From a virus (taxonomy: Duplodnaviria; Caudoviricetes): a stretch of 64,000 bases of DNA. Numbering within the stretch: position 1 is the stretch's first letter; each line of letters begins with the position of its first letter. The translations under genes were made by a program, and so were the position numbers. The notes beneath the pieces are model-generated. The model ran no database searches, was not told where the DNA came from, and was given only the letters and a program-made list of their open reading frames with translations. Positions 1 to 64,000 of this stretch are shown here, one piece after another. Where the stretch lies: IMG/VR virus record IMGVR_UViG_3300021431_000075, positions 384,001 through 448,000 of that record; one strand, written 5' to 3'.

Positions 1-200
1 ACTGTCCGTCAGATACTTGTACGAATTGTGGTTATCAGGGAAACATTGCAGACAAGTGTCCGGTTTGCGGAAGCGATGAAATCGAAAGATTGCGTCGAGT
101 TACCGGCTATTTGACTGGTGACTATCACACCGCATTCAATGAGGGAAAGCAGTGTGAGACTGATGACAGAGTAAAACATAAGAAGGAAGTTAATCTTTGA
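1..200 (+). CDS. nrdD: Anaerobic ribonucleoside-triphosphate reductase, C-terminal end (5' truncated by window)
   Basis: Frame 3 reads CPSDTCTNCGY...KCPVCGS...RLRRVTGYLTG: Zn-ribbon CxxC pairs plus the glycyl-radical RVxGYL motif. TGA at 198-200, followed by nrdG. Confidence 0.93.
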   Translation, partial: CPSDTCTNCGYQGNIADKCPVCGSDEIERLRRVTGYLTGDYHTAFNEGKQCETDDRVKHKKEVNL

Positions 201-208
201 TTTTTATT

Positions 209-721
209 ATGAACGTGTTGACATTGACCACTCCGGATGTAGAGAACGGTTACGGAAACCGAGTCACTCTATGGGTTGCTGGTTGCACCCACAAGTGTCC
301 AGAATGCCATAACAAGCACACATGGGCATATAATCAGGGTGTTCCTATTGACAATCCGGAAGTTTATGATAAGATATATGAAGAGTCGAACCATGATTAT
401 ATTCAGGGCTTGACGCTGTCTGGTGGAGATCCTCTGGACCAGAGTGATGAGTCTATCAACAAGCTGATTGATTTCATCATAAAGTACAAGTATGATTTTC
501 CAGATAAGGACATCTGGGTATATACAGGATGTATATATGAAGACTTGCTGAAGCGGGATTGTGTTGTTCAGTTGCTTTCATTATGCGATGTTCTTGTTGA
601 TGGAACGTTTGATAAGCGCTGTTTCAAACTTGACTTGGCATTCCGCGGAAGCACGAATCAGAGAATCATAGATTTGAACAAGACATCCGGAACAAACATA
701 GTTGAAATTGAAGTTGATTGA
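209..721 (+). CDS. nrdG: Anaerobic RNR activating protein (radical SAM)
   Basis: NGYGNRVTLWVAGCTHKCPECHN (CxxxCxxC), GLTLSGGDPL, FRGSTNQR. ATG at 209 preferred over the ORF-track start at 197. Confidence 0.95.
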   Translation: MNVLTLTTPDVENGYGNRVTLWVAGCTHKCPECHNKHTWAYNQGVPIDNPEVYDKIYEESNHDYIQGLTLSGGDPLDQSDESINKLIDFIIKYKYDFPDKDIWVYTGCIYEDLLKRDCVVQLLSLCDVLVDGTFDKRCFKLDLAFRGSTNQRIIDLNKTSGTNIVEIEVD

Positions 722-730
722 ATAGTTGTT

Positions 731-769
731 GCAGCGCGGTTTTTGATTTTTTCAAGCCGCGCTGCTTTT
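731..769 (+). terminator. Intrinsic terminator after nrdG
   Basis: GCAGCGCGGT...GCCGCGCTGC stem followed by TTTT. Confidence 0.8.
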
Positions 770-789
770 AATAATAAATTGGAAAAGAA

Positions 790-1080
790 ATGGACAAGTT
801 AGAAGAAGTTAAGAAAATAACAGAAATGCATGACAGGAACATTGGTTTGGAAGAAATGCAGATGAATCCGAGAATCAAATTTTCTCTGGAGCAATTCGAG
901 TTTAATTGTGAGTACCCTGATGAATGTTTTCTTGCAACGATGGAAATGTTCGGAAAGAAGTTCAAAGACAATCCGAACATTGCTGTTAGATATGCAAAAG
1001 AATTTGATGAAGATAAGAAAGTTTGCTATTGCTTTTATCTTGAGAACAAAACTTTGCTGGAAAATAAAGAAAAAAGTTAA
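790..1080 (+). CDS. Hypothetical protein
   Basis: 96-aa ORF with phage-like codon usage, in the direction of transcription. Confidence 0.7.
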   Translation: MDKLEEVKKITEMHDRNIGLEEMQMNPRIKFSLEQFEFNCEYPDECFLATMEMFGKKFKDNPNIAVRYAKEFDEDKKVCYCFYLENKTLLENKEKS

Positions 1081-1116
1081 AAGTAATTAAAATTTTATAA
1101 TTTGTTCAAGATATTG

Positions 1117-1147
1117 TTTGTCGTGTTGGAGATCTTTTATATATTTG
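1117..1147 (+). promoter_or_regulatory. Bacteroidota sigma-A-type (early) promoter
   Basis: TTTG (1117-1120), 19 nt, TATATTTG (1140-1147); matches the -33 TTTG / -7 TAnnTTTG consensus. Confidence 0.75.
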
Positions 1148-1172
1148 CAAAATAAAATTCAAAGCAAGACAA

Positions 1173-1382
1173 ATGAACTTTACGGTAAGGAAATCAAACA
1201 AGGCTAAAGACAGTTCAGTTGAAATATCGAATGAACTTGCACAAAGAGTTATTGAACTTCTTTCGAATGTTGATTGTACATGCATCTGGTCACAACAAGA
1301 TAACCAGTACATCAAAGTCAATGATATTCCGACAGATGTTGTTCGAGAACTTGAACTGGCAATTAAATTGAAGAAATTATGA
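1173..1382 (+). CDS. Hypothetical protein (probably early)
   Basis: 69-aa ORF directly after the host-type promoter; stop overlaps the next start. Confidence 0.7.
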   Translation: MNFTVRKSNKAKDSSVEISNELAQRVIELLSNVDCTCIWSQQDNQYIKVNDIPTDVVRELELAIKLKKL

Positions 1383-1771
1383 GTTTGAATCTAAAGGTAA
1401 TATCTTATAAACATCCGGATTTTGACAAGGTGGTCAAAGAGAATAACTTGTCTGGTAAAGATGAATGTATTTCATCCGGAATGTATTTTCATGGAGAACT
1501 TGAAGAAGAAACAGGATTTGATATGTTCATGATTCTGAATCTTTCAGAACTTCCGTTGTGTGTTAATGAATATGAACAGGACTTTCGCTATTTGGATTAT
1601 GAAGGAGAAGTTGACGTTGAAGTTTATGGAAATCCTAAAAAATGCATCGGCTATATATGGAAACCTGTCCAGAGATCAAATATCAGAAAAGGTTTGCTTT
1701 GTTATGCGGATGATAAATCTGCGAAAGATCATGTTTTGAAGTGCTATCAAGAAAAAAGATTCATCATATGA
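1379..1771 (+). CDS. Hypothetical protein
   Basis: 130-aa ORF, ATGA coupling at both ends. Confidence 0.75.
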   Translation: MSLNLKVISYKHPDFDKVVKENNLSGKDECISSGMYFHGELEEETGFDMFMILNLSELPLCVNEYEQDFRYLDYEGEVDVEVYGNPKKCIGYIWKPVQRSNIRKGLLCYADDKSAKDHVLKCYQEKRFII

Positions 1772-2274
1772 TTGAGTTAAGAACATCTACTAATAACGTG
1801 AAGTATGGCGTTCGTTACGCATGCGGTACATATGACACGAAGATTGAAGGTATTCTTTGTATCTGTGACACAAAGGAACAGGCGGAAACCATCAAAGAGA
1901 AACTGGTCAGCCATAGAAACAGAATCATTGAAATTGCTGTGAAAGATGTTGATATGGACTATTCGTATACTACTCTGCATGACGATTTCATAGAAGGATT
2001 TTTTGTGAAACTTGGAAAAGACGGTCGTTCTGATGAATTGACACATGAAGAGTGGGATCAGTTTGATGAATATCAAACTGATGAAAACTTCAAAAAATAT
2101 TTGGTCAGCAAGGGTTATAGTGAAGAAGTTGCAGATGCTACGATAATTTATAACTCTTATGATGACTGGTCGGAAGTACAGACGCATTATAACGTGGTTG
2201 ATATTCCGTATCTTGGACCAGATGAAACATTTGAAATTAAAGGAGAAAATGACGTATGGGTGAAAGTTCAATAA
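1768..2274 (+). CDS. Hypothetical protein
   Basis: ORF 1741-2274; the ATGA overlap favours a start at 1768. Confidence 0.75.
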   Translation: MIELRTSTNNVKYGVRYACGTYDTKIEGILCICDTKEQAETIKEKLVSHRNRIIEIAVKDVDMDYSYTTLHDDFIEGFFVKLGKDGRSDELTHEEWDQFDEYQTDENFKKYLVSKGYSEEVADATIIYNSYDDWSEVQTHYNVVDIPYLGPDETFEIKGENDVWVKVQ

Positions 2275-2408
2275 AGACTGTTGTCGTAGAGGAAGACGGA
2301 ACCGAGCGAGTTGAGGAGATTCCGTTGATGCGGCTTGACAAAGTCAAGTTCGGCAATGAGAGTGGTTCAGAGAAGAAAAGAAAGGTTGTTCGCAAAAAGA
2401 AGAATTGA
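2256..2408 (+). CDS. Small basic-tailed hypothetical protein (50 aa, not in ORF track)
   Basis: MGESSIKTVVVEEDG...KKRKVVRKKKN* fills the gap before Thg1. Confidence 0.5.
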   Translation: MGESSIKTVVVEEDGTERVEEIPLMRLDKVKFGNESGSEKKRKVVRKKKN

Positions 2409-2414
2409 AAAAAG

Positions 2415-3269
2415 ATGGAGACTATTGCAGACAAGATGAAAGGCATCCAGAAGAAGTTTGATTATACTCTTCCAAAGAAGGCGTATACGATGATTATGCT
2501 TGATGGAAAGAACTTCTCCCGGAAAGTCAAGAAGCGTTTTAAAAGACCGTTCGACCCAGTATTCGTCAAGTTGATGGATGATACTGCGGCATTCTTGTGC
2601 AAGGAATTGCAGGGGGCGAAGTTCGCGTTTGTCCAGAGCGATGAGATTTCAATAGTCATTACGGATTTTGAAGCAGAGGAGTGTTCGTCATTCTTTGATA
2701 ATAGAATTTGCAAGTTGCAGTCTATTAGCGCGTCTCTTGCAACATCTTTCTTCAATAGGGAAGTTGTAAATAATATCATAGCAGATTGTTCAGACATGGC
2801 TGAGATTGCAAAGCGTGTTTCAACAGAGCCGCTGTACCAGTTTGATGCAAAGGCTTGGTCTATCCCTGCTGATGACTTCAATGATATGTTTTGTTGGTTC
2901 CTTTTTAGACAGAATGACTGCATCCGGAATTCAAAGCAGCAGGTCGCACAGACATATCTTTCTCACAAGAGTCTTGTGAGAAAGAATACGGATGAGCAGA
3001 TACAGTTATTGAAAGATGAACGCGATATTGACTGGAACAATGACTTTGAGGACAATGTCAAGTATGGTCGGTTCATATACAAGGAAAGCGTATTTCAGAC
3101 AACAGTCGTAAACGGTCAAGAAATTGATTTTAATCGTTCAGTTTGGGTATCGCATCCGGCATTCAAGTTGAACAGCTATGAAGGAAGGAGAAAGTTCATA
3201 TCACTTGGAATCGTTCCGATGACAGAAACAGCATTAGAACTTGAAAATAGTAGAAATGTAGAAAATTAG
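2415..3269 (+). CDS. thg1: tRNA(His) guanylyltransferase Thg1 / Thg1-like protein
   Basis: MLDGKNFS, KRPFD, FVQSDEISI, FDAKAW, FLFRQNDCIRNS motifs typical of the Thg1 family. Confidence 0.9.
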   Translation: METIADKMKGIQKKFDYTLPKKAYTMIMLDGKNFSRKVKKRFKRPFDPVFVKLMDDTAAFLCKELQGAKFAFVQSDEISIVITDFEAEECSSFFDNRICKLQSISASLATSFFNREVVNNIIADCSDMAEIAKRVSTEPLYQFDAKAWSIPADDFNDMFCWFLFRQNDCIRNSKQQVAQTYLSHKSLVRKNTDEQIQLLKDERDIDWNNDFEDNVKYGRFIYKESVFQTTVVNGQEIDFNRSVWVSHPAFKLNSYEGRRKFISLGIVPMTETALELENSRNVEN

Positions 3270-3281
3270 TTGTCACAATTT

Positions 3282-3309
3282 TAAACTAAATTATCTTTTT
3301 GATGTATAC
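3282..3309 (+). promoter_or_regulatory. Phage promoter motif TAAAC-N17-GTATAC
   Basis: Exact motif and spacing; recurs in many intergenic regions. Confidence 0.75.
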
Positions 3310-3389
3310 TATATGCTAATTATTTGAATTGCTTGATGATAATATATATCAATCTGGTTATCAAATGATTATATATAAAACAATGTTTT

Positions 3390-3698
3390 TTGCATATGAG
3401 ATATACAATAAAAAAGAAGGGTCTCAGGATGAGCAAAGAGCTTCAAGAGAATCCTGATAAGTTCAAGCATCGAGTTTGTATAGCTTATGATTCTACGAAT
3501 CAGAGGAATCCTTATATGTATGTATTGATCGGAAACCATGACCACAAGAACGATCATGACATTCGTAAGATATATGCAAAAACAACAGGCACTCCTTATT
3601 ATGCGACTCGACTCGTTCTTTATTCTACTTATATCAAGAGAGTGAACAAAAAGAAAGTTGAAAACACAGAAACATTGTTTTTAATTAATGAAGTTTGA
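3390..3698 (+). CDS. Hypothetical basic protein
   Basis: About 100-aa ORF downstream of the promoter; start uncertain. Confidence 0.65.
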   Translation: MHMRYTIKKKGLRMSKELQENPDKFKHRVCIAYDSTNQRNPYMYVLIGNHDHKNDHDIRKIYAKTTGTPYYATRLVLYSTYIKRVNKKKVENTETLFLINEV

Positions 3699-4951
3699 TG
3701 AACAATACAAACATTATCAGAGAACTAAAATATGACTATGACGATTTGAGCATTGTTCCTGCTGAAAAGACCAGTATTGAATCAGAAAGCGATGTTGATG
3801 TTCATATCAAGAATAGTGCAGTGCGTGAAGAAGATGGAATGCTTCCCATTTTCACATCTCCAAAAGATTTTGTTGTAGATGAGTACAATTATAAGATATT
3901 CAAGAACAACGGAATCATTCCGATTATTAACAAGAATGTTAGGATTGAAAAGAGACTTGAACTTACAAAACAAGGTGAGTGGTGTGCTTATTCTCTTGGT
4001 GAATTTGATTCCATATTCAATAACGACAATGATGTCTCTATATATGAAGGATTGTCTGAAGTAAAGGCTCTTATAGAGCCGGCATTTGGAAACATGAGAC
4101 ATATCTTAAACTCTGCTATTCAGGCAAAAACCCTGGTTTGTAAGAGGTTTGATGGAAAGTGTCATCTTGTTCTGATGGCTGGTAGTGTAGTGAATCCAAA
4201 AACAAGTTTGAATTACGGATGGGCTGAAATTGATTATATAAGGTGTTCTGGCGGTTTCAAAAATGACAGTCCGGATAATACAAGCATACCGGTGCATTAT
4301 CCAGCAGCATCCTTGATAATGGAAGTTCGTAACATAAAGAAGAAAAGTCCGGAAGTAAGTTCGAAGATTGTAGCAGATGGTGGTTTTAAGAATATATCAG
4401 AGGCTATTGTTGCTCTTGCTTGTGGAGCGGATTATGTGATGATTGACAATATGCTCGGTTCTTTGTTTGAATCAAGTGCGGCGTTTGACAATATGTACAA
4501 GTTTGTAAATACATCTAATGGCTATTTTGACGGTATGAAAGACAATAGAGAGTTTGTCTTTGTTGTCAAGATAAAAGATAATAATATTTGCAAAGAGTAT
4601 GACAATCTTGCTATAAGATACAGTCTCCCCGACTATAAGATTGTCAATACAATCGATGTTCGCATTATGTACATATCATTGACGTTAGAGCAGATGCAGA
4701 TTGATGAAATCGGAAGATGGGTTATTAAACATACGACATTGTGGAAGATAATGAAAGATAGCGAGCAAGAAGTTACAAGTGAAGTAAAACAGACATTGAA
4801 GCAATGGACCGAACGATTCAAAGATATGCTTTCCTCAGTAATGTTCTGTTGTAATAAGAGACAACTTGCTGATTTTGTGGGACATGTGGTACTTGTTCCG
4901 AATATTCATGTGCGAAATTCTATATTTGTCTATAAAGATGTCAATGCGTAA
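3695..4951 (+). CDS. IMPDH/GMP-reductase-like TIM-barrel protein, catalytic loop degenerate
   Basis: YDYDDLSIVP, LPIFTSP, LMAGSVVNP, IVADGGFKN, ALACGADYVMI. The GxG..SxCxT catalytic loop is replaced by RCSGGFKNDSPDNT. Confidence 0.7.
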   Translation: MMNNTNIIRELKYDYDDLSIVPAEKTSIESESDVDVHIKNSAVREEDGMLPIFTSPKDFVVDEYNYKIFKNNGIIPIINKNVRIEKRLELTKQGEWCAYSLGEFDSIFNNDNDVSIYEGLSEVKALIEPAFGNMRHILNSAIQAKTLVCKRFDGKCHLVLMAGSVVNPKTSLNYGWAEIDYIRCSGGFKNDSPDNTSIPVHYPAASLIMEVRNIKKKSPEVSSKIVADGGFKNISEAIVALACGADYVMIDNMLGSLFESSAAFDNMYKFVNTSNGYFDGMKDNREFVFVVKIKDNNICKEYDNLAIRYSLPDYKIVNTIDVRIMYISLTLEQMQIDEIGRWVIKHTTLWKIMKDSEQEVTSEVKQTLKQWTERFKDMLSSVMFCCNKRQLADFVGHVVLVPNIHVRNSIFVYKDVNA

Positions 4952-4977
4952 AACATAAATGTCTGAAAAAAATAGTT

Positions 4978-4985
4978 GATAAATA
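4978..4985 (+). promoter_or_regulatory. T4-like late promoter (GATAAATA)
   Basis: Resembles the T4 TATAAATA late promoter; about 57 nt upstream of the lipoprotein gene. Confidence 0.45.
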
Positions 4986-5042
4986 TTTTCGTGTCAGTGT
5001 AATGATGACACTTTTATAAAATTAATTAAATTTTTCTAAAAA

Positions 5043-5276
5043 ATGAAGAAGATTTTATTTTGTATTGTAGCTCTTGTGGCTATGAGTATGAGTTTTGCAA
5101 GCTGTGACGGTTGTTCTTCTGAACCTGTTGCTGCTGATTCAACTGCTGTCGATACACTTGCTACCGATACAACTGTTACCGATACACTTGCTACCGATAC
5201 AGCCGTTATTGACACAGTCGAGGTTGAGAATCTTGCTGAAATTGAAGCAGACTCTCTTGCATTCGTGGCTGAATAA
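5043..5276 (+). CDS. Small Thr/Asp-rich lipoprotein
   Basis: Signal peptide with lipobox SFAS-C; repeated D-S/T-x motifs. Confidence 0.85.
   Translation: MKKILFCIVALVAMSMSFASCDGCSSEPVAADSTAVDTLATDTTVTDTLATDTAVIDTVEVENLAEIEADSLAFVAE
5151..5201 (+). repeat. Direct repeat GATACACTTGCTACCGATACA x2 (30-bp period) inside the lipoprotein gene
   Basis: Identical 21-mers at 5151 and 5181 encoding DTLATDT. Confidence 0.9.
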
Positions 5277-5429
5277 GCAATTCGTTTTCTATGTTACAAT
5301 TCATATCAATCCGGTTTGCTCCTGATAGAGCATCCGGTTTGAGATATGGAAGAATTGAACTGATTTTTATTATTTTAGACAGAGTGAGTTTTTAACATTA
5401 TCAATAATTTTTAAAAGAAAAATTAAACA

Positions 5430-6479
5430 ATGAGAAAAAGCAAAGTATTTTTTATGATTGCGGCTCTTATGCTCGCAATTACAGCAACCGCACAGAATTT
5501 CAATGGTAAGGCTAACTTCTTGGACAACTGGTCCGTTGGTCTCAATGGCGGCGTACAGACGAATCTTCATGACTGGAACAAGCCTCAGGGTGCAATCGTT
5601 GGTCTTAACATCGACAATGAGTTCACTCCTGTATATGGCATTACCCTTGAAGCAGTTGCAGGTTTTAACAACAATGCTAACATGTTCGGTAGGAACTTGA
5701 AAAAGATGACTCGCCATCAGGCGTTTTCACATGGTGGAACATTTGTTGAAGACCTGAGCATATTCGTTGATGGTAGAATGAATCTTACAAATGCATTCCT
5801 GGGTTACAATGGAACTCCACGACCATTTGAAGTAGGTGCTCTTGTCGGTGTTGGTTACGAGCGTGTGTTCAACAATGCGCAGTATAGTAAGAGAAATGCA
5901 ATCCTTGCAAAGACTGGTCTTAATTTTAACTTTAATCTCGGCGAATCCAAGGCTTGGACTTTCAATGTGCAGCCGTCTGTTGTTTGGAACGTATCAAAGC
6001 CAAAGGAATTTAATGCAAATTTCGGCGTATTCCAGTTGACAGCAGGTATTGTATATCATTTCAAGACATCCAACGGCACACACCATTTCACAAATGCAAA
6101 ACTTTGGGATGGTGCTCAGATTGCACGTTTGAACAGAAAGATCAAGGAACTTGAAGACAGAAAGCCTCAGGTGATTGAGAAAGTCAAGTATGTCAATGCA
6201 CAGGAGAAGTATGTTGTTACATTCTTCTTCGATAGCGATGAAATCTCTGAAACCGGCAAGGCTGAACTTAACAAGATTGGCAACAATGCAGTAGTGGTTG
6301 TTGATGGTTATGCAAGTGTTGAACCTACTTCCAATGAAGACTATCAGGTAGAGCTTTCACAGCGCCGTGCGGATGCAGTTAAGGAGTATCTTAAGAAGCG
6401 CGGTGTTCGAGTTGATAGCGCGATTGGTCATGGTTCGAATGATGAGTTCGGTCGTGTTGTTGTCGTGAGATACAAGTGA
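5430..6479 (+). CDS. Bacteroidetes-type OmpA-family outer-membrane protein
   Basis: Signal peptide, beta-barrel-like N domain ending AGIVYHF, coiled linker, OmpA_C motifs VTFFFDSDEI and LSQRRADAVKEYL. Confidence 0.88.
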   Translation: MRKSKVFFMIAALMLAITATAQNFNGKANFLDNWSVGLNGGVQTNLHDWNKPQGAIVGLNIDNEFTPVYGITLEAVAGFNNNANMFGRNLKKMTRHQAFSHGGTFVEDLSIFVDGRMNLTNAFLGYNGTPRPFEVGALVGVGYERVFNNAQYSKRNAILAKTGLNFNFNLGESKAWTFNVQPSVVWNVSKPKEFNANFGVFQLTAGIVYHFKTSNGTHHFTNAKLWDGAQIARLNRKIKELEDRKPQVIEKVKYVNAQEKYVVTFFFDSDEISETGKAELNKIGNNAVVVVDGYASVEPTSNEDYQVELSQRRADAVKEYLKKRGVRVDSAIGHGSNDEFGRVVVVRYK

Positions 6480-6503
6480 TTGCTGCAACACAAACACAAA
6501 AAT

Positions 6504-6532
6504 GAAACCGGTAAGCATTGCTTATCGGTTTC
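6504..6532. terminator. Bidirectional terminator between convergent ompA-like and tape-measure genes
   Basis: GAAACCGGTAAGC-ATT-GCTTATCGGTTTC hairpin with A-rich and T-rich flanks. Confidence 0.75.
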
Positions 6533-6553
6533 TTCTTTATATATGTTTTTGAT

Positions 6554-9500
6554 TTAAGCGTCTTCTGTAGTGATGAATCCGTCGAAATGCGTATTTGCAA
6601 ACTGCATAGTGATTCTTTGTGTCTTTCGCTTCTGTGGAATTTGTGGATAGAACACTTGCGAAGAACCGGATGCTCTTTGCTGTTGCGTTTGACCATTTGT
6701 AAGTCTGTATGTAGATGGTGTTGATTGTGCAAAGTTTGCGTTTGGCATCTGTTGTGACTGTGGTGCTTGTGCAGCAGAACCATTGACGCTGTTTGTGAGT
6801 TCGAGCAGTTCCTTGATTCCCTGGAAGTTCTCGATAATCTTGTTCTTGTCAAGCGTTTCGATTTTTTCAGATAGTTTTTCGATGCTTGCAGCCATTCCGT
6901 CAACCATCTTTGCAAAATCTTCAAGTGCCTTGTTTCTCTTTCTCTCGTTATCGACAAGTGTTTTGTCGAATTTCTTAAGCGCACTTTCTGCTTTGTTCAT
7001 CTTGCTTGTGAATGTTACGAACTTCTTCTCGCTATGAACCACTACTTTGGTGAACTTTGTCAGGTCTGTTCCGAACATGTTCAACGCACGTCTGCTTGCA
7101 TTTGCTCTGTCTGCAAGTTGCGGTTGTGTCAATACTTCAATGTCCTTGATGAACTGCATGCATGCATTTGTCATGTCTGCATTCTTCATGGCTTTTGTCA
7201 AGTCATTCAGATTTGCAGCAATCTTGATGAGGCTTGATGTGTACGGAATGACGGACTCAATCTCTTTCGGATCAATATCCTTGATTCTTGCAAGGTTGTC
7301 TTTTGAAATCGTGTACTCGATGACGCTGAACAGTTTCTCTGTATTGTCTATTGACAGAGCGGCAAAGTTCTTGTCCGAGAATATTGAAGTCATTTCATTG
7401 TATGGACTCTTGAATGAATGGATGAGCTTCTTAATCTTGTCAAGGTTCTTTGTTGTGTTCTCCAGAGTCTTTTCAACAGAATCGTTTCCGAGTTTTCCGC
7501 AGATGATGGATATGAAATCTGTGAACGACGATGACATGATGTTGGCAGTAGATGCAACCTTATTGAAGTTCTTCTTTTCAATGGTTTCAAGAACCAAGTT
7601 TGTCAAGTCACCTACAGCGTTGACAAGAAGTCCGATGTCTGCGAGATTGTTAAGCAAGATTCCGACTTTATTCTTCTTTACAGTTTTTTCTTTGAATTTT
7701 GTAGTTTCTGTTGATGAGAACAAACTCTTTTTCTTTTCTGTATATGCTTCATATTCAGTAACATCTATCTCGTATTTGCTCAATGAATTATAGAGCGTCT
7801 CGACAAAACTGGTAAATCCCTTTGAAACAGCATTCGAAGTTTTCAGGAATTTTTGAGGATCGAATTTAATCATTTTCCTGACTTCCTGACCGTTTTCCAT
7901 GAATGTGAATTCTTTTCCATCCATGATTCCGTATATGGTGTTCGTGAACTCAACGATGCTATCAACTACTGGCTTGATTCCGTTCTTAAGACTATTGAAT
8001 ATATCGCCTGCTTTCTTGGAGAACGGAGCGATTGCTTCTCCGAATGTGATGATGAAGTTTGCGAACCCAGATGCAATGACAGTTGCAGCCTGCTTGAATT
8101 CCACAGGAGTGAATTTTCTGAACTTGGTCGGATTTCCGTTCTTGTCCCATTCTGTTTCTATCTTTGAATTCAAAGCACTTAACACTGTATTCGTGAACGT
8201 GTTGACAGCCATGACAATCGGTTTGATTCCGACTGCGAGTTTTGCAATAGTACCGAGTGATATGCTCTTCAAAGAGTCCATTCCCTTTGAGAGTTCAACC
8301 ATGAATACTCTGAATGTTACAGATACGGTTACTGCGGCATCTCTGAACTTGGACATCGAGAGTGTTTCATAAGCCTTAGGTGTTCCGTCCGTATTCCATT
8401 CGGTTACATACTTCATTGATGAGAGTTTTCCGACAACATCGACGAATGTTGAAATCGTGTTGAATATTGGCTGGATGTTCTTAAGAATGATTCTTGCCTT
8501 TGATGAACTTATCAGACCTATGTTGTTCAGCGAGTCGCAGATGTTCTTTACAGCGTCGAAAATGTTGTTTCCGTTTGATGTTCTTCCGCTTGGCTTAAAC
8601 AGTCTCTCAAGTTTTCCGACTTCTTCCGGAGTTAAATTATATGCATTGATTTTCTTGATGATTCTTGCAAGAGGCTCTATGACGTTCGAGAGTTTGGATA
8701 TGACAGAACCGATTGAACCAATAGTCATCTTTCCTTTTAGCATCGCGATTGATGTTGCTGGACTCAACGTCATCTTTCCGATAGCGGAAATGAGTTTCGT
8801 CATTTCAGAAAGCATCATCTTGATTGCTTCAGAACCGGATTTCATAACTGAACGGTTCCTTGTCGCTATGTTAGCCATGGAAACATATTTAGGAATAACT
8901 CCATTAAGACCGCGCATGACTGCAGCGATTCCTGTGACCGCTCCGGCTCCTAACGCAAGGACTATTGCTTGTGGACCGAATATGAGCGCGCCGACTGCTC
9001 CGATGATAAGTCCCCAAGACATGATGATTTCCTTGATTGCTGCTGAACCTGACTTGATGTTCTGCTTGTTCCTGTTAATCATCAATGCCGTCTTTGTATA
9101 TGAAGGAAGCATCTTTCCGATAGCCCAGAGAACAGCAGATATTCCGGTAACGGCTCCTGCACCCAATGCAAGTATTGCGGCTTGCGGTCCGCTAATCAGC
9201 GCGCCGATAGCACCCATGATGATCCCCCATACACCGATGGTCCCCGCTATTTCAAGACCGCCGTCTGTTATTCTCTTTGCATCTTTCTCCATCATCAATG
9301 CGGTCTTTATATATGATGGAAGCATCTTTCCGATAGCCCAGAGAAGAGCGGTTACGCCGCCTATTGTAGCGATTCCCTTGACAATAGACATTCCATTGAT
9401 TTTTCCTGTTGCTGCAACAATCAAGCCGAATGCTCCGATTGTGGCAACAACAACTTTCGAGCCTTCTGCTGCTTTTTCCGCATCTGCTCCGATTGGAATG

Positions 9501-12500
9501 ATGAGTTCTTTTATAATATATGAAACGCCTGCAAGAAGAACAGCGCTCAAACCTATTGCAACGGCACCTTTGATGACTTCGTTCTTCTTAAGAACTTTTC
9601 CTGTCAGAGCGACAATCGCTCCCATTCCGGCAATGAGTGCTGCAACCACTATGCTTCCGTTCTTTGCCGGTTCCCATTGCTCGCCAATAGGGATAATCAG
9701 ATGCGTTATGATGGCGCTTGTCGCGACAAGCATGATGCCTATTGCTGCAAGCGTGAGCGTTCCTGAACGGAGATCGGAGTTCTTGATGAGAGACAGTCCC
9801 CAGACGATAGCAGTCATTACGCTGATGATGCCGAGAACGATTACGGAACCGGCAATGACTTCCTTGCTTGATTGAGCGATAGCAGGGAACAGCACTGCAG
9901 CAATTATAGAGACTGCGGCAAGCATCGTTGTCAGGACGGCAAGAGTCTTATGTGCTTCTTTTAGATTGCGTCTCGGAATGAACTTTGTCATAAAGAGCAC
10001 TATTGAAGAAAGACCGAACACGACTGCCGATACGACAGCAAGTCCTACTGCAACATTTCCCATATTGTCTCCAATCTTAGGAAGGATGAATGCAGCAACA
10101 AGTGATATTGATGCAAACATCGTAGTTAAAGTCAATAGAGTCGAGTTTGCTTCATGTAAGTCTTTTCTTTCTATCTTTTTTGCAAGATGGTACACTATCA
10201 ACCCCATTGTTGCAATGACTAACAATACTACAGTTGACCCTATGATAGCAGTATCTATGTTGTCTGCTATTTTCGGAAGAACTAATGCTGCGATGAGAGA
10301 TATTGACGCGAACATCGTTGTAAGAGTCAATAGTGTCGAGTTTGCTTCTCTCAAGTCTTTCCTTTCTATCTTTTTAGAGAGTCCGTACACCATCAAGCCC
10401 ATTGTGGAGATGACAGACATGACTACTATTTCGCCTAATGCAACATTTCCGAAGTTCTCCCCAATCTTCGGCAGGATGTACGCGCTTAACAGAGAAATCG
10501 CTGCGAACGAAGTCATCAGGATAGCAAGAGTCTTGTTTGCTTCATCAAGTTTCTTGTTATCGAGTTTTGATAGAGATGTGACAATCTTTCCCATTATCAG
10601 CATGACAGCGGAAACGACGGCTCCACCGGCAAGCGCCGGACCGAAGTTCTCTCCAATCTTTGGAAGAATGAACATGCTGATGAGCGAGACTGCTCCGAGA
10701 ATCGCAGTCATCTTTGTCAGGTTGTCAACTGCGTTTGAATAGTCTTTGTTCGACTTTTCAAGAATCTTATTGACTGCAAGCATGGTTCCGCCAACAACAA
10801 GACCGATGACAGTTACTCCAAGAGCAATGTCTGCCAGTTCGTTGTTTTTGGCTATATATGTCATTATGCCGATGGAGATTGACGCAGAGAGAAGAATCGT
10901 TGACATACCCTGCATCGTATTCTTCATTGCTTCGCCGTTTGCTTTGTAGTCTTTGGACATCCAGATGCTTAAAGTCATTACGGAAGCAATCATCGTGAAT
11001 GCTACTGCAATCTTTCCAATAGAGTCCCAGTTGACAAAGTCCATCAGGTTTGCTGCTACTGTCAATAGGACGACATTGCCGGTTAGTAACGTGATGACTT
11101 TTGCAACATCATTCAAACTGCTTGCTCCAGCCTTGATGTCTTTGTCTGATGATGAGACTTTCTTGACAATCGACAGCATTGCTGCAGTGAACAAAGTGAC
11201 CAGACCCATCGAGGCGATGATGTTGTGCGCTCCAAGCAAGGCGATTGATGCACCGATGAGCATGATTGAAGATGTTAAGAGCAAGATTCCCTGACCGAGC
11301 GGCTTCATTGAAGCGGTGAAGATGTCAATCTGCTTGACTCTGTCAGTGTTCATTCCCTTCAGCAGGTTCGTGACAAACGCGTTGATTGATTTTCCGAACT
11401 TCTCGTTTAGAACAGGCTTGAGCATCATCAGTCCAACCGCGCTGGTCGCGCCGAGTGATGACAATGCGCGAACCATCTTGACCACGGATTCCATATTAGA
11501 TTTCGAATCTGGAATCTCGTCTGTCAATGCCTTGAAGAATGCGCCGATTTCGATGCCGTTCTTATATGACAGCATCTTCTTGATTTTCCTGAAGTCTTTT
11601 GCTGTAAATTTAGAAAGGAGACTAATCAGGGATGTCACGGATGCGATGACAGGCGAAGCGATGCTGCCATCCTCGTTGTACATAAGAGGAATCTTGTCAA
11701 GGATACCCTTGAAGAACAATCCGATTTCCTTTCCGTTCTCATATGACATTATCTTCTTTAGTTGCTTGAATGACAGCGGGCTGTTCGGATCCGTGAACCT
11801 TGACATTATATAAATCAGGTTCGACAAACCGTCTATCTGGATTGTTATCTCTTCGTTTGGTATGCTTTCTGCAATCGCGTTGATGAAGTTTCCGATTGCT
11901 CTTCCTATGAGCCTTCCCTTTGCCGGCATGAACAGCGTCCTTATGGACAGTTGCTGTTTTTCTATGATGTCGTTGATTGAAGAGAATGTCTTGATGATTG
12001 AAGAAATCGATGCATTTACAGTTTCTTCGTTAACTGAACGTGCAACGGACTTGCTGAACTTGTCTATGAAACCGGCGATTGAATCAGCAACCTTGACATC
12101 TATGTTCTCAAGATTGTTTATGCTGTCTATTACGTCATTGTTTATTGCTTTGAATGCGGAAAGCAGCATAACAAGCTTGTTTATGTTGTTGATGTCAGAT
12201 TTCTTTATGTCGAATGATTTTGCAAATTCGGTTATCGTTCTTCCAAGTTCCGGATTGAATGCATAACTGAATGCATCAATCGACCAAAGTTTGTCTAAGT
12301 TGACTGATAGTGCATCAATAAGATTTGACATATTAAACAAAGCATCCGGATTCAGTTTCGCGAACTTGTTTATGGAATCTATTATTTTGGTGTCAATCTT
12401 GCCGAGGCTGTTTATCTTGTCAATGACATTGTCATCCAGTGTGTTGAATGATGATAAAGCCGCAATGACCTTGTTGATGTTAGATATGTCTGAGGAGTTG

Positions 12501-13063
12501 ACATTGAAAGATTCTGTGAAAGATGATAATGTTTTTCCTAAATCGGGATTCAAGATGCTCTTGAATTGGTCGAATGTGTGGATTTTGTCTATATCAATAG
12601 ACAGAGTATTGATTAGTTCAGTGATGTTCTTCAACGCGCTCGGTTCTATATTCGTGAAGTAGTTGATTGAATCAACGATTCTTGAATCTATTTTTCCGAG
12701 AGTTGAGAGAGCGTTTGCGATGGACAATACGGAATCTCCGTTATATGAGTTCAAGTCTATGTTGTTGAGAGAGGAACCTATAGTCGATATGATTGATGCT
12801 ACATTTTGACCGTCGGTTTTTGTGATTCCGGATTCTTTGAACATTTTCATTCCGCGGGCAAGTGCCTCTACTTGTTCGCCTACTGACTGTGTCTTTTCAG
12901 AAGACACAGTTGCACCGCCAAGCAATTCAGAAATCAAGTCTGCAGTTTCATTGTTGCTGGATTGCTTGTTTTGGTTAATGCGGTTCTCGTAGAAGTCATT
13001 GACAACCGATGATATGATGTTTAGTATGCCGTTTAGTGCTTCCTCGCTTGTGTATTGAGCCAT
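6554..13063 (-). CDS. Tail tape-measure-like protein (2169 aa)
   Basis: Very long, Ala/Gly/Ile-rich, helical, with hydrophobic central repeats of about 65-71 aa. Confidence 0.7.
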   Translation of the reverse strand: MAQYTSEEALNGILNIISSVVNDFYENRINQNKQSSNNETADLISELLGGATVSSEKTQSVGEQVEALARGMKMFKESGITKTDGQNVASIISTIGSSLNNIDLNSYNGDSVLSIANALSTLGKIDSRIVDSINYFTNIEPSALKNITELINTLSIDIDKIHTFDQFKSILNPDLGKTLSSFTESFNVNSSDISNINKVIAALSSFNTLDDNVIDKINSLGKIDTKIIDSINKFAKLNPDALFNMSNLIDALSVNLDKLWSIDAFSYAFNPELGRTITEFAKSFDIKKSDINNINKLVMLLSAFKAINNDVIDSINNLENIDVKVADSIAGFIDKFSKSVARSVNEETVNASISSIIKTFSSINDIIEKQQLSIRTLFMPAKGRLIGRAIGNFINAIAESIPNEEITIQIDGLSNLIYIMSRFTDPNSPLSFKQLKKIMSYENGKEIGLFFKGILDKIPLMYNEDGSIASPVIASVTSLISLLSKFTAKDFRKIKKMLSYKNGIEIGAFFKALTDEIPDSKSNMESVVKMVRALSSLGATSAVGLMMLKPVLNEKFGKSINAFVTNLLKGMNTDRVKQIDIFTASMKPLGQGILLLTSSIMLIGASIALLGAHNIIASMGLVTLFTAAMLSIVKKVSSSDKDIKAGASSLNDVAKVITLLTGNVVLLTVAANLMDFVNWDSIGKIAVAFTMIASVMTLSIWMSKDYKANGEAMKNTMQGMSTILLSASISIGIMTYIAKNNELADIALGVTVIGLVVGGTMLAVNKILEKSNKDYSNAVDNLTKMTAILGAVSLISMFILPKIGENFGPALAGGAVVSAVMLIMGKIVTSLSKLDNKKLDEANKTLAILMTSFAAISLLSAYILPKIGENFGNVALGEIVVMSVISTMGLMVYGLSKKIERKDLREANSTLLTLTTMFASISLIAALVLPKIADNIDTAIIGSTVVLLVIATMGLIVYHLAKKIERKDLHEANSTLLTLTTMFASISLVAAFILPKIGDNMGNVAVGLAVVSAVVFGLSSIVLFMTKFIPRRNLKEAHKTLAVLTTMLAAVSIIAAVLFPAIAQSSKEVIAGSVIVLGIISVMTAIVWGLSLIKNSDLRSGTLTLAAIGIMLVATSAIITHLIIPIGEQWEPAKNGSIVVAALIAGMGAIVALTGKVLKKNEVIKGAVAIGLSAVLLAGVSYIIKELIIPIGADAEKAAEGSKVVVATIGAFGLIVAATGKINGMSIVKGIATIGGVTALLWAIGKMLPSYIKTALMMEKDAKRITDGGLEIAGTIGVWGIIMGAIGALISGPQAAILALGAGAVTGISAVLWAIGKMLPSYTKTALMINRNKQNIKSGSAAIKEIIMSWGLIIGAVGALIFGPQAIVLALGAGAVTGIAAVMRGLNGVIPKYVSMANIATRNRSVMKSGSEAIKMMLSEMTKLISAIGKMTLSPATSIAMLKGKMTIGSIGSVISKLSNVIEPLARIIKKINAYNLTPEEVGKLERLFKPSGRTSNGNNIFDAVKNICDSLNNIGLISSSKARIILKNIQPIFNTISTFVDVVGKLSSMKYVTEWNTDGTPKAYETLSMSKFRDAAVTVSVTFRVFMVELSKGMDSLKSISLGTIAKLAVGIKPIVMAVNTFTNTVLSALNSKIETEWDKNGNPTKFRKFTPVEFKQAATVIASGFANFIITFGEAIAPFSKKAGDIFNSLKNGIKPVVDSIVEFTNTIYGIMDGKEFTFMENGQEVRKMIKFDPQKFLKTSNAVSKGFTSFVETLYNSLSKYEIDVTEYEAYTEKKKSLFSSTETTKFKEKTVKKNKVGILLNNLADIGLLVNAVGDLTNLVLETIEKKNFNKVASTANIMSSSFTDFISIICGKLGNDSVEKTLENTTKNLDKIKKLIHSFKSPYNEMTSIFSDKNFAALSIDNTEKLFSVIEYTISKDNLARIKDIDPKEIESVIPYTSSLIKIAANLNDLTKAMKNADMTNACMQFIKDIEVLTQPQLADRANASRRALNMFGTDLTKFTKVVVHSEKKFVTFTSKMNKAESALKKFDKTLVDNERKRNKALEDFAKMVDGMAASIEKLSEKIETLDKNKIIENFQGIKELLELTNSVNGSAAQAPQSQQMPNANFAQSTPSTYRLTNGQTQQQRASGSSQVFYPQIPQKRKTQRITMQFANTHFDGFITTEDA

Positions 13064-13119
13064 CAGAGTTTGTTCCCGATTTGTAGTTTTGTGTTAAAGC
13101 AAAATAAATAAGAAGATGT

Positions 13120-13464
13120 CTATTTTGTTGCAAGTCTTCTTTTAGAGACTACGAACAATGAAGGATTCAGCGACTTTACGGTATAGACGATATTTGAGCG
13201 GCTGTCGAACAATGTTCGGAAATAGTATGTTGTTTGTGTTTCATCATCAATGAAAGCAGCTGCAACCCACTTGGAGAATGCGGGGAGTTTGTCGGCTTTG
13301 ACCAGAGAGTCGAGACCGGCAGCGTTCAGAGTATCAGGCTTCAATGTCTTTGCGGAAGATATGGAAACTCCGTATATGTTCTCGGAAGAAGATATATCTT
13401 TCGTCTTACATGCTGTCATGCAAACGATGCATATCATGCTAATTATAAAGATAATGCGTTTCAT
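13120..13464 (-). CDS. Lipoprotein (late)
   Basis: MKRIIFIISMICIVCMTA-C lipobox; minus-strand AATAAATA at 13485-13492. Confidence 0.75.
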   Translation of the reverse strand: MKRIIFIISMICIVCMTACKTKDISSSENIYGVSISSAKTLKPDTLNAAGLDSLVKADKLPAFSKWVAAAFIDDETQTTYYFRTLFDSRSNIVYTVKSLNPSLFVVSKRRLATK

Positions 13465-13484
13465 TACTGGATAGTTTGTTTAGA

Positions 13485-13492
13485 TATTTATT
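13485..13492 (-). promoter_or_regulatory. T4-like late promoter (AATAAATA)
   Basis: About 20 nt upstream of the 13464 start; would also serve the tape-measure gene. Confidence 0.6.
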
Positions 13493-13500
13493 TGTATATT

Positions 13501-13528
13501 TAAACTTTTCCGCTTATTGAGAGTATAC
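13501..13528 (+). promoter_or_regulatory. Phage promoter TAAAC-N17-GTATAC
   Basis: Exact motif and spacing. Confidence 0.78.
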
Positions 13529-13593
13529 TTTGTACAAATCTAATTCACCTGACAATGCGAAAATAATTAACAACATAATAAAAACGATAGATA

Positions 13594-14274
13594 ATGATGA
13601 AAAAGAGAACCAATCTTCTACGATTCAGCAACCGGTTCAAGATGATGCTACCTTTTGCATTCATTGCTATCTGTTCTGCTCTTATTGCAAGAACTTTTGC
13701 ACACACGGATGTGCGAACAATCAATGACAAGTCGTTTTTGAACAGCGACACATTATTAATAGAACCGGCTGCTGACAGACTTAAATTGATGAAGGATTCG
13801 GCTAATCAGATTAAAGAGAATCTTATCAAAGAAGTCTTTGACTACATCAAGAAAGCGGCTCCCAAAAGCAGAATGAGCGCACAAAACATTGTAAATCAAT
13901 GTATTGATAAAGAATACGACATTACTTTGCTGCTTGCACAAGGACATCAGGAGACGCATTTTGCAACTTGCGGAAGCAACAACTGCTTTGGAGTTGTCGG
14001 AAAAAGATACAGTCACCCGGATGAGTCTGTTTCAGGATACATCAATTTGATGCAGCGCAGATACATCGGAAACAAGACGACAGAGCAGGTCCTTGCATCG
14101 AATATACAATACATAGGAAGCAAGAACACGCATTATTCGACAAGTTCGAATTATGGTTCGATAATCTCTGCAATCCGCAACAAGATTCTTGTAGATACGA
14201 ACATACACAAGTTGTTCACTGATGTAGTGGAAATCAACAGGCGCATTGACATGCTTGATGTTGTTTTGGATTAA
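13594..14274 (+). CDS. Glucosaminidase (GH73)/lysozyme-like peptidoglycan hydrolase with N-terminal hydrophobic segment
   Basis: LLAQGHQETHFAT, NNCFGV, RYSHPDESVSGY, YSTSSNY resemble glucosaminidase motifs. Confidence 0.65.
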   Translation: MMKKRTNLLRFSNRFKMMLPFAFIAICSALIARTFAHTDVRTINDKSFLNSDTLLIEPAADRLKLMKDSANQIKENLIKEVFDYIKKAAPKSRMSAQNIVNQCIDKEYDITLLLAQGHQETHFATCGSNNCFGVVGKRYSHPDESVSGYINLMQRRYIGNKTTEQVLASNIQYIGSKNTHYSTSSNYGSIISAIRNKILVDTNIHKLFTDVVEINRRIDMLDVVLD

Positions 14275-14292
14275 GTTATAAATTTATTTCAT

Positions 14293-14862
14293 ATGGCTAA
14301 GAAAACAAAGGCTACCGCGAAGAAGAATAGCGGTGAAATAGAACAGTTCGACTTGTTTAGCGGTTCGGTGGTTACACAAGAGCCTGCTGACAAGGATGAT
14401 GATTTTGCTGTCGAGAAACTATCTCCGTTTTCGATTATAAACATGATGTTTTATAATGCTGCCGGATTCTATGCAATCGACAGGAAAGAACTTGCAAAGC
14501 ATTTCTTCATGATCAATAGGACTATGTCTGTGAAGTATCCTTTGCAGGCACAGTTCTTTAATGTGAACGGAGTCAATCAGGGAGATGTCGTGCAGTTCTG
14601 GCAGAAGTTTATCAGGAGCGCGGAACCCGGAAACAGAGTTCCTGCTTTCGTGCGTGATGTCGGAGTCAAGAAAGAGAAGATGCTGGATACGATAGACCAG
14701 TCTGTTATTATTGACTATTGCAAGTTTTATTCTTTGTCAAAGAAGGATTTCAGCGATATGTTGACATTCAAGTATGATGAGACTGTTGATGATGTGAAGA
14801 ATTTCATATCTATTCATTACAAGGCTGAAATTCTGAAGAAAATCAAGAGCAAAAAGTTATAA
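14293..14862 (+). CDS. Putative clamp-loader small subunit (T4 gp62-like)
   Basis: LSPFSII...FFMINRTMS...AQFFN and YCKFYSLS resemble gp62 family patterns; 189 aa. Confidence 0.5.
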   Translation: MAKKTKATAKKNSGEIEQFDLFSGSVVTQEPADKDDDFAVEKLSPFSIINMMFYNAAGFYAIDRKELAKHFFMINRTMSVKYPLQAQFFNVNGVNQGDVVQFWQKFIRSAEPGNRVPAFVRDVGVKKEKMLDTIDQSVIIDYCKFYSLSKKDFSDMLTFKYDETVDDVKNFISIHYKAEILKKIKSKKL

Positions 14863-14871
14863 GTTTTATAT

Positions 14872-15510
14872 ATGGTTTATGAAAAGAAGATTATCGATGT
14901 TCTTACGAACTCGATAAAGATTGGCTTTTCCGAACTGGAGAATGTTGATTATCCGTCAAAGAAGTTCTTTATCAATATCGCGAATATTAAGATTGAACTC
15001 GATGAGCAAAACGGAAAGCGGGATGGAATCATTCATTTGATGAATCAGTCCATCGATGTCAGTTACATCAAGGCTTGGAAGTCATATGCGCCCGGACATT
15101 TCTTGTGCATGGACTATAAGAAGGACAACCGTGACAAGGATGGAAAGAGTCCGTATTATATTATCAAGTACAAGCACGGAAACCTTACGATGAAGGCTCT
15201 TGTGCGCTATCTGTTCGAGGTTGACGAGAACATAGGTTCTGCTATGGATATCCAGAAGATGCTTGATGACTATGACGACTTCGAGGTTGATGGACGCCAT
15301 TATGCAGTCATCAAGATTTGCAATATGGACAAGTGGGGTGATGGATGGTTGACGCCAGAGACCAATAGGATAGACATCATTCATTCTAATGCCATCGAAT
15401 ATGGAGATTATTTCGATGAAGAAGATGAAGAAGATGATGAAGAGAATGAAGATGAAATCTTTGAGAATGGTGAAGAAGAAGGAGAAGAATATGAAGAGCC
15501 TTTGATATGA
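14872..15510 (+). CDS. Hypothetical protein with highly acidic C-terminal tail
   Basis: 212-aa ORF ending DEEDEEDDEENEDE... Confidence 0.8.
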   Translation: MVYEKKIIDVLTNSIKIGFSELENVDYPSKKFFINIANIKIELDEQNGKRDGIIHLMNQSIDVSYIKAWKSYAPGHFLCMDYKKDNRDKDGKSPYYIIKYKHGNLTMKALVRYLFEVDENIGSAMDIQKMLDDYDDFEVDGRHYAVIKICNMDKWGDGWLTPETNRIDIIHSNAIEYGDYFDEEDEEDDEENEDEIFENGEEEGEEYEEPLI

Positions 15511-16556
15511 TTAAGAATATTGAATTGTTAAGAAAGAAGTCTCCGGATTTTATTCGGAAGTTTTTCTCAGGCTGTACGGTTGAGGAGAAGATTGACACAT
15601 ATTATGTATGTGTTGAAATCGCATCAAAGAACAATGTATTTTTTAAGAAGTCGTCAGGCAAGGTTATAGACCGTAGTGACTTGATTGTCAATGAGATGTG
15701 GCAACGGTTTGTTAATGACTGGAAGCATCTGCAGCTTGTGAATGATGACTGGTTTGAAGAGCATATCGGCTATAAGTTCCATATGTTCTATTTTCCTTGT
15801 TCGAAACCTATTCTGACACAGTACCCTGACAATATATCGTATATTATAGACAGAGTTGAGTTCAACAACGTTATTGTTGAAGATGCGGAGAGCGTGTTTA
15901 GCGGAATGAACATGGTTGACAAGTTCAACATCGCGTTTAAGCATCTTCTTGTTAAGAAGGATGATATATCAGAACCGGTAGATGGCTTCATAAGCGGAAG
16001 CGGCGAATTGTCGGAATATGCAAAGGGTATCATCGATTTCGACAAGTCTGTTATATTTGCTACAGAGAAACCGGAAGGTTTCATTTTCAAGTACGGAAAG
16101 AAGCACATATACCAGACGTGTTCGAATGATGATGCTCGTGTGGCAAGCGCGGAAAAAACTCAGTATGAGTATCTTCTTGTAAATTTCACCAAGTTCTGGA
16201 ATTCTGACGAGAGCGTTGTTGATTGCTTGAACCAAAGTTATACGAAAAGTGTCTGCAATTTGTTTAACAAGTTCATTGCGAAAGAAAAAGAGACAAAAGA
16301 GATTGAGAACAACATAGATGCATCAAGTCTTGAGAGTCCGTGTGTTGGGAAGCGCTTTGATATTTGCTATGTGAATATTCCGGATGAGCAGAGTGTTGCT
16401 TTGTGCAAGGAGTCTGAACTGTACAAGAACATCTTCAAGATACTGCTCATCAATCTTAAGAGAACGAAGGATATGGAGCATAGCATAATGTTTACAAAGA
16501 AGAATATAGAAGACTGGAATATGATTGTCAGGACTATACAGAATGTTTGTGTCTGA
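15507..16556 (+). CDS. Hypothetical protein, possible ligase/nucleotidyltransferase-like fold
   Basis: VEEKIDT (motif I-like KxD) and PEGFIFK (motif IV-like EG); function not established. Confidence 0.5.
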   Translation: MIKNIELLRKKSPDFIRKFFSGCTVEEKIDTYYVCVEIASKNNVFFKKSSGKVIDRSDLIVNEMWQRFVNDWKHLQLVNDDWFEEHIGYKFHMFYFPCSKPILTQYPDNISYIIDRVEFNNVIVEDAESVFSGMNMVDKFNIAFKHLLVKKDDISEPVDGFISGSGELSEYAKGIIDFDKSVIFATEKPEGFIFKYGKKHIYQTCSNDDARVASAEKTQYEYLLVNFTKFWNSDESVVDCLNQSYTKSVCNLFNKFIAKEKETKEIENNIDASSLESPCVGKRFDICYVNIPDEQSVALCKESELYKNIFKILLINLKRTKDMEHSIMFTKKNIEDWNMIVRTIQNVCV

Positions 16557-16585
16557 AAGACAGAACTTTTTATTTTTGGCTTGGA

Positions 16586-16624
16586 ACTGTCGGAGTTGCC
16601 ATTTGGTTGACTCCGGCGGTTTTT
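16586..16624 (+). terminator. Intrinsic terminator
   Basis: ACTGTCGGAGTT...GACTCCGGCGGT stem plus T-run. Confidence 0.75.
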
Positions 16625-16693
16625 GTTTTTAGATAGATAAATATCTTATAATACAAAAAGCTATGAAATGTATTTTTCATTTTATTCAATCTA

Positions 16694-17230
16694 ATGGAAG
16701 CAAGATACTATAACGAAACGACTGCGATAATCGATCCGTCATATGGCGGCTATCCTATATATGTTCAGGATTCTTCTACTCCGGAACCAGAAGAAGGAAC
16801 AAAGGAACTTGATGTCTGGAAGCATTATGGTCCATGTTCCGCACAGATTGATATCAAGTCTGTTGCTTGGCAGTTGTCAAACAATCCTCAGTTCCCGCAG
16901 TCTCCGACAGTTTCTGTTGAAGAACTTAAGAAAGGAGAGCCTTATACTTATAGAGAACTTAAGGATGCAAGAGAGTCCGGTGGTGATAGTGGCGGCGGTG
17001 GTGACAAGCCGTCCGGAGGTGGCGATTCGTCAGAAGGTGGCGGTGGAAGCGTTGACCCGTCCGGTGGCGGAGATATTCCTCTTGGAAATGGTTCGAAGAT
17101 AGTATACGACAAGGATAAGGGTTATTACTATGATGTTTTGAACGGAACTTCAAACGATCCGAGCAACATGGGATATGACGAGAACAATAACGGCATCCCT
17201 GACTTGAACGAGTGGAGTGTTATACATTAA
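16694..17230 (+). CDS. Gly-rich late hypothetical protein (probably virion-associated)
   Basis: GATAAATA at 16636-16643; SGGG linkers; C-terminal DENNNGIPD resembles a Ca-binding loop. Confidence 0.7.
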   Translation: MEARYYNETTAIIDPSYGGYPIYVQDSSTPEPEEGTKELDVWKHYGPCSAQIDIKSVAWQLSNNPQFPQSPTVSVEELKKGEPYTYRELKDARESGGDSGGGGDKPSGGGDSSEGGGGSVDPSGGGDIPLGNGSKIVYDKDKGYYYDVLNGTSNDPSNMGYDENNNGIPDLNEWSVIH

Positions 17231-17240
17231 TTAAAAAAAA

Positions 17241-17269
17241 GAAAGTTCTCATTAGAGATGAGAACTTTC
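17241..17269. terminator. Bidirectional terminator
   Basis: GAAAGTTCTCAT...ATGAGAACTTTC between convergent genes. Confidence 0.75.
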
Positions 17270-17321
17270 TTCCACAAACAATCGAAACAATGAATGCATG
17301 GAAAAACAATTCCATGATTTT

Positions 17322-17756
17322 CTATTTATATAGTTCGTCAAGCATTTCAACCAAGCTTTCGAAGTAACTGTCGCTTAAGTCTTCCAGATCGAAAGCATAG
17401 CCAAATGCCATAAATTCTTCGATATTTCTCAAAGCGGATTCTTTGTCCATGTCAAGGCATTTCATATATATCGGAAGAAGTCTTTTTGTGAACTCGAACC
17501 TTTGTTCTTTTGACCAAGTGTTCTTTTGGAACCATTTGTCGTCATTCTGCATGATGTTGACAAGTTCATCATATGGCTGTTCGTTCCCTATGAATCTCCA
17601 CATAGCAAATATTGTCGAGTATAGCAGGCTTTCTGTGTCATAGAAACATTCCAAGAGTTCAGGAGTCATTTCAAGAGCTTCCAGTTCTTCCAGTGTGTAA
17701 ATGTCAATATCAAACGTATATTTTGTATTGGGATTTGTTATCGAGATGGTTGTCAT
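17322..17756 (-). CDS. Hypothetical protein
   Basis: 144-aa ORF with its own TAAAC-N17-GTATAC promoter. Confidence 0.8.
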   Translation of the reverse strand: MTTISITNPNTKYTFDIDIYTLEELEALEMTPELLECFYDTESLLYSTIFAMWRFIGNEQPYDELVNIMQNDDKWFQKNTWSKEQRFEFTKRLLPIYMKCLDMDKESALRNIEEFMAFGYAFDLEDLSDSYFESLVEMLDELYK

Positions 17757-17785
17757 GTGCTTGATGTGACAGATTTTCTACCGAA

Positions 17786-17813
17786 GTATACTGTTAAAAA
17801 TATAGAAAGTTTA
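17786..17813 (-). promoter_or_regulatory. Phage promoter TAAAC-N17-GTATAC (minus strand)
   Basis: GTATAC 17786-17791, 17 nt, GTTTA 17809-17813. Confidence 0.78.
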
Positions 17814-17831
17814 AAAAAGTTGCATATTATT

Positions 17832-17859
17832 TAAACTTTCTCTGCATTTTCTTGTAAAA
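17832..17859 (+). promoter_or_regulatory. Variant phage promoter TAAAC-N17-GTAAAA
   Basis: Same spacing; divergent partner of the previous promoter. Confidence 0.55.
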
Positions 17860-17879
17860 CATAATGTACTTATTGTCTT

Positions 17880-18692
17880 ATGCTAATGAATTTAGATGAA
17901 AATGAAAGTTTGAATGCTGTTGTTGCTAAATTCTTTTATGTATATCAGTCGATACCAATAGAGAGTTTCAGAAACAGCATTACATATGAGTCGCTTGTTG
18001 ATGAGAGTTTCATTGGCAAAGTGCATAGTGAAGAGTTTCCGCTTGCCGCAAAGATGTCGTTTGTAAGAAAGTCGGATGCTGATAATGAATTTGTCGGTTT
18101 TTATCCGGTATTTTTTTATGATGCACAGACGATTGGTTTGTCTGGTCGGTACTACAATACACAAAAGGGCATATATAAGAACATCGGTCCCGCGCATGAT
18201 TCAGACGAGTTTGTCAAGTGTCTGGAAATGCTAAATAATGATAAGGAAAAAGACATATATGACTATGTCACGTACTCGATGAGAATTGATTCCGGTTTTT
18301 TGATGACTTATCAGGATGCAGTGTCTAATTTCAACGAGATGTTAAAAACATATCCGAAACTTCCGTTGATAAGATGCATGGATGATGCGGAGCATCTTGG
18401 AACCAAGCTTGAAATCGCGGTTGAGTATGTTATAAACCCTTATGTTTTCAGCGGAATCGCGGTCAAGATGTACTCGCTTTCAGAAGAAAGCGGTTCCGTG
18501 AAGAAGCATTACTTTCAGTTAAGTCCTGAAATGCTTTCGCTTTCGTTGTTTGGCGGATGGGAACCTATTAATAAGGTTCGTGTTGGCAAGGCACTGGATG
18601 ACATTAGGAAATCCATTGCAAAGAAACGTGGAAACGAGGATGAGATTTTGGAAACGATTAAGACATTGACAGATGAGGATAGAGATAAGTGA
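17880..18692 (+). CDS. Hypothetical protein
   Basis: 270-aa ORF overlapping the uvsW start. Confidence 0.8.
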   Translation: MLMNLDENESLNAVVAKFFYVYQSIPIESFRNSITYESLVDESFIGKVHSEEFPLAAKMSFVRKSDADNEFVGFYPVFFYDAQTIGLSGRYYNTQKGIYKNIGPAHDSDEFVKCLEMLNNDKEKDIYDYVTYSMRIDSGFLMTYQDAVSNFNEMLKTYPKLPLIRCMDDAEHLGTKLEIAVEYVINPYVFSGIAVKMYSLSEESGSVKKHYFQLSPEMLSLSLFGGWEPINKVRVGKALDDIRKSIAKKRGNEDEILETIKTLTDEDRDK

Positions 18693-20280
18693 TGATTATT
18701 CTTCATTCTTGCGCTTGAGTTCGGATTTTCCGAAAGAGATTTCTGTTGTCAGGACCGCTTTGACTACAGAGATTCCAGATGCTTGGCTCTTGAAGAAGAT
18801 GGGCAGCGTAAAGAATACGGAACGGTGCTTTATGAGTGTATATAACACCGTTTCTGTTGGCTTGTGGCTTTATATACTGAAGATGTGCAAGAGATATGAC
18901 ATTCCGGTTGAGCTTTCGGAAGGAATGAAGACATATATCAACTCTTTCCAGTTTGATTTTGACAAGTTCAACAAGTATGTTGATGACTTGTTTGAGGGTG
19001 CTGTAAACGAAAAGGGAAATCCGTTCAAGCCATATGACTACCAGATTGATGCCGCATATAAGCTTCTTAAGTACAAGAGATGTTGTGGAGAGCTTTCTAC
19101 TTCATCCGGTAAGACGCTTATATCGTTTGTCATTTTCAAGTATTTGCTTGATGTTGTCAAGGTTAAGAAGATTCTGTATATAGTTCCGAGTGTTGATTTG
19201 GCGGAGCAGTCTGCATCGCAGTACCAGAACTATGAGAGTTTTTTGAAAAAGCACACTTCTGTTTGGGAAGCCGGAATATTGCGTTCCGGTCTCAGGAAGA
19301 AGGAGAGAGCGAAAGTTGATTCTTGTAACATATTGTTCGGAACGTATCAGAGCCTGTGTAAGAAGCCTGTCGAGTTTTTTACGGACTTTAATGCCCTGAT
19401 TATAGACGAGTGCCATCACACGTCTGCTACAAGCATGATACACATCATCAATAAGATGTACAATCTCAAGTATTCTATCGGAGTGACTGGAACTTTTCCG
19501 AAAGACGGCTTGTATGAGAATCTTGTCATTCAGTCATATGTAGGTCCGGTTGTTCATACCTTGTCTGCCGACGAATTGATTAACAAGGAGAAGCGCGGAA
19601 CGCCTATATATGTAATTATGCAGTATCTGGATTGGGCGTCTCTGGAAGACAAGAAAGCGATGTGGTTGATTCGCTCGAATAAGGATCCTGAAGATATAAA
19701 TGCCGGAGCGAAGGTGTTGAAGATGGAACAGAAGTTCGTGAATAGTTCATATACTCGTCTGAAGTACATTTGTGATTGCGCGATAAAGACAAAGAAGAAC
19801 ACGCTGGTTCTGTTCGGTGACATCAAGGGTGGATATGGCAGAAAACTCTATGACTATATCAAGGAGAACTCGGAAAAGAACGTGTTTTATGTCGATGGCG
19901 GCACGAAGCCGGAGAATAGAGAGTGGATGAAGGAACAGATGGAGCAGGATGTTGACGGAAACACTGTGATGGTTGCATCTATCGGAACTATGGGAGAGGG
20001 AATCGACATGAAGAACCTGTGGTGCATATTTCTTGTCAATACTGCAAAGTCAGAAAGAATCATCAGGCAGATTTGCGGTCGTGGATTGAGACTTTACGAG
20101 GGGAAGACAAAAGTCGTGCTGTTTGACTTTGTTGATGATATGAAGTATTCAGAGAACAAGTCGCAATATGAGAATTATATGATTAAGCATGGCAGAGAAC
20201 GGAAGCAAATATATGTGGAGCAGAACTTTCCTGTATATGAGCAGAAAGTTAGTTTCAATGTCGGTGAAGCGCTATTTTAA
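18673..20280 (+). CDS. uvsW: UvsW-like SF2 DNA helicase
   Basis: PYDYQIDA (Q motif), STSSGKT, IIDECHH, GVTGT, GEGID, QICGRGLR. Confidence 0.9.
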   Translation: MRIEISDDYSSFLRLSSDFPKEISVVRTALTTEIPDAWLLKKMGSVKNTERCFMSVYNTVSVGLWLYILKMCKRYDIPVELSEGMKTYINSFQFDFDKFNKYVDDLFEGAVNEKGNPFKPYDYQIDAAYKLLKYKRCCGELSTSSGKTLISFVIFKYLLDVVKVKKILYIVPSVDLAEQSASQYQNYESFLKKHTSVWEAGILRSGLRKKERAKVDSCNILFGTYQSLCKKPVEFFTDFNALIIDECHHTSATSMIHIINKMYNLKYSIGVTGTFPKDGLYENLVIQSYVGPVVHTLSADELINKEKRGTPIYVIMQYLDWASLEDKKAMWLIRSNKDPEDINAGAKVLKMEQKFVNSSYTRLKYICDCAIKTKKNTLVLFGDIKGGYGRKLYDYIKENSEKNVFYVDGGTKPENREWMKEQMEQDVDGNTVMVASIGTMGEGIDMKNLWCIFLVNTAKSERIIRQICGRGLRLYEGKTKVVLFDFVDDMKYSENKSQYENYMIKHGRERKQIYVEQNFPVYEQKVSFNVGEALF

Positions 20281-20323
20281 GATATCTTTATCAAAAAAAA
20301 TAAATATCAAAAGAGTCATTTTG

Positions 20324-20650
20324 ATGATGGGTAAATATGAAAATTTGTACGAGGGCATAGACCTGAGCAACTATAATCCGCAGCAGATTATGAACGGCAA
20401 GAAGATTTATGATTATATTGTCGAGTCTGCCAATTTGGCCAAGGAGACGAATACTTCGATTGATGACAACATAGACGAGGGAATCTTGGGCGCGCTGATT
20501 GGAGCCGCTGCTGGTGCAACTGTAGCCCCGTCTATCATGAAGAGTATATGCAAGGTTCTTGGAATAACAGAGAATGGTGTTCTTGGAAGTTTATTGACAA
20601 GCCGTACTGTTTTGATGGCTATGTGTGCCGAGCTCGGTCTCCGTATGTAG
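20324..20650 (+). CDS. Small late protein, possibly head-associated
   Basis: AATAAATA at 20299-20306 supports ATG 20324; IVE-S and IDE-G candidate protease sites then a Gly/Ala hydrophobic helix. Confidence 0.7.
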   Translation: MMGKYENLYEGIDLSNYNPQQIMNGKKIYDYIVESANLAKETNTSIDDNIDEGILGALIGAAAGATVAPSIMKSICKVLGITENGVLGSLLTSRTVLMAMCAELGLRM

Positions 20651-20676
20651 TTTTATGTTTTTAATTTTGTTTCATA

Positions 20677-21441
20677 ATGGCTAATAAGAATTTGCAAGGT
20701 ATATTGACCGGAGAAGTTGTGAGTGTAGACGATCCTACGTTTTCCGGGAGAATAAAGGTTCGTATAAAGGGCGTCAATGATGCAATCGAAGTCGAGAATC
20801 TGCCGTGGTGTACATTCGGCGGAAGCAGTGTGTTTTCTGGCGACGGTGGCGGCAGCATATCCATTCCGAGAGTCGGGACAAAGGTTCGTGTCAAGTTCAA
20901 GAAAGACGATCCGAACTCGATGGAGTGGGTTGGTACGAACAGAATAGACAGAGACCTTGCAGCTGAGCTTGCGCAGGATTATGAGGGAAGCCATGCTCTT
21001 TTGTATGATTCTGCAAGCGATTTGTCCATATTGTATATGAACAGCACTGGGTTGAGAATCTATTACAAGGGTTCTTTTATTCAGATAAGTCCCGATAATA
21101 ACATTACTTTGCATTACGGTGAAGGAAACCAGGGCGTGCAGATTCAGTTGAGCGAGGGAAAGATTGACATTCAGGCAAATTCGCAAATCAACATAACAAG
21201 CGACAATACAGTCAAGGTTGAGTCGAACACGATTGTGCTGGATGCTCAGCAGCAGGTCCAGATTAAGGGAGATGATGCGAACCGGGGAGATTGTGCGGTG
21301 AACGGGCGTGAGTTGATGAAGTGTTTGATGACGCTTGCAAGGCAGATTGACTTGAAGATTCCGGCAAGCGCGGGAGTAGCAAGCAATATAGTTACAGCCG
21401 CAAGAGCAAGTATTTTGAACGAACAGATTCAATATATTTAA
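20677..21441 (+). CDS. Baseplate hub/spike protein (gp5/VgrG N-terminal OB-fold-like)
   Basis: GEVVSVDDPTFSGRIKVRI, LPWC, SIPRVGTKVRVKF followed by beta-rich repeats. Confidence 0.85.
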   Translation: MANKNLQGILTGEVVSVDDPTFSGRIKVRIKGVNDAIEVENLPWCTFGGSSVFSGDGGGSISIPRVGTKVRVKFKKDDPNSMEWVGTNRIDRDLAAELAQDYEGSHALLYDSASDLSILYMNSTGLRIYYKGSFIQISPDNNITLHYGEGNQGVQIQLSEGKIDIQANSQINITSDNTVKVESNTIVLDAQQQVQIKGDDANRGDCAVNGRELMKCLMTLARQIDLKIPASAGVASNIVTAARASILNEQIQYI

Positions 21442-21466
21442 ACTTTTTGCACAATATGTAGTATAC
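21439..21466 (+). promoter_or_regulatory. Phage promoter TAAAC-N17-GTATAC upstream of metK
   Basis: Exact motif; its TAA is also the stop codon of the upstream gene. Confidence 0.78.
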
Positions 21467-21513
21467 TTGTTTTGAAGGTTATTTGTTTTTCATTTTTAAG
21501 ATAAGAAAGAATC

Positions 21514-22803
21514 ATGAGTTATTTGTTCACATCCGAGAGTGTCTCGCAGGGACATCCGGATAAAGTTGCGGACCAGATTAGCGATGCTATCGTCGATCAG
21601 TTCTTGGCTTTTGACCCGAAAAGCCATTGTGCGATAGAGAGTGTTAATACGACCGGGCAGGTTTATGTGTTTGGCGAGGCAAAGTCAGATGCATACATCG
21701 ACATTCCTACCGTAGTCAGAGATACAGTCAAGAAAATCGGATACACGAAGTCATATGACTCGTTTGACTACAATTGCGGTGTCATTTGTGGTGTCCATGA
21801 GCAGAGTCCGGATATTGATATGGGAGTCAGTCGTGACGACGTAGAAAATCAAGGCGCTGGCGACCAGGGAATCATGTTTGGCTATGCAACAAATGAGACT
21901 GAGAACTACATGCCTGTTACTTTGTATCTTGCGCACAAGATTGTAAAGGAACTTGCTGTTATTAGAGAAGAAAACGAGTTGTATTGCAATGATGTTGATG
22001 TAGAGAAGCCGGTTATGTGGTACATCAGACCGGATGCGAAGTCTCAGGTTACTGTCGAGTTTGATGATGACACGAACAAGCCGATTCGTGTCAAGACCAT
22101 TGTTGTCAGTACGTCCCATGTCGAGTTTGACGAAGACGAAGCGATGCTGAATAAGATTCGCGAGGATGTTATCAATGTTCTGATGCCGCGTGTTATCGGC
22201 AAGTGTTCAAAGGGTGTCCAGAAGCTGTTTACGGACGACATCGAGTATTTTGTGAATCCGACCGGGAAGTTCACGATTTATGGACCGAACTCTGATGGTG
22301 GATTGACTGGAAGAAAAATCATTGTTGATACATATGGCGGTGTTGCTCCGCATGGAGGCGGCGCGTTCTCTTCAAAGAGCGCGGACAAGGTTGACAGGTC
22401 TGCCGCTTATATGACGCGTTATATTGCAAAGAATGCGGTGGCTGCTGGTGTTGCTGACAAGATGCTCATTCAGATTTCATATGCAATCGGCGTTGCGAAA
22501 CCTATCAACTTCTATGTGAATACATACGGAACTTCGCATGTTGATATGAGTGATTCAGAGATAGCAAGCAAGTTGAATGCTATGTTTGACTGCAGACCGT
22601 ATCATATTATCAAGGACTTAAGGCTTGACAAGCCTATCTATTTCGAGACAGCCGCTTATGGTCATTTCGGTCGTAATTATGAGGTTGTTCATAAGAAGTT
22701 CGAGAGCAAGTATATGGAACCGGTTGAAATGGATGTCGAACTGTTCACTTGGGAGAAACTTGACCAAGTCGATAGGATAAAGAAAGAATTTGCCTTGCGA
22801 TAA
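21514..22803 (+). CDS. metK: S-adenosylmethionine synthetase
   Basis: FTSESVSQGHPDK, GAGDQG, RPDAKSQVT, GLTGRKIIVDTYGG, KVDRSAAY, TAAYGHFGR. Confidence 0.97.
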   Translation: MSYLFTSESVSQGHPDKVADQISDAIVDQFLAFDPKSHCAIESVNTTGQVYVFGEAKSDAYIDIPTVVRDTVKKIGYTKSYDSFDYNCGVICGVHEQSPDIDMGVSRDDVENQGAGDQGIMFGYATNETENYMPVTLYLAHKIVKELAVIREENELYCNDVDVEKPVMWYIRPDAKSQVTVEFDDDTNKPIRVKTIVVSTSHVEFDEDEAMLNKIREDVINVLMPRVIGKCSKGVQKLFTDDIEYFVNPTGKFTIYGPNSDGGLTGRKIIVDTYGGVAPHGGGAFSSKSADKVDRSAAYMTRYIAKNAVAAGVADKMLIQISYAIGVAKPINFYVNTYGTSHVDMSDSEIASKLNAMFDCRPYHIIKDLRLDKPIYFETAAYGHFGRNYEVVHKKFESKYMEPVEMDVELFTWEKLDQVDRIKKEFALR

Positions 22804-22834
22804 GGCTATTCATTGCTTTTTATATTTTGGTTGG

Positions 22835-22869
22835 AGAGCCGCTGGACATTATTGATTCAGCGGCTTTTT
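22835..22869 (+). terminator. Intrinsic terminator after metK
   Basis: AGAGCCGCTGGA...TTCAGCGGCTTTTT. Confidence 0.75.
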
Positions 22870-22915
22870 CTGTAGTCTTGAAAATAAATATAGAAAAGCC
22901 TTTTTATTCTCTTTT

Positions 22916-24187
22916 ATGAGTGATTTTTTGTTTCCGGTTGTGAATGAAAGTCTATTGGATAGTGTTGGAGAAGATGAAGTTGATGATTCTGATTATGTCA
23001 ATGATGTCAATTTGATAAATCCTGACGATTATACATATGTTTTCACGTTTAAAGTCAGTGGCATAAATCCATCACAGGCTCATGATGGATATGAGAAGAA
23101 TATGAAAAGATATGTCAAGTTTGTTAATTTGTTGAAAAGAGAACTGGACAATTTCACTGATATTTATGAATTTAGTAATATTGTGTTTTATTCTTATAAT
23201 GGTGATAGTTTGGACGATGAGAAATCAAGAACAATTCATACATATGACAATATTGTGAATGTTTATTCTTCTGATGTTTATTATTCGGGCTATCGTATAG
23301 GAGATTATTATAAAAATTATAAAAATCCAGATCTAAGAGGCGGTTTTGCTTATGAGAGAGTTATCGGTTTCAAGTTTGGTGTAATTAAAGATTATCAATT
23401 TACAAATATTCCGCAGTTTTTCAGATTCTTTACAAGATTGTTCGATATAGTAGACTTTGTACTAATAAATGTGTGGCCGAAAGCAGTTTTGTCAGTTTTT
23501 CGTGAAGAAAATTTGAAGATGTATTTTTCATATGAAGATATTGAAAATTTCAAAAAAAGAGATGTGAAGATTCTGAACAAATTGATAAAGCCGTTTCATG
23601 TGTTTAGTGGAAAGAATCTGAAGAATCAATTGATTATGTATATGAATTATTATGCCGGCAATAACATAAGCGATAATATGATAACTTTGTTAAAGAGGTT
23701 GAAACTTGACAATAAGAAAATCAAGTATAATATTGATTATGAAAACAAATTGTTCGTAGTAGATTATGGTTCCGATAACAGAAGTAATGATTATATATGT
23801 AATTTGAATAAGTTAAAAACATATGTAGAAGAAGCGATGTTCAAAGAGACCGGCATACATGGATTCGGTGTAAAGATGAACAATTTTCCAAATGTGAAGT
23901 CGAAAGATATGAATAGACTTGATGATATAAAAGAATTTTGCAACATATTTGGAACAGAATTTAGAAATGTATATTTTTATTTTAATGAATGTGCGTTTAA
24001 TGGGTTTACAAAAATATCAATACTAAAAAATATAGATACTCACATTAGTGCATATTATGTTTCATTAATTGTTTATTGTACGCCTGATAGCATTGTTAGA
24101 AGACTTAATTTGCCTTCATTTACATATAAAAACAAAACTGATAATGCAATAGCGAGCAAAGGCATATATGTGAGAATTTATAAATGA
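22916..24187 (+). CDS. Late hypothetical protein with VNES...DEVDD leader; AT-rich gene
   Basis: AATAAATA at 22883-22890; N-terminus MSDFLFPVVNESLLDSVGEDEVDD. Confidence 0.8.
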   Translation: MSDFLFPVVNESLLDSVGEDEVDDSDYVNDVNLINPDDYTYVFTFKVSGINPSQAHDGYEKNMKRYVKFVNLLKRELDNFTDIYEFSNIVFYSYNGDSLDDEKSRTIHTYDNIVNVYSSDVYYSGYRIGDYYKNYKNPDLRGGFAYERVIGFKFGVIKDYQFTNIPQFFRFFTRLFDIVDFVLINVWPKAVLSVFREENLKMYFSYEDIENFKKRDVKILNKLIKPFHVFSGKNLKNQLIMYMNYYAGNNISDNMITLLKRLKLDNKKIKYNIDYENKLFVVDYGSDNRSNDYICNLNKLKTYVEEAMFKETGIHGFGVKMNNFPNVKSKDMNRLDDIKEFCNIFGTEFRNVYFYFNECAFNGFTKISILKNIDTHISAYYVSLIVYCTPDSIVRRLNLPSFTYKNKTDNAIASKGIYVRIYK

Positions 24188-24268
24188 AAAGTCATAAATG
24201 CATTTTTTGTATAATAGTTTTTTTAAATCATAAATTTCATTTTGTTTTATTTTTTTAGGATTTGAATT

Positions 24269-24296
24269 TAAACCGGACTGCATTTTTGTAGTATAC
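24269..24296 (+). promoter_or_regulatory. Phage promoter TAAAC-N17-GTATAC upstream of the clamp loader
   Basis: Exact motif and spacing. Confidence 0.8.
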
Positions 24297-24326
24297 TAAA
24301 ATGAGAATTTTTTATAGACTATTAAA

Positions 24327-25289
24327 ATGGCAGAAAATAAGGTATCAGGTCAGTTGTTTACTGAAATGTTCAGACCAAGGACGATTGCGGAATGCATTCT
24401 TTGTCCGAGAGTTAGACAAGAACTTGAAAAGGGAGTGCATAACTCAATCCTCATGTATGGAACAGCAGGAATCGGAAAAACTTCATTGACTCGCTTGCTG
24501 GTTCAGGGACATGATGTTCTTGAGATAAACGCGTCGCTGGAGCGCGGTATTGATACGATTCGTGATGAAGTTGTTGCATTTGCATCAACAGCTTCGATTA
24601 TAACAGGAGAAGATACGTTCAAGATCATTCAGCTCGAGGAGTGTGATAACTTGACGCTTGATGCATGGAAATCATTGCGTTCTGTGATGGAGAAGTATTA
24701 CAAGAACGTGCGATTCGTTGCCAACTGCAATTATGTGGAGAAGATTCCGGAACCTATTCAATCAAGGTTCAACATGATATGCTTGAACCCAATAAATCAG
24801 GAAGAGAGTGAATATCTTTTCAAAGAGTATGTTTCCAGGGTTGGATATATTCTTTCAAAGATGAACATCAAGTTCACGGAAGATACTCTTAAAGAGTTTG
24901 TCAGGAAGTCATTCCCTGACATGCGCTACATTGTCAAGAATATACAGCAGATGCATGTTCGTAAGGTCACTGAACTTTCTTCTGATATGCTGAAGGCTTC
25001 TTATGACTGCTCGCCGCTTTTCCAGATGATATTGTCCGCTCCGAATCCGTGGGAGAACTATAAGAATCTTTCAAACGAGTGGGGAAATAACCCGGAAAGT
25101 GCAATCATTAACATCGCGGAAAATTTTGTTTCGTTTGTGCATGATTCGAACATTGGCTTTGATTCGAAGATTCCGGAACTTATTATTACGATTGCAGAGC
25201 ATCAGAATATGCTATCTACCGCGATAGACAAGTTTATTGTTCTTGCTTCTCTTGTTTTTAAGCTTCAGTTGATAATAAATCGCAGTTAA
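24327..25289 (+). CDS. Sliding-clamp loader AAA+ subunit (T4 gp44/RFC-like)
   Basis: EMFRPRTI, GTAGIGKTS (Walker A), LEECDNL (Walker B-like), PIQSRF, FPDMR. Confidence 0.92.
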   Translation: MAENKVSGQLFTEMFRPRTIAECILCPRVRQELEKGVHNSILMYGTAGIGKTSLTRLLVQGHDVLEINASLERGIDTIRDEVVAFASTASIITGEDTFKIIQLEECDNLTLDAWKSLRSVMEKYYKNVRFVANCNYVEKIPEPIQSRFNMICLNPINQEESEYLFKEYVSRVGYILSKMNIKFTEDTLKEFVRKSFPDMRYIVKNIQQMHVRKVTELSSDMLKASYDCSPLFQMILSAPNPWENYKNLSNEWGNNPESAIINIAENFVSFVHDSNIGFDSKIPELIITIAEHQNMLSTAIDKFIVLASLVFKLQLIINRS

Positions 25290-25302
25290 ACATCATAATT
25301 AC

Positions 25303-26211
25303 ATGAGTGTATATACAACAAGAATAATAGAGGTTAATGTTTCAGAAAGCAAGGGCTATCTGAATGATATTGATGTGTTTCCGGAAGGCATACAGAACGG
25401 AGACATATACACTCTTCCTTATGATAAGATAAAAGACGGTAACAAATATTGCAAGTATGTTGATGGAAAGTGGGAGTTTTTGAAAACCTGTCCACACCAT
25501 TGGACTTTGTTGAAAGCATACATTCCGCGAGGTCCAAGAAAGAAGCAGCAGACTGTTCTTGTTGATGAGTATGATGAAAATCTCAAGCCGACTGGTCGGA
25601 AGATAGAGCAAGCGGTCGGTAGTCCAGACAAAAATGCTTATCTTTTTAAAGATGATGTCGGAAAAGATATATGGTTCAAGATTGAACGTGACTGGTCTAA
25701 CAACGGAGGATATGTTCGTGATAATTATATATCAAAGATGAATAATACTCCAATAACTGGTCGAGGACTTCCATCTGATATTTCTAAAGAGACGAATGCG
25801 TGGCTTGAGGAAGATAAAGCATTAGAATATGGTTATTCATTCACTTGGTGTACTTTGCAAGAATGGTATGATGAGTATGAAAAGGTTCAAGAGCGGATAT
25901 TGAAGAAAATTCAAAATTTGTACACAAAGAAAGAATTTGAATCGTCACAAAAGAAACTTGATTTCATCATAAAGAATCTCGGAAAGGTTCCATCAGACAA
26001 AGATGTAAAGAATATTCTTAAGAATAATAAAAGAAAGTCGGATGATGAGGATTTGTTCGATTTTGATTTCGAGATGGACTGTCTCATTGAAGATGAACTT
26101 CCGGAATTGTGGTCTATTGCTTATGAAATCGGAAGAATTGAAGCATTTGCTGATATGTATGACGAATTAGGAAATAGTGATTATGTTCGTATAATTTATT
26201 ATCTGTCTTAA
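25303..26211 (+). CDS. Hypothetical protein
   Basis: 302-aa ORF in operon. Confidence 0.8.
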   Translation: MSVYTTRIIEVNVSESKGYLNDIDVFPEGIQNGDIYTLPYDKIKDGNKYCKYVDGKWEFLKTCPHHWTLLKAYIPRGPRKKQQTVLVDEYDENLKPTGRKIEQAVGSPDKNAYLFKDDVGKDIWFKIERDWSNNGGYVRDNYISKMNNTPITGRGLPSDISKETNAWLEEDKALEYGYSFTWCTLQEWYDEYEKVQERILKKIQNLYTKKEFESSQKKLDFIIKNLGKVPSDKDVKNILKNNKRKSDDEDLFDFDFEMDCLIEDELPELWSIAYEIGRIEAFADMYDELGNSDYVRIIYYLS

Positions 26212-26223
26212 AAAATAAAAAAG

Positions 26224-27756
26224 ATGGCTTGGAGCAAATATCAAAATGACATATTTGATTATGCATTAAACAATAGCGGTTCATTTTCTATAAAGGCGGT
26301 TGCCGGAAGCGGCAAGACGACGACTCTTGTCGAATGTGCCAAGAGAATCAGTAGTTCGAATCAGAAGTTGAAGATTCTTTTTCTTGCATTCAACAAGATG
26401 ATTGTTGATAAGTTGAAAGAAGAGACAGCCGGAATGAACATCAATTGTAAGACTCTGCATGGTTTCGGGATGGCTGCATTGTGCAAGTCCGGGTTGAAGT
26501 TCAAGTTGAATGAGAAGAAGTGGGGCGCGTATATGAACAAGAAGGTTTTCAACCTGCTCGGTTCTGATTGTCAGATTGATAAGAAAGACATTTTGCCGTA
26601 CAAGTTGAACTGTCTGAAGTTGTTCGATATGTGCAGAATCAATCTTGTCAAGTCCGGAGACTTTGAACACATTCAGGAGATTGCCGGAACATATGGGATT
26701 ATCGGCATAGCAAATGAAGTTCAGGCTGTTTCGAAGATGCTGAAGATATCGACAAACTTGGTCATGTTCAAATCAAAGGAAGGTTTTGAGATTGACTATA
26801 TCGACATGATTACGCTTCCGCTGACTGATACATATAGACAGTTCGTATATAAGTATGACGTTGTCTTTATTGACGAAGCGCAGGACTTGAGTCTTGCACA
26901 GCAGGAGTTGATGCGGCTTGCGGTAGCCCCGAACGGGAAGTTCATATCAGCAGGAGATCCTGCACAGTCGATAACCGCATTTGCAGGAACCTTGATGAAC
27001 TCTTATGACAGGCTTGCAAAACTTGCAGGGAAGGAGCTTCCGCTTTCTGTCAATTATAGATGTGGAAGAACGATTGTTGAGTTGGCGCAGAATATTGTTC
27101 CTGAGATAACTCCATGTGATTTTGCAGAAGAGGGGCAGATTGTTCATCAGACGGACTTGAAGAATGCTCAATACGGAGATATGGTCATATGTAGGAAGAC
27201 GGCTCCGCTTATCGAGCTTGTTCTTAAGTACATGATAGACGGAAACAAGACTGCATTTGTCAAGGGAAACGATATTGCCGAAGATATAAGGAATCTGATT
27301 AACAAGGTTGGTGGCGATGATAACAGTTTTGGACTTCAGTCTTTGTATGATAGACTTGACGATTATAAAGTTAAGATGTATGACAAGTTGATGAAAGGAG
27401 ATGTTACTTCTATTCAGTCTTTTCATAATATAGTCGATAAGATTCATTGTATTCATTTGATAGGAGATCGCTGCTTTTCTGTGTCAGATATATTTGCAAT
27501 GATTGACAAGATTTTTGCAGACAGAGAGAACGGCGATGCAATAGTCATGAGCACGATACACAAGGCGAAAGGTCTTGAAGCAGACAATGTTTTTATTGTG
27601 TGTCCGGAACTTCTTCCGTTTGTGTATGATAAGCAACAGCAGTGGGAATTCGAACAGGAGATGAATCTGAAGTATGTTGCGATTACTCGTGCAAAGAAGA
27701 ATCTTTACTTTGTGGATGTTGAAGAGTCGAAAGTTTCAGAGATTGAGATAAACTAA
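26224..27756 (+). CDS. UvrD/Rep-like SF1 helicase
   Basis: AVAGSGKTT, FIDEAQD, GDPAQSI, VNYRC, STIHKAKGLE, YVAITRAK. Confidence 0.93.
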   Translation: MAWSKYQNDIFDYALNNSGSFSIKAVAGSGKTTTLVECAKRISSSNQKLKILFLAFNKMIVDKLKEETAGMNINCKTLHGFGMAALCKSGLKFKLNEKKWGAYMNKKVFNLLGSDCQIDKKDILPYKLNCLKLFDMCRINLVKSGDFEHIQEIAGTYGIIGIANEVQAVSKMLKISTNLVMFKSKEGFEIDYIDMITLPLTDTYRQFVYKYDVVFIDEAQDLSLAQQELMRLAVAPNGKFISAGDPAQSITAFAGTLMNSYDRLAKLAGKELPLSVNYRCGRTIVELAQNIVPEITPCDFAEEGQIVHQTDLKNAQYGDMVICRKTAPLIELVLKYMIDGNKTAFVKGNDIAEDIRNLINKVGGDDNSFGLQSLYDRLDDYKVKMYDKLMKGDVTSIQSFHNIVDKIHCIHLIGDRCFSVSDIFAMIDKIFADRENGDAIVMSTIHKAKGLEADNVFIVCPELLPFVYDKQQQWEFEQEMNLKYVAITRAKKNLYFVDVEESKVSEIEIN

Positions 27757-27761
27757 ACAAT

Positions 27762-27971
27762 ATGGATGATTCAATAGTTGTAACTTTAGATACAGAAATG
27801 GCAGACTTGATTGTTCATGCTTTGAGTGAGTTTCGCGAGAATTTCTATGAGCAGAGTAGAATGTATAATGAAGAAAACACTGAAAGAGTTTGTCGTACAC
27901 TTTGTATGATTGATAGACTTTGTTATCATTTGAAAATTGAAATTGCGAATAAAAATAAATTAATACAATAA
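27762..27971 (+). CDS. Hypothetical protein
   Basis: 69-aa ORF, TAATG coupling to the next gene. Confidence 0.7.
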   Translation: MDDSIVVTLDTEMADLIVHALSEFRENFYEQSRMYNEENTERVCRTLCMIDRLCYHLKIEIANKNKLIQ

Positions 27972-28399
27972 TGGATAAGATACAAGTTAATCAGTTTGAA
28001 TGTTTCATCGGAAATGAATACATTTCATTTTATATTGATGATGAACAAATAGGAGAGCTTCTTTATACAGTTGGATATTCAAGAGATATTGCTTCCGAAT
28101 ATGGAGACTCGGTTGATGATTTCGATATTTCAATATTGAGAAAGTTTGATTTCACAAAAGAAATTGTCAACATAGAGGATATATTTGTAAATCGAAAGCA
28201 GCAAGGAAAGAAATTGTTCAGGGGTATGCTTGAAGCCGGTATGGAAATTCTTACACAGAAATACACGCAGTTTATTTTAAGAGCATGTAGCGATAATGGT
28301 TTTCCGAACGATAAGTTGTGTGAGATTTATAAGGATGCCGGTTTCATCCCATATCAGGAAACAGAAGAAGACGGAATCATCATGTACAAGATTAATTAA
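27971..28399 (+). CDS. GNAT-family acetyltransferase-like protein
   Basis: IEDIFVNRKQQGKKLFRGML (motif A-like) and LCEIYKDAGF (motif B-like). Confidence 0.65.
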   Translation: MDKIQVNQFECFIGNEYISFYIDDEQIGELLYTVGYSRDIASEYGDSVDDFDISILRKFDFTKEIVNIEDIFVNRKQQGKKLFRGMLEAGMEILTQKYTQFILRACSDNGFPNDKLCEIYKDAGFIPYQETEEDGIIMYKIN

Positions 28400-28434
28400 G
28401 CAAATTAAAGATAAACACGACAAAACAAATCATT

Positions 28435-29397
28435 ATGAACAGCGTTGATGAGAAGTATTTTGGCATTGTAAACAAAGTCAGAAACGAAGGGGTCAAGAAG
28501 ATGACTCGTTCTGGCGAAGTCATCTCAACATTCGGAATCATGGAACACTTTAACTTGAAGGAAGGTCTTCCGATTCTTACGACAAAGAAGGTATTTTCAC
28601 GCGGATGTATTGAAGAGCTTCTCTGGTTTTTGTCCGGAGACACGAACATCAAGTATCTTGTTGACAGGAATGTGCATATCTGGGATGATGATGCATTCCG
28701 TCATTATAACACGATGAGGAATTATTTCAGAAATGCAATGTTCCCGGAGATAACGAAAGAGCAGTTCATAGAAGATGTCAAGAACAAGAAGCGTCATTTC
28801 ATCAGAAGCTACTTTCACGGCTTGCCTGTTCCGACAACATATACGTCCGGAGACTTGGGACCGGTCTATGGCGCGTCATGGCGCAGATTCGGTAGAACTC
28901 ATGTTGACCAGATACAAAATATCATTGATACGTTAAGAACGAACCCTGACGACCGCAGAATGCTGTGTGTTGCTTTCAATCCGGAAGTGCTGGATGAAGT
29001 TGCATTGCCGCCATGTCATGTAGGGTTCCAGTTCTATACGAAACCGACAGAAGACGGAAAGAGAGAACTTAGTTGCTTATGGACACAAAGAAGTGTAGAT
29101 GTTGCACTCGGTTTTCCGTATAACTTATTGTCATATAGTGTGTTGACTCACATGGTTGCACAATGCTGCGATATGGAAGTCGGTGAAGTCATCTGCTCAC
29201 TTGGAGATACTCACATATATATGAACCAGATGGACGGTATCGAAGAGCAGCTTAAGAACGACCCGCATAAGTATGATTTGCCCGTTCTGAAGTTGAATCC
29301 GGAAATCAAGGATATTGACAAGTTCAGAATCGAAGACATTGTTATTGAGAATTATAACTCTTATGGAAAGATTTCATTCCCGTTGAGCGTTGGATGA
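28435..29397 (+). CDS. thyA: Thymidylate synthase
   Basis: PILTTKKV, EELLWFLSG, DLGPVYG, ALPPCH, QRSVDVALGFPYN, DTHIY. Confidence 0.96.
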   Translation: MNSVDEKYFGIVNKVRNEGVKKMTRSGEVISTFGIMEHFNLKEGLPILTTKKVFSRGCIEELLWFLSGDTNIKYLVDRNVHIWDDDAFRHYNTMRNYFRNAMFPEITKEQFIEDVKNKKRHFIRSYFHGLPVPTTYTSGDLGPVYGASWRRFGRTHVDQIQNIIDTLRTNPDDRRMLCVAFNPEVLDEVALPPCHVGFQFYTKPTEDGKRELSCLWTQRSVDVALGFPYNLLSYSVLTHMVAQCCDMEVGEVICSLGDTHIYMNQMDGIEEQLKNDPHKYDLPVLKLNPEIKDIDKFRIEDIVIENYNSYGKISFPLSVG

Positions 29398-29462
29398 TGT
29401 AACTGATTTTAATTTCCGCTGCAATAGACAAGTTGCAATCAAATTCAAATAAGTAGAGAACG

Positions 29463-29615
29463 ATGTGGATAAGTTTTGACAAGCCGAGATGGAAGAACCA
29501 TGAGTGGTCATGTAGCATCTTTCCATATGTTACAATTACGAAGATTTCAAATTTGGTGATTGCTGTACACATCGGATGGCTGTTCTGGTGTTTTACAATT
29601 TCAAATGATTTTTAA
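29463..29615 (+). CDS. Small hydrophobic protein (50 aa, not in ORF track)
   Basis: MWISFDKPRW...LVIAVHIGWLFWCFTISNDF* fills the thyA-dut gap. Confidence 0.5.
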   Translation: MWISFDKPRWKNHEWSCSIFPYVTITKISNLVIAVHIGWLFWCFTISNDF

Positions 29616-29621
29616 TTATAT

Positions 29622-30062
29622 ATGGAAATAAAGATTATCAATAAAAGCAACAATCCGCTGCCGTGTTATCAGACTCCGGGAAGTGCTGGCGCTGATTTGA
29701 GAGCATGGATTGAAGACGGTTCGACTATAGTTTTGGAACCGTTGAAAACCGTACTGGTTCATACAGGTCTTTATATTGAATTGCCGGTCGGTTACGAGGC
29801 AAGAGTTCAGCCACGTTCCGGTCTTGCATTGAAGCATCAGATTACGGTTCTGAACAGTCCGGGTTGTATTGATGCAGATTACCGCGGAGAGATTGGAATC
29901 ATTCTAATCAACTTGTCAGACAAGCCGTTCGAAATCAATAATGGAGACAGAGTTGCGCAGATGATTATTTCAAAAGTCGAGACTGTTCGGTTCAATCTTG
30001 TTGAAGAACTTGATAAGACAGAACGTGTTGATGGCGGTTTTGGTCATACAGGTATCAAATAA
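29622..30062 (+). CDS. dut: dUTPase
   Basis: [39 protein letters not shown]. Confidence 0.97.
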
Positions 30063-30072
30063 GTCTATTAAA

Positions 30073-30516
30073 ATGAGAAAGATAAAAACAAATATCAAAT
30101 TTTTTGACATCAAGTTCGACATTCAAGACAAATTGACAAAATGCACGATGAGCATTTCTGCAGATTTGGTTAGAGTCGAGTTGATAGCAAACAGTTTGAC
30201 AAATCTGTTTGTCATGAAGCATCTTGATAAACTTGGAATTTCGGTTGAAGGAACGAAATTGCGGTTCTCTGTTTCCGCTTATTCTAAATGCTGCGAAGGA
30301 GACGAATATAACGAGATTAAAGGTAGACTTTTGGCACATGACAAAGCGCAGTTGAAGGCAATCACGAAAATAAACAATTTTTGTAAGTGGTGGTATAAAA
30401 ACTATTTGGTCAAGTTCGGTCTTGAAAATTACGATACGTATATGTCTAAGATTGCGCTAACGCATAACAGAGTTTATAGTTGCATTGTGACTGAAGAGTC
30501 TGGACATTTAAAATAA
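30073..30516 (+). CDS. Hypothetical phage protein
   Basis: ORF 29998-30516; ATG 30073 after the dut stop preferred. Confidence 0.75.
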   Translation: MRKIKTNIKFFDIKFDIQDKLTKCTMSISADLVRVELIANSLTNLFVMKHLDKLGISVEGTKLRFSVSAYSKCCEGDEYNEIKGRLLAHDKAQLKAITKINNFCKWWYKNYLVKFGLENYDTYMSKIALTHNRVYSCIVTEESGHLK

Positions 30517-30520
30517 CTAA

Positions 30521-31180
30521 GTGATGAAATATCCAACATCATTCATAAGCATTGATTTCGAGACTGCATATGCATTAAGAAGTTCAGTTATATCAGTCGG
30601 TGCCGTCAAGTTTATCGACAACAAGGAAGTTGATTCGTATTATTCATTGGTTCAGCCGGACTGGAATTCTTTGATACAGTTTGAACATGCTATCAGTTTT
30701 GAGTATGTTCACGGAATCGCGGACCGTGAATTGACAGACAAGCCTACGTTTGTAGAGATTCTTCCAGAACTTGAGCAGTTTTGTGGCAATCTTCCATTGG
30801 TCGCGCATAATGCTGCATTCGAGATGAGTTGCTTTAAGGCATTGAAAGAACTATACAGGTTTGAAACAACGATACAGTGCGATTATATATATGACACGAT
30901 GAAGATTTCAAAGGAAGTCGAGCAGGTTCTTGGATTGAATATCAAAGGAAAGGGAACTCATACGTTGAATACTCTATGCAAGATGTACGGAATCCCGTCT
31001 GGAACCCATCATAACGCGCTGGATGATTCCGTTGATTGCGGAAACATGCTTGTTGAGATGAACAAGATTCTTGATATGAGTTATGACGAGCTTGCAAATG
31101 TGCATATCGTGGTTCCGGAACCAATTATCGAGAAACTTGCACCGGTTGGAAGCGTTGAACTTGAACAATTATTAGTTTAG
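30521..31180 (+). CDS. DEDDh 3'-5' exonuclease (DnaQ/epsilon-like)
   Basis: IDFET, VAHNAAFE, HHNALDD. Confidence 0.9.
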   Translation: MMKYPTSFISIDFETAYALRSSVISVGAVKFIDNKEVDSYYSLVQPDWNSLIQFEHAISFEYVHGIADRELTDKPTFVEILPELEQFCGNLPLVAHNAAFEMSCFKALKELYRFETTIQCDYIYDTMKISKEVEQVLGLNIKGKGTHTLNTLCKMYGIPSGTHHNALDDSVDCGNMLVEMNKILDMSYDELANVHIVVPEPIIEKLAPVGSVELEQLLV

Positions 31181-31183
31181 AAA

Positions 31184-31396
31184 ATGAACAAGAGAATTGC
31201 AAAAAAGGTTTTGAACGAGAACGGACCGCATTACGACTGGTACTACAGAAATGGACTCATTTCATTGGCTCCTGTCCATCCGGAGTTATATTTCAGAGCA
31301 TGCAGACGCTTTCACCAGAAGCCGTACTATGATGCGAAATGGCTTTCTGATATCCAGAAATGGAGAAAAGAACACCCAGTTAAAACAAAAAGATAA
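31184..31396 (+). CDS. Hypothetical protein
   Basis: 70-aa ORF beginning MNKRIAKK. Confidence 0.7.
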   Translation: MNKRIAKKVLNENGPHYDWYYRNGLISLAPVHPELYFRACRRFHQKPYYDAKWLSDIQKWRKEHPVKTKR

Positions 31397-31408
31397 CCAA
31401 CTTATCAA

Positions 31409-31630
31409 ATGAGCAAACAAGATTGTATTAAGATGACCGGAATGGTCGTTCAGGACAAGTCGAATTCGATATTCGATGTCGAACTTGATAACGGCATGAC
31501 TATCACGGCGACTTTGTCCGGAAAGATTAGAATGAATAATATAAGAATACTTGTCGGAGATAAGGTCGATGTCGAGCTGTCTATGTATGACTTGACAAGA
31601 GGACGAATCACATTCCGACACAAAAACTAA
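31409..31630 (+). CDS. infA: Translation initiation factor IF-1
   Basis: FDVELDNG...[37 protein letters not shown]. Confidence 0.95.
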
Positions 31631-31635
31631 TTGTT

Positions 31636-33525
31636 ATGAAAAATTGTACAGGATTGCTTTCATGCAGCAATGAAATCAAGCATGAGTATTGCGCGACAGT
31701 AGTCAGAATCGGAGAACTCGTTCCTGTCGAGACAAGCGACAATCTTGTAAAGACGTTGATTAACGGAAACTCGATTGTAATGTCTCGTGGTTCTATTCAA
31801 GAAGGAGAAATCGCATTCTATGTTAGCAACGAGTGTGAAATCAATGCGGATTTCCTTTCTGTTAACAACCAGTTCGAACTTTCTGAATATGAAAGGAATG
31901 CAAATCGAGACGAAGTCGGTGCCATATTGAAAGGCACAGAGGACCTCAAGAACAAGATTGAAGTACTTAAGAAGAAAATCAAGAACATCAACAAGGTTAT
32001 TGATAAGTACAATGAACGCTGTGGTGTTGTTAAGAAGATTGAAGAGTTTGAAGGTTTCTTGGCAGAGAACAAGGATAAGTATGAGAAACTTTCGAATACT
32101 CCGGTCAGCGAGTTGTCAGAAGATGAAACACATTTCATAAAGGTTTATGAAGCGAAAACTGCCAAGCTGAAGAAGACTAACGAGCGTCTTGGAAAGTATG
32201 ATAGAGTTAAGGATGTTGACTTGAATCAACTTAACGGAGAAATCAAGACAATCAAAGACAAAATTACAGAGTTTACGAATGAGCGAGAAGAGATGAAGAA
32301 GCCGGCAAAGGAAAAGGTTGGCTACTTCAACAAGTGGGGACGCGTGAAGTTGATTCGTCTGTGCGGTTGCCCGTCTTACGGATACGTGTTTGGTGTGGAC
32401 TCTATGCGCTTGTTCTGTCCTGAAATTGACTCTGTCAATCTTGAAGAACTTGTCGATTGTGACTTCGACACAGTGAAAGTCAATGGAGAATCTGTCTGTT
32501 TCTGCAAGGCTTATGTTCCAAGAATTGTCGAGAATCAGGGTCGTGGTTCAAGAGGCAAGAAGAAGGTTAAGAAAGAGCCTGAGCGAATGATTCCGAACGA
32601 GTTCTGTTTCCATTATGACACGACGCAGTTCCAGAGATGTGTCAGGGATTTCAACAAGGATGATATTGTCGATATTTCTGTCAAGTTGCACGGAACTTCC
32701 ATCATCATCGGAAACGTGAAAATCAAGTTCCCTATCGAGTTCAACACTCCTTTTGCCAAGTTGAACAAGATGCTCCAGATAGCATATTATAAGTATGTTC
32801 CGAAGCGCTGGCAGAAGTACAAGGTTGGATATTACAATGTGTATTCGTCACGAACGGTTATCAAGAACAAAGAACTGAATCCGGATGTTACTGATGGTTT
32901 CTATGATGTTGACTTGTGGGCTGTCTATAATGATTTGCTGAAAGAGTACATTCCTAAGGGAATTACGATATACGGAGAGGTTGTTGGTTATCTTCCAGAT
33001 TCCGGAAAGTCGATTCAGCATTTCAGAAACGGAATGATTTATGATTATGGTTGTCCGGAGGGAGAGTCGAAGCTGATGATTTATAGAATCACGGAAGATG
33101 ATCCGAAAGCGGACCCGAAGAAGGTTGACAAGAAGATTGAGTACACGATTACGGAAGTTGACCAGTGGACCCGTGAACTTGTCCGCAAGCATCCGGAACT
33201 TCACAAGAATATCATGTTCTTGCCTATTCTCTACCACGGAAGGTTCGGGGACTTGTATCCGGAACTTGAAGATAGCACGAGATGGCATGACGATGTTCTT
33301 GAAAAGCTTAAGGCGGAAGAGAGGTTCGGAATGGAGCAGATGGAGCCTCTGTGTGTATTCCATGAGTGTCCGAGAGAGGGAATCGTCATCAGAAAGGAAC
33401 TTGACGGACGAGACCCGCTTGCTAAGGAGGCATACAAGTTGAAGACTGTCAAGTTCGACGAATGCTATCGACAGATGATGGATGACAATGTAATCGGAGA
33501 CCTCGAACTGGCAGAAGGAATGTAG
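31636..33525 (+). CDS. RNA ligase (Rnl2/DRB0094-like) with a coiled-coil insertion
   Basis: N-terminal ATVVRIGELVPVETSDNL domain; motifs VKLHGTS (I), IYGEVVG (III), REGIVIR (IV), AYKLK (V). Confidence 0.85.
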   Translation: MKNCTGLLSCSNEIKHEYCATVVRIGELVPVETSDNLVKTLINGNSIVMSRGSIQEGEIAFYVSNECEINADFLSVNNQFELSEYERNANRDEVGAILKGTEDLKNKIEVLKKKIKNINKVIDKYNERCGVVKKIEEFEGFLAENKDKYEKLSNTPVSELSEDETHFIKVYEAKTAKLKKTNERLGKYDRVKDVDLNQLNGEIKTIKDKITEFTNEREEMKKPAKEKVGYFNKWGRVKLIRLCGCPSYGYVFGVDSMRLFCPEIDSVNLEELVDCDFDTVKVNGESVCFCKAYVPRIVENQGRGSRGKKKVKKEPERMIPNEFCFHYDTTQFQRCVRDFNKDDIVDISVKLHGTSIIIGNVKIKFPIEFNTPFAKLNKMLQIAYYKYVPKRWQKYKVGYYNVYSSRTVIKNKELNPDVTDGFYDVDLWAVYNDLLKEYIPKGITIYGEVVGYLPDSGKSIQHFRNGMIYDYGCPEGESKLMIYRITEDDPKADPKKVDKKIEYTITEVDQWTRELVRKHPELHKNIMFLPILYHGRFGDLYPELEDSTRWHDDVLEKLKAEERFGMEQMEPLCVFHECPREGIVIRKELDGRDPLAKEAYKLKTVKFDECYRQMMDDNVIGDLELAEGM

Positions 33526-33541
33526 AATGCGTAGAAATCGA

Positions 33542-33584
33542 AAAGCAACTCTGGCAAGCATTTGACCGGAGTTGCTTCTTTTTT
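33542..33584. terminator. Bidirectional terminator
   Basis: AAGCAACTCTGG...CCGGAGTTGCTT plus T-run, between convergent genes. Confidence 0.75.
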
Positions 33585-33602
33585 AATGGTTTTTGAAAAA
33601 AG

Positions 33603-35525
33603 TTATGAAAATACCATGAACTTGATTCTGACAGGCAGCGGGTTCGGGTTATATACAAGCACGGAGTTCTGAAGATTCTTTATCTTGCTCTGGTAGTTGT
33701 CCTTTGCTCCGATAATCATGTAAGCCTCTCCGACTCTGAGCCATAGGTCATTCTCGTTCAGATATTGCATGTACCTGTACAGACCTACTGCGTTTTCCTT
33801 GTTGTTCGGTTTCATTCCGTGTCTGTGTCCCGGAACATTTTCCATGAAGTTGTACTTTTCTGGAGTCTTGTATTCGTTCACGTAGTCGCAGCTTGTCTTG
33901 AGTTTGTCATGGTTGCTGTTGTGGTGTTCAGTGTGCGTATGGTGGAACGTGTCGGACCAAGTGCTGTTTGTGTCATGGTAGTTCGGATTTGTTGTCCATT
34001 CGCTGTCTGACGATACTTGCGAGTGCATGTCATAAGTCCAGATTCCCTGCATGCAGGTTGCAAGAGACTCGTTTGATACGACCTTTCTTACTGGACAGAA
34101 GCAGTCGCAAGCCTTGAACACTTCATATTCAGACTGGAGTATCGTGTTGATTTTGACTGTCGAACGGACCTTTCTATATACGTCAACACACTCGTTGCAG
34201 ACAAAGCCTTCAACGTGCATGTTCTTTGGAATCTCAATCTTTTCATCAAGATTGACATAGTCAGAAACATGTGCCACTTTCAGTACAGAGAACTCGTCAG
34301 TAAACTCGGACCAGTCAGGAATGAGCACGAGACCTCTCATCGCTCCGTTCGGATATTTCTGGTTGAGTATTCTCTTGTTGTAGTCTTCGACAAGCATGTA
34401 CGGACCGCTTACATTGCTCTGGTGGACATACTTCGATATTTCAAGAAGAAGCATGAAGATGTCATGGATGTTATATGTGTTGAGAATCGAGTATTCGTTT
34501 CCCCAGTAGTATGCATAGATGTCCGGGTACATCGTGCAGAGAAGACTCCATTTCGTTTCGGTTCCCTCTATGATGTTTCCGAGATGGTCGAAGAACTGCA
34601 GGAACTTCTCAAGGGCATGGACGTTATGGTTGAATGCGGCTGGGTCGTTGATTGCAAGAGGACCGATTGATATGAAGAACTTGTATATGTCGCACGGAAC
34701 ATCCGAGTAGTCGGGGTCTTCATCAGAACCCTTCAATCTCGGCTTCAGTGTCTTGATGAGGTCGATGATGTAGTCGAAGTTGACATTTGCCCCGATGAAT
34801 GGAGTTTCTGTATAGTCAGCCCATGTTCCGTCATGGTTGATATACTCGGCGTCGATTGCGGAAACAAGCACAGAATGGACATAGAATGAATATCCTTCTG
34901 AAGATGACTGGAAAACAAGATAGTCGATTGATTCGGAAACGCAGTTTTCTTGATTGCAGTCGCATACCGGAAGGTTCTGTATGGTCACGTTCACCGGAAT
35001 GCCGAGTTCGTCGAATTTTGCCTGAATAAGTTCACATACGGAACCGGGTTCTGTTCTCAGCAGATATGTGTCTATGTTGATTGCATTGATGTCTTCGCAG
35101 CTCGTGTAGTGTATGTCGAACTTGACGTTGATATACGGCTCGTAGTTTTCAATGGACTGGATTTCCTTTACAATCGGGAAGAATTGTGCCGCATATGTGT
35201 CGCCGGTCACGTTTCCCTGAAGAAGATATGCTGAATATGGCTGGAGAATCTTTGTTTCCGTGTAGTATTCTGTGATGCCGTCAGCATGGATGTCTGTCAT
35301 GTCTATCGATGCAAGCTCGTCGCCGTTGGAGTCTGTGATGACGCCTTCGCCATCAACGATGTCAAACGAAGTGTCTGCTTCGTCGATTGCACTTGAGCAA
35401 GTGAACCCGGATGAAGTTATATCATTCGATGTTGAATATAGTTGGTAGAAAAGATTCGTATTTTTGTTTGTTGGTACAATCTTGCTATTATCGGCTGGTT
35501 TGATAATCTTGTTCATGGAACCCAT
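33603..35525 (-). CDS. Late hypothetical protein (probably structural), 640 aa
   Basis: Minus-strand GATAAATA at 35548-35555; contains a His-rich stretch. Confidence 0.75.
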   Translation of the reverse strand: MGSMNKIIKPADNSKIVPTNKNTNLFYQLYSTSNDITSSGFTCSSAIDEADTSFDIVDGEGVITDSNGDELASIDMTDIHADGITEYYTETKILQPYSAYLLQGNVTGDTYAAQFFPIVKEIQSIENYEPYINVKFDIHYTSCEDINAINIDTYLLRTEPGSVCELIQAKFDELGIPVNVTIQNLPVCDCNQENCVSESIDYLVFQSSSEGYSFYVHSVLVSAIDAEYINHDGTWADYTETPFIGANVNFDYIIDLIKTLKPRLKGSDEDPDYSDVPCDIYKFFISIGPLAINDPAAFNHNVHALEKFLQFFDHLGNIIEGTETKWSLLCTMYPDIYAYYWGNEYSILNTYNIHDIFMLLLEISKYVHQSNVSGPYMLVEDYNKRILNQKYPNGAMRGLVLIPDWSEFTDEFSVLKVAHVSDYVNLDEKIEIPKNMHVEGFVCNECVDVYRKVRSTVKINTILQSEYEVFKACDCFCPVRKVVSNESLATCMQGIWTYDMHSQVSSDSEWTTNPNYHDTNSTWSDTFHHTHTEHHNSNHDKLKTSCDYVNEYKTPEKYNFMENVPGHRHGMKPNNKENAVGLYRYMQYLNENDLWLRVGEAYMIIGAKDNYQSKIKNLQNSVLVYNPNPLPVRIKFMVFS

Positions 35526-35623
35526 TATGGCATTTATGTTCTTGTTTTATTTATCTTTAATGGTATTTTTGGCGCATTGTGACAAGATATAAAAGCCATT
35601 AACTTTTTTTAACTCCAAAAATC

Positions 35624-35651
35624 TATACTTTTTTTCATTTTTGTAGTATAC
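35624..35651 (+). promoter_or_regulatory. Variant phage promoter TATAC-N17-GTATAC
   Basis: One mismatch, same spacing, upstream of a phosphoesterase. Confidence 0.65.
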
Positions 35652-35683
35652 ATAATTGTTGAAACATAATACGCATATAAAAA

Positions 35684-36409
35684 ATGATTATTTGTGCTGA
35701 TATACACGGCAGGACGTTCTGGAAAGACGCCGTTGCCAAAAAGAGAGAAAATGAGAAGATAATATTTCTCGGAGACTATCTGGAGCCGTATCCGCAGGAG
35801 GGAATAACGCATGATATGGCATTTCAGAATTTCCTGAAGATTATCGACTACAAGAAGAGTCATATGGACGACTGTGTCTTGCTTCTCGGGAACCATGACT
35901 TTGCATGTATCGACAAGAGTATGATTTCTTGCAGGCATGACTATATGAATGAAATCAGGAATAAGAAAGAGTTTATTGAGAACATGGATTTGTTCGACCT
36001 GATATATTCTATGGACATAGGAGACCGGAAGTTCGTGTTCTCGCATTCCGGAATTCATAAGCAGTGGTTTGACGAGAGTGTCCAGAAAGATGGCATGGAA
36101 GAAGGAGAGTTGCCTTGGGACTTTTTGAACAGAAAGTTCAAGGAAGACTACAAGTCGCTGCTCGGCTGTCTCGGAATATACTCGAAGTTTCGCGGATGGA
36201 CAGATGTCAAGTACGGTTCTTGCATATGGGCAGACTGTCGGGAATGGAGCATCGAGGAACCCGATTATGAGAATGTATATCAGATATTCGGACATACGAT
36301 GCTGATAGACAAGCCTGTCATATTGAAGCATTGGGCTAATCTTGATTGCAAGAAGCCTTTTAGACTGGATGAAGAAACTGGTGAATTGATAAATTTGGAA
36401 GATATTTAA
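35684..36409 (+). CDS. Calcineurin-like metallophosphoesterase
   Basis: ADIHG, FLGDY, LLGNHD, FSHSG, IFGHT. Confidence 0.9.
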   Translation: MIICADIHGRTFWKDAVAKKRENEKIIFLGDYLEPYPQEGITHDMAFQNFLKIIDYKKSHMDDCVLLLGNHDFACIDKSMISCRHDYMNEIRNKKEFIENMDLFDLIYSMDIGDRKFVFSHSGIHKQWFDESVQKDGMEEGELPWDFLNRKFKEDYKSLLGCLGIYSKFRGWTDVKYGSCIWADCREWSIEEPDYENVYQIFGHTMLIDKPVILKHWANLDCKKPFRLDEETGELINLEDI

Positions 36410-36415
36410 GAAATT

Positions 36416-37903
36416 ATGCAAACAAATTTTTATTTTTTGTCGCTTGAAAAGACAAAGATACTTAAAGAAATCGGTTTAGATTTTGCTACGGTATGCAAAG
36501 AATATGGCTGGTTCTGGAACGAAATCGATGGTAATCTAATTGCTTCCAACCATCGACTTGATGAACTTGATGACGGGAAATACGTTCCCGCGCTTAATTC
36601 CGAACAGCTGCGTGAGTTTCTTCCGCTTGATATTTACACAAAAGAGTGCGGAAAGTGCTCATTGAATTTCGGTTCTGATATTATAAATGACGTGGAAGAG
36701 CAAATCGTGTCTTATGATGAATGTAAAGGTTCATGCTATCCGTATGTTACGTTTTCGGCAGAACATCTTGTTGATGCTATGTTTGACGCTATCGAGTATT
36801 GTCATAAGAATGGATTCTTGCAGCCGGATTCATATGTAGATAAAGAAATGTTAGATAATCAAACTATACAAAATGATAAAGAAATGAGCAATAATGTAGA
36901 AAAAAGTGAATTTAAGTGTTTTGAAAGCAAGTTCTGTATTGTATATCATAAAGAAGATAATGATGGCTTGTTCTCTATGGCATTGATATTCAATTACTTG
37001 ACTGATGAATTGCATATTGATAAGAATGATATTCGTCTTATCGGAGCAGATTATCAGGATATGAAGAAACTTGACATTGATGAATTGTGCCAGAAAAATG
37101 AGGGAATCATAATGACTGACATATCATTCAATGAATTCTCAAAGATAAAGGAGATATACAAGAAGAAGAGAAGCAAATTCTGGTGGTTTGACCATCATGC
37201 TCCTATCATTAAGCAGAGTCTTTTGGAGAAGTGTGAAGACATCAACGGCATTCGCGATACCAGCAGAAGCGCGATTATGAATGTATATAACTATCTTTAC
37301 GATCCGTTCAATGAGAAGTATAATAGCAAGAGTCCGGATATTGAGTTGTTGCGTATTCTATCTGCGTGGGATTCTTTCTCGTTCTTGAGAGAAGGTTATG
37401 ATATTGATTATGTTCGAAATGTGAATGTCGGCGTAAGCAATGATTTTATGCTTGATAAAGATAGAATCATCGAGTTTGTGAGAGAACTTCTTAAGATGAA
37501 TGCCGATGTGCAGAAAGATATTATTATGGATTTCTATGACAGTGGCAAGTCATTCAATAAGGTTATCGAGAGCAAGGATGCAAAGTTGATTGAGGATTTT
37601 GGTCAGGTATATTCTTTGGAAGAAAATGGCGAGCCGGTCATGGTTCTTTATATGCAGGGCGGTAGCAACAGTTTGATGTTCAAGAGCGTTAGCGATAAAT
37701 ACAAGCACGGCGCAGTCATCAAACATTTGAAAGATGGGAACTTCTCCATACATTTGTATAACACAGATACAAAGTATGATTTGGAGATGGACTGTGGTGC
37801 ATATCTGAAGAGCAAGTATGGCGGCGGCGGTCACAAGGGTGCAGCCGGAGCACAGATTTCGGAAGATGTGTTTTTGAAGATAATGAGAACTAAAAAGATT
37901 TGA
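36416..37903 (+). CDS. DHH/DHHA1-family phosphoesterase with an extra N-terminal domain
   Basis: YHKEDNDG, MTDIS, FDHH, GGGGHKGAAG. Confidence 0.85.
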   Translation: MQTNFYFLSLEKTKILKEIGLDFATVCKEYGWFWNEIDGNLIASNHRLDELDDGKYVPALNSEQLREFLPLDIYTKECGKCSLNFGSDIINDVEEQIVSYDECKGSCYPYVTFSAEHLVDAMFDAIEYCHKNGFLQPDSYVDKEMLDNQTIQNDKEMSNNVEKSEFKCFESKFCIVYHKEDNDGLFSMALIFNYLTDELHIDKNDIRLIGADYQDMKKLDIDELCQKNEGIIMTDISFNEFSKIKEIYKKKRSKFWWFDHHAPIIKQSLLEKCEDINGIRDTSRSAIMNVYNYLYDPFNEKYNSKSPDIELLRILSAWDSFSFLREGYDIDYVRNVNVGVSNDFMLDKDRIIEFVRELLKMNADVQKDIIMDFYDSGKSFNKVIESKDAKLIEDFGQVYSLEENGEPVMVLYMQGGSNSLMFKSVSDKYKHGAVIKHLKDGNFSIHLYNTDTKYDLEMDCGAYLKSKYGGGGHKGAAGAQISEDVFLKIMRTKKI

Positions 37904-37909
37904 TTTTTT

Positions 37910-38422
37910 ATGCCAAGGAATGTTGAGATTGATGATACTCTTGCCGATGAGATTTTCAATGAGCGGATGGATAGCGAGTTTGAGAAAATCAAGCAAGAGC
38001 GAGATGACTACAAGAACAAGTACTTATATGCGGTTGCCGATAAGGAAAATGCAATAAAGCGCATAAAGTCGCAGATGAATATTGCTGCTGATGCAGAAAA
38101 GACGAACATCATAAAAGAGTTCCTTGTTATCTGTGATGATTTGAATCTGGCATTGTCGTTTAATGAACATTGTGATGAACCGACTGCATTGAAAGAAGGT
38201 TTCGTGAGTCTCTATAATGAGTTTATGGACGTTCTTGACAAGTTGAATGTCAGGAGGATGAAAGATGTTGTCGGTTCAGAATTCACAACAGACCTGTATG
38301 AAGCGGTTTCTATGAAAGACTGTGGAAATGATATGTCCGGAAAGGTCGTTGAATGTCTGGTAGACGGCTATTTTATCGGTGATGATGTCCTGAGGCATGC
38401 AAAAGTCGTTGTAGGAAAATAA
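37910..38422 (+). CDS. grpE: Nucleotide exchange factor GrpE
   Basis: YAVADKENAIKR, EFLVICDDL, GSEFTTDLYEAV, GYFIGDDVLRHAKVVV. Confidence 0.88.
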   Translation: MPRNVEIDDTLADEIFNERMDSEFEKIKQERDDYKNKYLYAVADKENAIKRIKSQMNIAADAEKTNIIKEFLVICDDLNLALSFNEHCDEPTALKEGFVSLYNEFMDVLDKLNVRRMKDVVGSEFTTDLYEAVSMKDCGNDMSGKVVECLVDGYFIGDDVLRHAKVVVGK

Positions 38423-38646
38423 TGAGCAATGGAAAGAAATATATAATTAAATGCTTGAAGATTTTGTCAAGCGCATTTCTCGGCTTGTTGAGCGCGTTGA
38501 TTGTAATTTGTTTCGTTTATGCAGTCAATCAGATTTTTCTGTTGAGTATTTGTGATTCTTCGATATGGAATTCATATTTGTTTTGGATTGTATTGGTTGC
38601 AATTATTGACGGAATCTTAATCCACAAGGCTCTTTATGACGATTGA
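38422..38646 (+). CDS. Small two-TM membrane protein
   Basis: Two hydrophobic segments; TAATG coupling to grpE. Confidence 0.7.
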   Translation: MSNGKKYIIKCLKILSSAFLGLLSALIVICFVYAVNQIFLLSICDSSIWNSYLFWIVLVAIIDGILIHKALYDD

Positions 38647-38650
38647 TTTG

Positions 38651-38688
38651 AAAAGCGGCAGATGATTTTGTTTATTTGCCGCTTTTTT
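38651..38688 (+). terminator. Intrinsic terminator
   Basis: AAAAGCGGCAGAT...ATTTGCCGCTTTT. Confidence 0.8.
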
Positions 38689-38711
38689 GATTTAATTGTG
38701 GTTCAATAGTT

Positions 38712-38739
38712 TAAACTATTGATTGATTATGTGGTATAC
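38712..38739 (+). promoter_or_regulatory. Phage promoter TAAAC-N17-GTATAC
   Basis: Exact motif and spacing just after the terminator. Confidence 0.78.
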
Positions 38740-38922
38740 TTTTAATAAAAGATATTCATCATTCGAGAACTCTGTTAGTCAGAGCAAGATAGTGAGTGAC
38801 AGTTCTTTCTCCATCTTCAAAAAGAGGATGAAAGATGCTGTTAAAAATAATGAAGAGAATAGAAGAAATGCTTTGGATTCGATTCGAAACATAGTTATTA
38901 CATAAAGAAATAAAGGATTTAC

Positions 38923-39219
38923 ATGTATACGCATCTTAATACGATTGAATGGGACTTTATACTAAAGTCTAAGAAGAACGAGAATCTCAACTATTTTTCT
39001 AACAAGATTTATGGTCAGATTCTTGCAGAACTTAAGTGCAAGGGCGGTTTCGAGTACTACTTGTGTACGATTGTGCAGATGAACAATGATACGGTCGGGA
39101 ACTATATCGGCTGTGTGAAGTCTGATGCCGCAAGCGGAAAGGAAGCTAACATCCTTGTATACGACAGAGACCGCCAGAGAGACCGTGTGTTGTCTCTTAA
39201 TGACGAGAACTATCTTTAA
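38923..39219 (+). CDS. Hypothetical protein
   Basis: 98-aa ORF. Confidence 0.7.
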   Translation: MYTHLNTIEWDFILKSKKNENLNYFSNKIYGQILAELKCKGGFEYYLCTIVQMNNDTVGNYIGCVKSDAASGKEANILVYDRDRQRDRVLSLNDENYL

Positions 39220-39237
39220 AATCAGTTTTAATATGAG

Positions 39238-40134
39238 TTGGAGATTGTAACAAGACTTGTCCATGACGATCCTGAACGTTCGAGGATTTACAAGTTGCCT
39301 GAATGCAATCTGATGATGCAGATTGTCAGCCGTGATGACTCTGAATACTTGGCAAAGTTCAAGAGTCTGCTGCAGAAGCATTGCCTTTATATTCTGGTAG
39401 GTTCTGAAACATTGTCTGCAAGAAGAAAGATATACATCGGACAGACCGCAGATATGTTAAAGAGGTTTCAGCAGCATGCAAAGAAGAAAGATTTCTGGAC
39501 TGAATGCATGGTTTTCACTTTGATTCGTTCACAGTTCAACCGGTCCCAGATTCAATATCTGGAATACTTGTCGATATTGACAGCGATGGAGTGTGGAGTT
39601 TATGACATGGTCCAGAACTATCAGATTCCGAAGAAGCCGTTCCTTGACGAGACTGATACTGCGTTTGCCGAGAAGGTTTTTGACGATATTCGGTTGCTTT
39701 CTCTGTTTGCCGGTTTCCGGATGTTCAGAAACAAGGTCATAGACTTGAACGATGTCTCGGTGAGTGGTTCCCATACGATGCTGTCAAGAATTGTATATGA
39801 GTACAGCGCGTCGAAGCCTGCTGTTAGTTCGGATTATGTTTCTGAATGTGAGAATGACGAGTCTCTCGTGTCATATGAACTGAAGGGAACAGACTATTAT
39901 GCAAAGGCGGTCTATACGAATGACGGAAGCGTGATGGTGATGCCGTTCGGCTACATATCCCGGAATGTCAAGTTGCCGGATGACTTGTGCCGGTTCTTGC
40001 CGGATGTGAGCGCGTGCATAGATTCTGGTGGCTATATAAAGAGCGGCTTTGTTGTTGACAGTCTTGATGTTGCCGGTGAGATGGTTACTGGCTGTAAAGA
40101 AAATAAGTGGAAAAAAATAGTAACATATATTTAG
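39238..40134 (+). CDS. GIY-YIG nuclease-domain protein
   Basis: CLYILVG...IYIGQT...RFQQH...YLE; TTG start. Confidence 0.8.
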   Translation: MEIVTRLVHDDPERSRIYKLPECNLMMQIVSRDDSEYLAKFKSLLQKHCLYILVGSETLSARRKIYIGQTADMLKRFQQHAKKKDFWTECMVFTLIRSQFNRSQIQYLEYLSILTAMECGVYDMVQNYQIPKKPFLDETDTAFAEKVFDDIRLLSLFAGFRMFRNKVIDLNDVSVSGSHTMLSRIVYEYSASKPAVSSDYVSECENDESLVSYELKGTDYYAKAVYTNDGSVMVMPFGYISRNVKLPDDLCRFLPDVSACIDSGGYIKSGFVVDSLDVAGEMVTGCKENKWKKIVTYI

Positions 40135-40138
40135 AAAG

Positions 40139-40753
40139 ATGAGATTTTTTTTGGACATTCTGAAAAGTGCCATCCTTGCCGGTTGCGCGATTGGGCTGGG
40201 TGGCTATGTCTATCTTACGGTAGGAGGGCTTGCCGGGGCAGTCTTGTTCTCGTTCGGACTTTTGACTGTTTGCTTCTACCAGTTGCACCTGTTTACAGGA
40301 AAGTCCGGATTCTACACGAAAGAGAACATTCTCTACCTGTTCAGTGCGGTTCTGTTTGGAAATGTAATCGGTTGCTGGTTTGTCAGTCTTGTTGCATCTG
40401 ATGCTGTTGTTGCTGCAAGCGCGACTCTTGTTGCTGGCAGGCTTGCTGCTGGGAACTTGACGAACTTCTTGCTTGCTATTCCGTGCGGATTCATCATGAC
40501 AGCCGCTGTTACTGCAGTGAAGCCGGATAAGAACAATCACAGGAACTACTTCCTTATTCTGTACGGCGTTCCGTTGTTCATCATGTGCGGATTCAGGCAC
40601 AGCATCGCGGATGCTTTCTACTATCTTGCGTCCGGAGTTTATTCAACAGAACTTCTGGTGACATGGGTTTTCATAGTTATTGGAAACTATGTCGGTTGCA
40701 ATTTTTACAGATTGTTTAATGATTTTGACACGAAGCCTGTCAATATCTCATAA
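40139..40753 (+). CDS. Formate/nitrite transporter (FNT) family channel
   Basis: AILAGCAIGLGG, LFSFGL, LFTG, GNVIG, FIMCGFRHSIAD, IGNYVG; about 6 TM segments. Confidence 0.85.
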   Translation: MRFFLDILKSAILAGCAIGLGGYVYLTVGGLAGAVLFSFGLLTVCFYQLHLFTGKSGFYTKENILYLFSAVLFGNVIGCWFVSLVASDAVVAASATLVAGRLAAGNLTNFLLAIPCGFIMTAAVTAVKPDKNNHRNYFLILYGVPLFIMCGFRHSIADAFYYLASGVYSTELLVTWVFIVIGNYVGCNFYRLFNDFDTKPVNIS

Positions 40754-40766
40754 GACTTTATTGATT

Positions 40767-41567
40767 ATGCAGAAAACTTCATACAATAGCATTAGCGTCT
40801 ATACGTTTGATGATGTGAGCAACGTCATCGTCTGTGGAGACATTCATGGCGAGTTCAACGAAATCGTCAATAAGATATGTGTCCAGAACAAGATACAGGA
40901 TTCTGTGATTATCATTGCAGGCGATTGCGGGTTCGGTTTCAACAAGAGAGAGTATTATACGAATATGTATAACAAGAACTCGCGCAGGCTTGAGGAGTCG
41001 AACAACTACATATTGTGCATCCGTGGAAACCATGACGACCCCGAATACTACAGTTATGGAGGCTTGTTCGAGAAGAAGCGGATGGTGTGCGTTCCCGATT
41101 ATTCTGTGATAGAGGTTGCCGGAAGAACCATATTGTGCATCGGGGGAGCGGTCTCGATAGACAGGAAGTACAGGATTTATGAAGAGATTCGAATGAACAT
41201 GCATTCTGCAACCAAGACGAAGTCTGTGTACTGGTGTTCTGAGATGCCTGTGTTTGACAGTATGAAGCTTTCCGATGTCATTGGACGATTCGTCATAGAC
41301 ACGGTTGTCACGCATACGGCTCCGTCATTCTGCGAGAAGGTTCAAAAGACAGGCATCGAGGAATGGTGCAAGTTCGATGAAAATCTTTCGGACGATTTGG
41401 ATGCAGAAAGAAAGACGATGGATAAGATATATGATTATCTTGTCGAGAAGAAGCAGCCGATAAGAGACTGGGTGTATGGTCATTTCCACTGGTCTTGGAA
41501 TGCACGGATTGATGGAATCAATTTTACAATGCTCAATATCAATGAGTTAAAAACACTTTATTGTTAG
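40767..41567 (+). CDS. Metallophosphoesterase
   Basis: GDIHG, AGDCGFG, RGNHDD, GGAVSID, VTHTAP, YGHFH; ATG 40767 preferred. Confidence 0.9.
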   Translation: MQKTSYNSISVYTFDDVSNVIVCGDIHGEFNEIVNKICVQNKIQDSVIIIAGDCGFGFNKREYYTNMYNKNSRRLEESNNYILCIRGNHDDPEYYSYGGLFEKKRMVCVPDYSVIEVAGRTILCIGGAVSIDRKYRIYEEIRMNMHSATKTKSVYWCSEMPVFDSMKLSDVIGRFVIDTVVTHTAPSFCEKVQKTGIEEWCKFDENLSDDLDAERKTMDKIYDYLVEKKQPIRDWVYGHFHWSWNARIDGINFTMLNINELKTLYC

Positions 41568-41574
41568 ATTTGTC

Positions 41575-41907
41575 ATGCTATGTTATCTTCCATATACTAA
41601 AGGTGAAGGTTTTGAAGAACTGGTTCGAACTGCACAACATGCTATTGATTCACAAGACAATAACAGAAAGCAAAGACAATGGCTTCAGAAGATTTTGGAT
41701 TTGCTGAAATATGGTAAATATGTGACAATACAAGACAATAAGGGTATGCCGAGAGACGTGATCGGAATTGCAAACGCGCATTCTTTTCTATCTTTCTTTG
41801 ATGTTTGCCATGAGATTTCATGGTTTGATTTGGATGTTGAGCCGATAGAGACCGTTAAATTGGAAGAAACCCATATTTCCTATGGTTTATCTTGCTTGTT
41901 TATTTGA
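41575..41907 (+). CDS. Hypothetical protein
   Basis: 110-aa ORF. Confidence 0.7.
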   Translation: MLCYLPYTKGEGFEELVRTAQHAIDSQDNNRKQRQWLQKILDLLKYGKYVTIQDNKGMPRDVIGIANAHSFLSFFDVCHEISWFDLDVEPIETVKLEETHISYGLSCLFI

Positions 41908-41919
41908 TTTTTAATAACT

Positions 41920-42639
41920 TTGCAGACTATGGTCAAAAAGAAGAATTCAAATGCACTTAAAGATTATGATTTGGCTGACATATATCTTTGGATTGTGCGA
42001 GGGCTTGACTGGAATGAGATACAGAAGTCCTATATTATAATGAATGGAATAGATGCAGATATTAACAACACGGATGATGTTCGTGACTATGATGACATCA
42101 GTGTCGAATTGATGAAAGAATTGTTTTTGTTAATCGTTCAGTCTCTTGAGACATATGACAGCGATGCAGAAAGAGTTCTAATCAATAATTCGAAGAATTT
42201 TGTTGTCATGTTCGATCTCTATGATGATAAAGATGAGATAACTTGCATATATTGTCCTGATGTGTTTCATACCAGAATCAGGATTTCTGTTCCTGATGAT
42301 ACTGTTCCTGATAGGAGAAATAAATTATTCTCTGCTATTAGAAATTCAGAGAAAAATCGTTATGCGTTGAATGTGTATAATATGTACAATGTATGCGATA
42401 AGATGAACTATTGTTATGATTCTCGCGATGATATGATTCATGGTTTGACAGATTGCATGGTCGGTGCGTTCGATGCATCCAAAGAAAGCGAATATGGCGG
42501 TTTTTGCGCAAGTGGAAGATTCATTGTCAGATATGATAAGATTGAGGATATGTTTGATATCATATTCACGATTGAAGAAGAAACGACTCCGTTGACAGTG
42601 TCATCAAGTGCGACTATCAATTTGCAATTATTAAATTAA
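41920..42639 (+). CDS. Hypothetical protein
   Basis: 239-aa ORF; start may be ATG 41929. Confidence 0.75.
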   Translation: MQTMVKKKNSNALKDYDLADIYLWIVRGLDWNEIQKSYIIMNGIDADINNTDDVRDYDDISVELMKELFLLIVQSLETYDSDAERVLINNSKNFVVMFDLYDDKDEITCIYCPDVFHTRIRISVPDDTVPDRRNKLFSAIRNSEKNRYALNVYNMYNVCDKMNYCYDSRDDMIHGLTDCMVGAFDASKESEYGGFCASGRFIVRYDKIEDMFDIIFTIEEETTPLTVSSSATINLQLLN

Positions 42640-42646
42640 GACGAAT

Positions 42647-44224
42647 ATGTTGACAATCCGCACAAGTGTTATAAGAGAGGGTTCATTCAAGGAAAAACTT
42701 CTTAAGATCTTTGGATTTTTCATAAATCCTTCTCATAAGTCAAGTTTGCTAAACAAGCTGAAAGAAAAGAACAAGGAACTTTATAAAAGGTGTGCATATG
42801 GTGCCTTGGATAATGTTTCTTATCTTGACTATAAGTATTGCTATGATTCGGACCCTGATAAGAAGTTGACCAGTTTTCCATATGTTCAAAGCGAGGAAGT
42901 TAATGTTTTGAACAGCAAGGGAGAATTTGTCAAGACGGTAATGGAGTATTTTTTCTATGAGACCGAGTTTGACGAGAGCGACGGCGGCGTACAGGTTCCA
43001 AAGAGCAAGAAATACTATCTTGTTGATCCGGAAGGAATTCATTATCTATATAATTTTCCAAAGAAGTACATGTTCGGCGGCTATAGTTTGAACAGATTTG
43101 TGAAATATGCATATATTCCAGAAATCGGTTTCTGCTATGTAAGAGATAAGCATATTGTAAAGTTATTGATTGGCAACAAGTTCAAATATAAGTTTATGGC
43201 AATCACTAACAAGTGGTTGTATTTCATCTACAGAATCAGGAAGTGTATAGAGAATGCATTGCGTTCCATCATCAATTTCAACTATAAATTCTTGCATACG
43301 ATAGATTCTATCATATTGTGCATAAGGTTTCCGTTCTTGTATCCGAGAAACAGGTTCACCGGACTTCATTATAATAATTGGAAGATGCTTGATAAGATAA
43401 AGGAGTTGAGAAAAGAGAGTGTTGTATCTTTCAATGTATCTGAGACTATAGAGCCTTATGAGATTCAAGGTTATCTGTCCGGCATAGAAGTCCAGAAGAA
43501 ACTCGATGATGAATACGAGAAGATGTTTGACGGCATCAGGCATGATGACCAATATGTGTATTATTTCATTGATGGCGATGGCAATGAAATCCCTGTCATG
43601 AGAACATATAAGAACATCAAGTACAGGTTCAAGATTCTTGACAAGAACGAGCAGCCGAGAATGCTTGTGTGGACTGAAATCAATGGCGGAATATGGATTG
43701 ACATTACGGACGAGAAGCCGTTATTTAAATCAAAAGATGGTGAACCAAAAGAGTCAAGTTATTATAGGGTTGTCATTAACAAGAAACTTTCAAGGAAAGC
43801 GGACAGGATTGAATGGTTCCACAAGTATGTTCTGAACACGATTTTCTCGATTCCGAAGTATAACGAACTTGACGCGATGGAAGAAGGATGGAGACGCAGG
43901 TTCGGAATGGACATGATGAAAGAACTCAGGAAGCAACTCTCCAAAGAGAACTATTTGTACAAGTTCAGGATTACGCAAATCAAGGAGAAGTTCGGCGGAC
44001 TTCGTTTCTATGTGGAATGTGCGTCAAAGGAAGTGTATAGCATTATCGATAAGTACGGGAGCATGTCATTTGGCATATGCATAAATTGTGGAAAAGATGC
44101 GAAGTACAAGACGACCGGTTGGGTTCTACCGTACTGCGAGGAGTGCATAAAAGAACACAATGCCGGTAGTTATGTTCCGATTGATGAAGATGAACCTGAA
44201 TGTGATGAAGAAGATGGCGAATAA
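42647..44224 (+). CDS. Multi-domain hypothetical protein with C-terminal QIKEKFGGLRFY/CxxC module
   Basis: 525 aa; C-terminal CINCG...YCEEC zinc-finger-like pattern. Confidence 0.75.
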   Translation: MLTIRTSVIREGSFKEKLLKIFGFFINPSHKSSLLNKLKEKNKELYKRCAYGALDNVSYLDYKYCYDSDPDKKLTSFPYVQSEEVNVLNSKGEFVKTVMEYFFYETEFDESDGGVQVPKSKKYYLVDPEGIHYLYNFPKKYMFGGYSLNRFVKYAYIPEIGFCYVRDKHIVKLLIGNKFKYKFMAITNKWLYFIYRIRKCIENALRSIINFNYKFLHTIDSIILCIRFPFLYPRNRFTGLHYNNWKMLDKIKELRKESVVSFNVSETIEPYEIQGYLSGIEVQKKLDDEYEKMFDGIRHDDQYVYYFIDGDGNEIPVMRTYKNIKYRFKILDKNEQPRMLVWTEINGGIWIDITDEKPLFKSKDGEPKESSYYRVVINKKLSRKADRIEWFHKYVLNTIFSIPKYNELDAMEEGWRRRFGMDMMKELRKQLSKENYLYKFRITQIKEKFGGLRFYVECASKEVYSIIDKYGSMSFGICINCGKDAKYKTTGWVLPYCEECIKEHNAGSYVPIDEDEPECDEEDGE

Positions 44225-44227
44225 GAA

Positions 44228-44263
44228 AGAGAGCCGTTCTGCAAGGTTGCAGGACGGCTCTCT
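44228..44263. terminator. Bidirectional terminator
   Basis: AGAGAGCCGTTCTGCAA...TTGCAGGACGGCTCTCT. Confidence 0.8.
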
Positions 44264-44267
44264 TCGT

Positions 44268-46193
44268 CTATATGTATGAGATGATGTTTCCTTTATTGTC
44301 GATTTCGAATGACTGGTTGTCTAATACGACCTCCGCTGTTCCTCTTTCGTTGAACTCATAGCAGTAGTCCATGTCGTTTTTCAGCAGAAAGTTTCCGTCA
44401 ATGTCTATGTAGTTCCATTTCTTGTTGCTTTTTTTCTGTACGTTTATGAAACCGTTCCTTAATATTCCCAAGTTTTGAAACCATTCTTCTGACATCAACG
44501 AACCGTCTGATTTCAAGATATTCGAACTGTTTGATTTGAACACGGATGCGATTCCGTCTTTCGAGAACTCGGAAACGGAGTCGAAGTATTCATTGGAAAT
44601 CAGATTGCCTTGAGTGTCTATGAATGCATATTTATAATATGTTTTTAAATACACTTTCGCAAAACCGTTCACAAAAGGCCAGCAACTGTTGAAATCATTG
44701 TTTAAGCTTTTTGAATCATCTAATGGATACAGGAAAGTGCCATCCTGTTTTATGTAATTGAATGTCCCATTATTAAAACGGACATGCGCGAAACCGCAAC
44801 TGAATGAACTTGCGGTTTGGAACCATTCGTTGTTATCATATAGCAGTTTTCCATCTTTTCCTATGAAGTTGTATCCGTTTGATATGCTATGCCTGTTTGT
44901 TCTGCAAACAAGCCCGAATCCTTCATGGAATGGCTTGCAATCTATCAGTGCCAAGTTGTTATTTATCAAGAAAGTGCCATCTGACTTGATGTACGAGTGA
45001 TACTGGTTCCTGAGCATGACAGATGCTATATCTTCTGAGAAGTCATCAAGTCTATAGATTGTTTCTGGAAGTTGTGTATATTTTCCAGTAGTGTCGATGA
45101 AGCCGATTTCACTGCCATACTTCTTAAACACTGTTGCATAACCGTTCTTGAATTCGAATGCGGAGTTGAAATATTCTGTACATAAGAGTTTTCCGGTTTT
45201 CAGGTTCAGATAGTTTTTCTTATTTTCATCATCTTGGTCTGCCACGACCATGAACCCCTCTGATATTTTATCATGTTCACAAGCAGAGAAAGTTTTTTCT
45301 GTTATAGGTTTTCCGGAAGTGTCTATGACTATATTTCTGTTATATGTGTCTGATATTACAGCGATTCCGTTATTGAAGTATGTAGCGTCTGTGTACCACT
45401 TGTCAAGTAGGTAGTTTCCGCTTGTGTCGATGTAGTTGTATTTTCCCAAGCGTCCGACAAGCGAGTAACCGCTTGACGTGAAGTTTATTAAACCGTTGTT
45501 GAACTTGTCTTTTGTGAGGAAACTTCCGTCTTTCTTGACGATTCTTTCTGTAAACATATTATTGAACTCGTCATCGGAAGTTTCTTTTGAGTACAACGAA
45601 TAAAGCGGTGTGCTCTTGTTCAGGCAGAATAGCAGGTTGTACTTGATGAGGGAATGAAGCATGGATTTGAGAATGTCTTCATTTGAAACCGAATAGTCGT
45701 AGTTGCTGTAGAAATTATAGAATTCATCATTCAGTTCAAGCGAGTGCGACATTTCTTGATGCTTTGCTGTGCGGTGAAGATAGCAGACTATCTTTCCGGT
45801 ATCGTTTGTTATTATAAACTTGGATACTGCTGTCTTTTTAATGATTGCACGGATTGTCTTGACCAGTGTGTCATTCAGATTGTCGATGCCATATGTTGAT
45901 GATGTGAAAGATAATCCGACGCTTTTGCTGTTTTCCGTTACATTGATTTCCGGTTTGACGAATGCTTCTATTCGATTGCATTCTTGCTCGTTCGATAGAA
46001 CCGAGTTGATTTTTTCTGTGATAGATGTCATGATACTCCAGACGCTTACCGTATTCGACGTGAATTCAATCTGTATGTTATACGGATATGAAATTGTGTC
46101 ATCAGTAACTTCGTCCGGGTCTATGGTAGAGAGGATATTGTCACTTTCGTTTATGTATAATTCGTCGTTTATCAACATATTGTATAATGGCAT
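44268..46193 (-). CDS. WG-repeat (beta-repeat) protein with INES...DEVTD leader, late
   Basis: Repeated YNYIDTSG / GFIDTTG / FKNGYA / FSEDIA units; minus-strand AATAAATA at 46210-46217. Confidence 0.82.
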   Translation of the reverse strand: MPLYNMLINDELYINESDNILSTIDPDEVTDDTISYPYNIQIEFTSNTVSVWSIMTSITEKINSVLSNEQECNRIEAFVKPEINVTENSKSVGLSFTSSTYGIDNLNDTLVKTIRAIIKKTAVSKFIITNDTGKIVCYLHRTAKHQEMSHSLELNDEFYNFYSNYDYSVSNEDILKSMLHSLIKYNLLFCLNKSTPLYSLYSKETSDDEFNNMFTERIVKKDGSFLTKDKFNNGLINFTSSGYSLVGRLGKYNYIDTSGNYLLDKWYTDATYFNNGIAVISDTYNRNIVIDTSGKPITEKTFSACEHDKISEGFMVVADQDDENKKNYLNLKTGKLLCTEYFNSAFEFKNGYATVFKKYGSEIGFIDTTGKYTQLPETIYRLDDFSEDIASVMLRNQYHSYIKSDGTFLINNNLALIDCKPFHEGFGLVCRTNRHSISNGYNFIGKDGKLLYDNNEWFQTASSFSCGFAHVRFNNGTFNYIKQDGTFLYPLDDSKSLNNDFNSCWPFVNGFAKVYLKTYYKYAFIDTQGNLISNEYFDSVSEFSKDGIASVFKSNSSNILKSDGSLMSEEWFQNLGILRNGFINVQKKSNKKWNYIDIDGNFLLKNDMDYCYEFNERGTAEVVLDNQSFEIDNKGNIISYI

Positions 46194-46225
46194 ATGAACT
46201 ATTATACGGTATTTATTTTCATCTT

Positions 46226-46233
46226 TATAAATA
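46226..46233 (+). promoter_or_regulatory. T4-type late promoter TATAAATA
   Basis: Exact T4 late consensus upstream of the gp4-like gene, divergent from the late promoter at 46210-46217. Confidence 0.7.
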
Positions 46234-46284
46234 TATCAAAATGATTTTGCAAAGATAGCAAAATTAAATTATTCATACAAGATA

Positions 46285-46854
46285 ATGAGTCTGAATAGCG
46301 ATTATAAGAAGAAGCACAAGCCGCTGAAAGAAGGTGTCGGAAGATATCACCAGGGTTACTATGTGCCGAAGTTGCATCCGGAGAAATGCGTTACGTTGGG
46401 AGAGAACGTGTATAGAAGCGATTGGGAACGCAGGCTGATGGACTGGTTTGACAGGTCGCCGAGCGTGGTGCGCTGGGGTTCGGAGCCTATTTCGGTGCCG
46501 TACTTGAATCCTATCGCAAATTTCAACTATTGTGTGAGCCACGGTTTGGATCCGAAGAATCCGAGATACTGGAAGAAGATGAATTATAACATCGACTTCT
46601 GGGCAGAGATGATAGACACGAACAATGTAGTGACGAAGTATTTCATAGAAGTGAAGCCGTATGCGCAGACGATAGAGCCGAAGCCGCCAAAGGATGGCGC
46701 GAAAGTTGCTGACTATAAGAAGTACAACGAGCAGATGAAGACGTATCTTGTCAATCAGCAGAAATGGCTTGCTATGGAACAGTTCTGTGAAGAACATGGA
46801 TGCAAGTTTATGAAAGTGACAGAGCATACGTTGAAGAAACTCGGTCTTTTGTAG
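46285..46854 (+). CDS. Head completion nuclease (T4 gp4 / TnsA-like endonuclease)
   Basis: YHQGYY.P..PEK, YRSDWE, WGSEPISVPY, YNIDF, IEVKPYAQT, NQQKW. Confidence 0.88.
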   Translation: MSLNSDYKKKHKPLKEGVGRYHQGYYVPKLHPEKCVTLGENVYRSDWERRLMDWFDRSPSVVRWGSEPISVPYLNPIANFNYCVSHGLDPKNPRYWKKMNYNIDFWAEMIDTNNVVTKYFIEVKPYAQTIEPKPPKDGAKVADYKKYNEQMKTYLVNQQKWLAMEQFCEEHGCKFMKVTEHTLKKLGLL

Positions 46855-46892
46855 TTAAAAAAATAAATACAATAAATTACAATTTTGTGTTG

Positions 46893-49568
46893 ATGAAAAT
46901 AGATATAGGTCTCGAAAGAGAAGTAGATTCAATCATAAGAAAGCATATAGATGAATATATGCAGTCAAACAATGATGATATGTTTTTAAATGAAGCCGAT
47001 TTGTTTTTTGACAGAAACGTGCAACTGATGAGTCCTTTCGACCCTGATGGAAGCAGATATTCATGGGGAGGAGGTTCTTCAGCCCGTGGTAGTAAATTTT
47101 ATGAAGAGTTAAGATTAGCAAAAGAAGAACGTGAAGTTGACTTCATATATGGAAAGTATCTTCAGAAGTTCTTCAAAGAGCAGATAACTCATCCGTTTAA
47201 GTGTGACGGTCTCATCAACACAGAAACAGCATCTGGAAAGAAGTTAAAGATCATATTCGAGTACAAGTATGATTTAGATTTTAAGAAGAAGAAAGATATT
47301 GCAGAAGTACTTGTACAAGTTGTTTATTACTTAAAGAAATTCGAGAACAACGGTCAGCCGTTACCTAATATTTGTTTTATTGGTGATATAAACGAGTGCT
47401 TTGTTATGCACACTGATGTGCTTAACAAGTACCTCGATGAACCGGTTGATTGGAATTCTGCCCCATCACATGCAAAGTTCACGAATGGCACGCTTGTTAG
47501 CAAGATTGCAGCAGACAAAGATATCAATCCGTTTGTATTCTGGATTGACGAGAAGTTCAAGTTGTCTGATGTTATTGACTGTGTTTCTGATTTGGCAGAG
47601 AACGTTCAGAGACATATTCATATTACTTCTCACAATATCGGTTCCATTTATGAGTATTTCTGTGATAGAGTTCTTATAGACAAGAACAAGATTTCTACGA
47701 AAGATTCTGTTGCTATTTTTATCGGTGTCTTAACAGACAAGGAAGAGTATTATATGCATCCAAGAAAGAAGAATACTCTTGTTGCGGCTCCGTTGAATAT
47801 GGAAGTTGGTGTCAAGAACGATGCTTTGGATGCATTCTTCAGTTACTTTACAGAGAACTATTCAGTTGCAGAGAGACGAGTATTCAGCGGAATTGCTGAT
47901 AGATTGATTGAAGATGCAGATAGAAGAAAGAGCGGTGATTTCTGGACTCCGACAAAGTGGGTTGACTATGCACATCAGAGAATCAGCGAAGTTGTTGGTG
48001 ATAACTGGAAGAATGAGTTTGTTGTCTGGGATAACTGTGCTGGAACATGTAACTTGACAAGAGACTATAAGTTCAAGGAATTGTATATTTCGACTTTGTT
48101 TGACAGCGAACTGCAGATGGGAAAGAAGTTCAACAGAGAAGCAGTGCATTTCCAGTTTGATTTCTTGAATGACTTTATTCCGATGCCGGGAGAACTTGTC
48201 AAGAGTGATTGCAAGTTGCCTGATGGTTTGCTGGATGCTTTTGAACAGAACAAGAAGATTATGTTCTTGATAAATCCGCCATATGCATCGGGTGTTGATA
48301 GTGCTCGTGGACAAGAAACTAAAACCGGAACAGCAATCAATGCAACAAATAGAAATATGATTGCGGATGGCTATGGAAAATCTGCACAGAATCTTTATAC
48401 ACAGTTTTTATATAGAATTGAAAAGATTAAACAAGAATACGATTTAACAAATTTGTATATTTGTATATTTTGTCCAACGTTGTTTATGACTGGTGGTTCT
48501 TTTGATAAATTTAGAAAATTCTTTTTTAATGATTTTGATTATGTTAGTGGATTTCAGTTTCAAGCCAGTCAATTTGCTGACGTTGCATCAAATTGGGGAA
48601 TTGGTTTTACGATTTGGAAATCTGGAAAAACATTAGATAAAGAGAACTTCGAACTTGATATTTGTGATGTTGATAAAAGTAGTTATACAGGAGATGTTGA
48701 AATAAAAGACCAGAAATGTTTGTATAATCTTGATTATTCACAGACGTTAAGAGAATGGACAATCGAACCAGTGAAGAAATTGAAAACATTTGATATGCCA
48801 AATGTTTCAAGCGGAATAACAGTTAAAGATTCTGTAAATAATCGTGGAAGAAATTTCAAAGGTGCATTTGGTTATTTTCTTTCTAATTCAAATAATATAG
48901 AAAAAAATGCTCAGAGTGTAAGTTTGTTTACTACACCAGTTTCAATGGGTTCTGGTTTTGGCATCAACAAAGACAATTTTGATAGAGTAGTTGTGTCATT
49001 CTCTGCAAGAAGACTTATTATAGCAGATTGGACAAATTGGACTGATGAATATCTTGCTCCGGATGAATCCCATCCGGATTATAAAGAGTTTGTGAATGAT
49101 TCGGTTGTATTCTCATTATTTGAATCCAAGTCAAACCAATCATCTCTCCGTTCTGTCGAATATAAAGACAAGTCTTGGGATATCAAGAACGAATTCTTCT
49201 GGCTTTCTACAAGCGCTATGCAGAAACTTGCAGAGAATTTTGACAATGATGATTGCTATGATGACGCATTGACATCAGATGAAAGATTCGTTTATAAGTA
49301 TCTTCAAAACATAACTCTGTCAAAAGAAGCGCAAGCAGTTCTTGACTATGCAACAAAACTTGTCTATCAGTCGTTCGAGTTCAGACAGATGTTCGATGAT
49401 GACTATCCAGATTATCAAATCAATAACTGGGACTGTGGTTACTATCAACTCAAGGCTCTCTGGAAGGCATATATGCCGGAAGAACTTGCAAAGTTCAGAA
49501 CTTTGTTCAACAATCTTGCAAATAAGATGAGACCTATGGTATATGAACTCGGTTTCTTGAAGAAGTAA
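46893..49568 (+). CDS. Type IIG-like fused restriction endonuclease / amino-methyltransferase
   Basis: KCDG...FEYK...QVVYY (PD-(D/E)xK-like); GDFWTP; VWDNCAGTCNL (motif I); INPPY (motif IV). AATAAATA at 46862-46869 supports ATG 46893. Confidence 0.8.
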   Translation: MKIDIGLEREVDSIIRKHIDEYMQSNNDDMFLNEADLFFDRNVQLMSPFDPDGSRYSWGGGSSARGSKFYEELRLAKEEREVDFIYGKYLQKFFKEQITHPFKCDGLINTETASGKKLKIIFEYKYDLDFKKKKDIAEVLVQVVYYLKKFENNGQPLPNICFIGDINECFVMHTDVLNKYLDEPVDWNSAPSHAKFTNGTLVSKIAADKDINPFVFWIDEKFKLSDVIDCVSDLAENVQRHIHITSHNIGSIYEYFCDRVLIDKNKISTKDSVAIFIGVLTDKEEYYMHPRKKNTLVAAPLNMEVGVKNDALDAFFSYFTENYSVAERRVFSGIADRLIEDADRRKSGDFWTPTKWVDYAHQRISEVVGDNWKNEFVVWDNCAGTCNLTRDYKFKELYISTLFDSELQMGKKFNREAVHFQFDFLNDFIPMPGELVKSDCKLPDGLLDAFEQNKKIMFLINPPYASGVDSARGQETKTGTAINATNRNMIADGYGKSAQNLYTQFLYRIEKIKQEYDLTNLYICIFCPTLFMTGGSFDKFRKFFFNDFDYVSGFQFQASQFADVASNWGIGFTIWKSGKTLDKENFELDICDVDKSSYTGDVEIKDQKCLYNLDYSQTLREWTIEPVKKLKTFDMPNVSSGITVKDSVNNRGRNFKGAFGYFLSNSNNIEKNAQSVSLFTTPVSMGSGFGINKDNFDRVVVSFSARRLIIADWTNWTDEYLAPDESHPDYKEFVNDSVVFSLFESKSNQSSLRSVEYKDKSWDIKNEFFWLSTSAMQKLAENFDNDDCYDDALTSDERFVYKYLQNITLSKEAQAVLDYATKLVYQSFEFRQMFDDDYPDYQINNWDCGYYQLKALWKAYMPEELAKFRTLFNNLANKMRPMVYELGFLKK

Positions 49569-49590
49569 CAAATACAATCATTTTCAAATA

Positions 49591-49625
49591 AAATCTACTC
49601 TTTCTGTCAAGAGTAGATTTTTTTT
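49591..49625 (+). terminator. Intrinsic terminator after the R-M gene
   Basis: AAATCTACTCTT-TCTGTC-AAGAGTAGATTT plus T-run. Confidence 0.8.
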
Positions 49626-49716
49626 GTTTTTATGTTCATTTGACAAAACAAAGATGATTGATTTAGTCTTTGTTTGTTAAATAATGTTAAAAATGATTAT
49701 TTTTCTTTTTATTTTC

Positions 49717-49747
49717 TTTGCTGTGTATAAAATGTTGTGTATATTTG
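49717..49747 (+). promoter_or_regulatory. Bacteroidota sigma-A-type (early) promoter
   Basis: TTTG-N19-TATATTTG, same geometry as 1117-1147. Confidence 0.78.
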
Positions 49748-49787
49748 CATCAAACATTCAAAGTCAATAACGTAAAGCAACAAAATT

Positions 49788-50633
49788 ATGGCACAGACAA
49801 TTTTATATGACGCTTCGATGGGTTTCTTCCTATTCTTCAGAGGCGGTTATGACAAAGAAACGAAGAAAGGTCTCGACCCTTATGAGTTTGATGTAGATCC
49901 GATTTCTACATACAAAGGATATGCGCCATCGTATCCAGTAAAGCAGGGTTACATGATTCATGCAAATACATCAGATGAAAGATTTAGAGTTGGCAAGTTC
50001 TTCTTCGGAGAGTCGTTTGAACTTGAATCCCGTCAAGATTATGTTGCATCTGGTGATTATATGTTATGTTTTGACAAGAATCTCAGAACTGTTTTCTATA
50101 AGAAAGGTGATTCTGCACCAGAACGAGTCACGAAATATTGCAAGACGCGCAACAAGTTCTATAAAGAGTGGATCAAACCATTTTGTGAGTATCAGCCGGA
50201 GTTCATTCCTCCATGTGATATAACAGGTTATTCATTCAAGAAAGGACAGCAATATCTTGTATGTTCGGGTTCTTCATTCAATTATTATGAAATATTGCCG
50301 GAGATTGCACGTCTGGAAAGTTTCAAAGAGGTTCAATTCAGGCCGGAAATCAGCGAATATCTTTGGAATCTTGAGCCGATAGACCTGTCGCAATCTTGGG
50401 ACATGTCTGATGAAGAAAAAGCAGAGTTTGAGCGTAAGTTCGCTGCAATAGATGAAGAACGTAGAAAAGCTGCTGAAGAACTTGAAGAAAGAAAAGCAAC
50501 TCCAGGGTTCTGTGATGTTTGCGGAGAACCGGCAGAATATGTAGAAGATCCATACTACTACGAAATGTACGGAAAGCGTTGTATGCGCTGGTTATGCCCG
50601 GCTTGCTATCGTGATTCTTGTAATGACGTTTAA
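49788..50633 (+). CDS. Early hypothetical protein with C-terminal zinc finger
   Basis: CDVCG...CPAC motif after a coiled segment. Confidence 0.8.
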   Translation: MAQTILYDASMGFFLFFRGGYDKETKKGLDPYEFDVDPISTYKGYAPSYPVKQGYMIHANTSDERFRVGKFFFGESFELESRQDYVASGDYMLCFDKNLRTVFYKKGDSAPERVTKYCKTRNKFYKEWIKPFCEYQPEFIPPCDITGYSFKKGQQYLVCSGSSFNYYEILPEIARLESFKEVQFRPEISEYLWNLEPIDLSQSWDMSDEEKAEFERKFAAIDEERRKAAEELEERKATPGFCDVCGEPAEYVEDPYYYEMYGKRCMRWLCPACYRDSCNDV

Positions 50634-50725
50634 CTAAAAAATATTTTAATAAAATTCTACTCTTTTTTAAACTATTTGTTTAATCGAGAGTAGAATTTTT
50701 TGCATTTAAATATGCACATTCAATA

Positions 50726-50971
50726 ATGAAGACAACTATTCAATTGGACATAGAGATTTCAGATGCATTTCTTGACAAGTGGAATACAGGAATGCTCGGT
50801 TTCTTTATGGACTCTTGCAATAATGATGATGAGGCATTGAAGAAAGTTAAAGAGAACTCATATGAGAATACTCTTGCATCTTGGATAGAAAGACAGATTA
50901 CCGACTATCACCAAAACTCAATAACAAGTTGCAAGGCTTCAATCATTAAAACAGACACTGACAGCGAATGA
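50726..50971 (+). CDS. Hypothetical protein
   Basis: 81-aa ORF, ATGA coupling to the GT10 gene. Confidence 0.7.
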   Translation: MKTTIQLDIEISDAFLDKWNTGMLGFFMDSCNNDDEALKKVKENSYENTLASWIERQITDYHQNSITSCKASIIKTDTDSE

Positions 50972-51942
50972 GAACGATAAACTTGGCATTCGAGCATTTG
51001 TATGATGACTTTGATGTTACGAATAACATATTCACAGACTTGTTGAGCAACTATTTCAATATTTGTATTTGTTCATACAAGACAAAGAGTCCTGAAGATA
51101 TAGACTTGCTAATATATTCAAGTTTTTATACATTGGAGAACAGGAATCTCATAGAGGATCATTATGCTGATGTGAAGAAGTTGTTCATATCCGGTGAGAA
51201 CGAGAGTCCGAACTTTAACATTTGTGACTTTGCTATGACTTGCAATGATATAACGTTCGGCAATCGTCATTTCAGGTTGCCTTATTATGCAATGTCATAT
51301 TATAATAAGGAACTACCGGAACGAACATGGGATGACAGCCTGTTTGACAGGAAATTCTGTTCTTTTGTTGTTAGCAATTATAATCTTTCTAACCCGGCAA
51401 GGTTCAACGTGTTCCAGATGCTCAATAATGAGTATAGCAAGGTTGATTCAGGCGGCATGGCTTTCAACAATATCGGAACATCCGGTGTTAAAGACAAGCA
51501 CGAGTTCATTTCCCAGTACAAGTTCAACATAGCAGGAGAGAACTCGTTCGTTGATGACTATGTCACCGAGAAGATAATGGATGCGTTTGCAGCGCGCAGC
51601 ATTCCGATTTATATAGGAACTGATAAGATATTCAGGGATTTCAACAAGGAAGCGTTCATATACTTGGATAACTATGACTATGAGAATCTTCTGAACAAGG
51701 TCCGCAAGGTCAACGAGGATAAGGAACTTTACAAGCATATGATGACAGTTCCGATATTCAACAGGGACGGTGTCATGGACGAGTACATAGATGGATTGTC
51801 GGAGTATCTTTATAACATTGTAGAGAACTGGCATCCTTATGATCACAATGGCGGAAGAATATACGGACAGAGGATGATGTTTAAGTCGCTGTTTGATATT
51901 TTGCTGCAGTTCGAGAAAAGTGATTTGGTTCAATTTTCTTAA
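50968..51942 (+). CDS. Glycosyltransferase family 10 (alpha-1,3/4-fucosyltransferase-like)
   Basis: ISGENESP, RKFCSFVVSN, VDSGG, FISQYKFNIAGENS..DYVTEKIMDAFAARSIPIYIG (GT10 signature). Confidence 0.9.
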   Translation: MRTINLAFEHLYDDFDVTNNIFTDLLSNYFNICICSYKTKSPEDIDLLIYSSFYTLENRNLIEDHYADVKKLFISGENESPNFNICDFAMTCNDITFGNRHFRLPYYAMSYYNKELPERTWDDSLFDRKFCSFVVSNYNLSNPARFNVFQMLNNEYSKVDSGGMAFNNIGTSGVKDKHEFISQYKFNIAGENSFVDDYVTEKIMDAFAARSIPIYIGTDKIFRDFNKEAFIYLDNYDYENLLNKVRKVNEDKELYKHMMTVPIFNRDGVMDEYIDGLSEYLYNIVENWHPYDHNGGRIYGQRMMFKSLFDILLQFEKSDLVQFS

Positions 51943-51981
51943 TTATTGTTAAACGAATGATTTTTATTATCAGATTTCTTT

Positions 51982-52009
51982 TTTGGAATCGATAAAATCT
52001 ATATCTTTG
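51982..52009 (+). promoter_or_regulatory. Probable Bacteroidota-type early promoter
   Basis: TATCTTTG -7 box at 52002-52009; upstream TTTG has a shorter (16-nt) spacer. Confidence 0.55.
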
Positions 52010-52032
52010 CACATAAAATCAATAGATTTATT

Positions 52033-52245
52033 ATGATTATATCTGACGATAACCCCAAATTGTATGAAAACTTTGTTCTCAATAAGGAGAACTATGACAA
52101 GATAGCGGAGCATGTTGACGAGTTCAACAAGGATGCATATGAGAAGTTCGGAATCAAGTACGGCATCGCGATGTTCAAGGACCGCATCATTGTTGACGAT
52201 TTGTGCAAGTTGATGTGGGTTGAATTGATTGACAGTATTTTTTAA
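52033..52245 (+). CDS. Hypothetical protein
   Basis: 70-aa ORF after the promoter. Confidence 0.7.
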   Translation: MIISDDNPKLYENFVLNKENYDKIAEHVDEFNKDAYEKFGIKYGIAMFKDRIIVDDLCKLMWVELIDSIF

Positions 52246-52257
52246 AATAATAAAGCA

Positions 52258-53400
52258 ATGAATGAGATAGTTAATGTGAATGATTCAAGCACTGGTGCTA
52301 ATATGCTTGTTCGTTACTCGGAAGAGTTGAATTCTCTTACCGAGAATGACAAGGAGAAATACCGTGCTCTTACAAGTCAGATTGATGTTGACAATCCCCG
52401 TTCGGTGTCTTCGTTCGGATATGATATTAACATGACTCTGGCAAATCAGGCAGATGTTTTGCTGGAAAAGTCGAATGCGAACAAGGCGTCTGAATTCAAC
52501 AAGCTGACAAGCGATTTGTTGATACAAATCAAAGATATTGGCTTGGCAACAGAAGAAGATGAAAAAGACAACAAGTATTTTGATTGGATGAAGTCTCTTC
52601 CTTTTGTCAATCGTTTTGTCAAGGTTGCCACTGATGTTAAAATCAAGAATGCCAGTCCGAAAGAGAACGTGGACGAAGTCAAGAAGAAGATTCAGTCGTT
52701 GTCTGTTCTTGCACAGAAGGAGATTGCGGTTCTTGATGAAATGTACAAAAACATGGTGAGTTATAAGAAAATGAACCGTGAAAGAATCATAGCATTGATG
52801 CTTCTTGAGAAAGAGGCTAAAGAATCTATTGAAAAACTCGAATCAAGCGGAGAGTGGATCGACGCTTATGAGATGCGAAACAAGAAGAAATTCTTGAACG
52901 CGCTGTCTAAACGCATAACGGATATGAGCATGATTGATGTCGAGTTTGATACGACTCTCCATCAGATTGATGCGATTTGCGGCAACTATGATACAATAGT
53001 TTATAATGCGCAAGTCATTGTCGGACAGGTTATCCCGATATGGAAGAATCATATCGTCATCGGCAACGAGCAGAGCACGCAGAAACTTTGCGCTGACATG
53101 GAAGATAAGGTTCGGACGTCTGCAAACGACATGCTTAAGAAGAATGCTGAAATGCTGAAACAGAATAGCATCGAGATTGCCAAGATGAACGAGGCTCCTG
53201 TCTTTGATATTGACACTCTGAAGAAATCGACAGAGACTTTGATTGAGACAATCAAGGAAGTTGATAACATTCACAAAAAGGGTCAGGAATCAAGGGCTGG
53301 CATCGTGAAGGAAGTCGAGAATATCAAGCAGAGACTGTTAACGGCAATAGACGAAAACACTGCAAAAAATCTGATTGGAAGTGATTCCCATTTTATCTAA
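52258..53400 (+). CDS. telA: TelA/KlaA-like toxic-anion resistance protein
   Basis: All-helical 380 aa; SVSSFG, LPFVNRF, VIPIWKN, NDMLKKNAEMLKQNSIEIAK, DIDTLKKS. Confidence 0.8.
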   Translation: MNEIVNVNDSSTGANMLVRYSEELNSLTENDKEKYRALTSQIDVDNPRSVSSFGYDINMTLANQADVLLEKSNANKASEFNKLTSDLLIQIKDIGLATEEDEKDNKYFDWMKSLPFVNRFVKVATDVKIKNASPKENVDEVKKKIQSLSVLAQKEIAVLDEMYKNMVSYKKMNRERIIALMLLEKEAKESIEKLESSGEWIDAYEMRNKKKFLNALSKRITDMSMIDVEFDTTLHQIDAICGNYDTIVYNAQVIVGQVIPIWKNHIVIGNEQSTQKLCADMEDKVRTSANDMLKKNAEMLKQNSIEIAKMNEAPVFDIDTLKKSTETLIETIKEVDNIHKKGQESRAGIVKEVENIKQRLLTAIDENTAKNLIGSDSHFI

Positions 53401-54274
53401 GATAGCAAACAGGTTTCGTTCTCGAACAAAGGATGAAGAGTCTGGAGATGATGTTTCTTACACCATCAAGATTGATGATGTCGGTTATATAACGACAAAC
53501 ACGTCATCAATTCAGATAAAAGACAGCAAGCTCGGGATTGTAAATTATGTTTATGAAGATACTTATGTATATGACTTGTCAGACGAGTCGGACTTGGAAG
53601 ATTTCAAGAAAGAAACTGCAAATGACGGCGTGTCCGATTATAGTATCTGTATCGAAACACTCAACGGCTACATTAGCAAGTATAGGGATTTCTATATAGG
53701 TCACTTCGACGAACATGTCTTGTTGCAATCCGAATTGCGCGGAATATGCATCATCTTGAAGAATTTTCTGTTCTTTCTTGACGAGATGCCGGTTGAAGCG
53801 GTTGCAAGATTGAACATGTTGTCTTCTCTTATATCAGACACTGACAATAACTATGTCATAGAGAGTCGTGCTCATGCGGATGGAAAGATGTATCTGAAGT
53901 TGTTCAAGGATTCGTATGACAAGTTAATTCATGAGCGATTCAACAAGAAGGTTATAGAAACAAAGAGAGCGGCGAAGAATGCCGCGAAGAAGTCATGCAA
54001 GTTCAAGTATTATGTAGGAGACCGATATTTCGTATGGAACGTTGATACGCGGACAAATGAGTTAATCGAGAGTGTGTACGAGGTCAAGAAAACGATATAC
54101 ACGATTGGAGCGAATCAAGTGAATGTCGTTGTTATGAAGTTTATTTCGGGAGTTCGTAGAAACATGAGACCGGTTAGTCCGTTGGACTGCAATGCTTTCC
54201 ATATAAAGTACGAGCCGGACTTGTTCATATTTCCGATGAATGCGAGACTTATCAAGAAGAGCGTTAAATTGTAA
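53375..54274 (+). CDS. Hypothetical protein
   Basis: About 299-aa ORF; start uncertain. Confidence 0.7.
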   Translation: MEVIPILSKIANRFRSRTKDEESGDDVSYTIKIDDVGYITTNTSSIQIKDSKLGIVNYVYEDTYVYDLSDESDLEDFKKETANDGVSDYSICIETLNGYISKYRDFYIGHFDEHVLLQSELRGICIILKNFLFFLDEMPVEAVARLNMLSSLISDTDNNYVIESRAHADGKMYLKLFKDSYDKLIHERFNKKVIETKRAAKNAAKKSCKFKYYVGDRYFVWNVDTRTNELIESVYEVKKTIYTIGANQVNVVVMKFISGVRRNMRPVSPLDCNAFHIKYEPDLFIFPMNARLIKKSVKL

Positions 54275-54298
54275 TAATGATTAAAAGAAAGAAACAAA

Positions 54299-54724
54299 AT
54301 GTATACCAAGATATTAATGCTGCATGATAACACGACGAATGACGTTATCACGGTGAATACAGATTTTCTATGTTATGCGTATACAAATGAATATGGAGTG
54401 ACATCTCTGAAGTTGTCATGTCTTAGCGCAGATGAGAATACGGTTCTTGTCAAGGAAAGTGTTGCGAAGATATATAGTCAGGTAGACGACAAGTTCATTT
54501 GTCTCCATAATTCGGATGATAATAGTCTTGCCATATTTAGCATCAAAGATTTCATATATTCATATTATGACCGGACTAATAATATTGGAGCGGTTGTTAT
54601 GAATATCGACGATGATTATCCATGTTTTGAAGTCAATGAGACTCCACACAAGATATGTCGAAAGATAATCGAAAAGGATAAAAAAGATGAAGAAACGAAC
54701 AATGATGAAATGAAAAAGGAATAG
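54299..54724 (+). CDS. Hypothetical protein with an internally duplicated small beta-domain
   Basis: ILMLHDN...VKESVAKIY repeated as FICLHNS...VNETPHKIC. Confidence 0.75.
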   Translation: MYTKILMLHDNTTNDVITVNTDFLCYAYTNEYGVTSLKLSCLSADENTVLVKESVAKIYSQVDDKFICLHNSDDNSLAIFSIKDFIYSYYDRTNNIGAVVMNIDDDYPCFEVNETPHKICRKIIEKDKKDEETNNDEMKKE

Positions 54725-54725
54725 C

Positions 54726-55050
54726 GTTAGAAGTTCATCTTTCTAACAGAAAGTTTGGGCGGTATTCCCGATTTTGGTTTATGCAAGTTCTGGATATTTG
54801 TGCCATTATTTACTATTATATTTACATTTCTTGGGCATGAAATTCAGACAAAAAGCACCTTATGGGTTTATACAATTCTATCGCTTTGTGTTACCAGTCC
54901 GACTTGGGTTGCTTTGCAGGACGGAGATTTGCGATTACAGCCGGGAAGTTATACCCGTCACTGACGAATGTCCCTGCTGTCTGGCTGTATGAACATTTTG
55001 AAGACTTGTGAAGTTCATCCAATGTTAATGGGTTGGTAGCACAATTATAC
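54726..55050 (+). ncRNA. Candidate structured RNA (unassigned)
   Basis: Several stems, e.g. 54789-54804/54834-54848 and 54936-54944/54981-54989; no convincing ORF. Confidence 0.35.
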
Positions 55051-55051
55051 A

Positions 55052-55090
55052 AGAGACCGCTGTCTGTTTGGCTTGGCAGCGGTCTCTTTT
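55052..55090. terminator. Bidirectional terminator
   Basis: AGAGACCGCTGTC...GGCAGCGGTCTCT plus T-run. Confidence 0.8.
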
Positions 55091-55104
55091 TCTTATTGAT
55101 GATT

Positions 55105-56250
55105 TTAGTCAAATAATGATTTTTCGCATTCAAACTCAACTCCGTACTTGCTCGGTGTGATTTGTGAGAGCTGGTTGTTTCGTTCATCCACAAGAATGAC
55201 ATTTGCTGTGAACTTCTCTCCATTCACTTGCATCTCGAATGTTCCGAAGAATGGGTCGTTGTTGTCTGCGAAGTCGGAAAGTGTCTCTGTTAGTCCGGGT
55301 TCTGTTCTGATGAACGCGTTGACAACAAGATAGTCTGTGTTCTTGTGCCTTTCTGCTTTTATATCGTTCTTCTTGATGCTTGATATAAAAGCCTGATATA
55401 TGAAGTCAATCATTCTTCCGCTTTCATACGGCATGTTCGGCTGCTTGTTGCATTCCATGAAGATGTTCTTGTATATCAGGTTGATTTCTTCAGATGAATC
55501 ATCTGGCTTGATTTCCCGCTTCTTTGTGTTCGATAGAATGAAGTTGAGGTCGAATTCTTTGAACCTCATTCTTCCGAGCCTGATTGCAATAGATGTTATG
55601 TTTCCTCTGTTCGGTTTTGACGCGAACCTGCTATGAAACTCCGTCGGCGTGTACTTGTTGCTTGTATCGGACTTGTAGATGATGCTGTGCATCTTCTTAA
55701 GCGGAGTTTCGTTGAATATCATCTTTCCGTTGCTTGCCGGCCACAAGTTAAACGAGTCTTCATCAGAGAGGAAAGACAATTTATGGAAGTACATGTCTTG
55801 GAAGTCGCTATTGATGAAATGCATTCTGTAAATCTTGTACATGTCTTTCAAGAACTGGTCATAGTCATAGTTTTCATCAGGAACTATCTTGAACTTTACG
55901 CTGAACATAAGAGTCATCGGAGTCGTTCCGTCCGGCGTTTTCTCCTGCAACTCCTTGTTGATTGTCCTGATGTTGAACGCGTCATAGTTGTCATACATCG
56001 TTGTCTTGTCATAGTTCTTGTGAGCATAGTCATATTTTCTGGTTATGTATATGCATGGCTCGGCATTGTCGGTCATGAAATATAACTTGTTATATAGAGA
56101 GACTATGTATCTGACAATGACTTCAGGCTCTATTTCATCTTCATCGATCATGAACGAGTCAACCAGCTGGTAAAATACTTGTTCATCCGTATTGTCAGTA
56201 ACTTCATCTGTCTCTATCTTTGAGAATAACGACTCGTTTAAATTCAACAT
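55105..56250 (-). CDS. Late hypothetical protein with LNES...DEVTD leader
   Basis: MLNLNESLFSKIETDEVTD; minus-strand GATAAATA at 56275-56282. Confidence 0.8.
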   Translation of the reverse strand: MLNLNESLFSKIETDEVTDNTDEQVFYQLVDSFMIDEDEIEPEVIVRYIVSLYNKLYFMTDNAEPCIYITRKYDYAHKNYDKTTMYDNYDAFNIRTINKELQEKTPDGTTPMTLMFSVKFKIVPDENYDYDQFLKDMYKIYRMHFINSDFQDMYFHKLSFLSDEDSFNLWPASNGKMIFNETPLKKMHSIIYKSDTSNKYTPTEFHSRFASKPNRGNITSIAIRLGRMRFKEFDLNFILSNTKKREIKPDDSSEEINLIYKNIFMECNKQPNMPYESGRMIDFIYQAFISSIKKNDIKAERHKNTDYLVVNAFIRTEPGLTETLSDFADNNDPFFGTFEMQVNGEKFTANVILVDERNNQLSQITPSKYGVEFECEKSLFD

Positions 56251-56358
56251 AAAATACAACAATTGCAATTTTTCTATTTATCAAACGTTTGTTTTGATGC
56301 TAATTTCTTGATAATTGTCAAGAAAACAATCATTTTTTGCATTTTTGTGTTGTCAGTT

Positions 56359-56389
56359 TAAACTTTTTATAGACTTGCTTGTATAAATA
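56359..56389 (+). promoter_or_regulatory. Composite promoter: TAAAC-N17-GTATAA overlapping TATAAATA
   Basis: Both motifs are visible at the same position. Confidence 0.6.
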
Positions 56390-56533
56390 CATTAGAACGA
56401 TAAATTAGTTGGATTAGCAGACATTTTGTCTGTTTTTATTGTGCTTAAAGACTGTGTGCGCACACAGAGTATCAAAAAAGTTATTTATGTGCTTATTTTT
56501 CACAAAAATCATTATAAAAATAAAGTTTGGATT

Positions 56534-57016
56534 ATGAAAAAGATTATTTTTTCTGTTGTTTTGATGTTGGTAATGTCAAGCAGCGATTTGAACTCAGCGA
56601 ATGTTAATTATAATGATGACAATTTGACTTCAAGAATTGAATTTCTTTCTAATTCGATTTTGAAATCCCAGGATTCTTCTGTGAATCCGTACTCACTGGA
56701 CTTCAATAAGAACTTCGATTTGATTAGAAGTTTTTTAAGACTGGATGAACATCAGTCAAGTTTGTTGCATCAACTTCATATTGACATAAAGAACGAGTTC
56801 GAGAAACTCTACGGAATCAATGATAAGTCTGTCAGGGAGAAGACGTTCAATAACATCATATCGTTCTGGAGAAGAATGTCAAGCATGATGATTGTTGATA
56901 TGACAAACGACGAGACGGAAGAGATTTCAAGAATGATATATCGAGAATATTGGGCGCTTGTAAGCGTGACTGTTAGCAATAGCAAGATCATTGACGAGTT
57001 TGGTCATGTAAATTAA
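56534..57016 (+). CDS. Exported protein with signal peptide (Bacteroidota-like)
   Basis: MKKIIFSVVLMLVMSS signal peptide; ATG 56534 preferred over 56426. Confidence 0.75.
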   Translation: MKKIIFSVVLMLVMSSSDLNSANVNYNDDNLTSRIEFLSNSILKSQDSSVNPYSLDFNKNFDLIRSFLRLDEHQSSLLHQLHIDIKNEFEKLYGINDKSVREKTFNNIISFWRRMSSMMIVDMTNDETEEISRMIYREYWALVSVTVSNSKIIDEFGHVN

Positions 57017-57145
57017 GAGAGAAACAGAAAGAAATTAAATTGAAAAACGTTTAATTATAATTAGACATTCGCTGTGTGAGAAATCCACTGGTTCGGTCAT
57101 TGAGATGAAAATCTCTTTTGACTGGTTTCCAGCGGATAATTTTTT

Positions 57146-57173
57146 TAAACCAAATATGAATAATGTTGTATAC
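57146..57173 (+). promoter_or_regulatory. Phage promoter TAAAC-N17-GTATAC upstream of clpP
   Basis: Exact motif and spacing. Confidence 0.8.
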
Positions 57174-57200
57174 TTAATTAGGTTTTTTAATTTATAAAGT

Positions 57201-57944
57201 ATGAACGATAGGATTTTTGAAGATTTCAGAAAGTTTGCAACAAACCAGAAGTTTAACGGTCAGTATATGACTGGTGATTTTCTTGATGATTACAGAAAGC
57301 ATGGCATAAGCGATTATATAACTCCGTATGTCATCGAGCATTCAAGAGACAACGGCGTGTCAATAGACATTTTCTCCCGCCTCATCAGGGATAAGATTAT
57401 ATTTTTGGGCGATGAGATTGATGACAATCTTGCGAATGTGATTTCTGCGCAGCTTTTGTTCTTGAAGAATGAGAATAGCGAGTCTGATATTTCTTTGTAT
57501 TGCAATAGTCCGGGCGGTAGCGTATATGCCGGCATGGAAATTGTAGCGACAATGCATTATATTCCTAATAAGATTCAGACAGTTTGTCTTGGACTGTGTG
57601 CGTCAATGGCATCAGTTATTCTTGCATGTGGAGATTACGGCAACAGGTTCATCCAAAACACTGGAACAGTTATGATTCATCAGCCGATTACCGGAGTTCA
57701 GGGACCTGCTGCTGATATACAGATTGTTTCTGATGAAGTTAATCGTCTGAAGAAAGAGTTGTTCAATATATTAGCAGACCGCACAGGACATACATATGAT
57801 GACATCTGTACGATAGCCCAGAGAGACAACTGGATGTCTGCGCAGGATGCTCTTGCTTTCAATATCGTTGATGGTATTCTTCCGACTAATCCAGCAAAGA
57901 TGATTAAGTATGCAGACTGGAAAAAGAGCAAAAATGATGAATAG
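57201..57944 (+). CDS. clpP: ClpP protease proteolytic subunit
   Basis: DIFSRLIRDKIIFL, NSPGGSV, GLCASMAS (Ser), MIHQP (His), RDNWMSA (Asp). Confidence 0.93.
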   Translation: MNDRIFEDFRKFATNQKFNGQYMTGDFLDDYRKHGISDYITPYVIEHSRDNGVSIDIFSRLIRDKIIFLGDEIDDNLANVISAQLLFLKNENSESDISLYCNSPGGSVYAGMEIVATMHYIPNKIQTVCLGLCASMASVILACGDYGNRFIQNTGTVMIHQPITGVQGPAADIQIVSDEVNRLKKELFNILADRTGHTYDDICTIAQRDNWMSAQDALAFNIVDGILPTNPAKMIKYADWKKSKNDE

Positions 57945-57950
57945 TTGACC

Positions 57951-58532
57951 ATGGGAAAGGTTTATTTCCGCACTGGACCGATGAACTGCGGAAAGTCAAT
58001 GCATCTGATTGCTGCTGTCTATAATTTCAGAGAGCGTGGCATTGAAGTGGTTGTCATCAAGCCGTCAATAGACACGAGAGATGGCGGAGTCATCAAGAGC
58101 AGAGCTCTGAACACGACTCTTGACGTTATATCGTATAAAGCAGAAGACAACATCTATGACGACTTGAAGGATAAGGTTTCTGAAAATACTTGGGTTGTTT
58201 GTGACGAGAGCCAGTTCTTGACTGCTGAACAAGTCAATCAGCTTGCAAGACTTGCAGATGATGTCGGTTTGAATGTGATTTGCTATGGTCTCAAGACAGA
58301 TTTCAATACAAATCTGTTCCCAGGTTCCAAGCGACTTCTTGAAATAGCGGACACGATAGAAGAGTTGAAATCAACTTGCAGTTGCGGAAGAAAGGCGATG
58401 ATTAATGCACGAGTTGATTCATCCGGAAATATTGTAACAGATGGACCTCAGATTGAATGTGGCGGAAATGAGAAATATTTGACTCTATGCAGGAAATGTT
58501 ATTATCAAAAGTTAAAAGAGCAGGAATGTTAA
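57951..58532 (+). CDS. tdk: Thymidine kinase
   Basis: GPMNCGKS, DESQFL, YGLKTDF, LFPGS, CSCG, LCRKCY. Confidence 0.95.
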   Translation: MGKVYFRTGPMNCGKSMHLIAAVYNFRERGIEVVVIKPSIDTRDGGVIKSRALNTTLDVISYKAEDNIYDDLKDKVSENTWVVCDESQFLTAEQVNQLARLADDVGLNVICYGLKTDFNTNLFPGSKRLLEIADTIEELKSTCSCGRKAMINARVDSSGNIVTDGPQIECGGNEKYLTLCRKCYYQKLKEQEC

Positions 58533-58548
58533 CAGGTTCCTGCTCTTT
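58515..58548 (+). terminator. Intrinsic terminator overlapping the tdk stop
   Basis: AAAGAGCAGGAA...TTCCTGCTCTTT. Confidence 0.75.
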
Positions 58549-58731
58549 GTTTCAATGAAATAAATAAAAAGTTAGAAGTCAATCTTATTTAATTTTGTAA
58601 TTTTTGTTAGATAAATAGTCAAATATTAAAGAAATTCAACAAAACAGCAGAACAAATGAAAATGACTCACAACATTAAGAAAATGACTATGTCATACTTC
58701 AGATAAATAGAAAAAGGAAGGTTAGATACTA

Positions 58732-58898
58732 CCGGATATGAATGCGGGTGGCTTCGCGGGACGCGTTGGAATGCAGCCGTGCGGCTATACTTGCAAGGGG
58801 ATTCGGAAAGTCTGCCGACTTGAAACCTCTGATTTTCTATTAGGTTAGAAAGTTTCGCTGGGAATTCGTTTCCGGACTTTACAGAAGAGTATTCTGTA
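58732..58898 (+). ncRNA. Candidate multi-branch structured ncRNA
   Basis: GC-rich intergenic island with closing stem 58732-58743/58864-58875 and 4-5 internal stems; GATAAATA at 58702-58709. Confidence 0.55.
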
Positions 58899-58952
58899 TG
58901 TTACATTTGTCTGCATAGATAATGTATGTACTAAAATATCTTATAATAGAAC

Positions 58953-59639
58953 ATGTCACTATTTGATGAAATAGAGTTCGAAGACGACATTTTAAGTTAT
59001 GAAGAGGAACATTTGCTTTTTGTCGGAGATCTTGTTTTGTACGAGATTCCGACAGACCGCTTTTATATAGCATCATATAGCGCTTTTGCTTATTCACCTT
59101 CTATTGCGCTTGACAACAAGGACAATCAGATAGTTATGGGTGTTTCTTTGACTGAAGCAGACTTGAAAGATGAGATTGTTTATAGTGATGTATTGATGAT
59201 GAACTTCTTGCTTGCAGAGCCTTTGAAACTGCCGTTTATGTATTATGGAAAAGATAAGCGTCCTTATATTCAGGCATATGTCAAGAATCAGTTCAAGATA
59301 TATGTTAATAAGTTCAGGAAGGAATGTCCGGACTATGAGAAGATAAAGACGTTGAAGATATATATGCCGAGAATTGACGACTTGAAGAAGTTCAAGCACA
59401 ATAAAGATTCTTATAGTTGCATAAGCGATTATCTTGGAAATGAGCCTGTTGATAAGTTCAGGGAACGACTTGAAAAGAGCAAGGTCTATGCATTGGACAA
59501 GAATAATAATCTATGCAGATTCATTATGAATTCTGAATGTCCGGAAGAAAAGGAAGTTGAAGAACTTGATTATGACACCTGTGAGTTTTTGTGTGTGTTC
59601 CGTGATGTTGTTGTCCGCAAGCAAGGTGACTTGTATTGA
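58953..59639 (+). CDS. Hypothetical protein with acidic N-terminus
   Basis: 228-aa ORF, MSLFDEIEFEDDI. Confidence 0.8.
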   Translation: MSLFDEIEFEDDILSYEEEHLLFVGDLVLYEIPTDRFYIASYSAFAYSPSIALDNKDNQIVMGVSLTEADLKDEIVYSDVLMMNFLLAEPLKLPFMYYGKDKRPYIQAYVKNQFKIYVNKFRKECPDYEKIKTLKIYMPRIDDLKKFKHNKDSYSCISDYLGNEPVDKFRERLEKSKVYALDKNNNLCRFIMNSECPEEKEVEELDYDTCEFLCVFRDVVVRKQGDLY

Positions 59640-59714
59640 GCGTTTGCAAGTTCAGCGGCTTGTGATCAATCGCAAGAAAATAAATATAATATATAAAATG
59701 TTTTTGTTGGAAAC

Positions 59715-60263
59715 ATGCAAAACACTAAGAATAAGGATAACTATTATTTCAACTGGAAGAATGTACATGGACTCACTTTCATAGATAGGGACAATGGAAA
59801 TCATCTTGTCAAGTACAAGGGTAAGACATACAGGTACAGAGATATTATCAATGCGTATGAATTGACGGAATCACAGTTCCGGGATGTTGATGGGGTTGAG
59901 CTGAAGTATGTTCTTGAAAACAATTTCATCAAGCCCGTCAAGACAGAGATGCTGAACGAGAGTAGGTATGACTGGAACCATATCGATCCGATAACCGGAA
60001 TGCCGAAGATGAAAACAAGACCTGAGGATGCTATAGAGTTGATGAGCAGAATGCCGGCAAGAAGTTGCTGGATAACTTTGCTTCAGAACAGGGTTAATTT
60101 GAACAGTGTCGGAAACGTAAGGTTCAAGAGGGATGTTTGGTTTGACAGGACTGACCGTACAGTCAGTTCGGACAAGAGCAAGGAAGATGCTGTGTTCTTT
60201 AGAGAAGCAAGGCTGTCCGACGGCTCGTATCCGCACGGATGGATTGCATGCGATAAAAGATAA
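59715..60263 (+). CDS. Late hypothetical protein
   Basis: AATAAATA at 59679-59686; internal LNE-S. Confidence 0.75.
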   Translation: MQNTKNKDNYYFNWKNVHGLTFIDRDNGNHLVKYKGKTYRYRDIINAYELTESQFRDVDGVELKYVLENNFIKPVKTEMLNESRYDWNHIDPITGMPKMKTRPEDAIELMSRMPARSCWITLLQNRVNLNSVGNVRFKRDVWFDRTDRTVSSDKSKEDAVFFREARLSDGSYPHGWIACDKR

Positions 60264-60289
60264 AGATTGCAATTGGGAAATAAAATTAA

Positions 60290-60323
60290 AAATGCTCTTT
60301 GAAAATCAATTCAAAGAGCATTT
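60290..60323. terminator. Bidirectional terminator
   Basis: AAATGCTCTTTGAA...TTCAAAGAGCATTT between convergent genes. Confidence 0.75.
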
Positions 60324-60345
60324 GATTTTATATATGTTGATGTTT

Positions 60346-60744
60346 TTAATAAACAGTTTCGCCCCAGTCAACGAAGATTGTGTCCGCGTTGGCTCCTGTT
60401 CCGATTGACACGTTGTCCGTGTTCTGCTCTTGATCATCAACTGACTTGATGACAAGGGTGTAGTTGCCGTCTGAACCTTCTTCAACGCGTGCAGTATATG
60501 AAACACCGTCGATAACAGTATCCGTGAAGTACATGGTTCCGTTGTTTGCAACCTGAATGAAGCGGTCTCCGATATCCTCGAAGTAAACCCAGCATGGACC
60601 GTCCTTGTCGAATCTGTCTGTTTTTGGAGGATCTACTCTTGAACCGGAGTTGTGTATATATGCGATAAGCGGAAGGTTTGTATCGTCTGTCTGAAGATAA
60701 GCAAGATAAGCATCCCAGTCCGCGAATTTTCTTAGGTATTTCAT
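60346..60744 (-). CDS. Late small protein, paralog of 60786-60980
   Basis: MKYLRKF...NSGSRVD...DGPCWVY; minus-strand GATAAATA at 60772-60779. Confidence 0.8.
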   Translation of the reverse strand: MKYLRKFADWDAYLAYLQTDDTNLPLIAYIHNSGSRVDPPKTDRFDKDGPCWVYFEDIGDRFIQVANNGTMYFTDTVIDGVSYTARVEEGSDGNYTLVIKSVDDQEQNTDNVSIGTGANADTIFVDWGETVY

Positions 60745-60785
60745 TCGTTTAAAATGACTCTTTTTATATTATATTTATCTTTCTG

Positions 60786-60980
60786 TTAGTTGATTTCTCT
60801 GTTATCGTTATCAACAGTATAAATCCAGCACGGTCCATCCGGTTTGTACTTGTCTGGACTCGGCGCGTCAACTCTTGCGCCAGAATTCTCTATATATACG
60901 ACTGTTGGAAGCACTTTCGGATTCGTTCCAAGATACTCTTGGTATTTCTGCCAAGTTTCAAATCTCATTAGATATTTCAT
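60786..60980 (-). CDS. Late small protein, paralog of 60346-60744
   Basis: MKYLMRF...NSGARVD...DGPCWIY; minus-strand GATAAATA at 61004-61011. Confidence 0.8.
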   Translation of the reverse strand: MKYLMRFETWQKYQEYLGTNPKVLPTVVYIENSGARVDAPSPDKYKPDGPCWIYTVDNDNREIN

Positions 60981-61023
60981 CTATGATGAATGATGCCTTT
61001 AATTATTTATCAAAAACTTGTTT

Positions 61024-61719
61024 TTAAAGAACCAGTCGGTCGATTCCAGTTACCTTGTATATGAGCTTGAGTATCTCCTGTTTCAAGTCTCCTGTATAGT
61101 TGAGGAACGGGATATACTTGTGCTGCCATACTTCAAGCATCCGGATTTCATGAATAGACTTCGAGTTGTATGTTCTGTATATCATCCCGACATTCTTGAG
61201 ATTGCACTCTTTCTTTATGTGGTTGAAGAATGCGAGTTCAGTTTCCTTGTTCAGAAAGACCTTTGCCACGTTGTTAGATATTGGTGCCTGCTTGCTTGCA
61301 TACATGTCAAGGTTCTTTCTTGTGTAGAATTCCATATCAAGATTATGTAAAGTGTTGATAACCACTGCTCTTAACGCTGTGTTGCACAGATTGAGGTTTA
61401 TTCCACGGACCTGTTCCCGTTCAACATGCGTGACAAGAACAATCGGAAGCGAGTCATAGTACTCGAACTTGATAGTTCCGTCATCGTATACGCTCGGTTT
61501 CTCTGCTCTGTATATGAACGCGTATATTTGACCGGGATACAGCGTGCGGTTTCCGAACAGGCTTTCGCCGTCGTATTCGTCAATCTGCCTTGCCTTGTCT
61601 TTTCCGCGGACTTTCATCAGGAACAGAGTCTTTATAATCGAGTCGAATGATTTCTTCTCTTGCTCTTTCCAGTCTTCCTTTTCATGCTTCCTGCATTCGG
61701 TTATGAAACTGTAGTCCAT
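61024..61719 (-). CDS. DNA end-protector-like protein (T4 gp2-like)
   Basis: PGQIYAFIY, YYDSLPIVL, GINLN, IYRTY resemble the gp2 family pattern. Confidence 0.7.
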   Translation of the reverse strand: MDYSFITECRKHEKEDWKEQEKKSFDSIIKTLFLMKVRGKDKARQIDEYDGESLFGNRTLYPGQIYAFIYRAEKPSVYDDGTIKFEYYDSLPIVLVTHVEREQVRGINLNLCNTALRAVVINTLHNLDMEFYTRKNLDMYASKQAPISNNVAKVFLNKETELAFFNHIKKECNLKNVGMIYRTYNSKSIHEIRMLEVWQHKYIPFLNYTGDLKQEILKLIYKVTGIDRLVL

Positions 61720-61737
61720 CTTTTTAGTTCTGGTTGT

Positions 61738-64000
61738 TTAGTCTGAATTGAGAGGATCGATGACTTGCTGCGTCTGCTTTGCATTCGGCTTGAATATTCT
61801 CTCTATGTTCTTCTTGATGGTATGGTGGTTTGCCACTTTCTTTGCCTTTATTGCCGCTATGCTGACTTCAAGCTGTTTGTTCTCTCTCCTGAGGCGCTGC
61901 GAGTCGTTCTCGACTGTCTGCATCAGGCTTGACGCAAGTGAGTTTATCGGAAGCTCCATCAGAGCCTCTATCTTTGCATTGACTGTTGCTTGGATTGTCT
62001 TGAGCATGCCAATGAGCGGGGTGGTGATGCTGGCATACTGGTTTGACAGGTTGACGAACAGTACAATCGGCCAGACGTACATTCCGCGGACTGATATTCC
62101 GAACACGATGACGATGTCGAACAGCTTTATATATACGCATCCGATGCAGATGAATATGCACGGGAACGGAACGAGCCACACGAACGGCGGAATATCAAGA
62201 CCGCAGTTCAGGAACGGAATGCTGATGACAGTTGCAAGGGAGAAGTATCGTGCCCAGTACTTGAAGTCCTTGATTGAAGTCTCTCCTTCCTGCGGGTCGT
62301 CTTCCGTCGGTCCCAGGTCTCCGTCTTCCGGTATCGGGAACGTGTCCGGGATTTCCGGCGGCGACACGTCATAGTTCAGGTTTTCCGCATTCTCTTCCGG
62401 AAACTCGTATTCGTAGTCTTCTTCTTTCGGACTCTGGAAGAAGTAGTAGTCGTATGTCACATGACCAATCGTAAGCGGGGTCGATGAAGGCCATTCCGCA
62501 TATGAGTCGAACGAGTCGCTGATGCTTGTGACTTCTTTGATGCAGTCGTCCAGTTGTGTTCTTTCGTATTCTGCTATGGTCTCTTTCCAGAACTGCATGA
62601 TTTCTGCGCACTCTTGTTTGACAAGACCGTATATGTTCTTCTGCTCGTTCGTATATACATATTGCTCCGACTGCTTGTAACTGTAGCAGAACATGTATAT
62701 GTTTGACAGCTGCTGGATTCCGTATTGCGTATAGTCATCCGCCTGTGCCTTGTTCTGGTGTTCTGTTATCCATCCGATGATGTCGCTGTATTCAAGTTCC
62801 TTTGTTCTTGCGACGCCTTTCATCGCGTTGTCTATTTGTCTGAATGGATTTGCAAGCGTTCTGTTCACGATGCTATTGAACTTGCTGTCAAATTCTTTCG
62901 CTATCGTGTCTATGCTGTAATGCTCAAGAGAAATTCTTGTTTCTATAATCTTCTTGATGAGGTTGTAGTACCGCTTCGCGTACTTGTTGTCCGTGTTCAG
63001 ATCCATCTTTGACAGAATAGCCATATAGTAGTTGTTGTAGTCATAGTCTGCTATTCTCGTGTATTTGTTCTCTGTATGCTTGTCCAAGAACTTGATGCTG
63101 TGCTCGTATGCAAGATACTTACAGTCGTCATAGTCAGGATCGTACTCGCAAAGGTCTATTGTGTTTCTGTATTCTTCATATGCATACAATATGTCTTTGT
63201 AGTACTGGTGTCTTCTGTCTATGATGCTGTAACCGAGTTTGTTGACGCTTTCCGTGTTTCCGTTAGTCGCCTTGACGTTCTCTACAGTTCCGATTTTTGA
63301 TATGTCCTCGCTGTATTTCTTTCTGATGCTGTTTACATATTCAAGATATTTTGCAAAGAGTTCCTGACCGTTCGGTCTTTCTTCTCTGATTGGAATAATA
63401 GCGATTGACTTGTACTTGTACTCTGTATGCCTTCTTGTGAGAATCCACGGCAGCAGGGACTCGCACAGGTTGTCTGTTATGAGCTGGTGCAGTTGCGCTT
63501 CCGCCTTGAACTTGTCCTGAATGGCGTTTATCATGTCTATGTCTATGTCGGGCGCGTCGCCGCCGTATGAGAAGTTGTCGATGATGATATGGCGTTTTGC
63601 TCCGGCTTTTGCATAGAGATGCTTGAAGTCTGTTCCTGCATCGTTTGCAAGCACGGTTCCTGCAGAGAATATGGAACGTATCTTCTTCTGGATGCCGTTG
63701 ATTGTTACGGTTCCTATGATGGTGTCTGATGTTATTGATTCGCCGGGCTTGACAAACAGCGTGTAGTCAACGTCTTGCGGATTCTGCAGTGACGGTGTCG
63801 CGAATTCTATGATTGCCTTGTTGGAACCGACAGTGTCGTCATCAAGGATTGCGGTAGTGATATCATCCAGATTCGCGTCGTTCAGAATTACTGAATTGTC
63901 ATACACAGTAGGTTCGGCAGACTCGCTGTCTGTCTTGTCAGTGTCGTCTATGCCGCTTTCAGACGGATCGCCGCCGGGAGATGTTTCGCCTGTCTCCTTA
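61738..64000 (-). CDS. Large hypothetical (probably virion) protein, 5' end outside the window
   Basis: The frame stays open from 63906 to the window edge; hydrophobic C-terminal segment and coiled coil. Confidence 0.75.
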   Translation of the reverse strand, partial: KETGETSPGGDPSESGIDDTDKTDSESAEPTVYDNSVILNDANLDDITTAILDDDTVGSNKAIIEFATPSLQNPQDVDYTLFVKPGESITSDTIIGTVTINGIQKKIRSIFSAGTVLANDAGTDFKHLYAKAGAKRHIIIDNFSYGGDAPDIDIDMINAIQDKFKAEAQLHQLITDNLCESLLPWILTRRHTEYKYKSIAIIPIREERPNGQELFAKYLEYVNSIRKKYSEDISKIGTVENVKATNGNTESVNKLGYSIIDRRHQYYKDILYAYEEYRNTIDLCEYDPDYDDCKYLAYEHSIKFLDKHTENKYTRIADYDYNNYYMAILSKMDLNTDNKYAKRYYNLIKKIIETRISLEHYSIDTIAKEFDSKFNSIVNRTLANPFRQIDNAMKGVARTKELEYSDIIGWITEHQNKAQADDYTQYGIQQLSNIYMFCYSYKQSEQYVYTNEQKNIYGLVKQECAEIMQFWKETIAEYERTQLDDCIKEVTSISDSFDSYAEWPSSTPLTIGHVTYDYYFFQSPKEEDYEYEFPEENAENLNYDVSPPEIPDTFPIPEDGDLGPTEDDPQEGETSIKDFKYWARYFSLATVISIPFLNCGLDIPPFVWLVPFPCIFICIGCVYIKLFDIVIVFGISVRGMYVWPIVLFVNLSNQYASITTPLIGMLKTIQATVNAKIEALMELPINSLASSLMQTVENDSQRLRRENKQLEVSIAAIKAKKVANHHTIKKNIERIFKPNAKQTQQVIDPLNSD

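Follow-up and report, generated by a model that had tools for sequence, protein, structure and literature searches.

An N-terminal leader of the pattern x(2-20)-[LIVM]-N-E-[STND]-L-L-D-x-V-x-x-D-E-V-x-D opens 55 genes of a 673,114-bp phage genome, and it is a selected peptide module, conserved at the level of protein and not of DNA. The genome, within which lies the 64,000-nt stretch analysed here (the window), belongs to an uncultivated relative of the Lak gut megaphages, its portal protein being 57% identical to that of Prevotella phage Lak-A1. Leader genes total 98 kb, or 14.6% of the genome. Since 55 proteins share the acidic tag and 50 of them have a probable protease site, they are probably packed into the phage head. 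It is proposed, and on balance we consider it likely from the sequence, that the leader is a bipartite tag by which proteins are loaded into the prohead and then cleaved, with the acidic part of the tag retained. The first part, short, variable and ending in [LIVM]-N-E, would be the recognition and cutting site of the phage’s gp21-type prohead protease-scaffold. The second, S-L-L-D-x-V-x-x-D-E-V-x-D, follows the presumed cut and would stay on the mature protein. We infer that the tagged proteins, made late from T4-like ATAAATA promoters, would enter the prohead, be trimmed by the protease, ride in the capsid and presumably be delivered with the DNA.

The leader is found within the first 80 residues in 55 of 55 proteins. 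The first-pass annotation, which started from three proteins of the window, had expected a profile scan of the full genome to give many copies, all N-terminal; the leader HMM, run over the whole 673-kb genome, returned 52-55 N-terminal copies and no convincing internal one. The Glu at the presumed P1 position stands 3-21 residues from the Met (median 12) and is the sole invariant residue of a 49-sequence alignment (unconstrained, A1). Information content is highest at P3-P1 (L-N-E) and P1'-P13', with P4-P11 carrying little. P3 is L, I, M or V in 51 of 51 site-bearing pattern matches, one of which is a spurious MQET match from a host-promoter copy; 39 of the 51 have N at P2. The probable head-protease cutting site is present in 50 of the 55 leader proteins, including all three of the window; one member of a late array (genome 59049-60602) has Asn at P1. 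Codons at the conserved residues vary synonymously (Ser, for example, is encoded by AGC, TCG, AGT, TCC and TCT), and the leader is retained in orthologues of the window proteins 22916 and 56250, named here after their start positions, at 38-43% and 55-58% identity, respectively. For 22916, a search of 1.84 billion proteins gave only three representative relatives (89, 45, and 42% identity; 43 and 38% in a separate alignment), all of which keep N-E-S-L-x-D...E-V-x-D, whereas in orthologues of 56250 L-N-E-S-L...E-V-T-D-N is invariant.

Only close relatives were among the matches listed in a database search with the leader profile. A profile search of Lak-A1, Lak-B4, and three phages of 462-735 kb, run with no positive control, gave no match, and our own hmmsearch of the complete Lak-A1 genome, with TAG translated as Gln, gave 0 matches at E<0.01 compared to 52 in the genome studied here; Lak-A1 has just three weak N-termini of the type x-[YM]-E-S-L-F-D-D. 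As Lak-A1, the nearest named relative, has no significant copy, the leader system does not belong to what is conserved in Lak head assembly. Neither a megablast of 24 kb of window sequence against the phages in GenBank nor a search of IMG/VR with the protease domain gave a match; a strict DNA pattern search led to one syntenic contig, L057. In the literature, no paper was found that treats the leader or the WG-repeat families of Lak-type phages.

The near-identical leader that the first-pass annotation had seen on three window proteins is present on all of them, far beyond chance (Table 1). It comprises residues 1-24 of 22916, V-N-E/S-L-L-D-S-V-G-E-D-E-V-D-D (the slash marks the presumed cut), reads I-N-E/S-(DN)-I-L-S-T-I-D-P-D-E-V-T-D-D in the WG-repeat protein, and M-L-N-L-N-E/S-L-F-S-K-I-E-T-D-E-V-T-D-N in 56250, with five residues before the presumed cut. 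The three genes appear to be stand-alone late units in surroundings otherwise made of early, plus-strand genes of replication and nucleotide metabolism. Gene 22916 is a late-promoter island with metK on one side and a clamp-loader gene on the other; its promoter core comes after the hairpin and T-run terminator that follows metK, and the orthologous locus in L057 has AATAAATATCTTATAG at the matching place. The core of the WG-repeat gene belongs to a 16-mer, ATAAATACCGTATAAT (46201-46216). Farther upstream lies a TAnnTTTG motif, which we take to be a Bacteroidota promoter element, and the gene may thus have two promoters, one late-type and one host-type.

Table 1. Leader genes, promoter elements and the candidate processing enzyme. 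Positions are those of the window, except in the last row, which gives a genome position.
Feature	Position	Strand	Details
Late-type promoter core AATAAATA	22883-22890	+	ends 25 nt before ATG at 22916
Leader protein, 423 aa, non-WG body	22916-24187	+	starts MSDFLFPVVNESLLDSVGEDEVDD
WG-repeat leader protein, 641 aa	44268-46193	-	N-terminal region ...YINESDNILSTIDPDEVTDD
Late-type promoter core AATAAATA	46210-46217	-	ends 16 nt before ATG at 46193
Host-type (Bacteroidota -7-like) motif TATCTTTG	46250-46257	-	56 nt upstream of ATG at 46193
Leader protein, 381 aa from ATG, non-WG body	55105-56250	-	starts MLNLNESLFSKIETDEVTDN
Late-type promoter core GATAAATA	56275-56282	-	ends 24 nt before ATG at 56250
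Promoter variant TAAAATATCTTATAAT	58932-58947	+	5 nt upstream of ATG at 58953
228-aa protein, starts M-S-L-F-D-E-I-E-F-E-D-D	58953-59639	+	begins MSLFDEIEFEDD
T4 gp21-type protease fused to scaffold	G000:624491-626329	-	phrog_207, E 2e-22

Measured distances agree with the earlier placing of an (A/G)ATAAATA core 16-25 nt upstream of each of the three genes. The window contains 18 copies of RATAAATA where 8.7 are expected, a number that 0 of 100 shuffles reached, and 174 of the 262 genome-wide copies of the ATAAATA core fall into the non-coding 9% of the genome. The genome also encodes a homologue of the gp55-family late sigma factor (E 1.2e-10). RNA-library contigs cover leader genes; they show neither timing nor transcript starts. 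The same core is present upstream of the portal, protease-scaffold, and sheath genes, as would fit a late class; four paralogues lie behind or within host-type units. The idea of a portable promoter-plus-leader module goes too far: the leader occurs on bodies with no detectable similarity, but only 23 of the 55 genes have a promoter core of their own, the remainder being inside operon-like arrays. The site [LIVM][NY]E[STNDG] within the first 40 residues is commoner in late-promoter genes (15 of 102) than in other genes (20 of 486; p 2e-4), showing its enrichment outside the leader family too.

A protease of the type of T4 gp21, which the first-pass annotation named as cutting after Glu, is present in the genome, fused to a scaffold and assigned to the family of T4 gp21. 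It is 30% identical to T4 gp21 over 115 aa (BLASTP, E 3e-8), and the motifs around the catalytic His and Ser align, GELDHP with GELNHP and VSSRACG with VSSRGLG. The protein carries a precomputed PF03420 (Peptidase S77) assignment; a six-frame genome search with Pfam S77 was negative, which we read as a filter miss because PHROG, BLAST and precomputed Pfam are positive. A site of the I/L-x-E type given there for T4 gp21 also recurs, as L-N-E, in the protease-scaffold itself and at the propeptide boundary of the capsid protein. Five [LIVM]NE[STND] motifs are present in the 612 aa of the protease-scaffold, the most of any gene, when ~0.2 are expected. V-x-E-S (173-176) and Y-L-N-E-S (188-192) adjoin the end of the protease domain and are invariant or at least 90% conserved among 21 homologues of ~50% identity. 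The Gp23-family capsid protein has K-L-N-E/D ~57 residues from its MKIK start, and this boundary is identical in Lak-A1. A neighbouring ClpP (57201-57944) was also considered as the processing enzyme and rejected, as it is an ordinary ClpP (PF00574, E 7e-61) and a gp21-type protease is present.

All that the diverse internal proteins of T4 have in common is a cleavable capsid targeting sequence at the N-terminus (PMC3012670, PMC9026906), which IPI, IPII, IPIII, and Alt carry and which the prohead protease gp21 removes (Mullaney and Black 1996, reviewed in PMC9026906, PMC3012670). In both phages, a short N-terminal tag ending in hydrophobic-x-Glu is placed on dissimilar proteins, late in T4 and probably so in the megaphage, a gp21-family protease, Gp23-family capsid protein, and T4-type portal are encoded, and one motif, a predicted cutting site in the megaphage, is present in the scaffold as well as at the propeptide boundary of the capsid protein. 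The length of the tag is also similar, with a median of 12 residues in the megaphage and 10 in T4. However, the megaphage tag has no sequence similarity to MKTYQEFIAE. In T4, the residues that direct targeting (4 and 7 of 10) belong to the part that is cut off, whereas conservation in the megaphage is found after the presumed cut (P1'-P13'), and its pre-cut part is variable, with 2-5 residues in five proteins including 56250. The megaphage protease is fused to a scaffold-like tail, and its cargo is a predicted one. T4 internal proteins are basic, in contrast to the acidic megaphage tag. They are also a handful, and as cargo the 55 megaphage carriers, each 380-780 aa long, would make a very long list, which argues against the cargo reading. 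Inner-body and ejection propeptides of phiKZ, 201phi2-1, and SPN3US are cut after Glu by gp175/gp245-type proteases (PMC5694885, PMC10052503, PMC9026906). Here too, trimming after Glu at a short motif affects many proteins of the head interior, paralogue families among them, and redundant sites occur inside scaffold-like proteins. The motifs, however, are S/A/G-x-E at the end of long unshared propeptides, as opposed to L-N-E with a fixed acidic tail, and cleavage was measured there by mass spectrometry, while the megaphage site is a prediction.

The role of the part after the presumed cut is addressed by paralogues lacking the Glu. In the four copies behind or within host-type TAnnTTTG promoter units, the P1 Glu is absent in 4 of 4, compared to its presence in 50 of the 51 other leader genes (Fisher p 1.5e-5), and these same-family copies keep L-L-D-x-V-x-x-D-E-V-x-D despite the loss. 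This fits the earlier suggestion that the acidic DEVxD part stays after cleavage, although the cleavage is itself predicted. As the acidic part is kept in early-type paralogues, its role cannot be prohead loading alone. One possible explanation, which we hold only tentatively, is that the retained S-L-L-D-x-V-x-x-D-E-V-x-D is the address, a cargo-loading peptide for a T4-type head, and that the L-N-E stub only releases or activates the protein. Approximately 50 binding proteins would then be packed and injected, with the uncleavable copies, made early from host-type promoters, as a second route. A possible analogy is offered by encapsulin cargo-loading peptides, which are short, portable, terminal and retained and dock cargo inside an HK97-fold shell. 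They differ in being usually C-terminal, in having no link to a protease site and in their sequence.

A separate question is whether the leader is portable. The bodies of 48 of the 55 leader genes are WG-repeat paralogues; that of 44268-46193 matches Pfam PF14903 (WG_beta_rep) with E 3.8e-13 and 49.6 bits against a cut-off of 25.6. In the other seven, 22916 and 56250 among them, similarity of sequence or profile ends with the leader. These two belong to no Pfam or PHROG family, and comparison of both with each other and with the WG family by BLAST, HMM, and HHalign found no similarity past ~40-50 leader columns. The bodies were therefore called unrelated in the first-pass annotation; the models, however, allow a common ferredoxin-like first domain in the WG family and 22916, and the bodies may be extremely diverged relatives instead. 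The leader might then be simply the N-terminus of one hyper-diverged family, leader plus ferredoxin-like first domain, the C-terminal parts of which were exchanged. We regard this as a minority possibility; it concerns portability only and is compatible with a function in head cargo or docking. In the model of the WG protein (pLDDT 87.5), residues ~34-167 are confidently ferredoxin-like (best Z 8.1) and are followed by WG beta repeats. A BFVD search with this N-domain gave nothing below E 1e-3. The 22916 model opens with the same strand-helix order, and its region 32-228 matches ferredoxin-like or palm chains (8oz7, 7n5d, 6lyp, 9e62, 6wi5, 7n7s; Z 5-7.1), a list overlapping that of the WG N-domain. 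HHalign matches also extend a few columns into the first strand after the leader. Against this, the Z values of both domains are in the range that the tool calls common, the mean pLDDT of the 22916 model is 60.7 and only 30-68 in its first domain region, and profile similarity ends within ~50 columns. Foldseek and VIA gave no clear match for the 22916 model, and the Atlas model of 56250 (pLDDT 0.36) gave no usable match and no fold. Moreover, a different leader, basic in character (MRKQNKRALYESIMRDVAKVVKRRLNE), is found on four WG-type bodies and shows that leaders have been exchanged on related bodies.

It is also conceivable, but doubtful, that the leader serves for docking or assembly and has nothing to do with the capsid interior, binding one common partner such as a hub protein of the phage, a site on the outside of the virion, or a target in the host. 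The binding segment would then merely be capped by L-N-E, and the proteins would be made late because they decorate the virion or are released at lysis. The best-conserved part of the leader does follow the presumed cut and is kept in the Glu-less paralogues, WG repeats are binding-type beta repeats, and the models of 22916 and the WG protein show the leader as a flexible extension preceding the folded domain. Left unexplained are the invariance of Glu in late copies with its loss only in host-promoter copies, and the recurrence of L-N-E-S at conserved positions of the protease-scaffold and at the boundary of the capsid propeptide. Very improbable is an export or secretion signal that would bring the proteins outside the infected cell or to its envelope: the leader is N-terminal and common to many binding-type repeat proteins, and the phage is one of Bacteroidota, but the leader is strongly acidic, with neither hydrophobic core nor lipobox, and in this it differs from the true signal peptides of the window (MKKILFCIVALVAMSMSFASC and MRKSKVFFMIAALMLAITATA). 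We know of no secretion signal resembling the leader. Finally, a DNA- or RNA-level process creating shared 5' ends with no peptide function (gene conversion, a recombination handle, translation control) is hardly credible, for although tandem arrays of leader genes make conversion plausible and a ~320-nt upstream element is duplicated (window 58631-58949 and genome 74833-75154, 91% identity), it is largely refuted by the synonymous codon variation, and paralogues, leaders included, have an overall identity of only 12-28% while orthologues on other contigs keep the peptide.

If the bipartite tag is correct, it would help to explain how megaphages use their extra DNA and very large capsids, and would provide a sequence rule for head cargo in uncultivated Lak-type phages, namely a late promoter combined with hydrophobic-N-E-S near the N-terminus. 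The compact tag would also be a candidate means of bringing foreign proteins into T4-type heads. Because the Glu is lost only in host-promoter copies, the idea of a protease site is open to a direct test with a single recombinant enzyme.

A possible further trace of the leader is found in 58953, whose promoter variant is the 3'-terminal part of a repeated structured element. Its resemblance to the part after N-E-S, pointed out in the first-pass annotation, exists but is weak: the N-terminus fits P1'-P10' only, with a leader-HMM E of 4.2, and ~0.6 N-terminal matches as weak as this are expected by chance genome-wide. Judged by sequence, it could be a leader remnant starting at the presumed post-cleavage Ser, with weak membership in the family; no other gene outside the family has the SL[LFM]D.[VIL][ED] core within its first 30 residues.

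The N-terminal leader shared by three window genes (starts at 22916, 46193 and 56250), of the type [LIVM]-N-E-S-L-L-D-x-V-x-x-D-E-V-x-D, and the ATAAATA late-type promoter cores, ending 25, 16 and 24 nt 5' of the respective ATGs, match the first-pass annotation exactly. A whole-genome scan with a leader HMM found the motif within the first 80 residues of 55 genes, which occupy 98,292 nt (14.6% of the genome). The same scan, a check named beforehand, revealed no convincing internal copy in the whole genome. Leader genes lie mostly in tandem arrays (11-27, 52-96, 108-111, 208-226, 288-294, 302-326 and 362-366 kb); five copies are dispersed, three of them in the window. The Glu of N-E (P1) is the sole invariant residue of the alignment. 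The alignment is rich in information at P3-P1 (L-N-E) and, beyond the presumed cut, at P1'-P13' (S-L-L-D-x-V-[ED]-x-D-E-V-x-D), whereas positions before P3 contribute little. Many synonymous codons are used at the conserved residues, so it is the peptide that is under selection. Most likely, the leader serves prohead loading and cleavage: the tagged protein would be loaded into the prohead and cut after L-N-E, with the acidic segment left on the mature protein, which would then presumably be packaged and delivered. The proposed mechanism resembles that of capsid targeting in T4 (PMC9026906, PMC3012670). In T4 the address-bearing part is removed, whereas here the conserved segment, presumably the one with the address, would stay on the protein, so that the leader fails one defining feature of the T4 sequence.

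Sites of the same kind occur in head proteins. The 612-aa protease-scaffold protein consists of a T4 gp21-type protease (the first ~170 residues), an acidic/basic linker and, at its end, a conserved tail. It matches phrog_207 (E 2e-22), carries a precomputed PF03420 assignment and is 30% identical to T4 gp21 across the segment with the His and Ser motifs. Its five [LIVM]NE[STND] motifs are the highest number of any gene in the genome; V-x-E-S and Y-L-N-E-S, just C-terminal to the protease domain, are kept in the nearest named relative, Prevotella phage Lak-A1, and in 21 homologues (~50% identity). The Gp23-family capsid protein has K-L-N-E-D, with the putative cut between E and D, ~57 residues after its MKIK start, identical in Lak-A1. 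The T4 capsid protein is cut after L-T-E, at residue 65, and an alignment pairs the conserved segments C-terminal to the site in the two proteins.

The full late-type promoter approximates ATAAATATCTTATAAT, which stands in exact form 5' of array heads and many other genes, mostly 14-41 nt before the ATG. Non-coding DNA, 9% of the genome, holds 174 of the 262 ATAAATA cores; the core also stands ahead of the genes for the portal, the protease-scaffold and the sheath, and a gp55-family late sigma homologue is encoded. Of the 55 leader genes, no more than 23 are preceded by a core of their own, the remainder being spaced 0-47 nt from the preceding gene within arrays. In the 17-27 kb array, genes with exact late promoters carry I-F-E-S and L-S-E-S. 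Three genes there behind host-type TAnnTTTG motifs, plus a fourth in the same transcription unit as one of these, show Lys, Arg or no residue at P1 and still keep L-L-D-x-V-x-x-D-E-V-x-D. P1 Glu is found in none of the four host-type copies vs 50 of the 51 others (p 1.5e-5); it thus goes with putatively late expression, and the acidic part is common to both promoter classes. Since the WG-repeat gene at 46193 has both host-type and late-type elements upstream, it may be expressed early as well as late.

The bodies behind the leader, described earlier as unrelated, belong in 48 of 55 cases to one WG-repeat family, the 46193 gene included; seven, among them 22916 and 56250, are non-WG. BLAST, a WG N-domain HMM and HHalign profiles confined the shared stretch to ~37-53 columns, the leader plus first strand. 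Relatives are few: a search of 1.84 billion proteins gave three representatives for 22916, with identities of 89, 45 and 42%, and 56250 has two besides itself (58 and 55%), all retaining the leader. On one IMG/VR contig, the 22916 orthologue lies between metK and a clamp-loader gene, 3' of a terminator and AATAAATATCTTATAG. The first WG domain is confidently modelled as ferredoxin-like (pLDDT 87.5, residues 34-167, best Z 8.1), and the ferredoxin-like chains listed for the low-confidence 22916 model (Z up to 7.1) overlap those for the WG domain, so a 'leader plus first domain' unit may reflect very distant common descent. Modularity of the leader has independent support in four bodies of WG type that begin with another leader, a basic one. 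This second leader (MRKQNKRALYESIMRDVAKVVKRRLNE...) is found on at least 12 late-promoter genes, including these four, and, like the acidic one, contains sites of this type, here L-Y-E-S and R-L-N-E.

The suggested likeness of gene 58953 to the leader holds in part: its product starts M-S-L-F-D-E-I-E-F-E-D-D, i.e., at the would-be post-cleavage Ser, and it has a 320-nt upstream element in common with a leader-array gene, but the match is statistically weak. A structured repeat of ~235 nt upstream begins right behind a GATAAATA core, and its 3' end is the promoter variant TAAAATATCTTATAAT; three copies exist (91% and 73% identity). Their RNAalifold consensus has 71 pairs, of which six show compensatory changes, and the repeat matches no Rfam family. 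RNA-library contigs span the repeat into the gene, for which it could thus form a long 5' leader.

The window covers positions 384,001-448,000 of a single virus record of 673,114 bp with terminal repeats, GC 0.41 and a coding density of 91% with table 11, differing from the published 660-kb horse Lak genome (GC ~29%, alternatively coded; PMC8346664). Its T4-type portal (PF07230, E 4e-67) is 57% identical to those of Prevotella phages Lak-A1/B/C and 29-33% to those of uncultured phages of 462-735 kb, and the phage DNA is present in sequencing runs from sheep, cattle, goat and other gut metagenomes. A search with a positive control found the leader family absent from Lak-A1, where just three weak x-[YM]-E-S-L-F-D-D N-termini occur, which makes the expansion specific to the present phage's lineage.

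Coordinates of features (G000, the whole virus record)
Feature	Location	Strand	Remark
Leader gene 22916	window 22916-24187	+	
Leader gene, WG-repeat	window 44268-46193	-	
Host-type TATCTTTG	window 46250-46257	-	upstream of WG-repeat gene
Late-type element	window 46201-46217	-	upstream of WG-repeat gene
Leader gene 56250	window 55105-56250	-	
Gene 58953	window 58953-59639	+	
Structured repeat	window 58700-58947	+	
Structured repeat	G000 74833-75154	-	
Structured repeat	G000 614768-615008	+	
Protease-scaffold	G000 624491-626329	-	
Basic-leader examples	G000 46085, 301885, 303076, 322404, 561285, 562151, 660035, 660738, 661207		
Abundant RNA	window 54712-55098	+	between gene 54299-54724 and 3' end of leader gene 56250
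Papain-family cysteine peptidase, 219 aa	L005:4475-5134 = G000 658475-659134, outside window	+	PF00112, E 3.7e-7; phrog_16701, E 1e-12
ClpP, ordinary	window 57201-57944	+	PF00574, E 7e-61
ORF, 2169 aa	window 6554-13063	-	amid otherwise plus-strand early region

An abundant RNA next to leader gene 56250 appears as a ~330-nt contig (54712/54721 to 55036/55048; only 54722-54902 in X19) in four metatranscriptome runs, which come from three studies, at depths of 56, 27, 19.5 and 38 with flanks at ~1-6. Its plus strand has a folding energy of -123.6 kcal/mol (z -5.3), terminates in a hairpin and T-run, and matches no Rfam family. One contig links 55048 back to 54721; the RNA could be circular or in tandem, or the join could be an artefact of assembly. 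ClpP, in the stretch that separates leader gene 56250 from gene 58953, adjoins thymidine kinase; no link to the leader was found. The papain-family peptidase, directly 3' of the portal and behind an exact ATAAATATCTTATAAT promoter, is an unusual portal-gene neighbour. At 44 nt upstream of the 2169-aa ORF stands a degenerate late-type element that differs from the 16-mer by four mismatches.

Follow-up and report, generated by a model that had tools for sequence, protein, structure and literature searches.

Capsid-targeting leaders and single-chain restriction-modification (R-M) enzymes are each well known already. In phage T4, the internal proteins IPI, IPII, IPIII and Alt carry capsid-targeting sequences that are removed by gp21, and EcoRI and staphylococcal nuclease have been packaged experimentally by means of such T4 leaders (PMC9026906). 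In SPN3US, propeptides are long and have several sites (PMC5694885). The chlorovirus particle carries a restriction endonuclease believed to break down the host's DNA in the first minutes after entry, the viral genome itself being protected by methylation (PMC7019647). The 250-kDa DarB protein of P1 is carried in the virion and protects from host restriction; its first 30 residues are enough to send a reporter into the head, and its loading depends on other Dar proteins (PMC9024508). In the literature we found no description of a natural phage fusion between a capsid-targeting leader and a single-chain R-M enzyme. What comes nearest are the T4 fusions made by engineering and the restriction enzymes that algal chloroviruses package.

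Here we analysed a gene in a 64,000-nucleotide window of an IMG/VR virus record (IMGVR_UViG_3300021431_000075, positions 384,001 to 448,000 of the record), which belongs to a 673-kb megaphage from the gut or rumen. The gene (window positions 46893..49568, plus strand, as for all features given below) runs from ATG to stop and encodes a predicted single-chain nuclease-methyltransferase of 891 aa, referred to here as P0001. Like T4, this uncultivated phage has a gp21-family protease and a gp23-type capsid protein. Its leaders also resemble those of the T4 internal proteins, being short N-terminal segments on unrelated late proteins that end in hydrophobic-x-Glu. They are longer, however: the T4 leader has about 10 aa, whereas the leader here combines a linker with a helix of about 25 aa. 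Chloroviruses differ from this phage: they are viruses of eukaryotic algae, encode a small Type II nuclease and a methylase in separate genes, and package only the nuclease, without a leader or protease system. The initial annotation had drawn a parallel with DarB. DarB is a methylase plus helicase and not a Type IIG-like enzyme, whereas P0001 has a nuclease-methylase-recognition layout with no helicase-like part in the model or the fold search. Because P0001 lacks such a part and differs in size, the parallel is loose, and no homology to DarB was found. The T4 capsid-targeting sequences and the packaged chlorovirus enzymes are closer precedents than DarB.

Fold and catalytic residues of the enzyme

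The AlphaFold model of P0001 has a mean pLDDT of 87.9. A Foldseek search using this model returned DrdV first (E 6.8e-11), followed by BsaXI, BpuSI and MmeI. VIA-align superposed residues 67-669 of the model on residues 7-788 of the DrdV chain with a Z score of 19.1, and the DrdV and BsaXI N-termini match the model from residue 66/67 onwards. In the model, a PD-(D/E)xK nuclease comes first, joined by a helical connector to a gamma-class N6-adenine methyltransferase, and a target-recognition domain follows, the same domain order as in the Type IIL/IIG enzymes DrdV, MmeI and BpuSI and the Type IIB enzyme BsaXI. The predicted nuclease domain (residues ~67-240, 47091..47612) contains C104-D105-G106, E123-Y-K125 and Q142..Y145. 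The predicted methyltransferase domain (residues ~346-615, 47928..48737) gave Z scores of 15-17 to M.TaqI, HsdM, CamA, BpuSI and MmeI in structural alignment, and carries GDFWTPT (348-354), VWDNCAGT (378-385, with D380-N-C-A-G-T385) and N461-P-P-Y464 in the order X, I, IV. Structural alignment assigned the remaining residues ~616-891 (48738..49565) to a target-recognition domain and a C-terminal helical bundle, and over residues ~616-887 the counterparts are the DNA-recognition regions of MmeI, CamA and M.BseCI.

The nuclease and methylase motifs are not chance occurrences, because the key residues are invariant in an alignment of 65 homologues: E79, D105, E123, K125 and Q142 in the nuclease, and G348, T352, G384 and N461-P463 in the methylase. 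The Type IIG-like identity and the intact motifs proposed from the sequence at first reading are thus both upheld, by the fold search and by these residues, and P0001 is very probably a complete single-polypeptide Type IIL/IIG R-M enzyme. Many phages carry orphan methylases, and P0001 might in practice be such an orphan-like anti-restriction methyltransferase whose nuclease domain is silent or regulatory. However, the five nuclease residues do not vary in the family, the phage clade included, and the bacterial copies stand alone, as would a self-contained R-M enzyme. We regard a methyltransferase-only role as very improbable.

At the sequence level, P0001 had no match in Pfam, PHROG, NCBIfam, PADLOC or the PDB sequences. 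The curated models (Pfam Eco57I, MmeI_* and N6_Mtase; NCBIfam) gave no match even at E 10 or 1, a tblastn search of 50,697 GenBank phage records returned nothing, and the nearest named Atlas clusters were look-alikes only, with scores of 0.87-0.94. The solved Type IIL/IIG structures likewise show no sequence-level match to P0001, with about 13% identity in structural alignments. P0001 is therefore best described as a structural and architectural member of these enzymes that lies outside every named sequence family.

Homologues in bacteria and other phages

The enzyme family is very large: grouped at 50% identity, its members form at least 1571 clusters. It is not seen by Pfam, NCBIfam or PADLOC, and R-M and defence surveys of the gut and rumen therefore probably miss it. 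The bacterial copies stand alone, with no conserved neighbour; one adjoins a Type I R-M system. As in Type IIL/IIG enzymes, specificity appears to reside in a swappable module. Comparison of identity and GC profile with the homologue P0003 delimited a mosaic, low-GC specificity cassette at residues ~441-720 (48213..49052), inside which P0003 and P0001 share 32-77% identity, versus 92-100% outside. The GC content of the cassette is 26-32%, compared with 37-43% in its flanks.

About 130 bacterial and phage homologues all begin at P0001 residue ~67, so the preceding 66 aa are a lineage-specific N-terminal extension. None of DrdV, MmeI, BpuSI and BsaXI has it, and it is missing from 68 bacterial and 64 IMG/VR loci, where stop codons lie just upstream of the starts. 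The expectation that the extension would be absent from bacterial homologues held, since it was found in none of the ~130 bacterial or other phage sequences. Its length had been underestimated at about 35 aa: relative to the homologues, it consists of 34 aa up to the end of an L-N-E motif and 32 aa after it. P0005 and P0007, which belong to the same clade as P0001, have little or no extension. Four further huge phages whose capsid gene is of the gp23 type also carry unextended copies. Three viral unextended copies (L072, L073 and L076) lie behind Bacteroidetes-type TAnnTTTG motifs, and two of these three are in phages with a confirmed gp23-type capsid gene.

Promoter motif and genomic context

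A late-promoter-like motif, AATAAATA, is located at 46862..46869, with 23 nt between the motif and the ATG. In the genome as a whole, ATAAATA is concentrated 19-33 nt before gene starts, where 115 of 644 crude gene calls have it, and the protease-scaffold gene has one 28 nt upstream. The motif is found 23-29 nt upstream of the start in all seven extended copies (23 nt in P0001, 25-29 nt in the six orthologues). The gene thus has its own promoter motif, as first annotated, and a motif of the late type is kept in the orthologues. The orthologues in recoded phages contain 5-7 in-frame TAG codons, and their neighbours in L143 contain none. TAG recoding has been proposed to limit translation to late genes, as outlined in PMC11165621, which cites Borges 2022. 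From these features, we infer that the P0001 gene is probably expressed late. A terminator-like hairpin (49590..49621) with a 13-pair stem and a T run lies directly 3' of the stop codon.

The gene upstream (46285..46854) encodes a T4 gp4-type head-closure protein (phrog_218, E 3e-34; Pfam TnsA-like N), so the reported position beside a head-completion gene is correct. However, this adjacency is not conserved in related phages, and P0001 and the orthologous loci have no common neighbour gene. It carries no weight as evidence.

The N-terminal extension and its leader

The extension was compared across six orthologues from TAG-recoded Lak-type phages, in which it consists of a helical leader, an invariant [L/I]-N-E and a conserved peptide. 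In P0001, the putative removable leader comprises residues 1-34 (46893..46994), with a helix at residues 5-25 in the model, an acidic linker and L32-N33-E34. The internal methionines at residues 23, 30 and 46 raise the alternative that the extension is an annotation artefact and that translation starts at one of them, with no leader. However, amino-acid conservation accompanied by many synonymous changes spans the extension in the six orthologues, and in all seven copies the promoter motif keeps its 23-29-nt distance to the first ATG, which makes an artefact hardly credible. The 31 in-frame codons upstream of the start (46800-46892) were faintly leader-like, without significance (P 0.031).

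A helical leader of 27 aa recurs in this phage on about 16 late proteins that are unrelated to one another. An HMM built from 13 near-identical copies of it did not detect P0001 and gave P0004 only at E 33. This HMM was too narrow, and a profile-profile comparison with more orthologues was therefore required. With hhalign, a profile of eight orthologous extensions matched the 27-aa leader family with a probability of 96.3% (P 1.9e-9), and single orthologue extensions gave P values of 3.5e-9 to 1.7e-5. In a control sample of 130 other N-termini, scores that high were obtained only for true family members. The extensions of P0001 and P0002 alone each matched the leader profile with P of about 0.025. 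The proposed relationship with the leader family thus stands through the orthologue profile, and is weak for P0001's own copy; the link between the two is real but indirect. We further infer that the leader family may serve as a capsid-targeting signal. Another, acidic leader family ('LNESLLDxVExDEV') was considered as a relative of the extension and did not match (hhalign P 0.069). A search of 5.8 billion proteins with the extension alone matched only a 93% identical orthologue, so the extension in its entirety is no portable module. A search with one leader copy found six proteins only, too few for a broad leader profile.

The helix of P0001 is the most diverged copy, lacking the first half with 'KRxLY' (P0002 likewise lacks the first half). 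Because of this divergence and the P value of 0.025, the P0001 leader may no longer work. It could be that the leader works in the Lak-type relatives and is a decaying relic in the 673-kb phage, where the enzyme would be made late and left out of the head. The loss of the first helix half in P0001 and P0002, set against P values of 1e-5 to 1e-9 for the six orthologues, agrees with decay. However, P0001 has kept the LNE, the peptide that follows it and the spacing of the promoter. Moreover, helix 5-25 ends I19-D20-E21, and this I-D-E stands where the L-N-E of the leader family aligns. In T4, targeting needs just about 10 residues (PMC9026906). We consider a relic leader improbable.

The LNE motif, the head protease and the downstream peptide

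L32-N33-E34 (46986..46994) is a predicted prohead-protease cleavage motif, with the cut expected after E34 and followed by ADLFFDR; the stretch over the predicted cut reads MFLNEADLFFDR. A single [LIVM]NE occurs in 6.3% of background 60-aa windows, so finding one among the first 60 residues is by itself weak evidence. The LNE carries weight because [L/I]-N-E is invariant in all eight aligned orthologues. Thus, the LNE that had been likened to the leader pattern is present and conserved, and its bare occurrence in P0001 means little against that background. The phage encodes a gp21-type protease-scaffold protein of 612 aa (phrog_207, E 3.9e-22; Pfam Peptidase_S77, 31.6 bits with a cut-off of 27) that itself contains five [LVM]NE sites, compared with about 0.6 expected from the background rate. 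The capsid protein, identified by a Pfam Gp23 match, has an LNE at residue 57, which we treat as a candidate site only because LNE57 and the known cleavage site of T4 gp23 do not coincide in a MAFFT alignment of the two proteins.

The part of the extension that would be retained after cleavage, residues 35-66 (46995..47090), was delimited by orthologue comparison and consists of ADLFFDRNVQLMSPFDPDGSRY and a Gly/Ser-rich linker. It is predicted to be disordered (pLDDT 34-41). The conserved peptide after LNE has 22 aa, with the pattern DDLFFDR..QLMSPFDPDG.RY in the relatives. At the codon level, this peptide is under strong purifying selection, with 18 synonymous differences and 1 non-synonymous difference between L144 and L141. 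Within the phage genome, it was found nowhere outside the P0001 gene. Its 'QLMSPF' may resemble clamp-binding motifs. Leaders of the T4 type, unlike the P0001 extension, show no such conservation downstream of the cut. Since the most conserved piece follows the proposed cut, the extension may have another or an additional role.

These observations bear on an alternative in which P0001 is a late R-M enzyme that acts only in the producing cell and is never packaged, its extension tethering the enzyme to a partner or restraining the nuclease. Progeny genomes would then be methylated before packaging, and unmodified host or co-infecting DNA would be degraded. Late-expressed phage DNA-modification genes such as Mu mom are well known, and the late promoter motif would by itself suit a progeny-protecting methylase. 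The best-conserved part of the extension follows the LNE, occurs in this gene alone and, like a short binding motif, is predicted to be disordered, and the P0001 leader helix is degraded. However, purely intracellular action leaves unexplained why the orthologues have a clear leader, as on the about 16 unrelated late proteins, and why the [L/I]NE at the junction never varies. On balance, we think it rather unlikely.

Proposed packaging and delivery of the enzyme

The reading that we prefer is that of a leader-tagged R-M enzyme that was captured by this lineage, is made late, packaged, trimmed of its leader and delivered with the DNA; we hold it tentatively, at slightly less than even confidence. 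An ancestor of the megaphage lineage would have acquired the enzyme gene from the gut or rumen gene pool and set it behind the phage's late ATAAATA promoter. The 66-aa extension would have been fused to its front, bringing the phage's portable helical leader for cargo, then an [L/I]-N-E of the kind that its gp21-type head protease seems to cleave, the 22-aa peptide and a glycine-rich linker. Made late, the enzyme would methylate progeny DNA; the leader would bring it into the prohead, where the protease would trim the leader after E34 and possibly also after E21. The enzyme would then enter the next cell with the methylated phage DNA and could immediately cleave host or competitor DNA that lacks the modification. 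Because the lineage added both a late promoter and a cargo-type leader, the enzyme may well be packaged and delivered. For this particular copy, with its diverged helix, packaging in the phage head is somewhat more doubtful, and protease cleavage, delivery to the next cell and enzyme activity would follow as predicted steps. A bolder version, which we consider possible yet unlikely, is that the active enzyme is loaded into the head via the removable leader and injected to pre-empt host, prophage, plasmid or competitor DNA, with the conserved peptide at the new N-terminus acting as a latch that silences the nuclease against the packaged DNA.

The case is unusually testable because natural controls exist in the form of unextended homologues, of which bacteria and phages have hundreds, and of host-type versus late promoter motifs. 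Three unextended viral homologues with host-type motifs contrast with seven extended copies with the late motif. Packaging further predicts that ADLFFDR, starting at a non-tryptic N-terminus, would be a diagnostic peptide to search for in rumen virome proteomes.

Structure and identity of the enzyme

P0001, the 891-aa nuclease-methyltransferase, is encoded at 46893-49568 on the plus strand of the window. No match was found in Pfam (even at E 10), PHROGs, NCBIfam, PADLOC or the PDB sequences. An AlphaFold model built with 65 homologues as input was confident (mean pLDDT 87.9), and a Foldseek search with it revealed DrdV (Type IIL) as the best match (E 6.8e-11), with BsaXI, BpuSI (Type IIG) and MmeI next. 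In a second structural alignment DrdV covered residues 67-669 (Z 19.1). The methylase core (residues ~346-615) aligned with M.TaqI, HsdM, CamA and BpuSI at Z 15-17, and the recognition parts of MmeI, CamA and M.BseCI could be aligned as far as residue 887. The nuclease and methylase motifs proposed in the initial annotation are real, because the catalytic positions are invariant in the 65-sequence alignment: E79, D105, G106, E123, K125, Q142 and Y146 in the nuclease part, and G348, T352, G384 and N461-P462-P463 in the methylase part. P0001 is thus a one-chain nuclease-methylase-recognition enzyme, and this identity is secure.

A lineage-specific N-terminal extension

The reading frame is open from 46800; the upstream gene stops at 46854, and the next ATG is the one at 46893. 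Nearly all homologues start at P0001 residue 62-73, with stop codons a few codons 5' of their starts; therefore the extension comprises 66 aa. The alignment to bacterial homologues thus upholds a phage-lineage-specific extension, and the length of about 35 aa first assigned to it is incorrect. The model shows it as a helix (5-25), a weak helix (31-45) and a disordered stretch (46-66). A FastTree tree of 99 sequences puts the extended copies together with the homologues P0005 and P0007 in a single clade with full support, whose sister is a clade of gut/rumen huge-phage and Bacteroidota copies. The extension is short or absent in P0005 and P0007, where it was either lost or the starts were mis-called.

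Two leader families recur in this phage, which has a 673,114-bp record with direct terminal repeats, of which the window is a part. An acidic leader, LNESLLDxVExDEVxD, is found on ~49 proteins, and a helical 27-mer, MRKQNKRALYESIMRDVAKVVKRRLNE, on 13-17 otherwise unrelated proteins (WG repeats, a metallopeptidase-like protein and unknowns). One helical-leader protein, L223 (C1:660035-660649), has weak matches to the zinc metallopeptidases M56, SprT-like and M48, all below the cut-off.

A metagenome scan yielded six orthologous loci (L140, L141, L143, L144, L145 and L166) with 68-77% identity to P0001, all from phages in which TAG is read as Gln. The helical leader is clearly present at the start of their extensions, as in RKRNLYTEIMNEVAKVVKWEIDS and EKRELYKKVINEAAKIVKHQIEM. 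Single orthologue extensions matched the leader profile at P 3.5e-9 to 1.7e-5 (hhalign), and an eight-sequence extension profile did so at P 1.9e-9 (probability 96.3%). Among 130 other N-termini of the genome that encodes P0001, used as a control, only genuine diverged leader copies scored in the orthologues' range. The suggested likeness of the LNE-bearing extension to the leader family therefore holds for the orthologues, whereas the window's own copy is only weakly similar (P 0.025). In P0001 and the 93% identical P0002, the first half of the leader helix is missing in the alignment, and I19-D20-E21 of P0001 occupies the position of the family's L-N-E. The 31 in-frame codons 5' of the start (46800-46892), which overlap the end of the upstream gene, read MQVYES...FVVKKIN and show a faint likeness to the helical leader (hhalign P 0.031), which could be a relic or chance.

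The aligned extensions consist of the helix, a short acidic linker and an invariant [L/I]-N-E (L32-N33-E34 in P0001), after which come (A/D)DLFFDRxxQLMSPFDPDGxRY and a linker rich in glycine. Over the 27 codons from LNE on, L144 and L141 differ by 18 synonymous and 1 non-synonymous codons, a pattern that indicates strong purifying selection. The peptide after LNE does not occur a second time in the phage genome.

Promoter motif and timing of expression

The proposed late-type motif was confirmed: AATAAATA lies at 46862-46869, 23 nt from the ATG, and ATAAATA is kept 23-29 nt before the ATG in 7 of 7 extended copies. The 262 copies of ATAAATA in the genome are near the base-composition expectation, and more than half are on the coding strand no more than 80 nt ahead of a gene start, peaking at 19-33 nt. 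It precedes 11 of 13 helical-leader genes. The upstream neighbour, a T4 gp4-type head-closure gene (46285-46854; phrog_218, E 3e-34), has TATAAATA 51 nt before it on the plus strand. Both strands of the 91-nt gap (46194-46284) between it and a divergent WG-repeat gene bear a late motif, ATAAATA being 16 nt before the minus-strand start. Downstream, a terminator-like hairpin (49590-49621) is followed by genes for a GT10 fucosyltransferase (50968-51942; Pfam, E 9e-19) and a TelA-like protein (52258-53400; E 1e-46), with no late motif in the first 50 bases upstream of either.

Unextended copies were found in four other huge phages (330-412 kb), all with gp23-type capsid genes. Three unextended viral copies, on the IMG/VR huge-phage contigs L072, L073 and L076 (of which the first two records are confirmed to contain gp23), differ from the extended copies in the motif before them: a Bacteroidetes-type TAnnTTTG stands at 19-43 nt, in place of the late motif at late-promoter spacing.

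The window's phage uses the standard code, with TAG ending 89 of 644 crude gene calls and 91% of its genome coding under table 11. In the recoded relatives, the orthologue has 5-7 in-frame TAG codons; at L143 none of 18 neighbouring frames has TAG, and within 14.6 kb no frame other than the enzyme gene contains it. A frameshift near residue 153 interrupts this L143 copy. According to one proposal, TAG recoding acts as a brake on late proteins (Borges et al. 2022, as cited in PMC11165621). Motif spacing and TAG codons are indirect indications that the P0001 gene may be expressed late.

Prohead protease and possible packaging

The phage has a gp23-type capsid gene and also a gene for a 612-aa protein that joins a gp21-type protease domain (phrog_207, E 3.9e-22; Pfam Peptidase_S77, 31.6 bits) to an acidic, scaffold-like tail; ATAAATA lies 28 nt before this second gene. 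T4 gp21 and its giant-phage relatives cleave after Glu within short motifs, and propeptides are sometimes long with several cleavage sites (PMC9026906, PMC5694885). The protease-scaffold protein holds VNES, LNES, VNES, MNEN and VNES; by our arithmetic ~0.6 such motifs are expected in 612 aa, given a background of 6.3% of 60-aa windows. In the first 60 residues of the phage's proteins, [LIVM]NE is three times as frequent (19%) as elsewhere (6.3%). The capsid protein has L55-N56-E57 near the T4 maturation-site position, where pairwise alignment fails to fix it. On the strand of the protease-scaffold gene and about 0.8 kb upstream of it, with one small ORF between, an ORF ending ...FPDDF...GNAVPV (L137:2689-3267, minus strand; C1 ~627086-627664) looks by eye like a candidate C-terminal part of a C5-cytosine DNA methyltransferase.

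With T4 leaders, EcoRI and staphylococcal nuclease could be brought into heads (PMC9026906), the first 30 residues of P1 DarB target it to the capsid (PMC9024508), and the restriction endonucleases packaged by chloroviruses attack the DNA of the host within minutes after entry (PMC7019647). We infer that the leader family might be a targeting signal. Packaging of the window's copy in the virion is a real possibility, short of probable, because its lineage-specific leader is homologous to a portable leader family, its invariant motif belongs to a type enriched within the protease-scaffold protein of the same phage, the late-promoter spacing is conserved, and natural controls lack leader, motif and late spacing; all of these are sequence observations. 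However, the window's copy has the weakest leader of the extended copies, and the most constrained peptide would remain on the mature protein. Such retention points to a possible further role, such as a nuclease latch or binding motif. That P0001 works late and purely inside the producing cell is a somewhat less likely reading than packaging. If head packaging is true, this would be a phage whose restriction-modification enzyme carries a leader by nature, a new twist on these known themes.

Distribution and mobility of the enzyme family

Among the scored candidates, homologues of P0001 form more than 1887 clusters at 90% identity, and an exhaustive search gave 1571 representatives at 50% identity (E < 0.001). 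The family loci gathered comprise 68 from bacterial genomes, including rumen/gut Bacteroidales, Prevotella, Clostridium isolates, Gastranaerophilales, Saccharibacteria, Treponema and others, and 64 from IMG/VR viral contigs. No neighbour gene recurs across the bacterial loci, as expected of a self-contained enzyme. The family gene adjoins a Type I R-M system in Clostridium nigeriense (L029) and is close to a PLD-like gene in Salinicoccus halitifaciens (L043); these cultured isolates carry members of an unmodelled family and would permit direct biochemistry on it.

The homologue P0003 is 32-77% identical to P0001 within residues 441-720 and 92-100% identical elsewhere, and GC falls to 26-32% across this stretch of the P0001 gene. 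By this patchwork identity, the specificity part of the enzyme is mobile. In 12 related viral contigs (L083, L086, L093, L094, L096, L098, L118, L120-L122, L125 and L126), the enzyme gene lies in one conserved order, with an ~800-aa protein encoded upstream and ~215- and ~270-aa proteins downstream.
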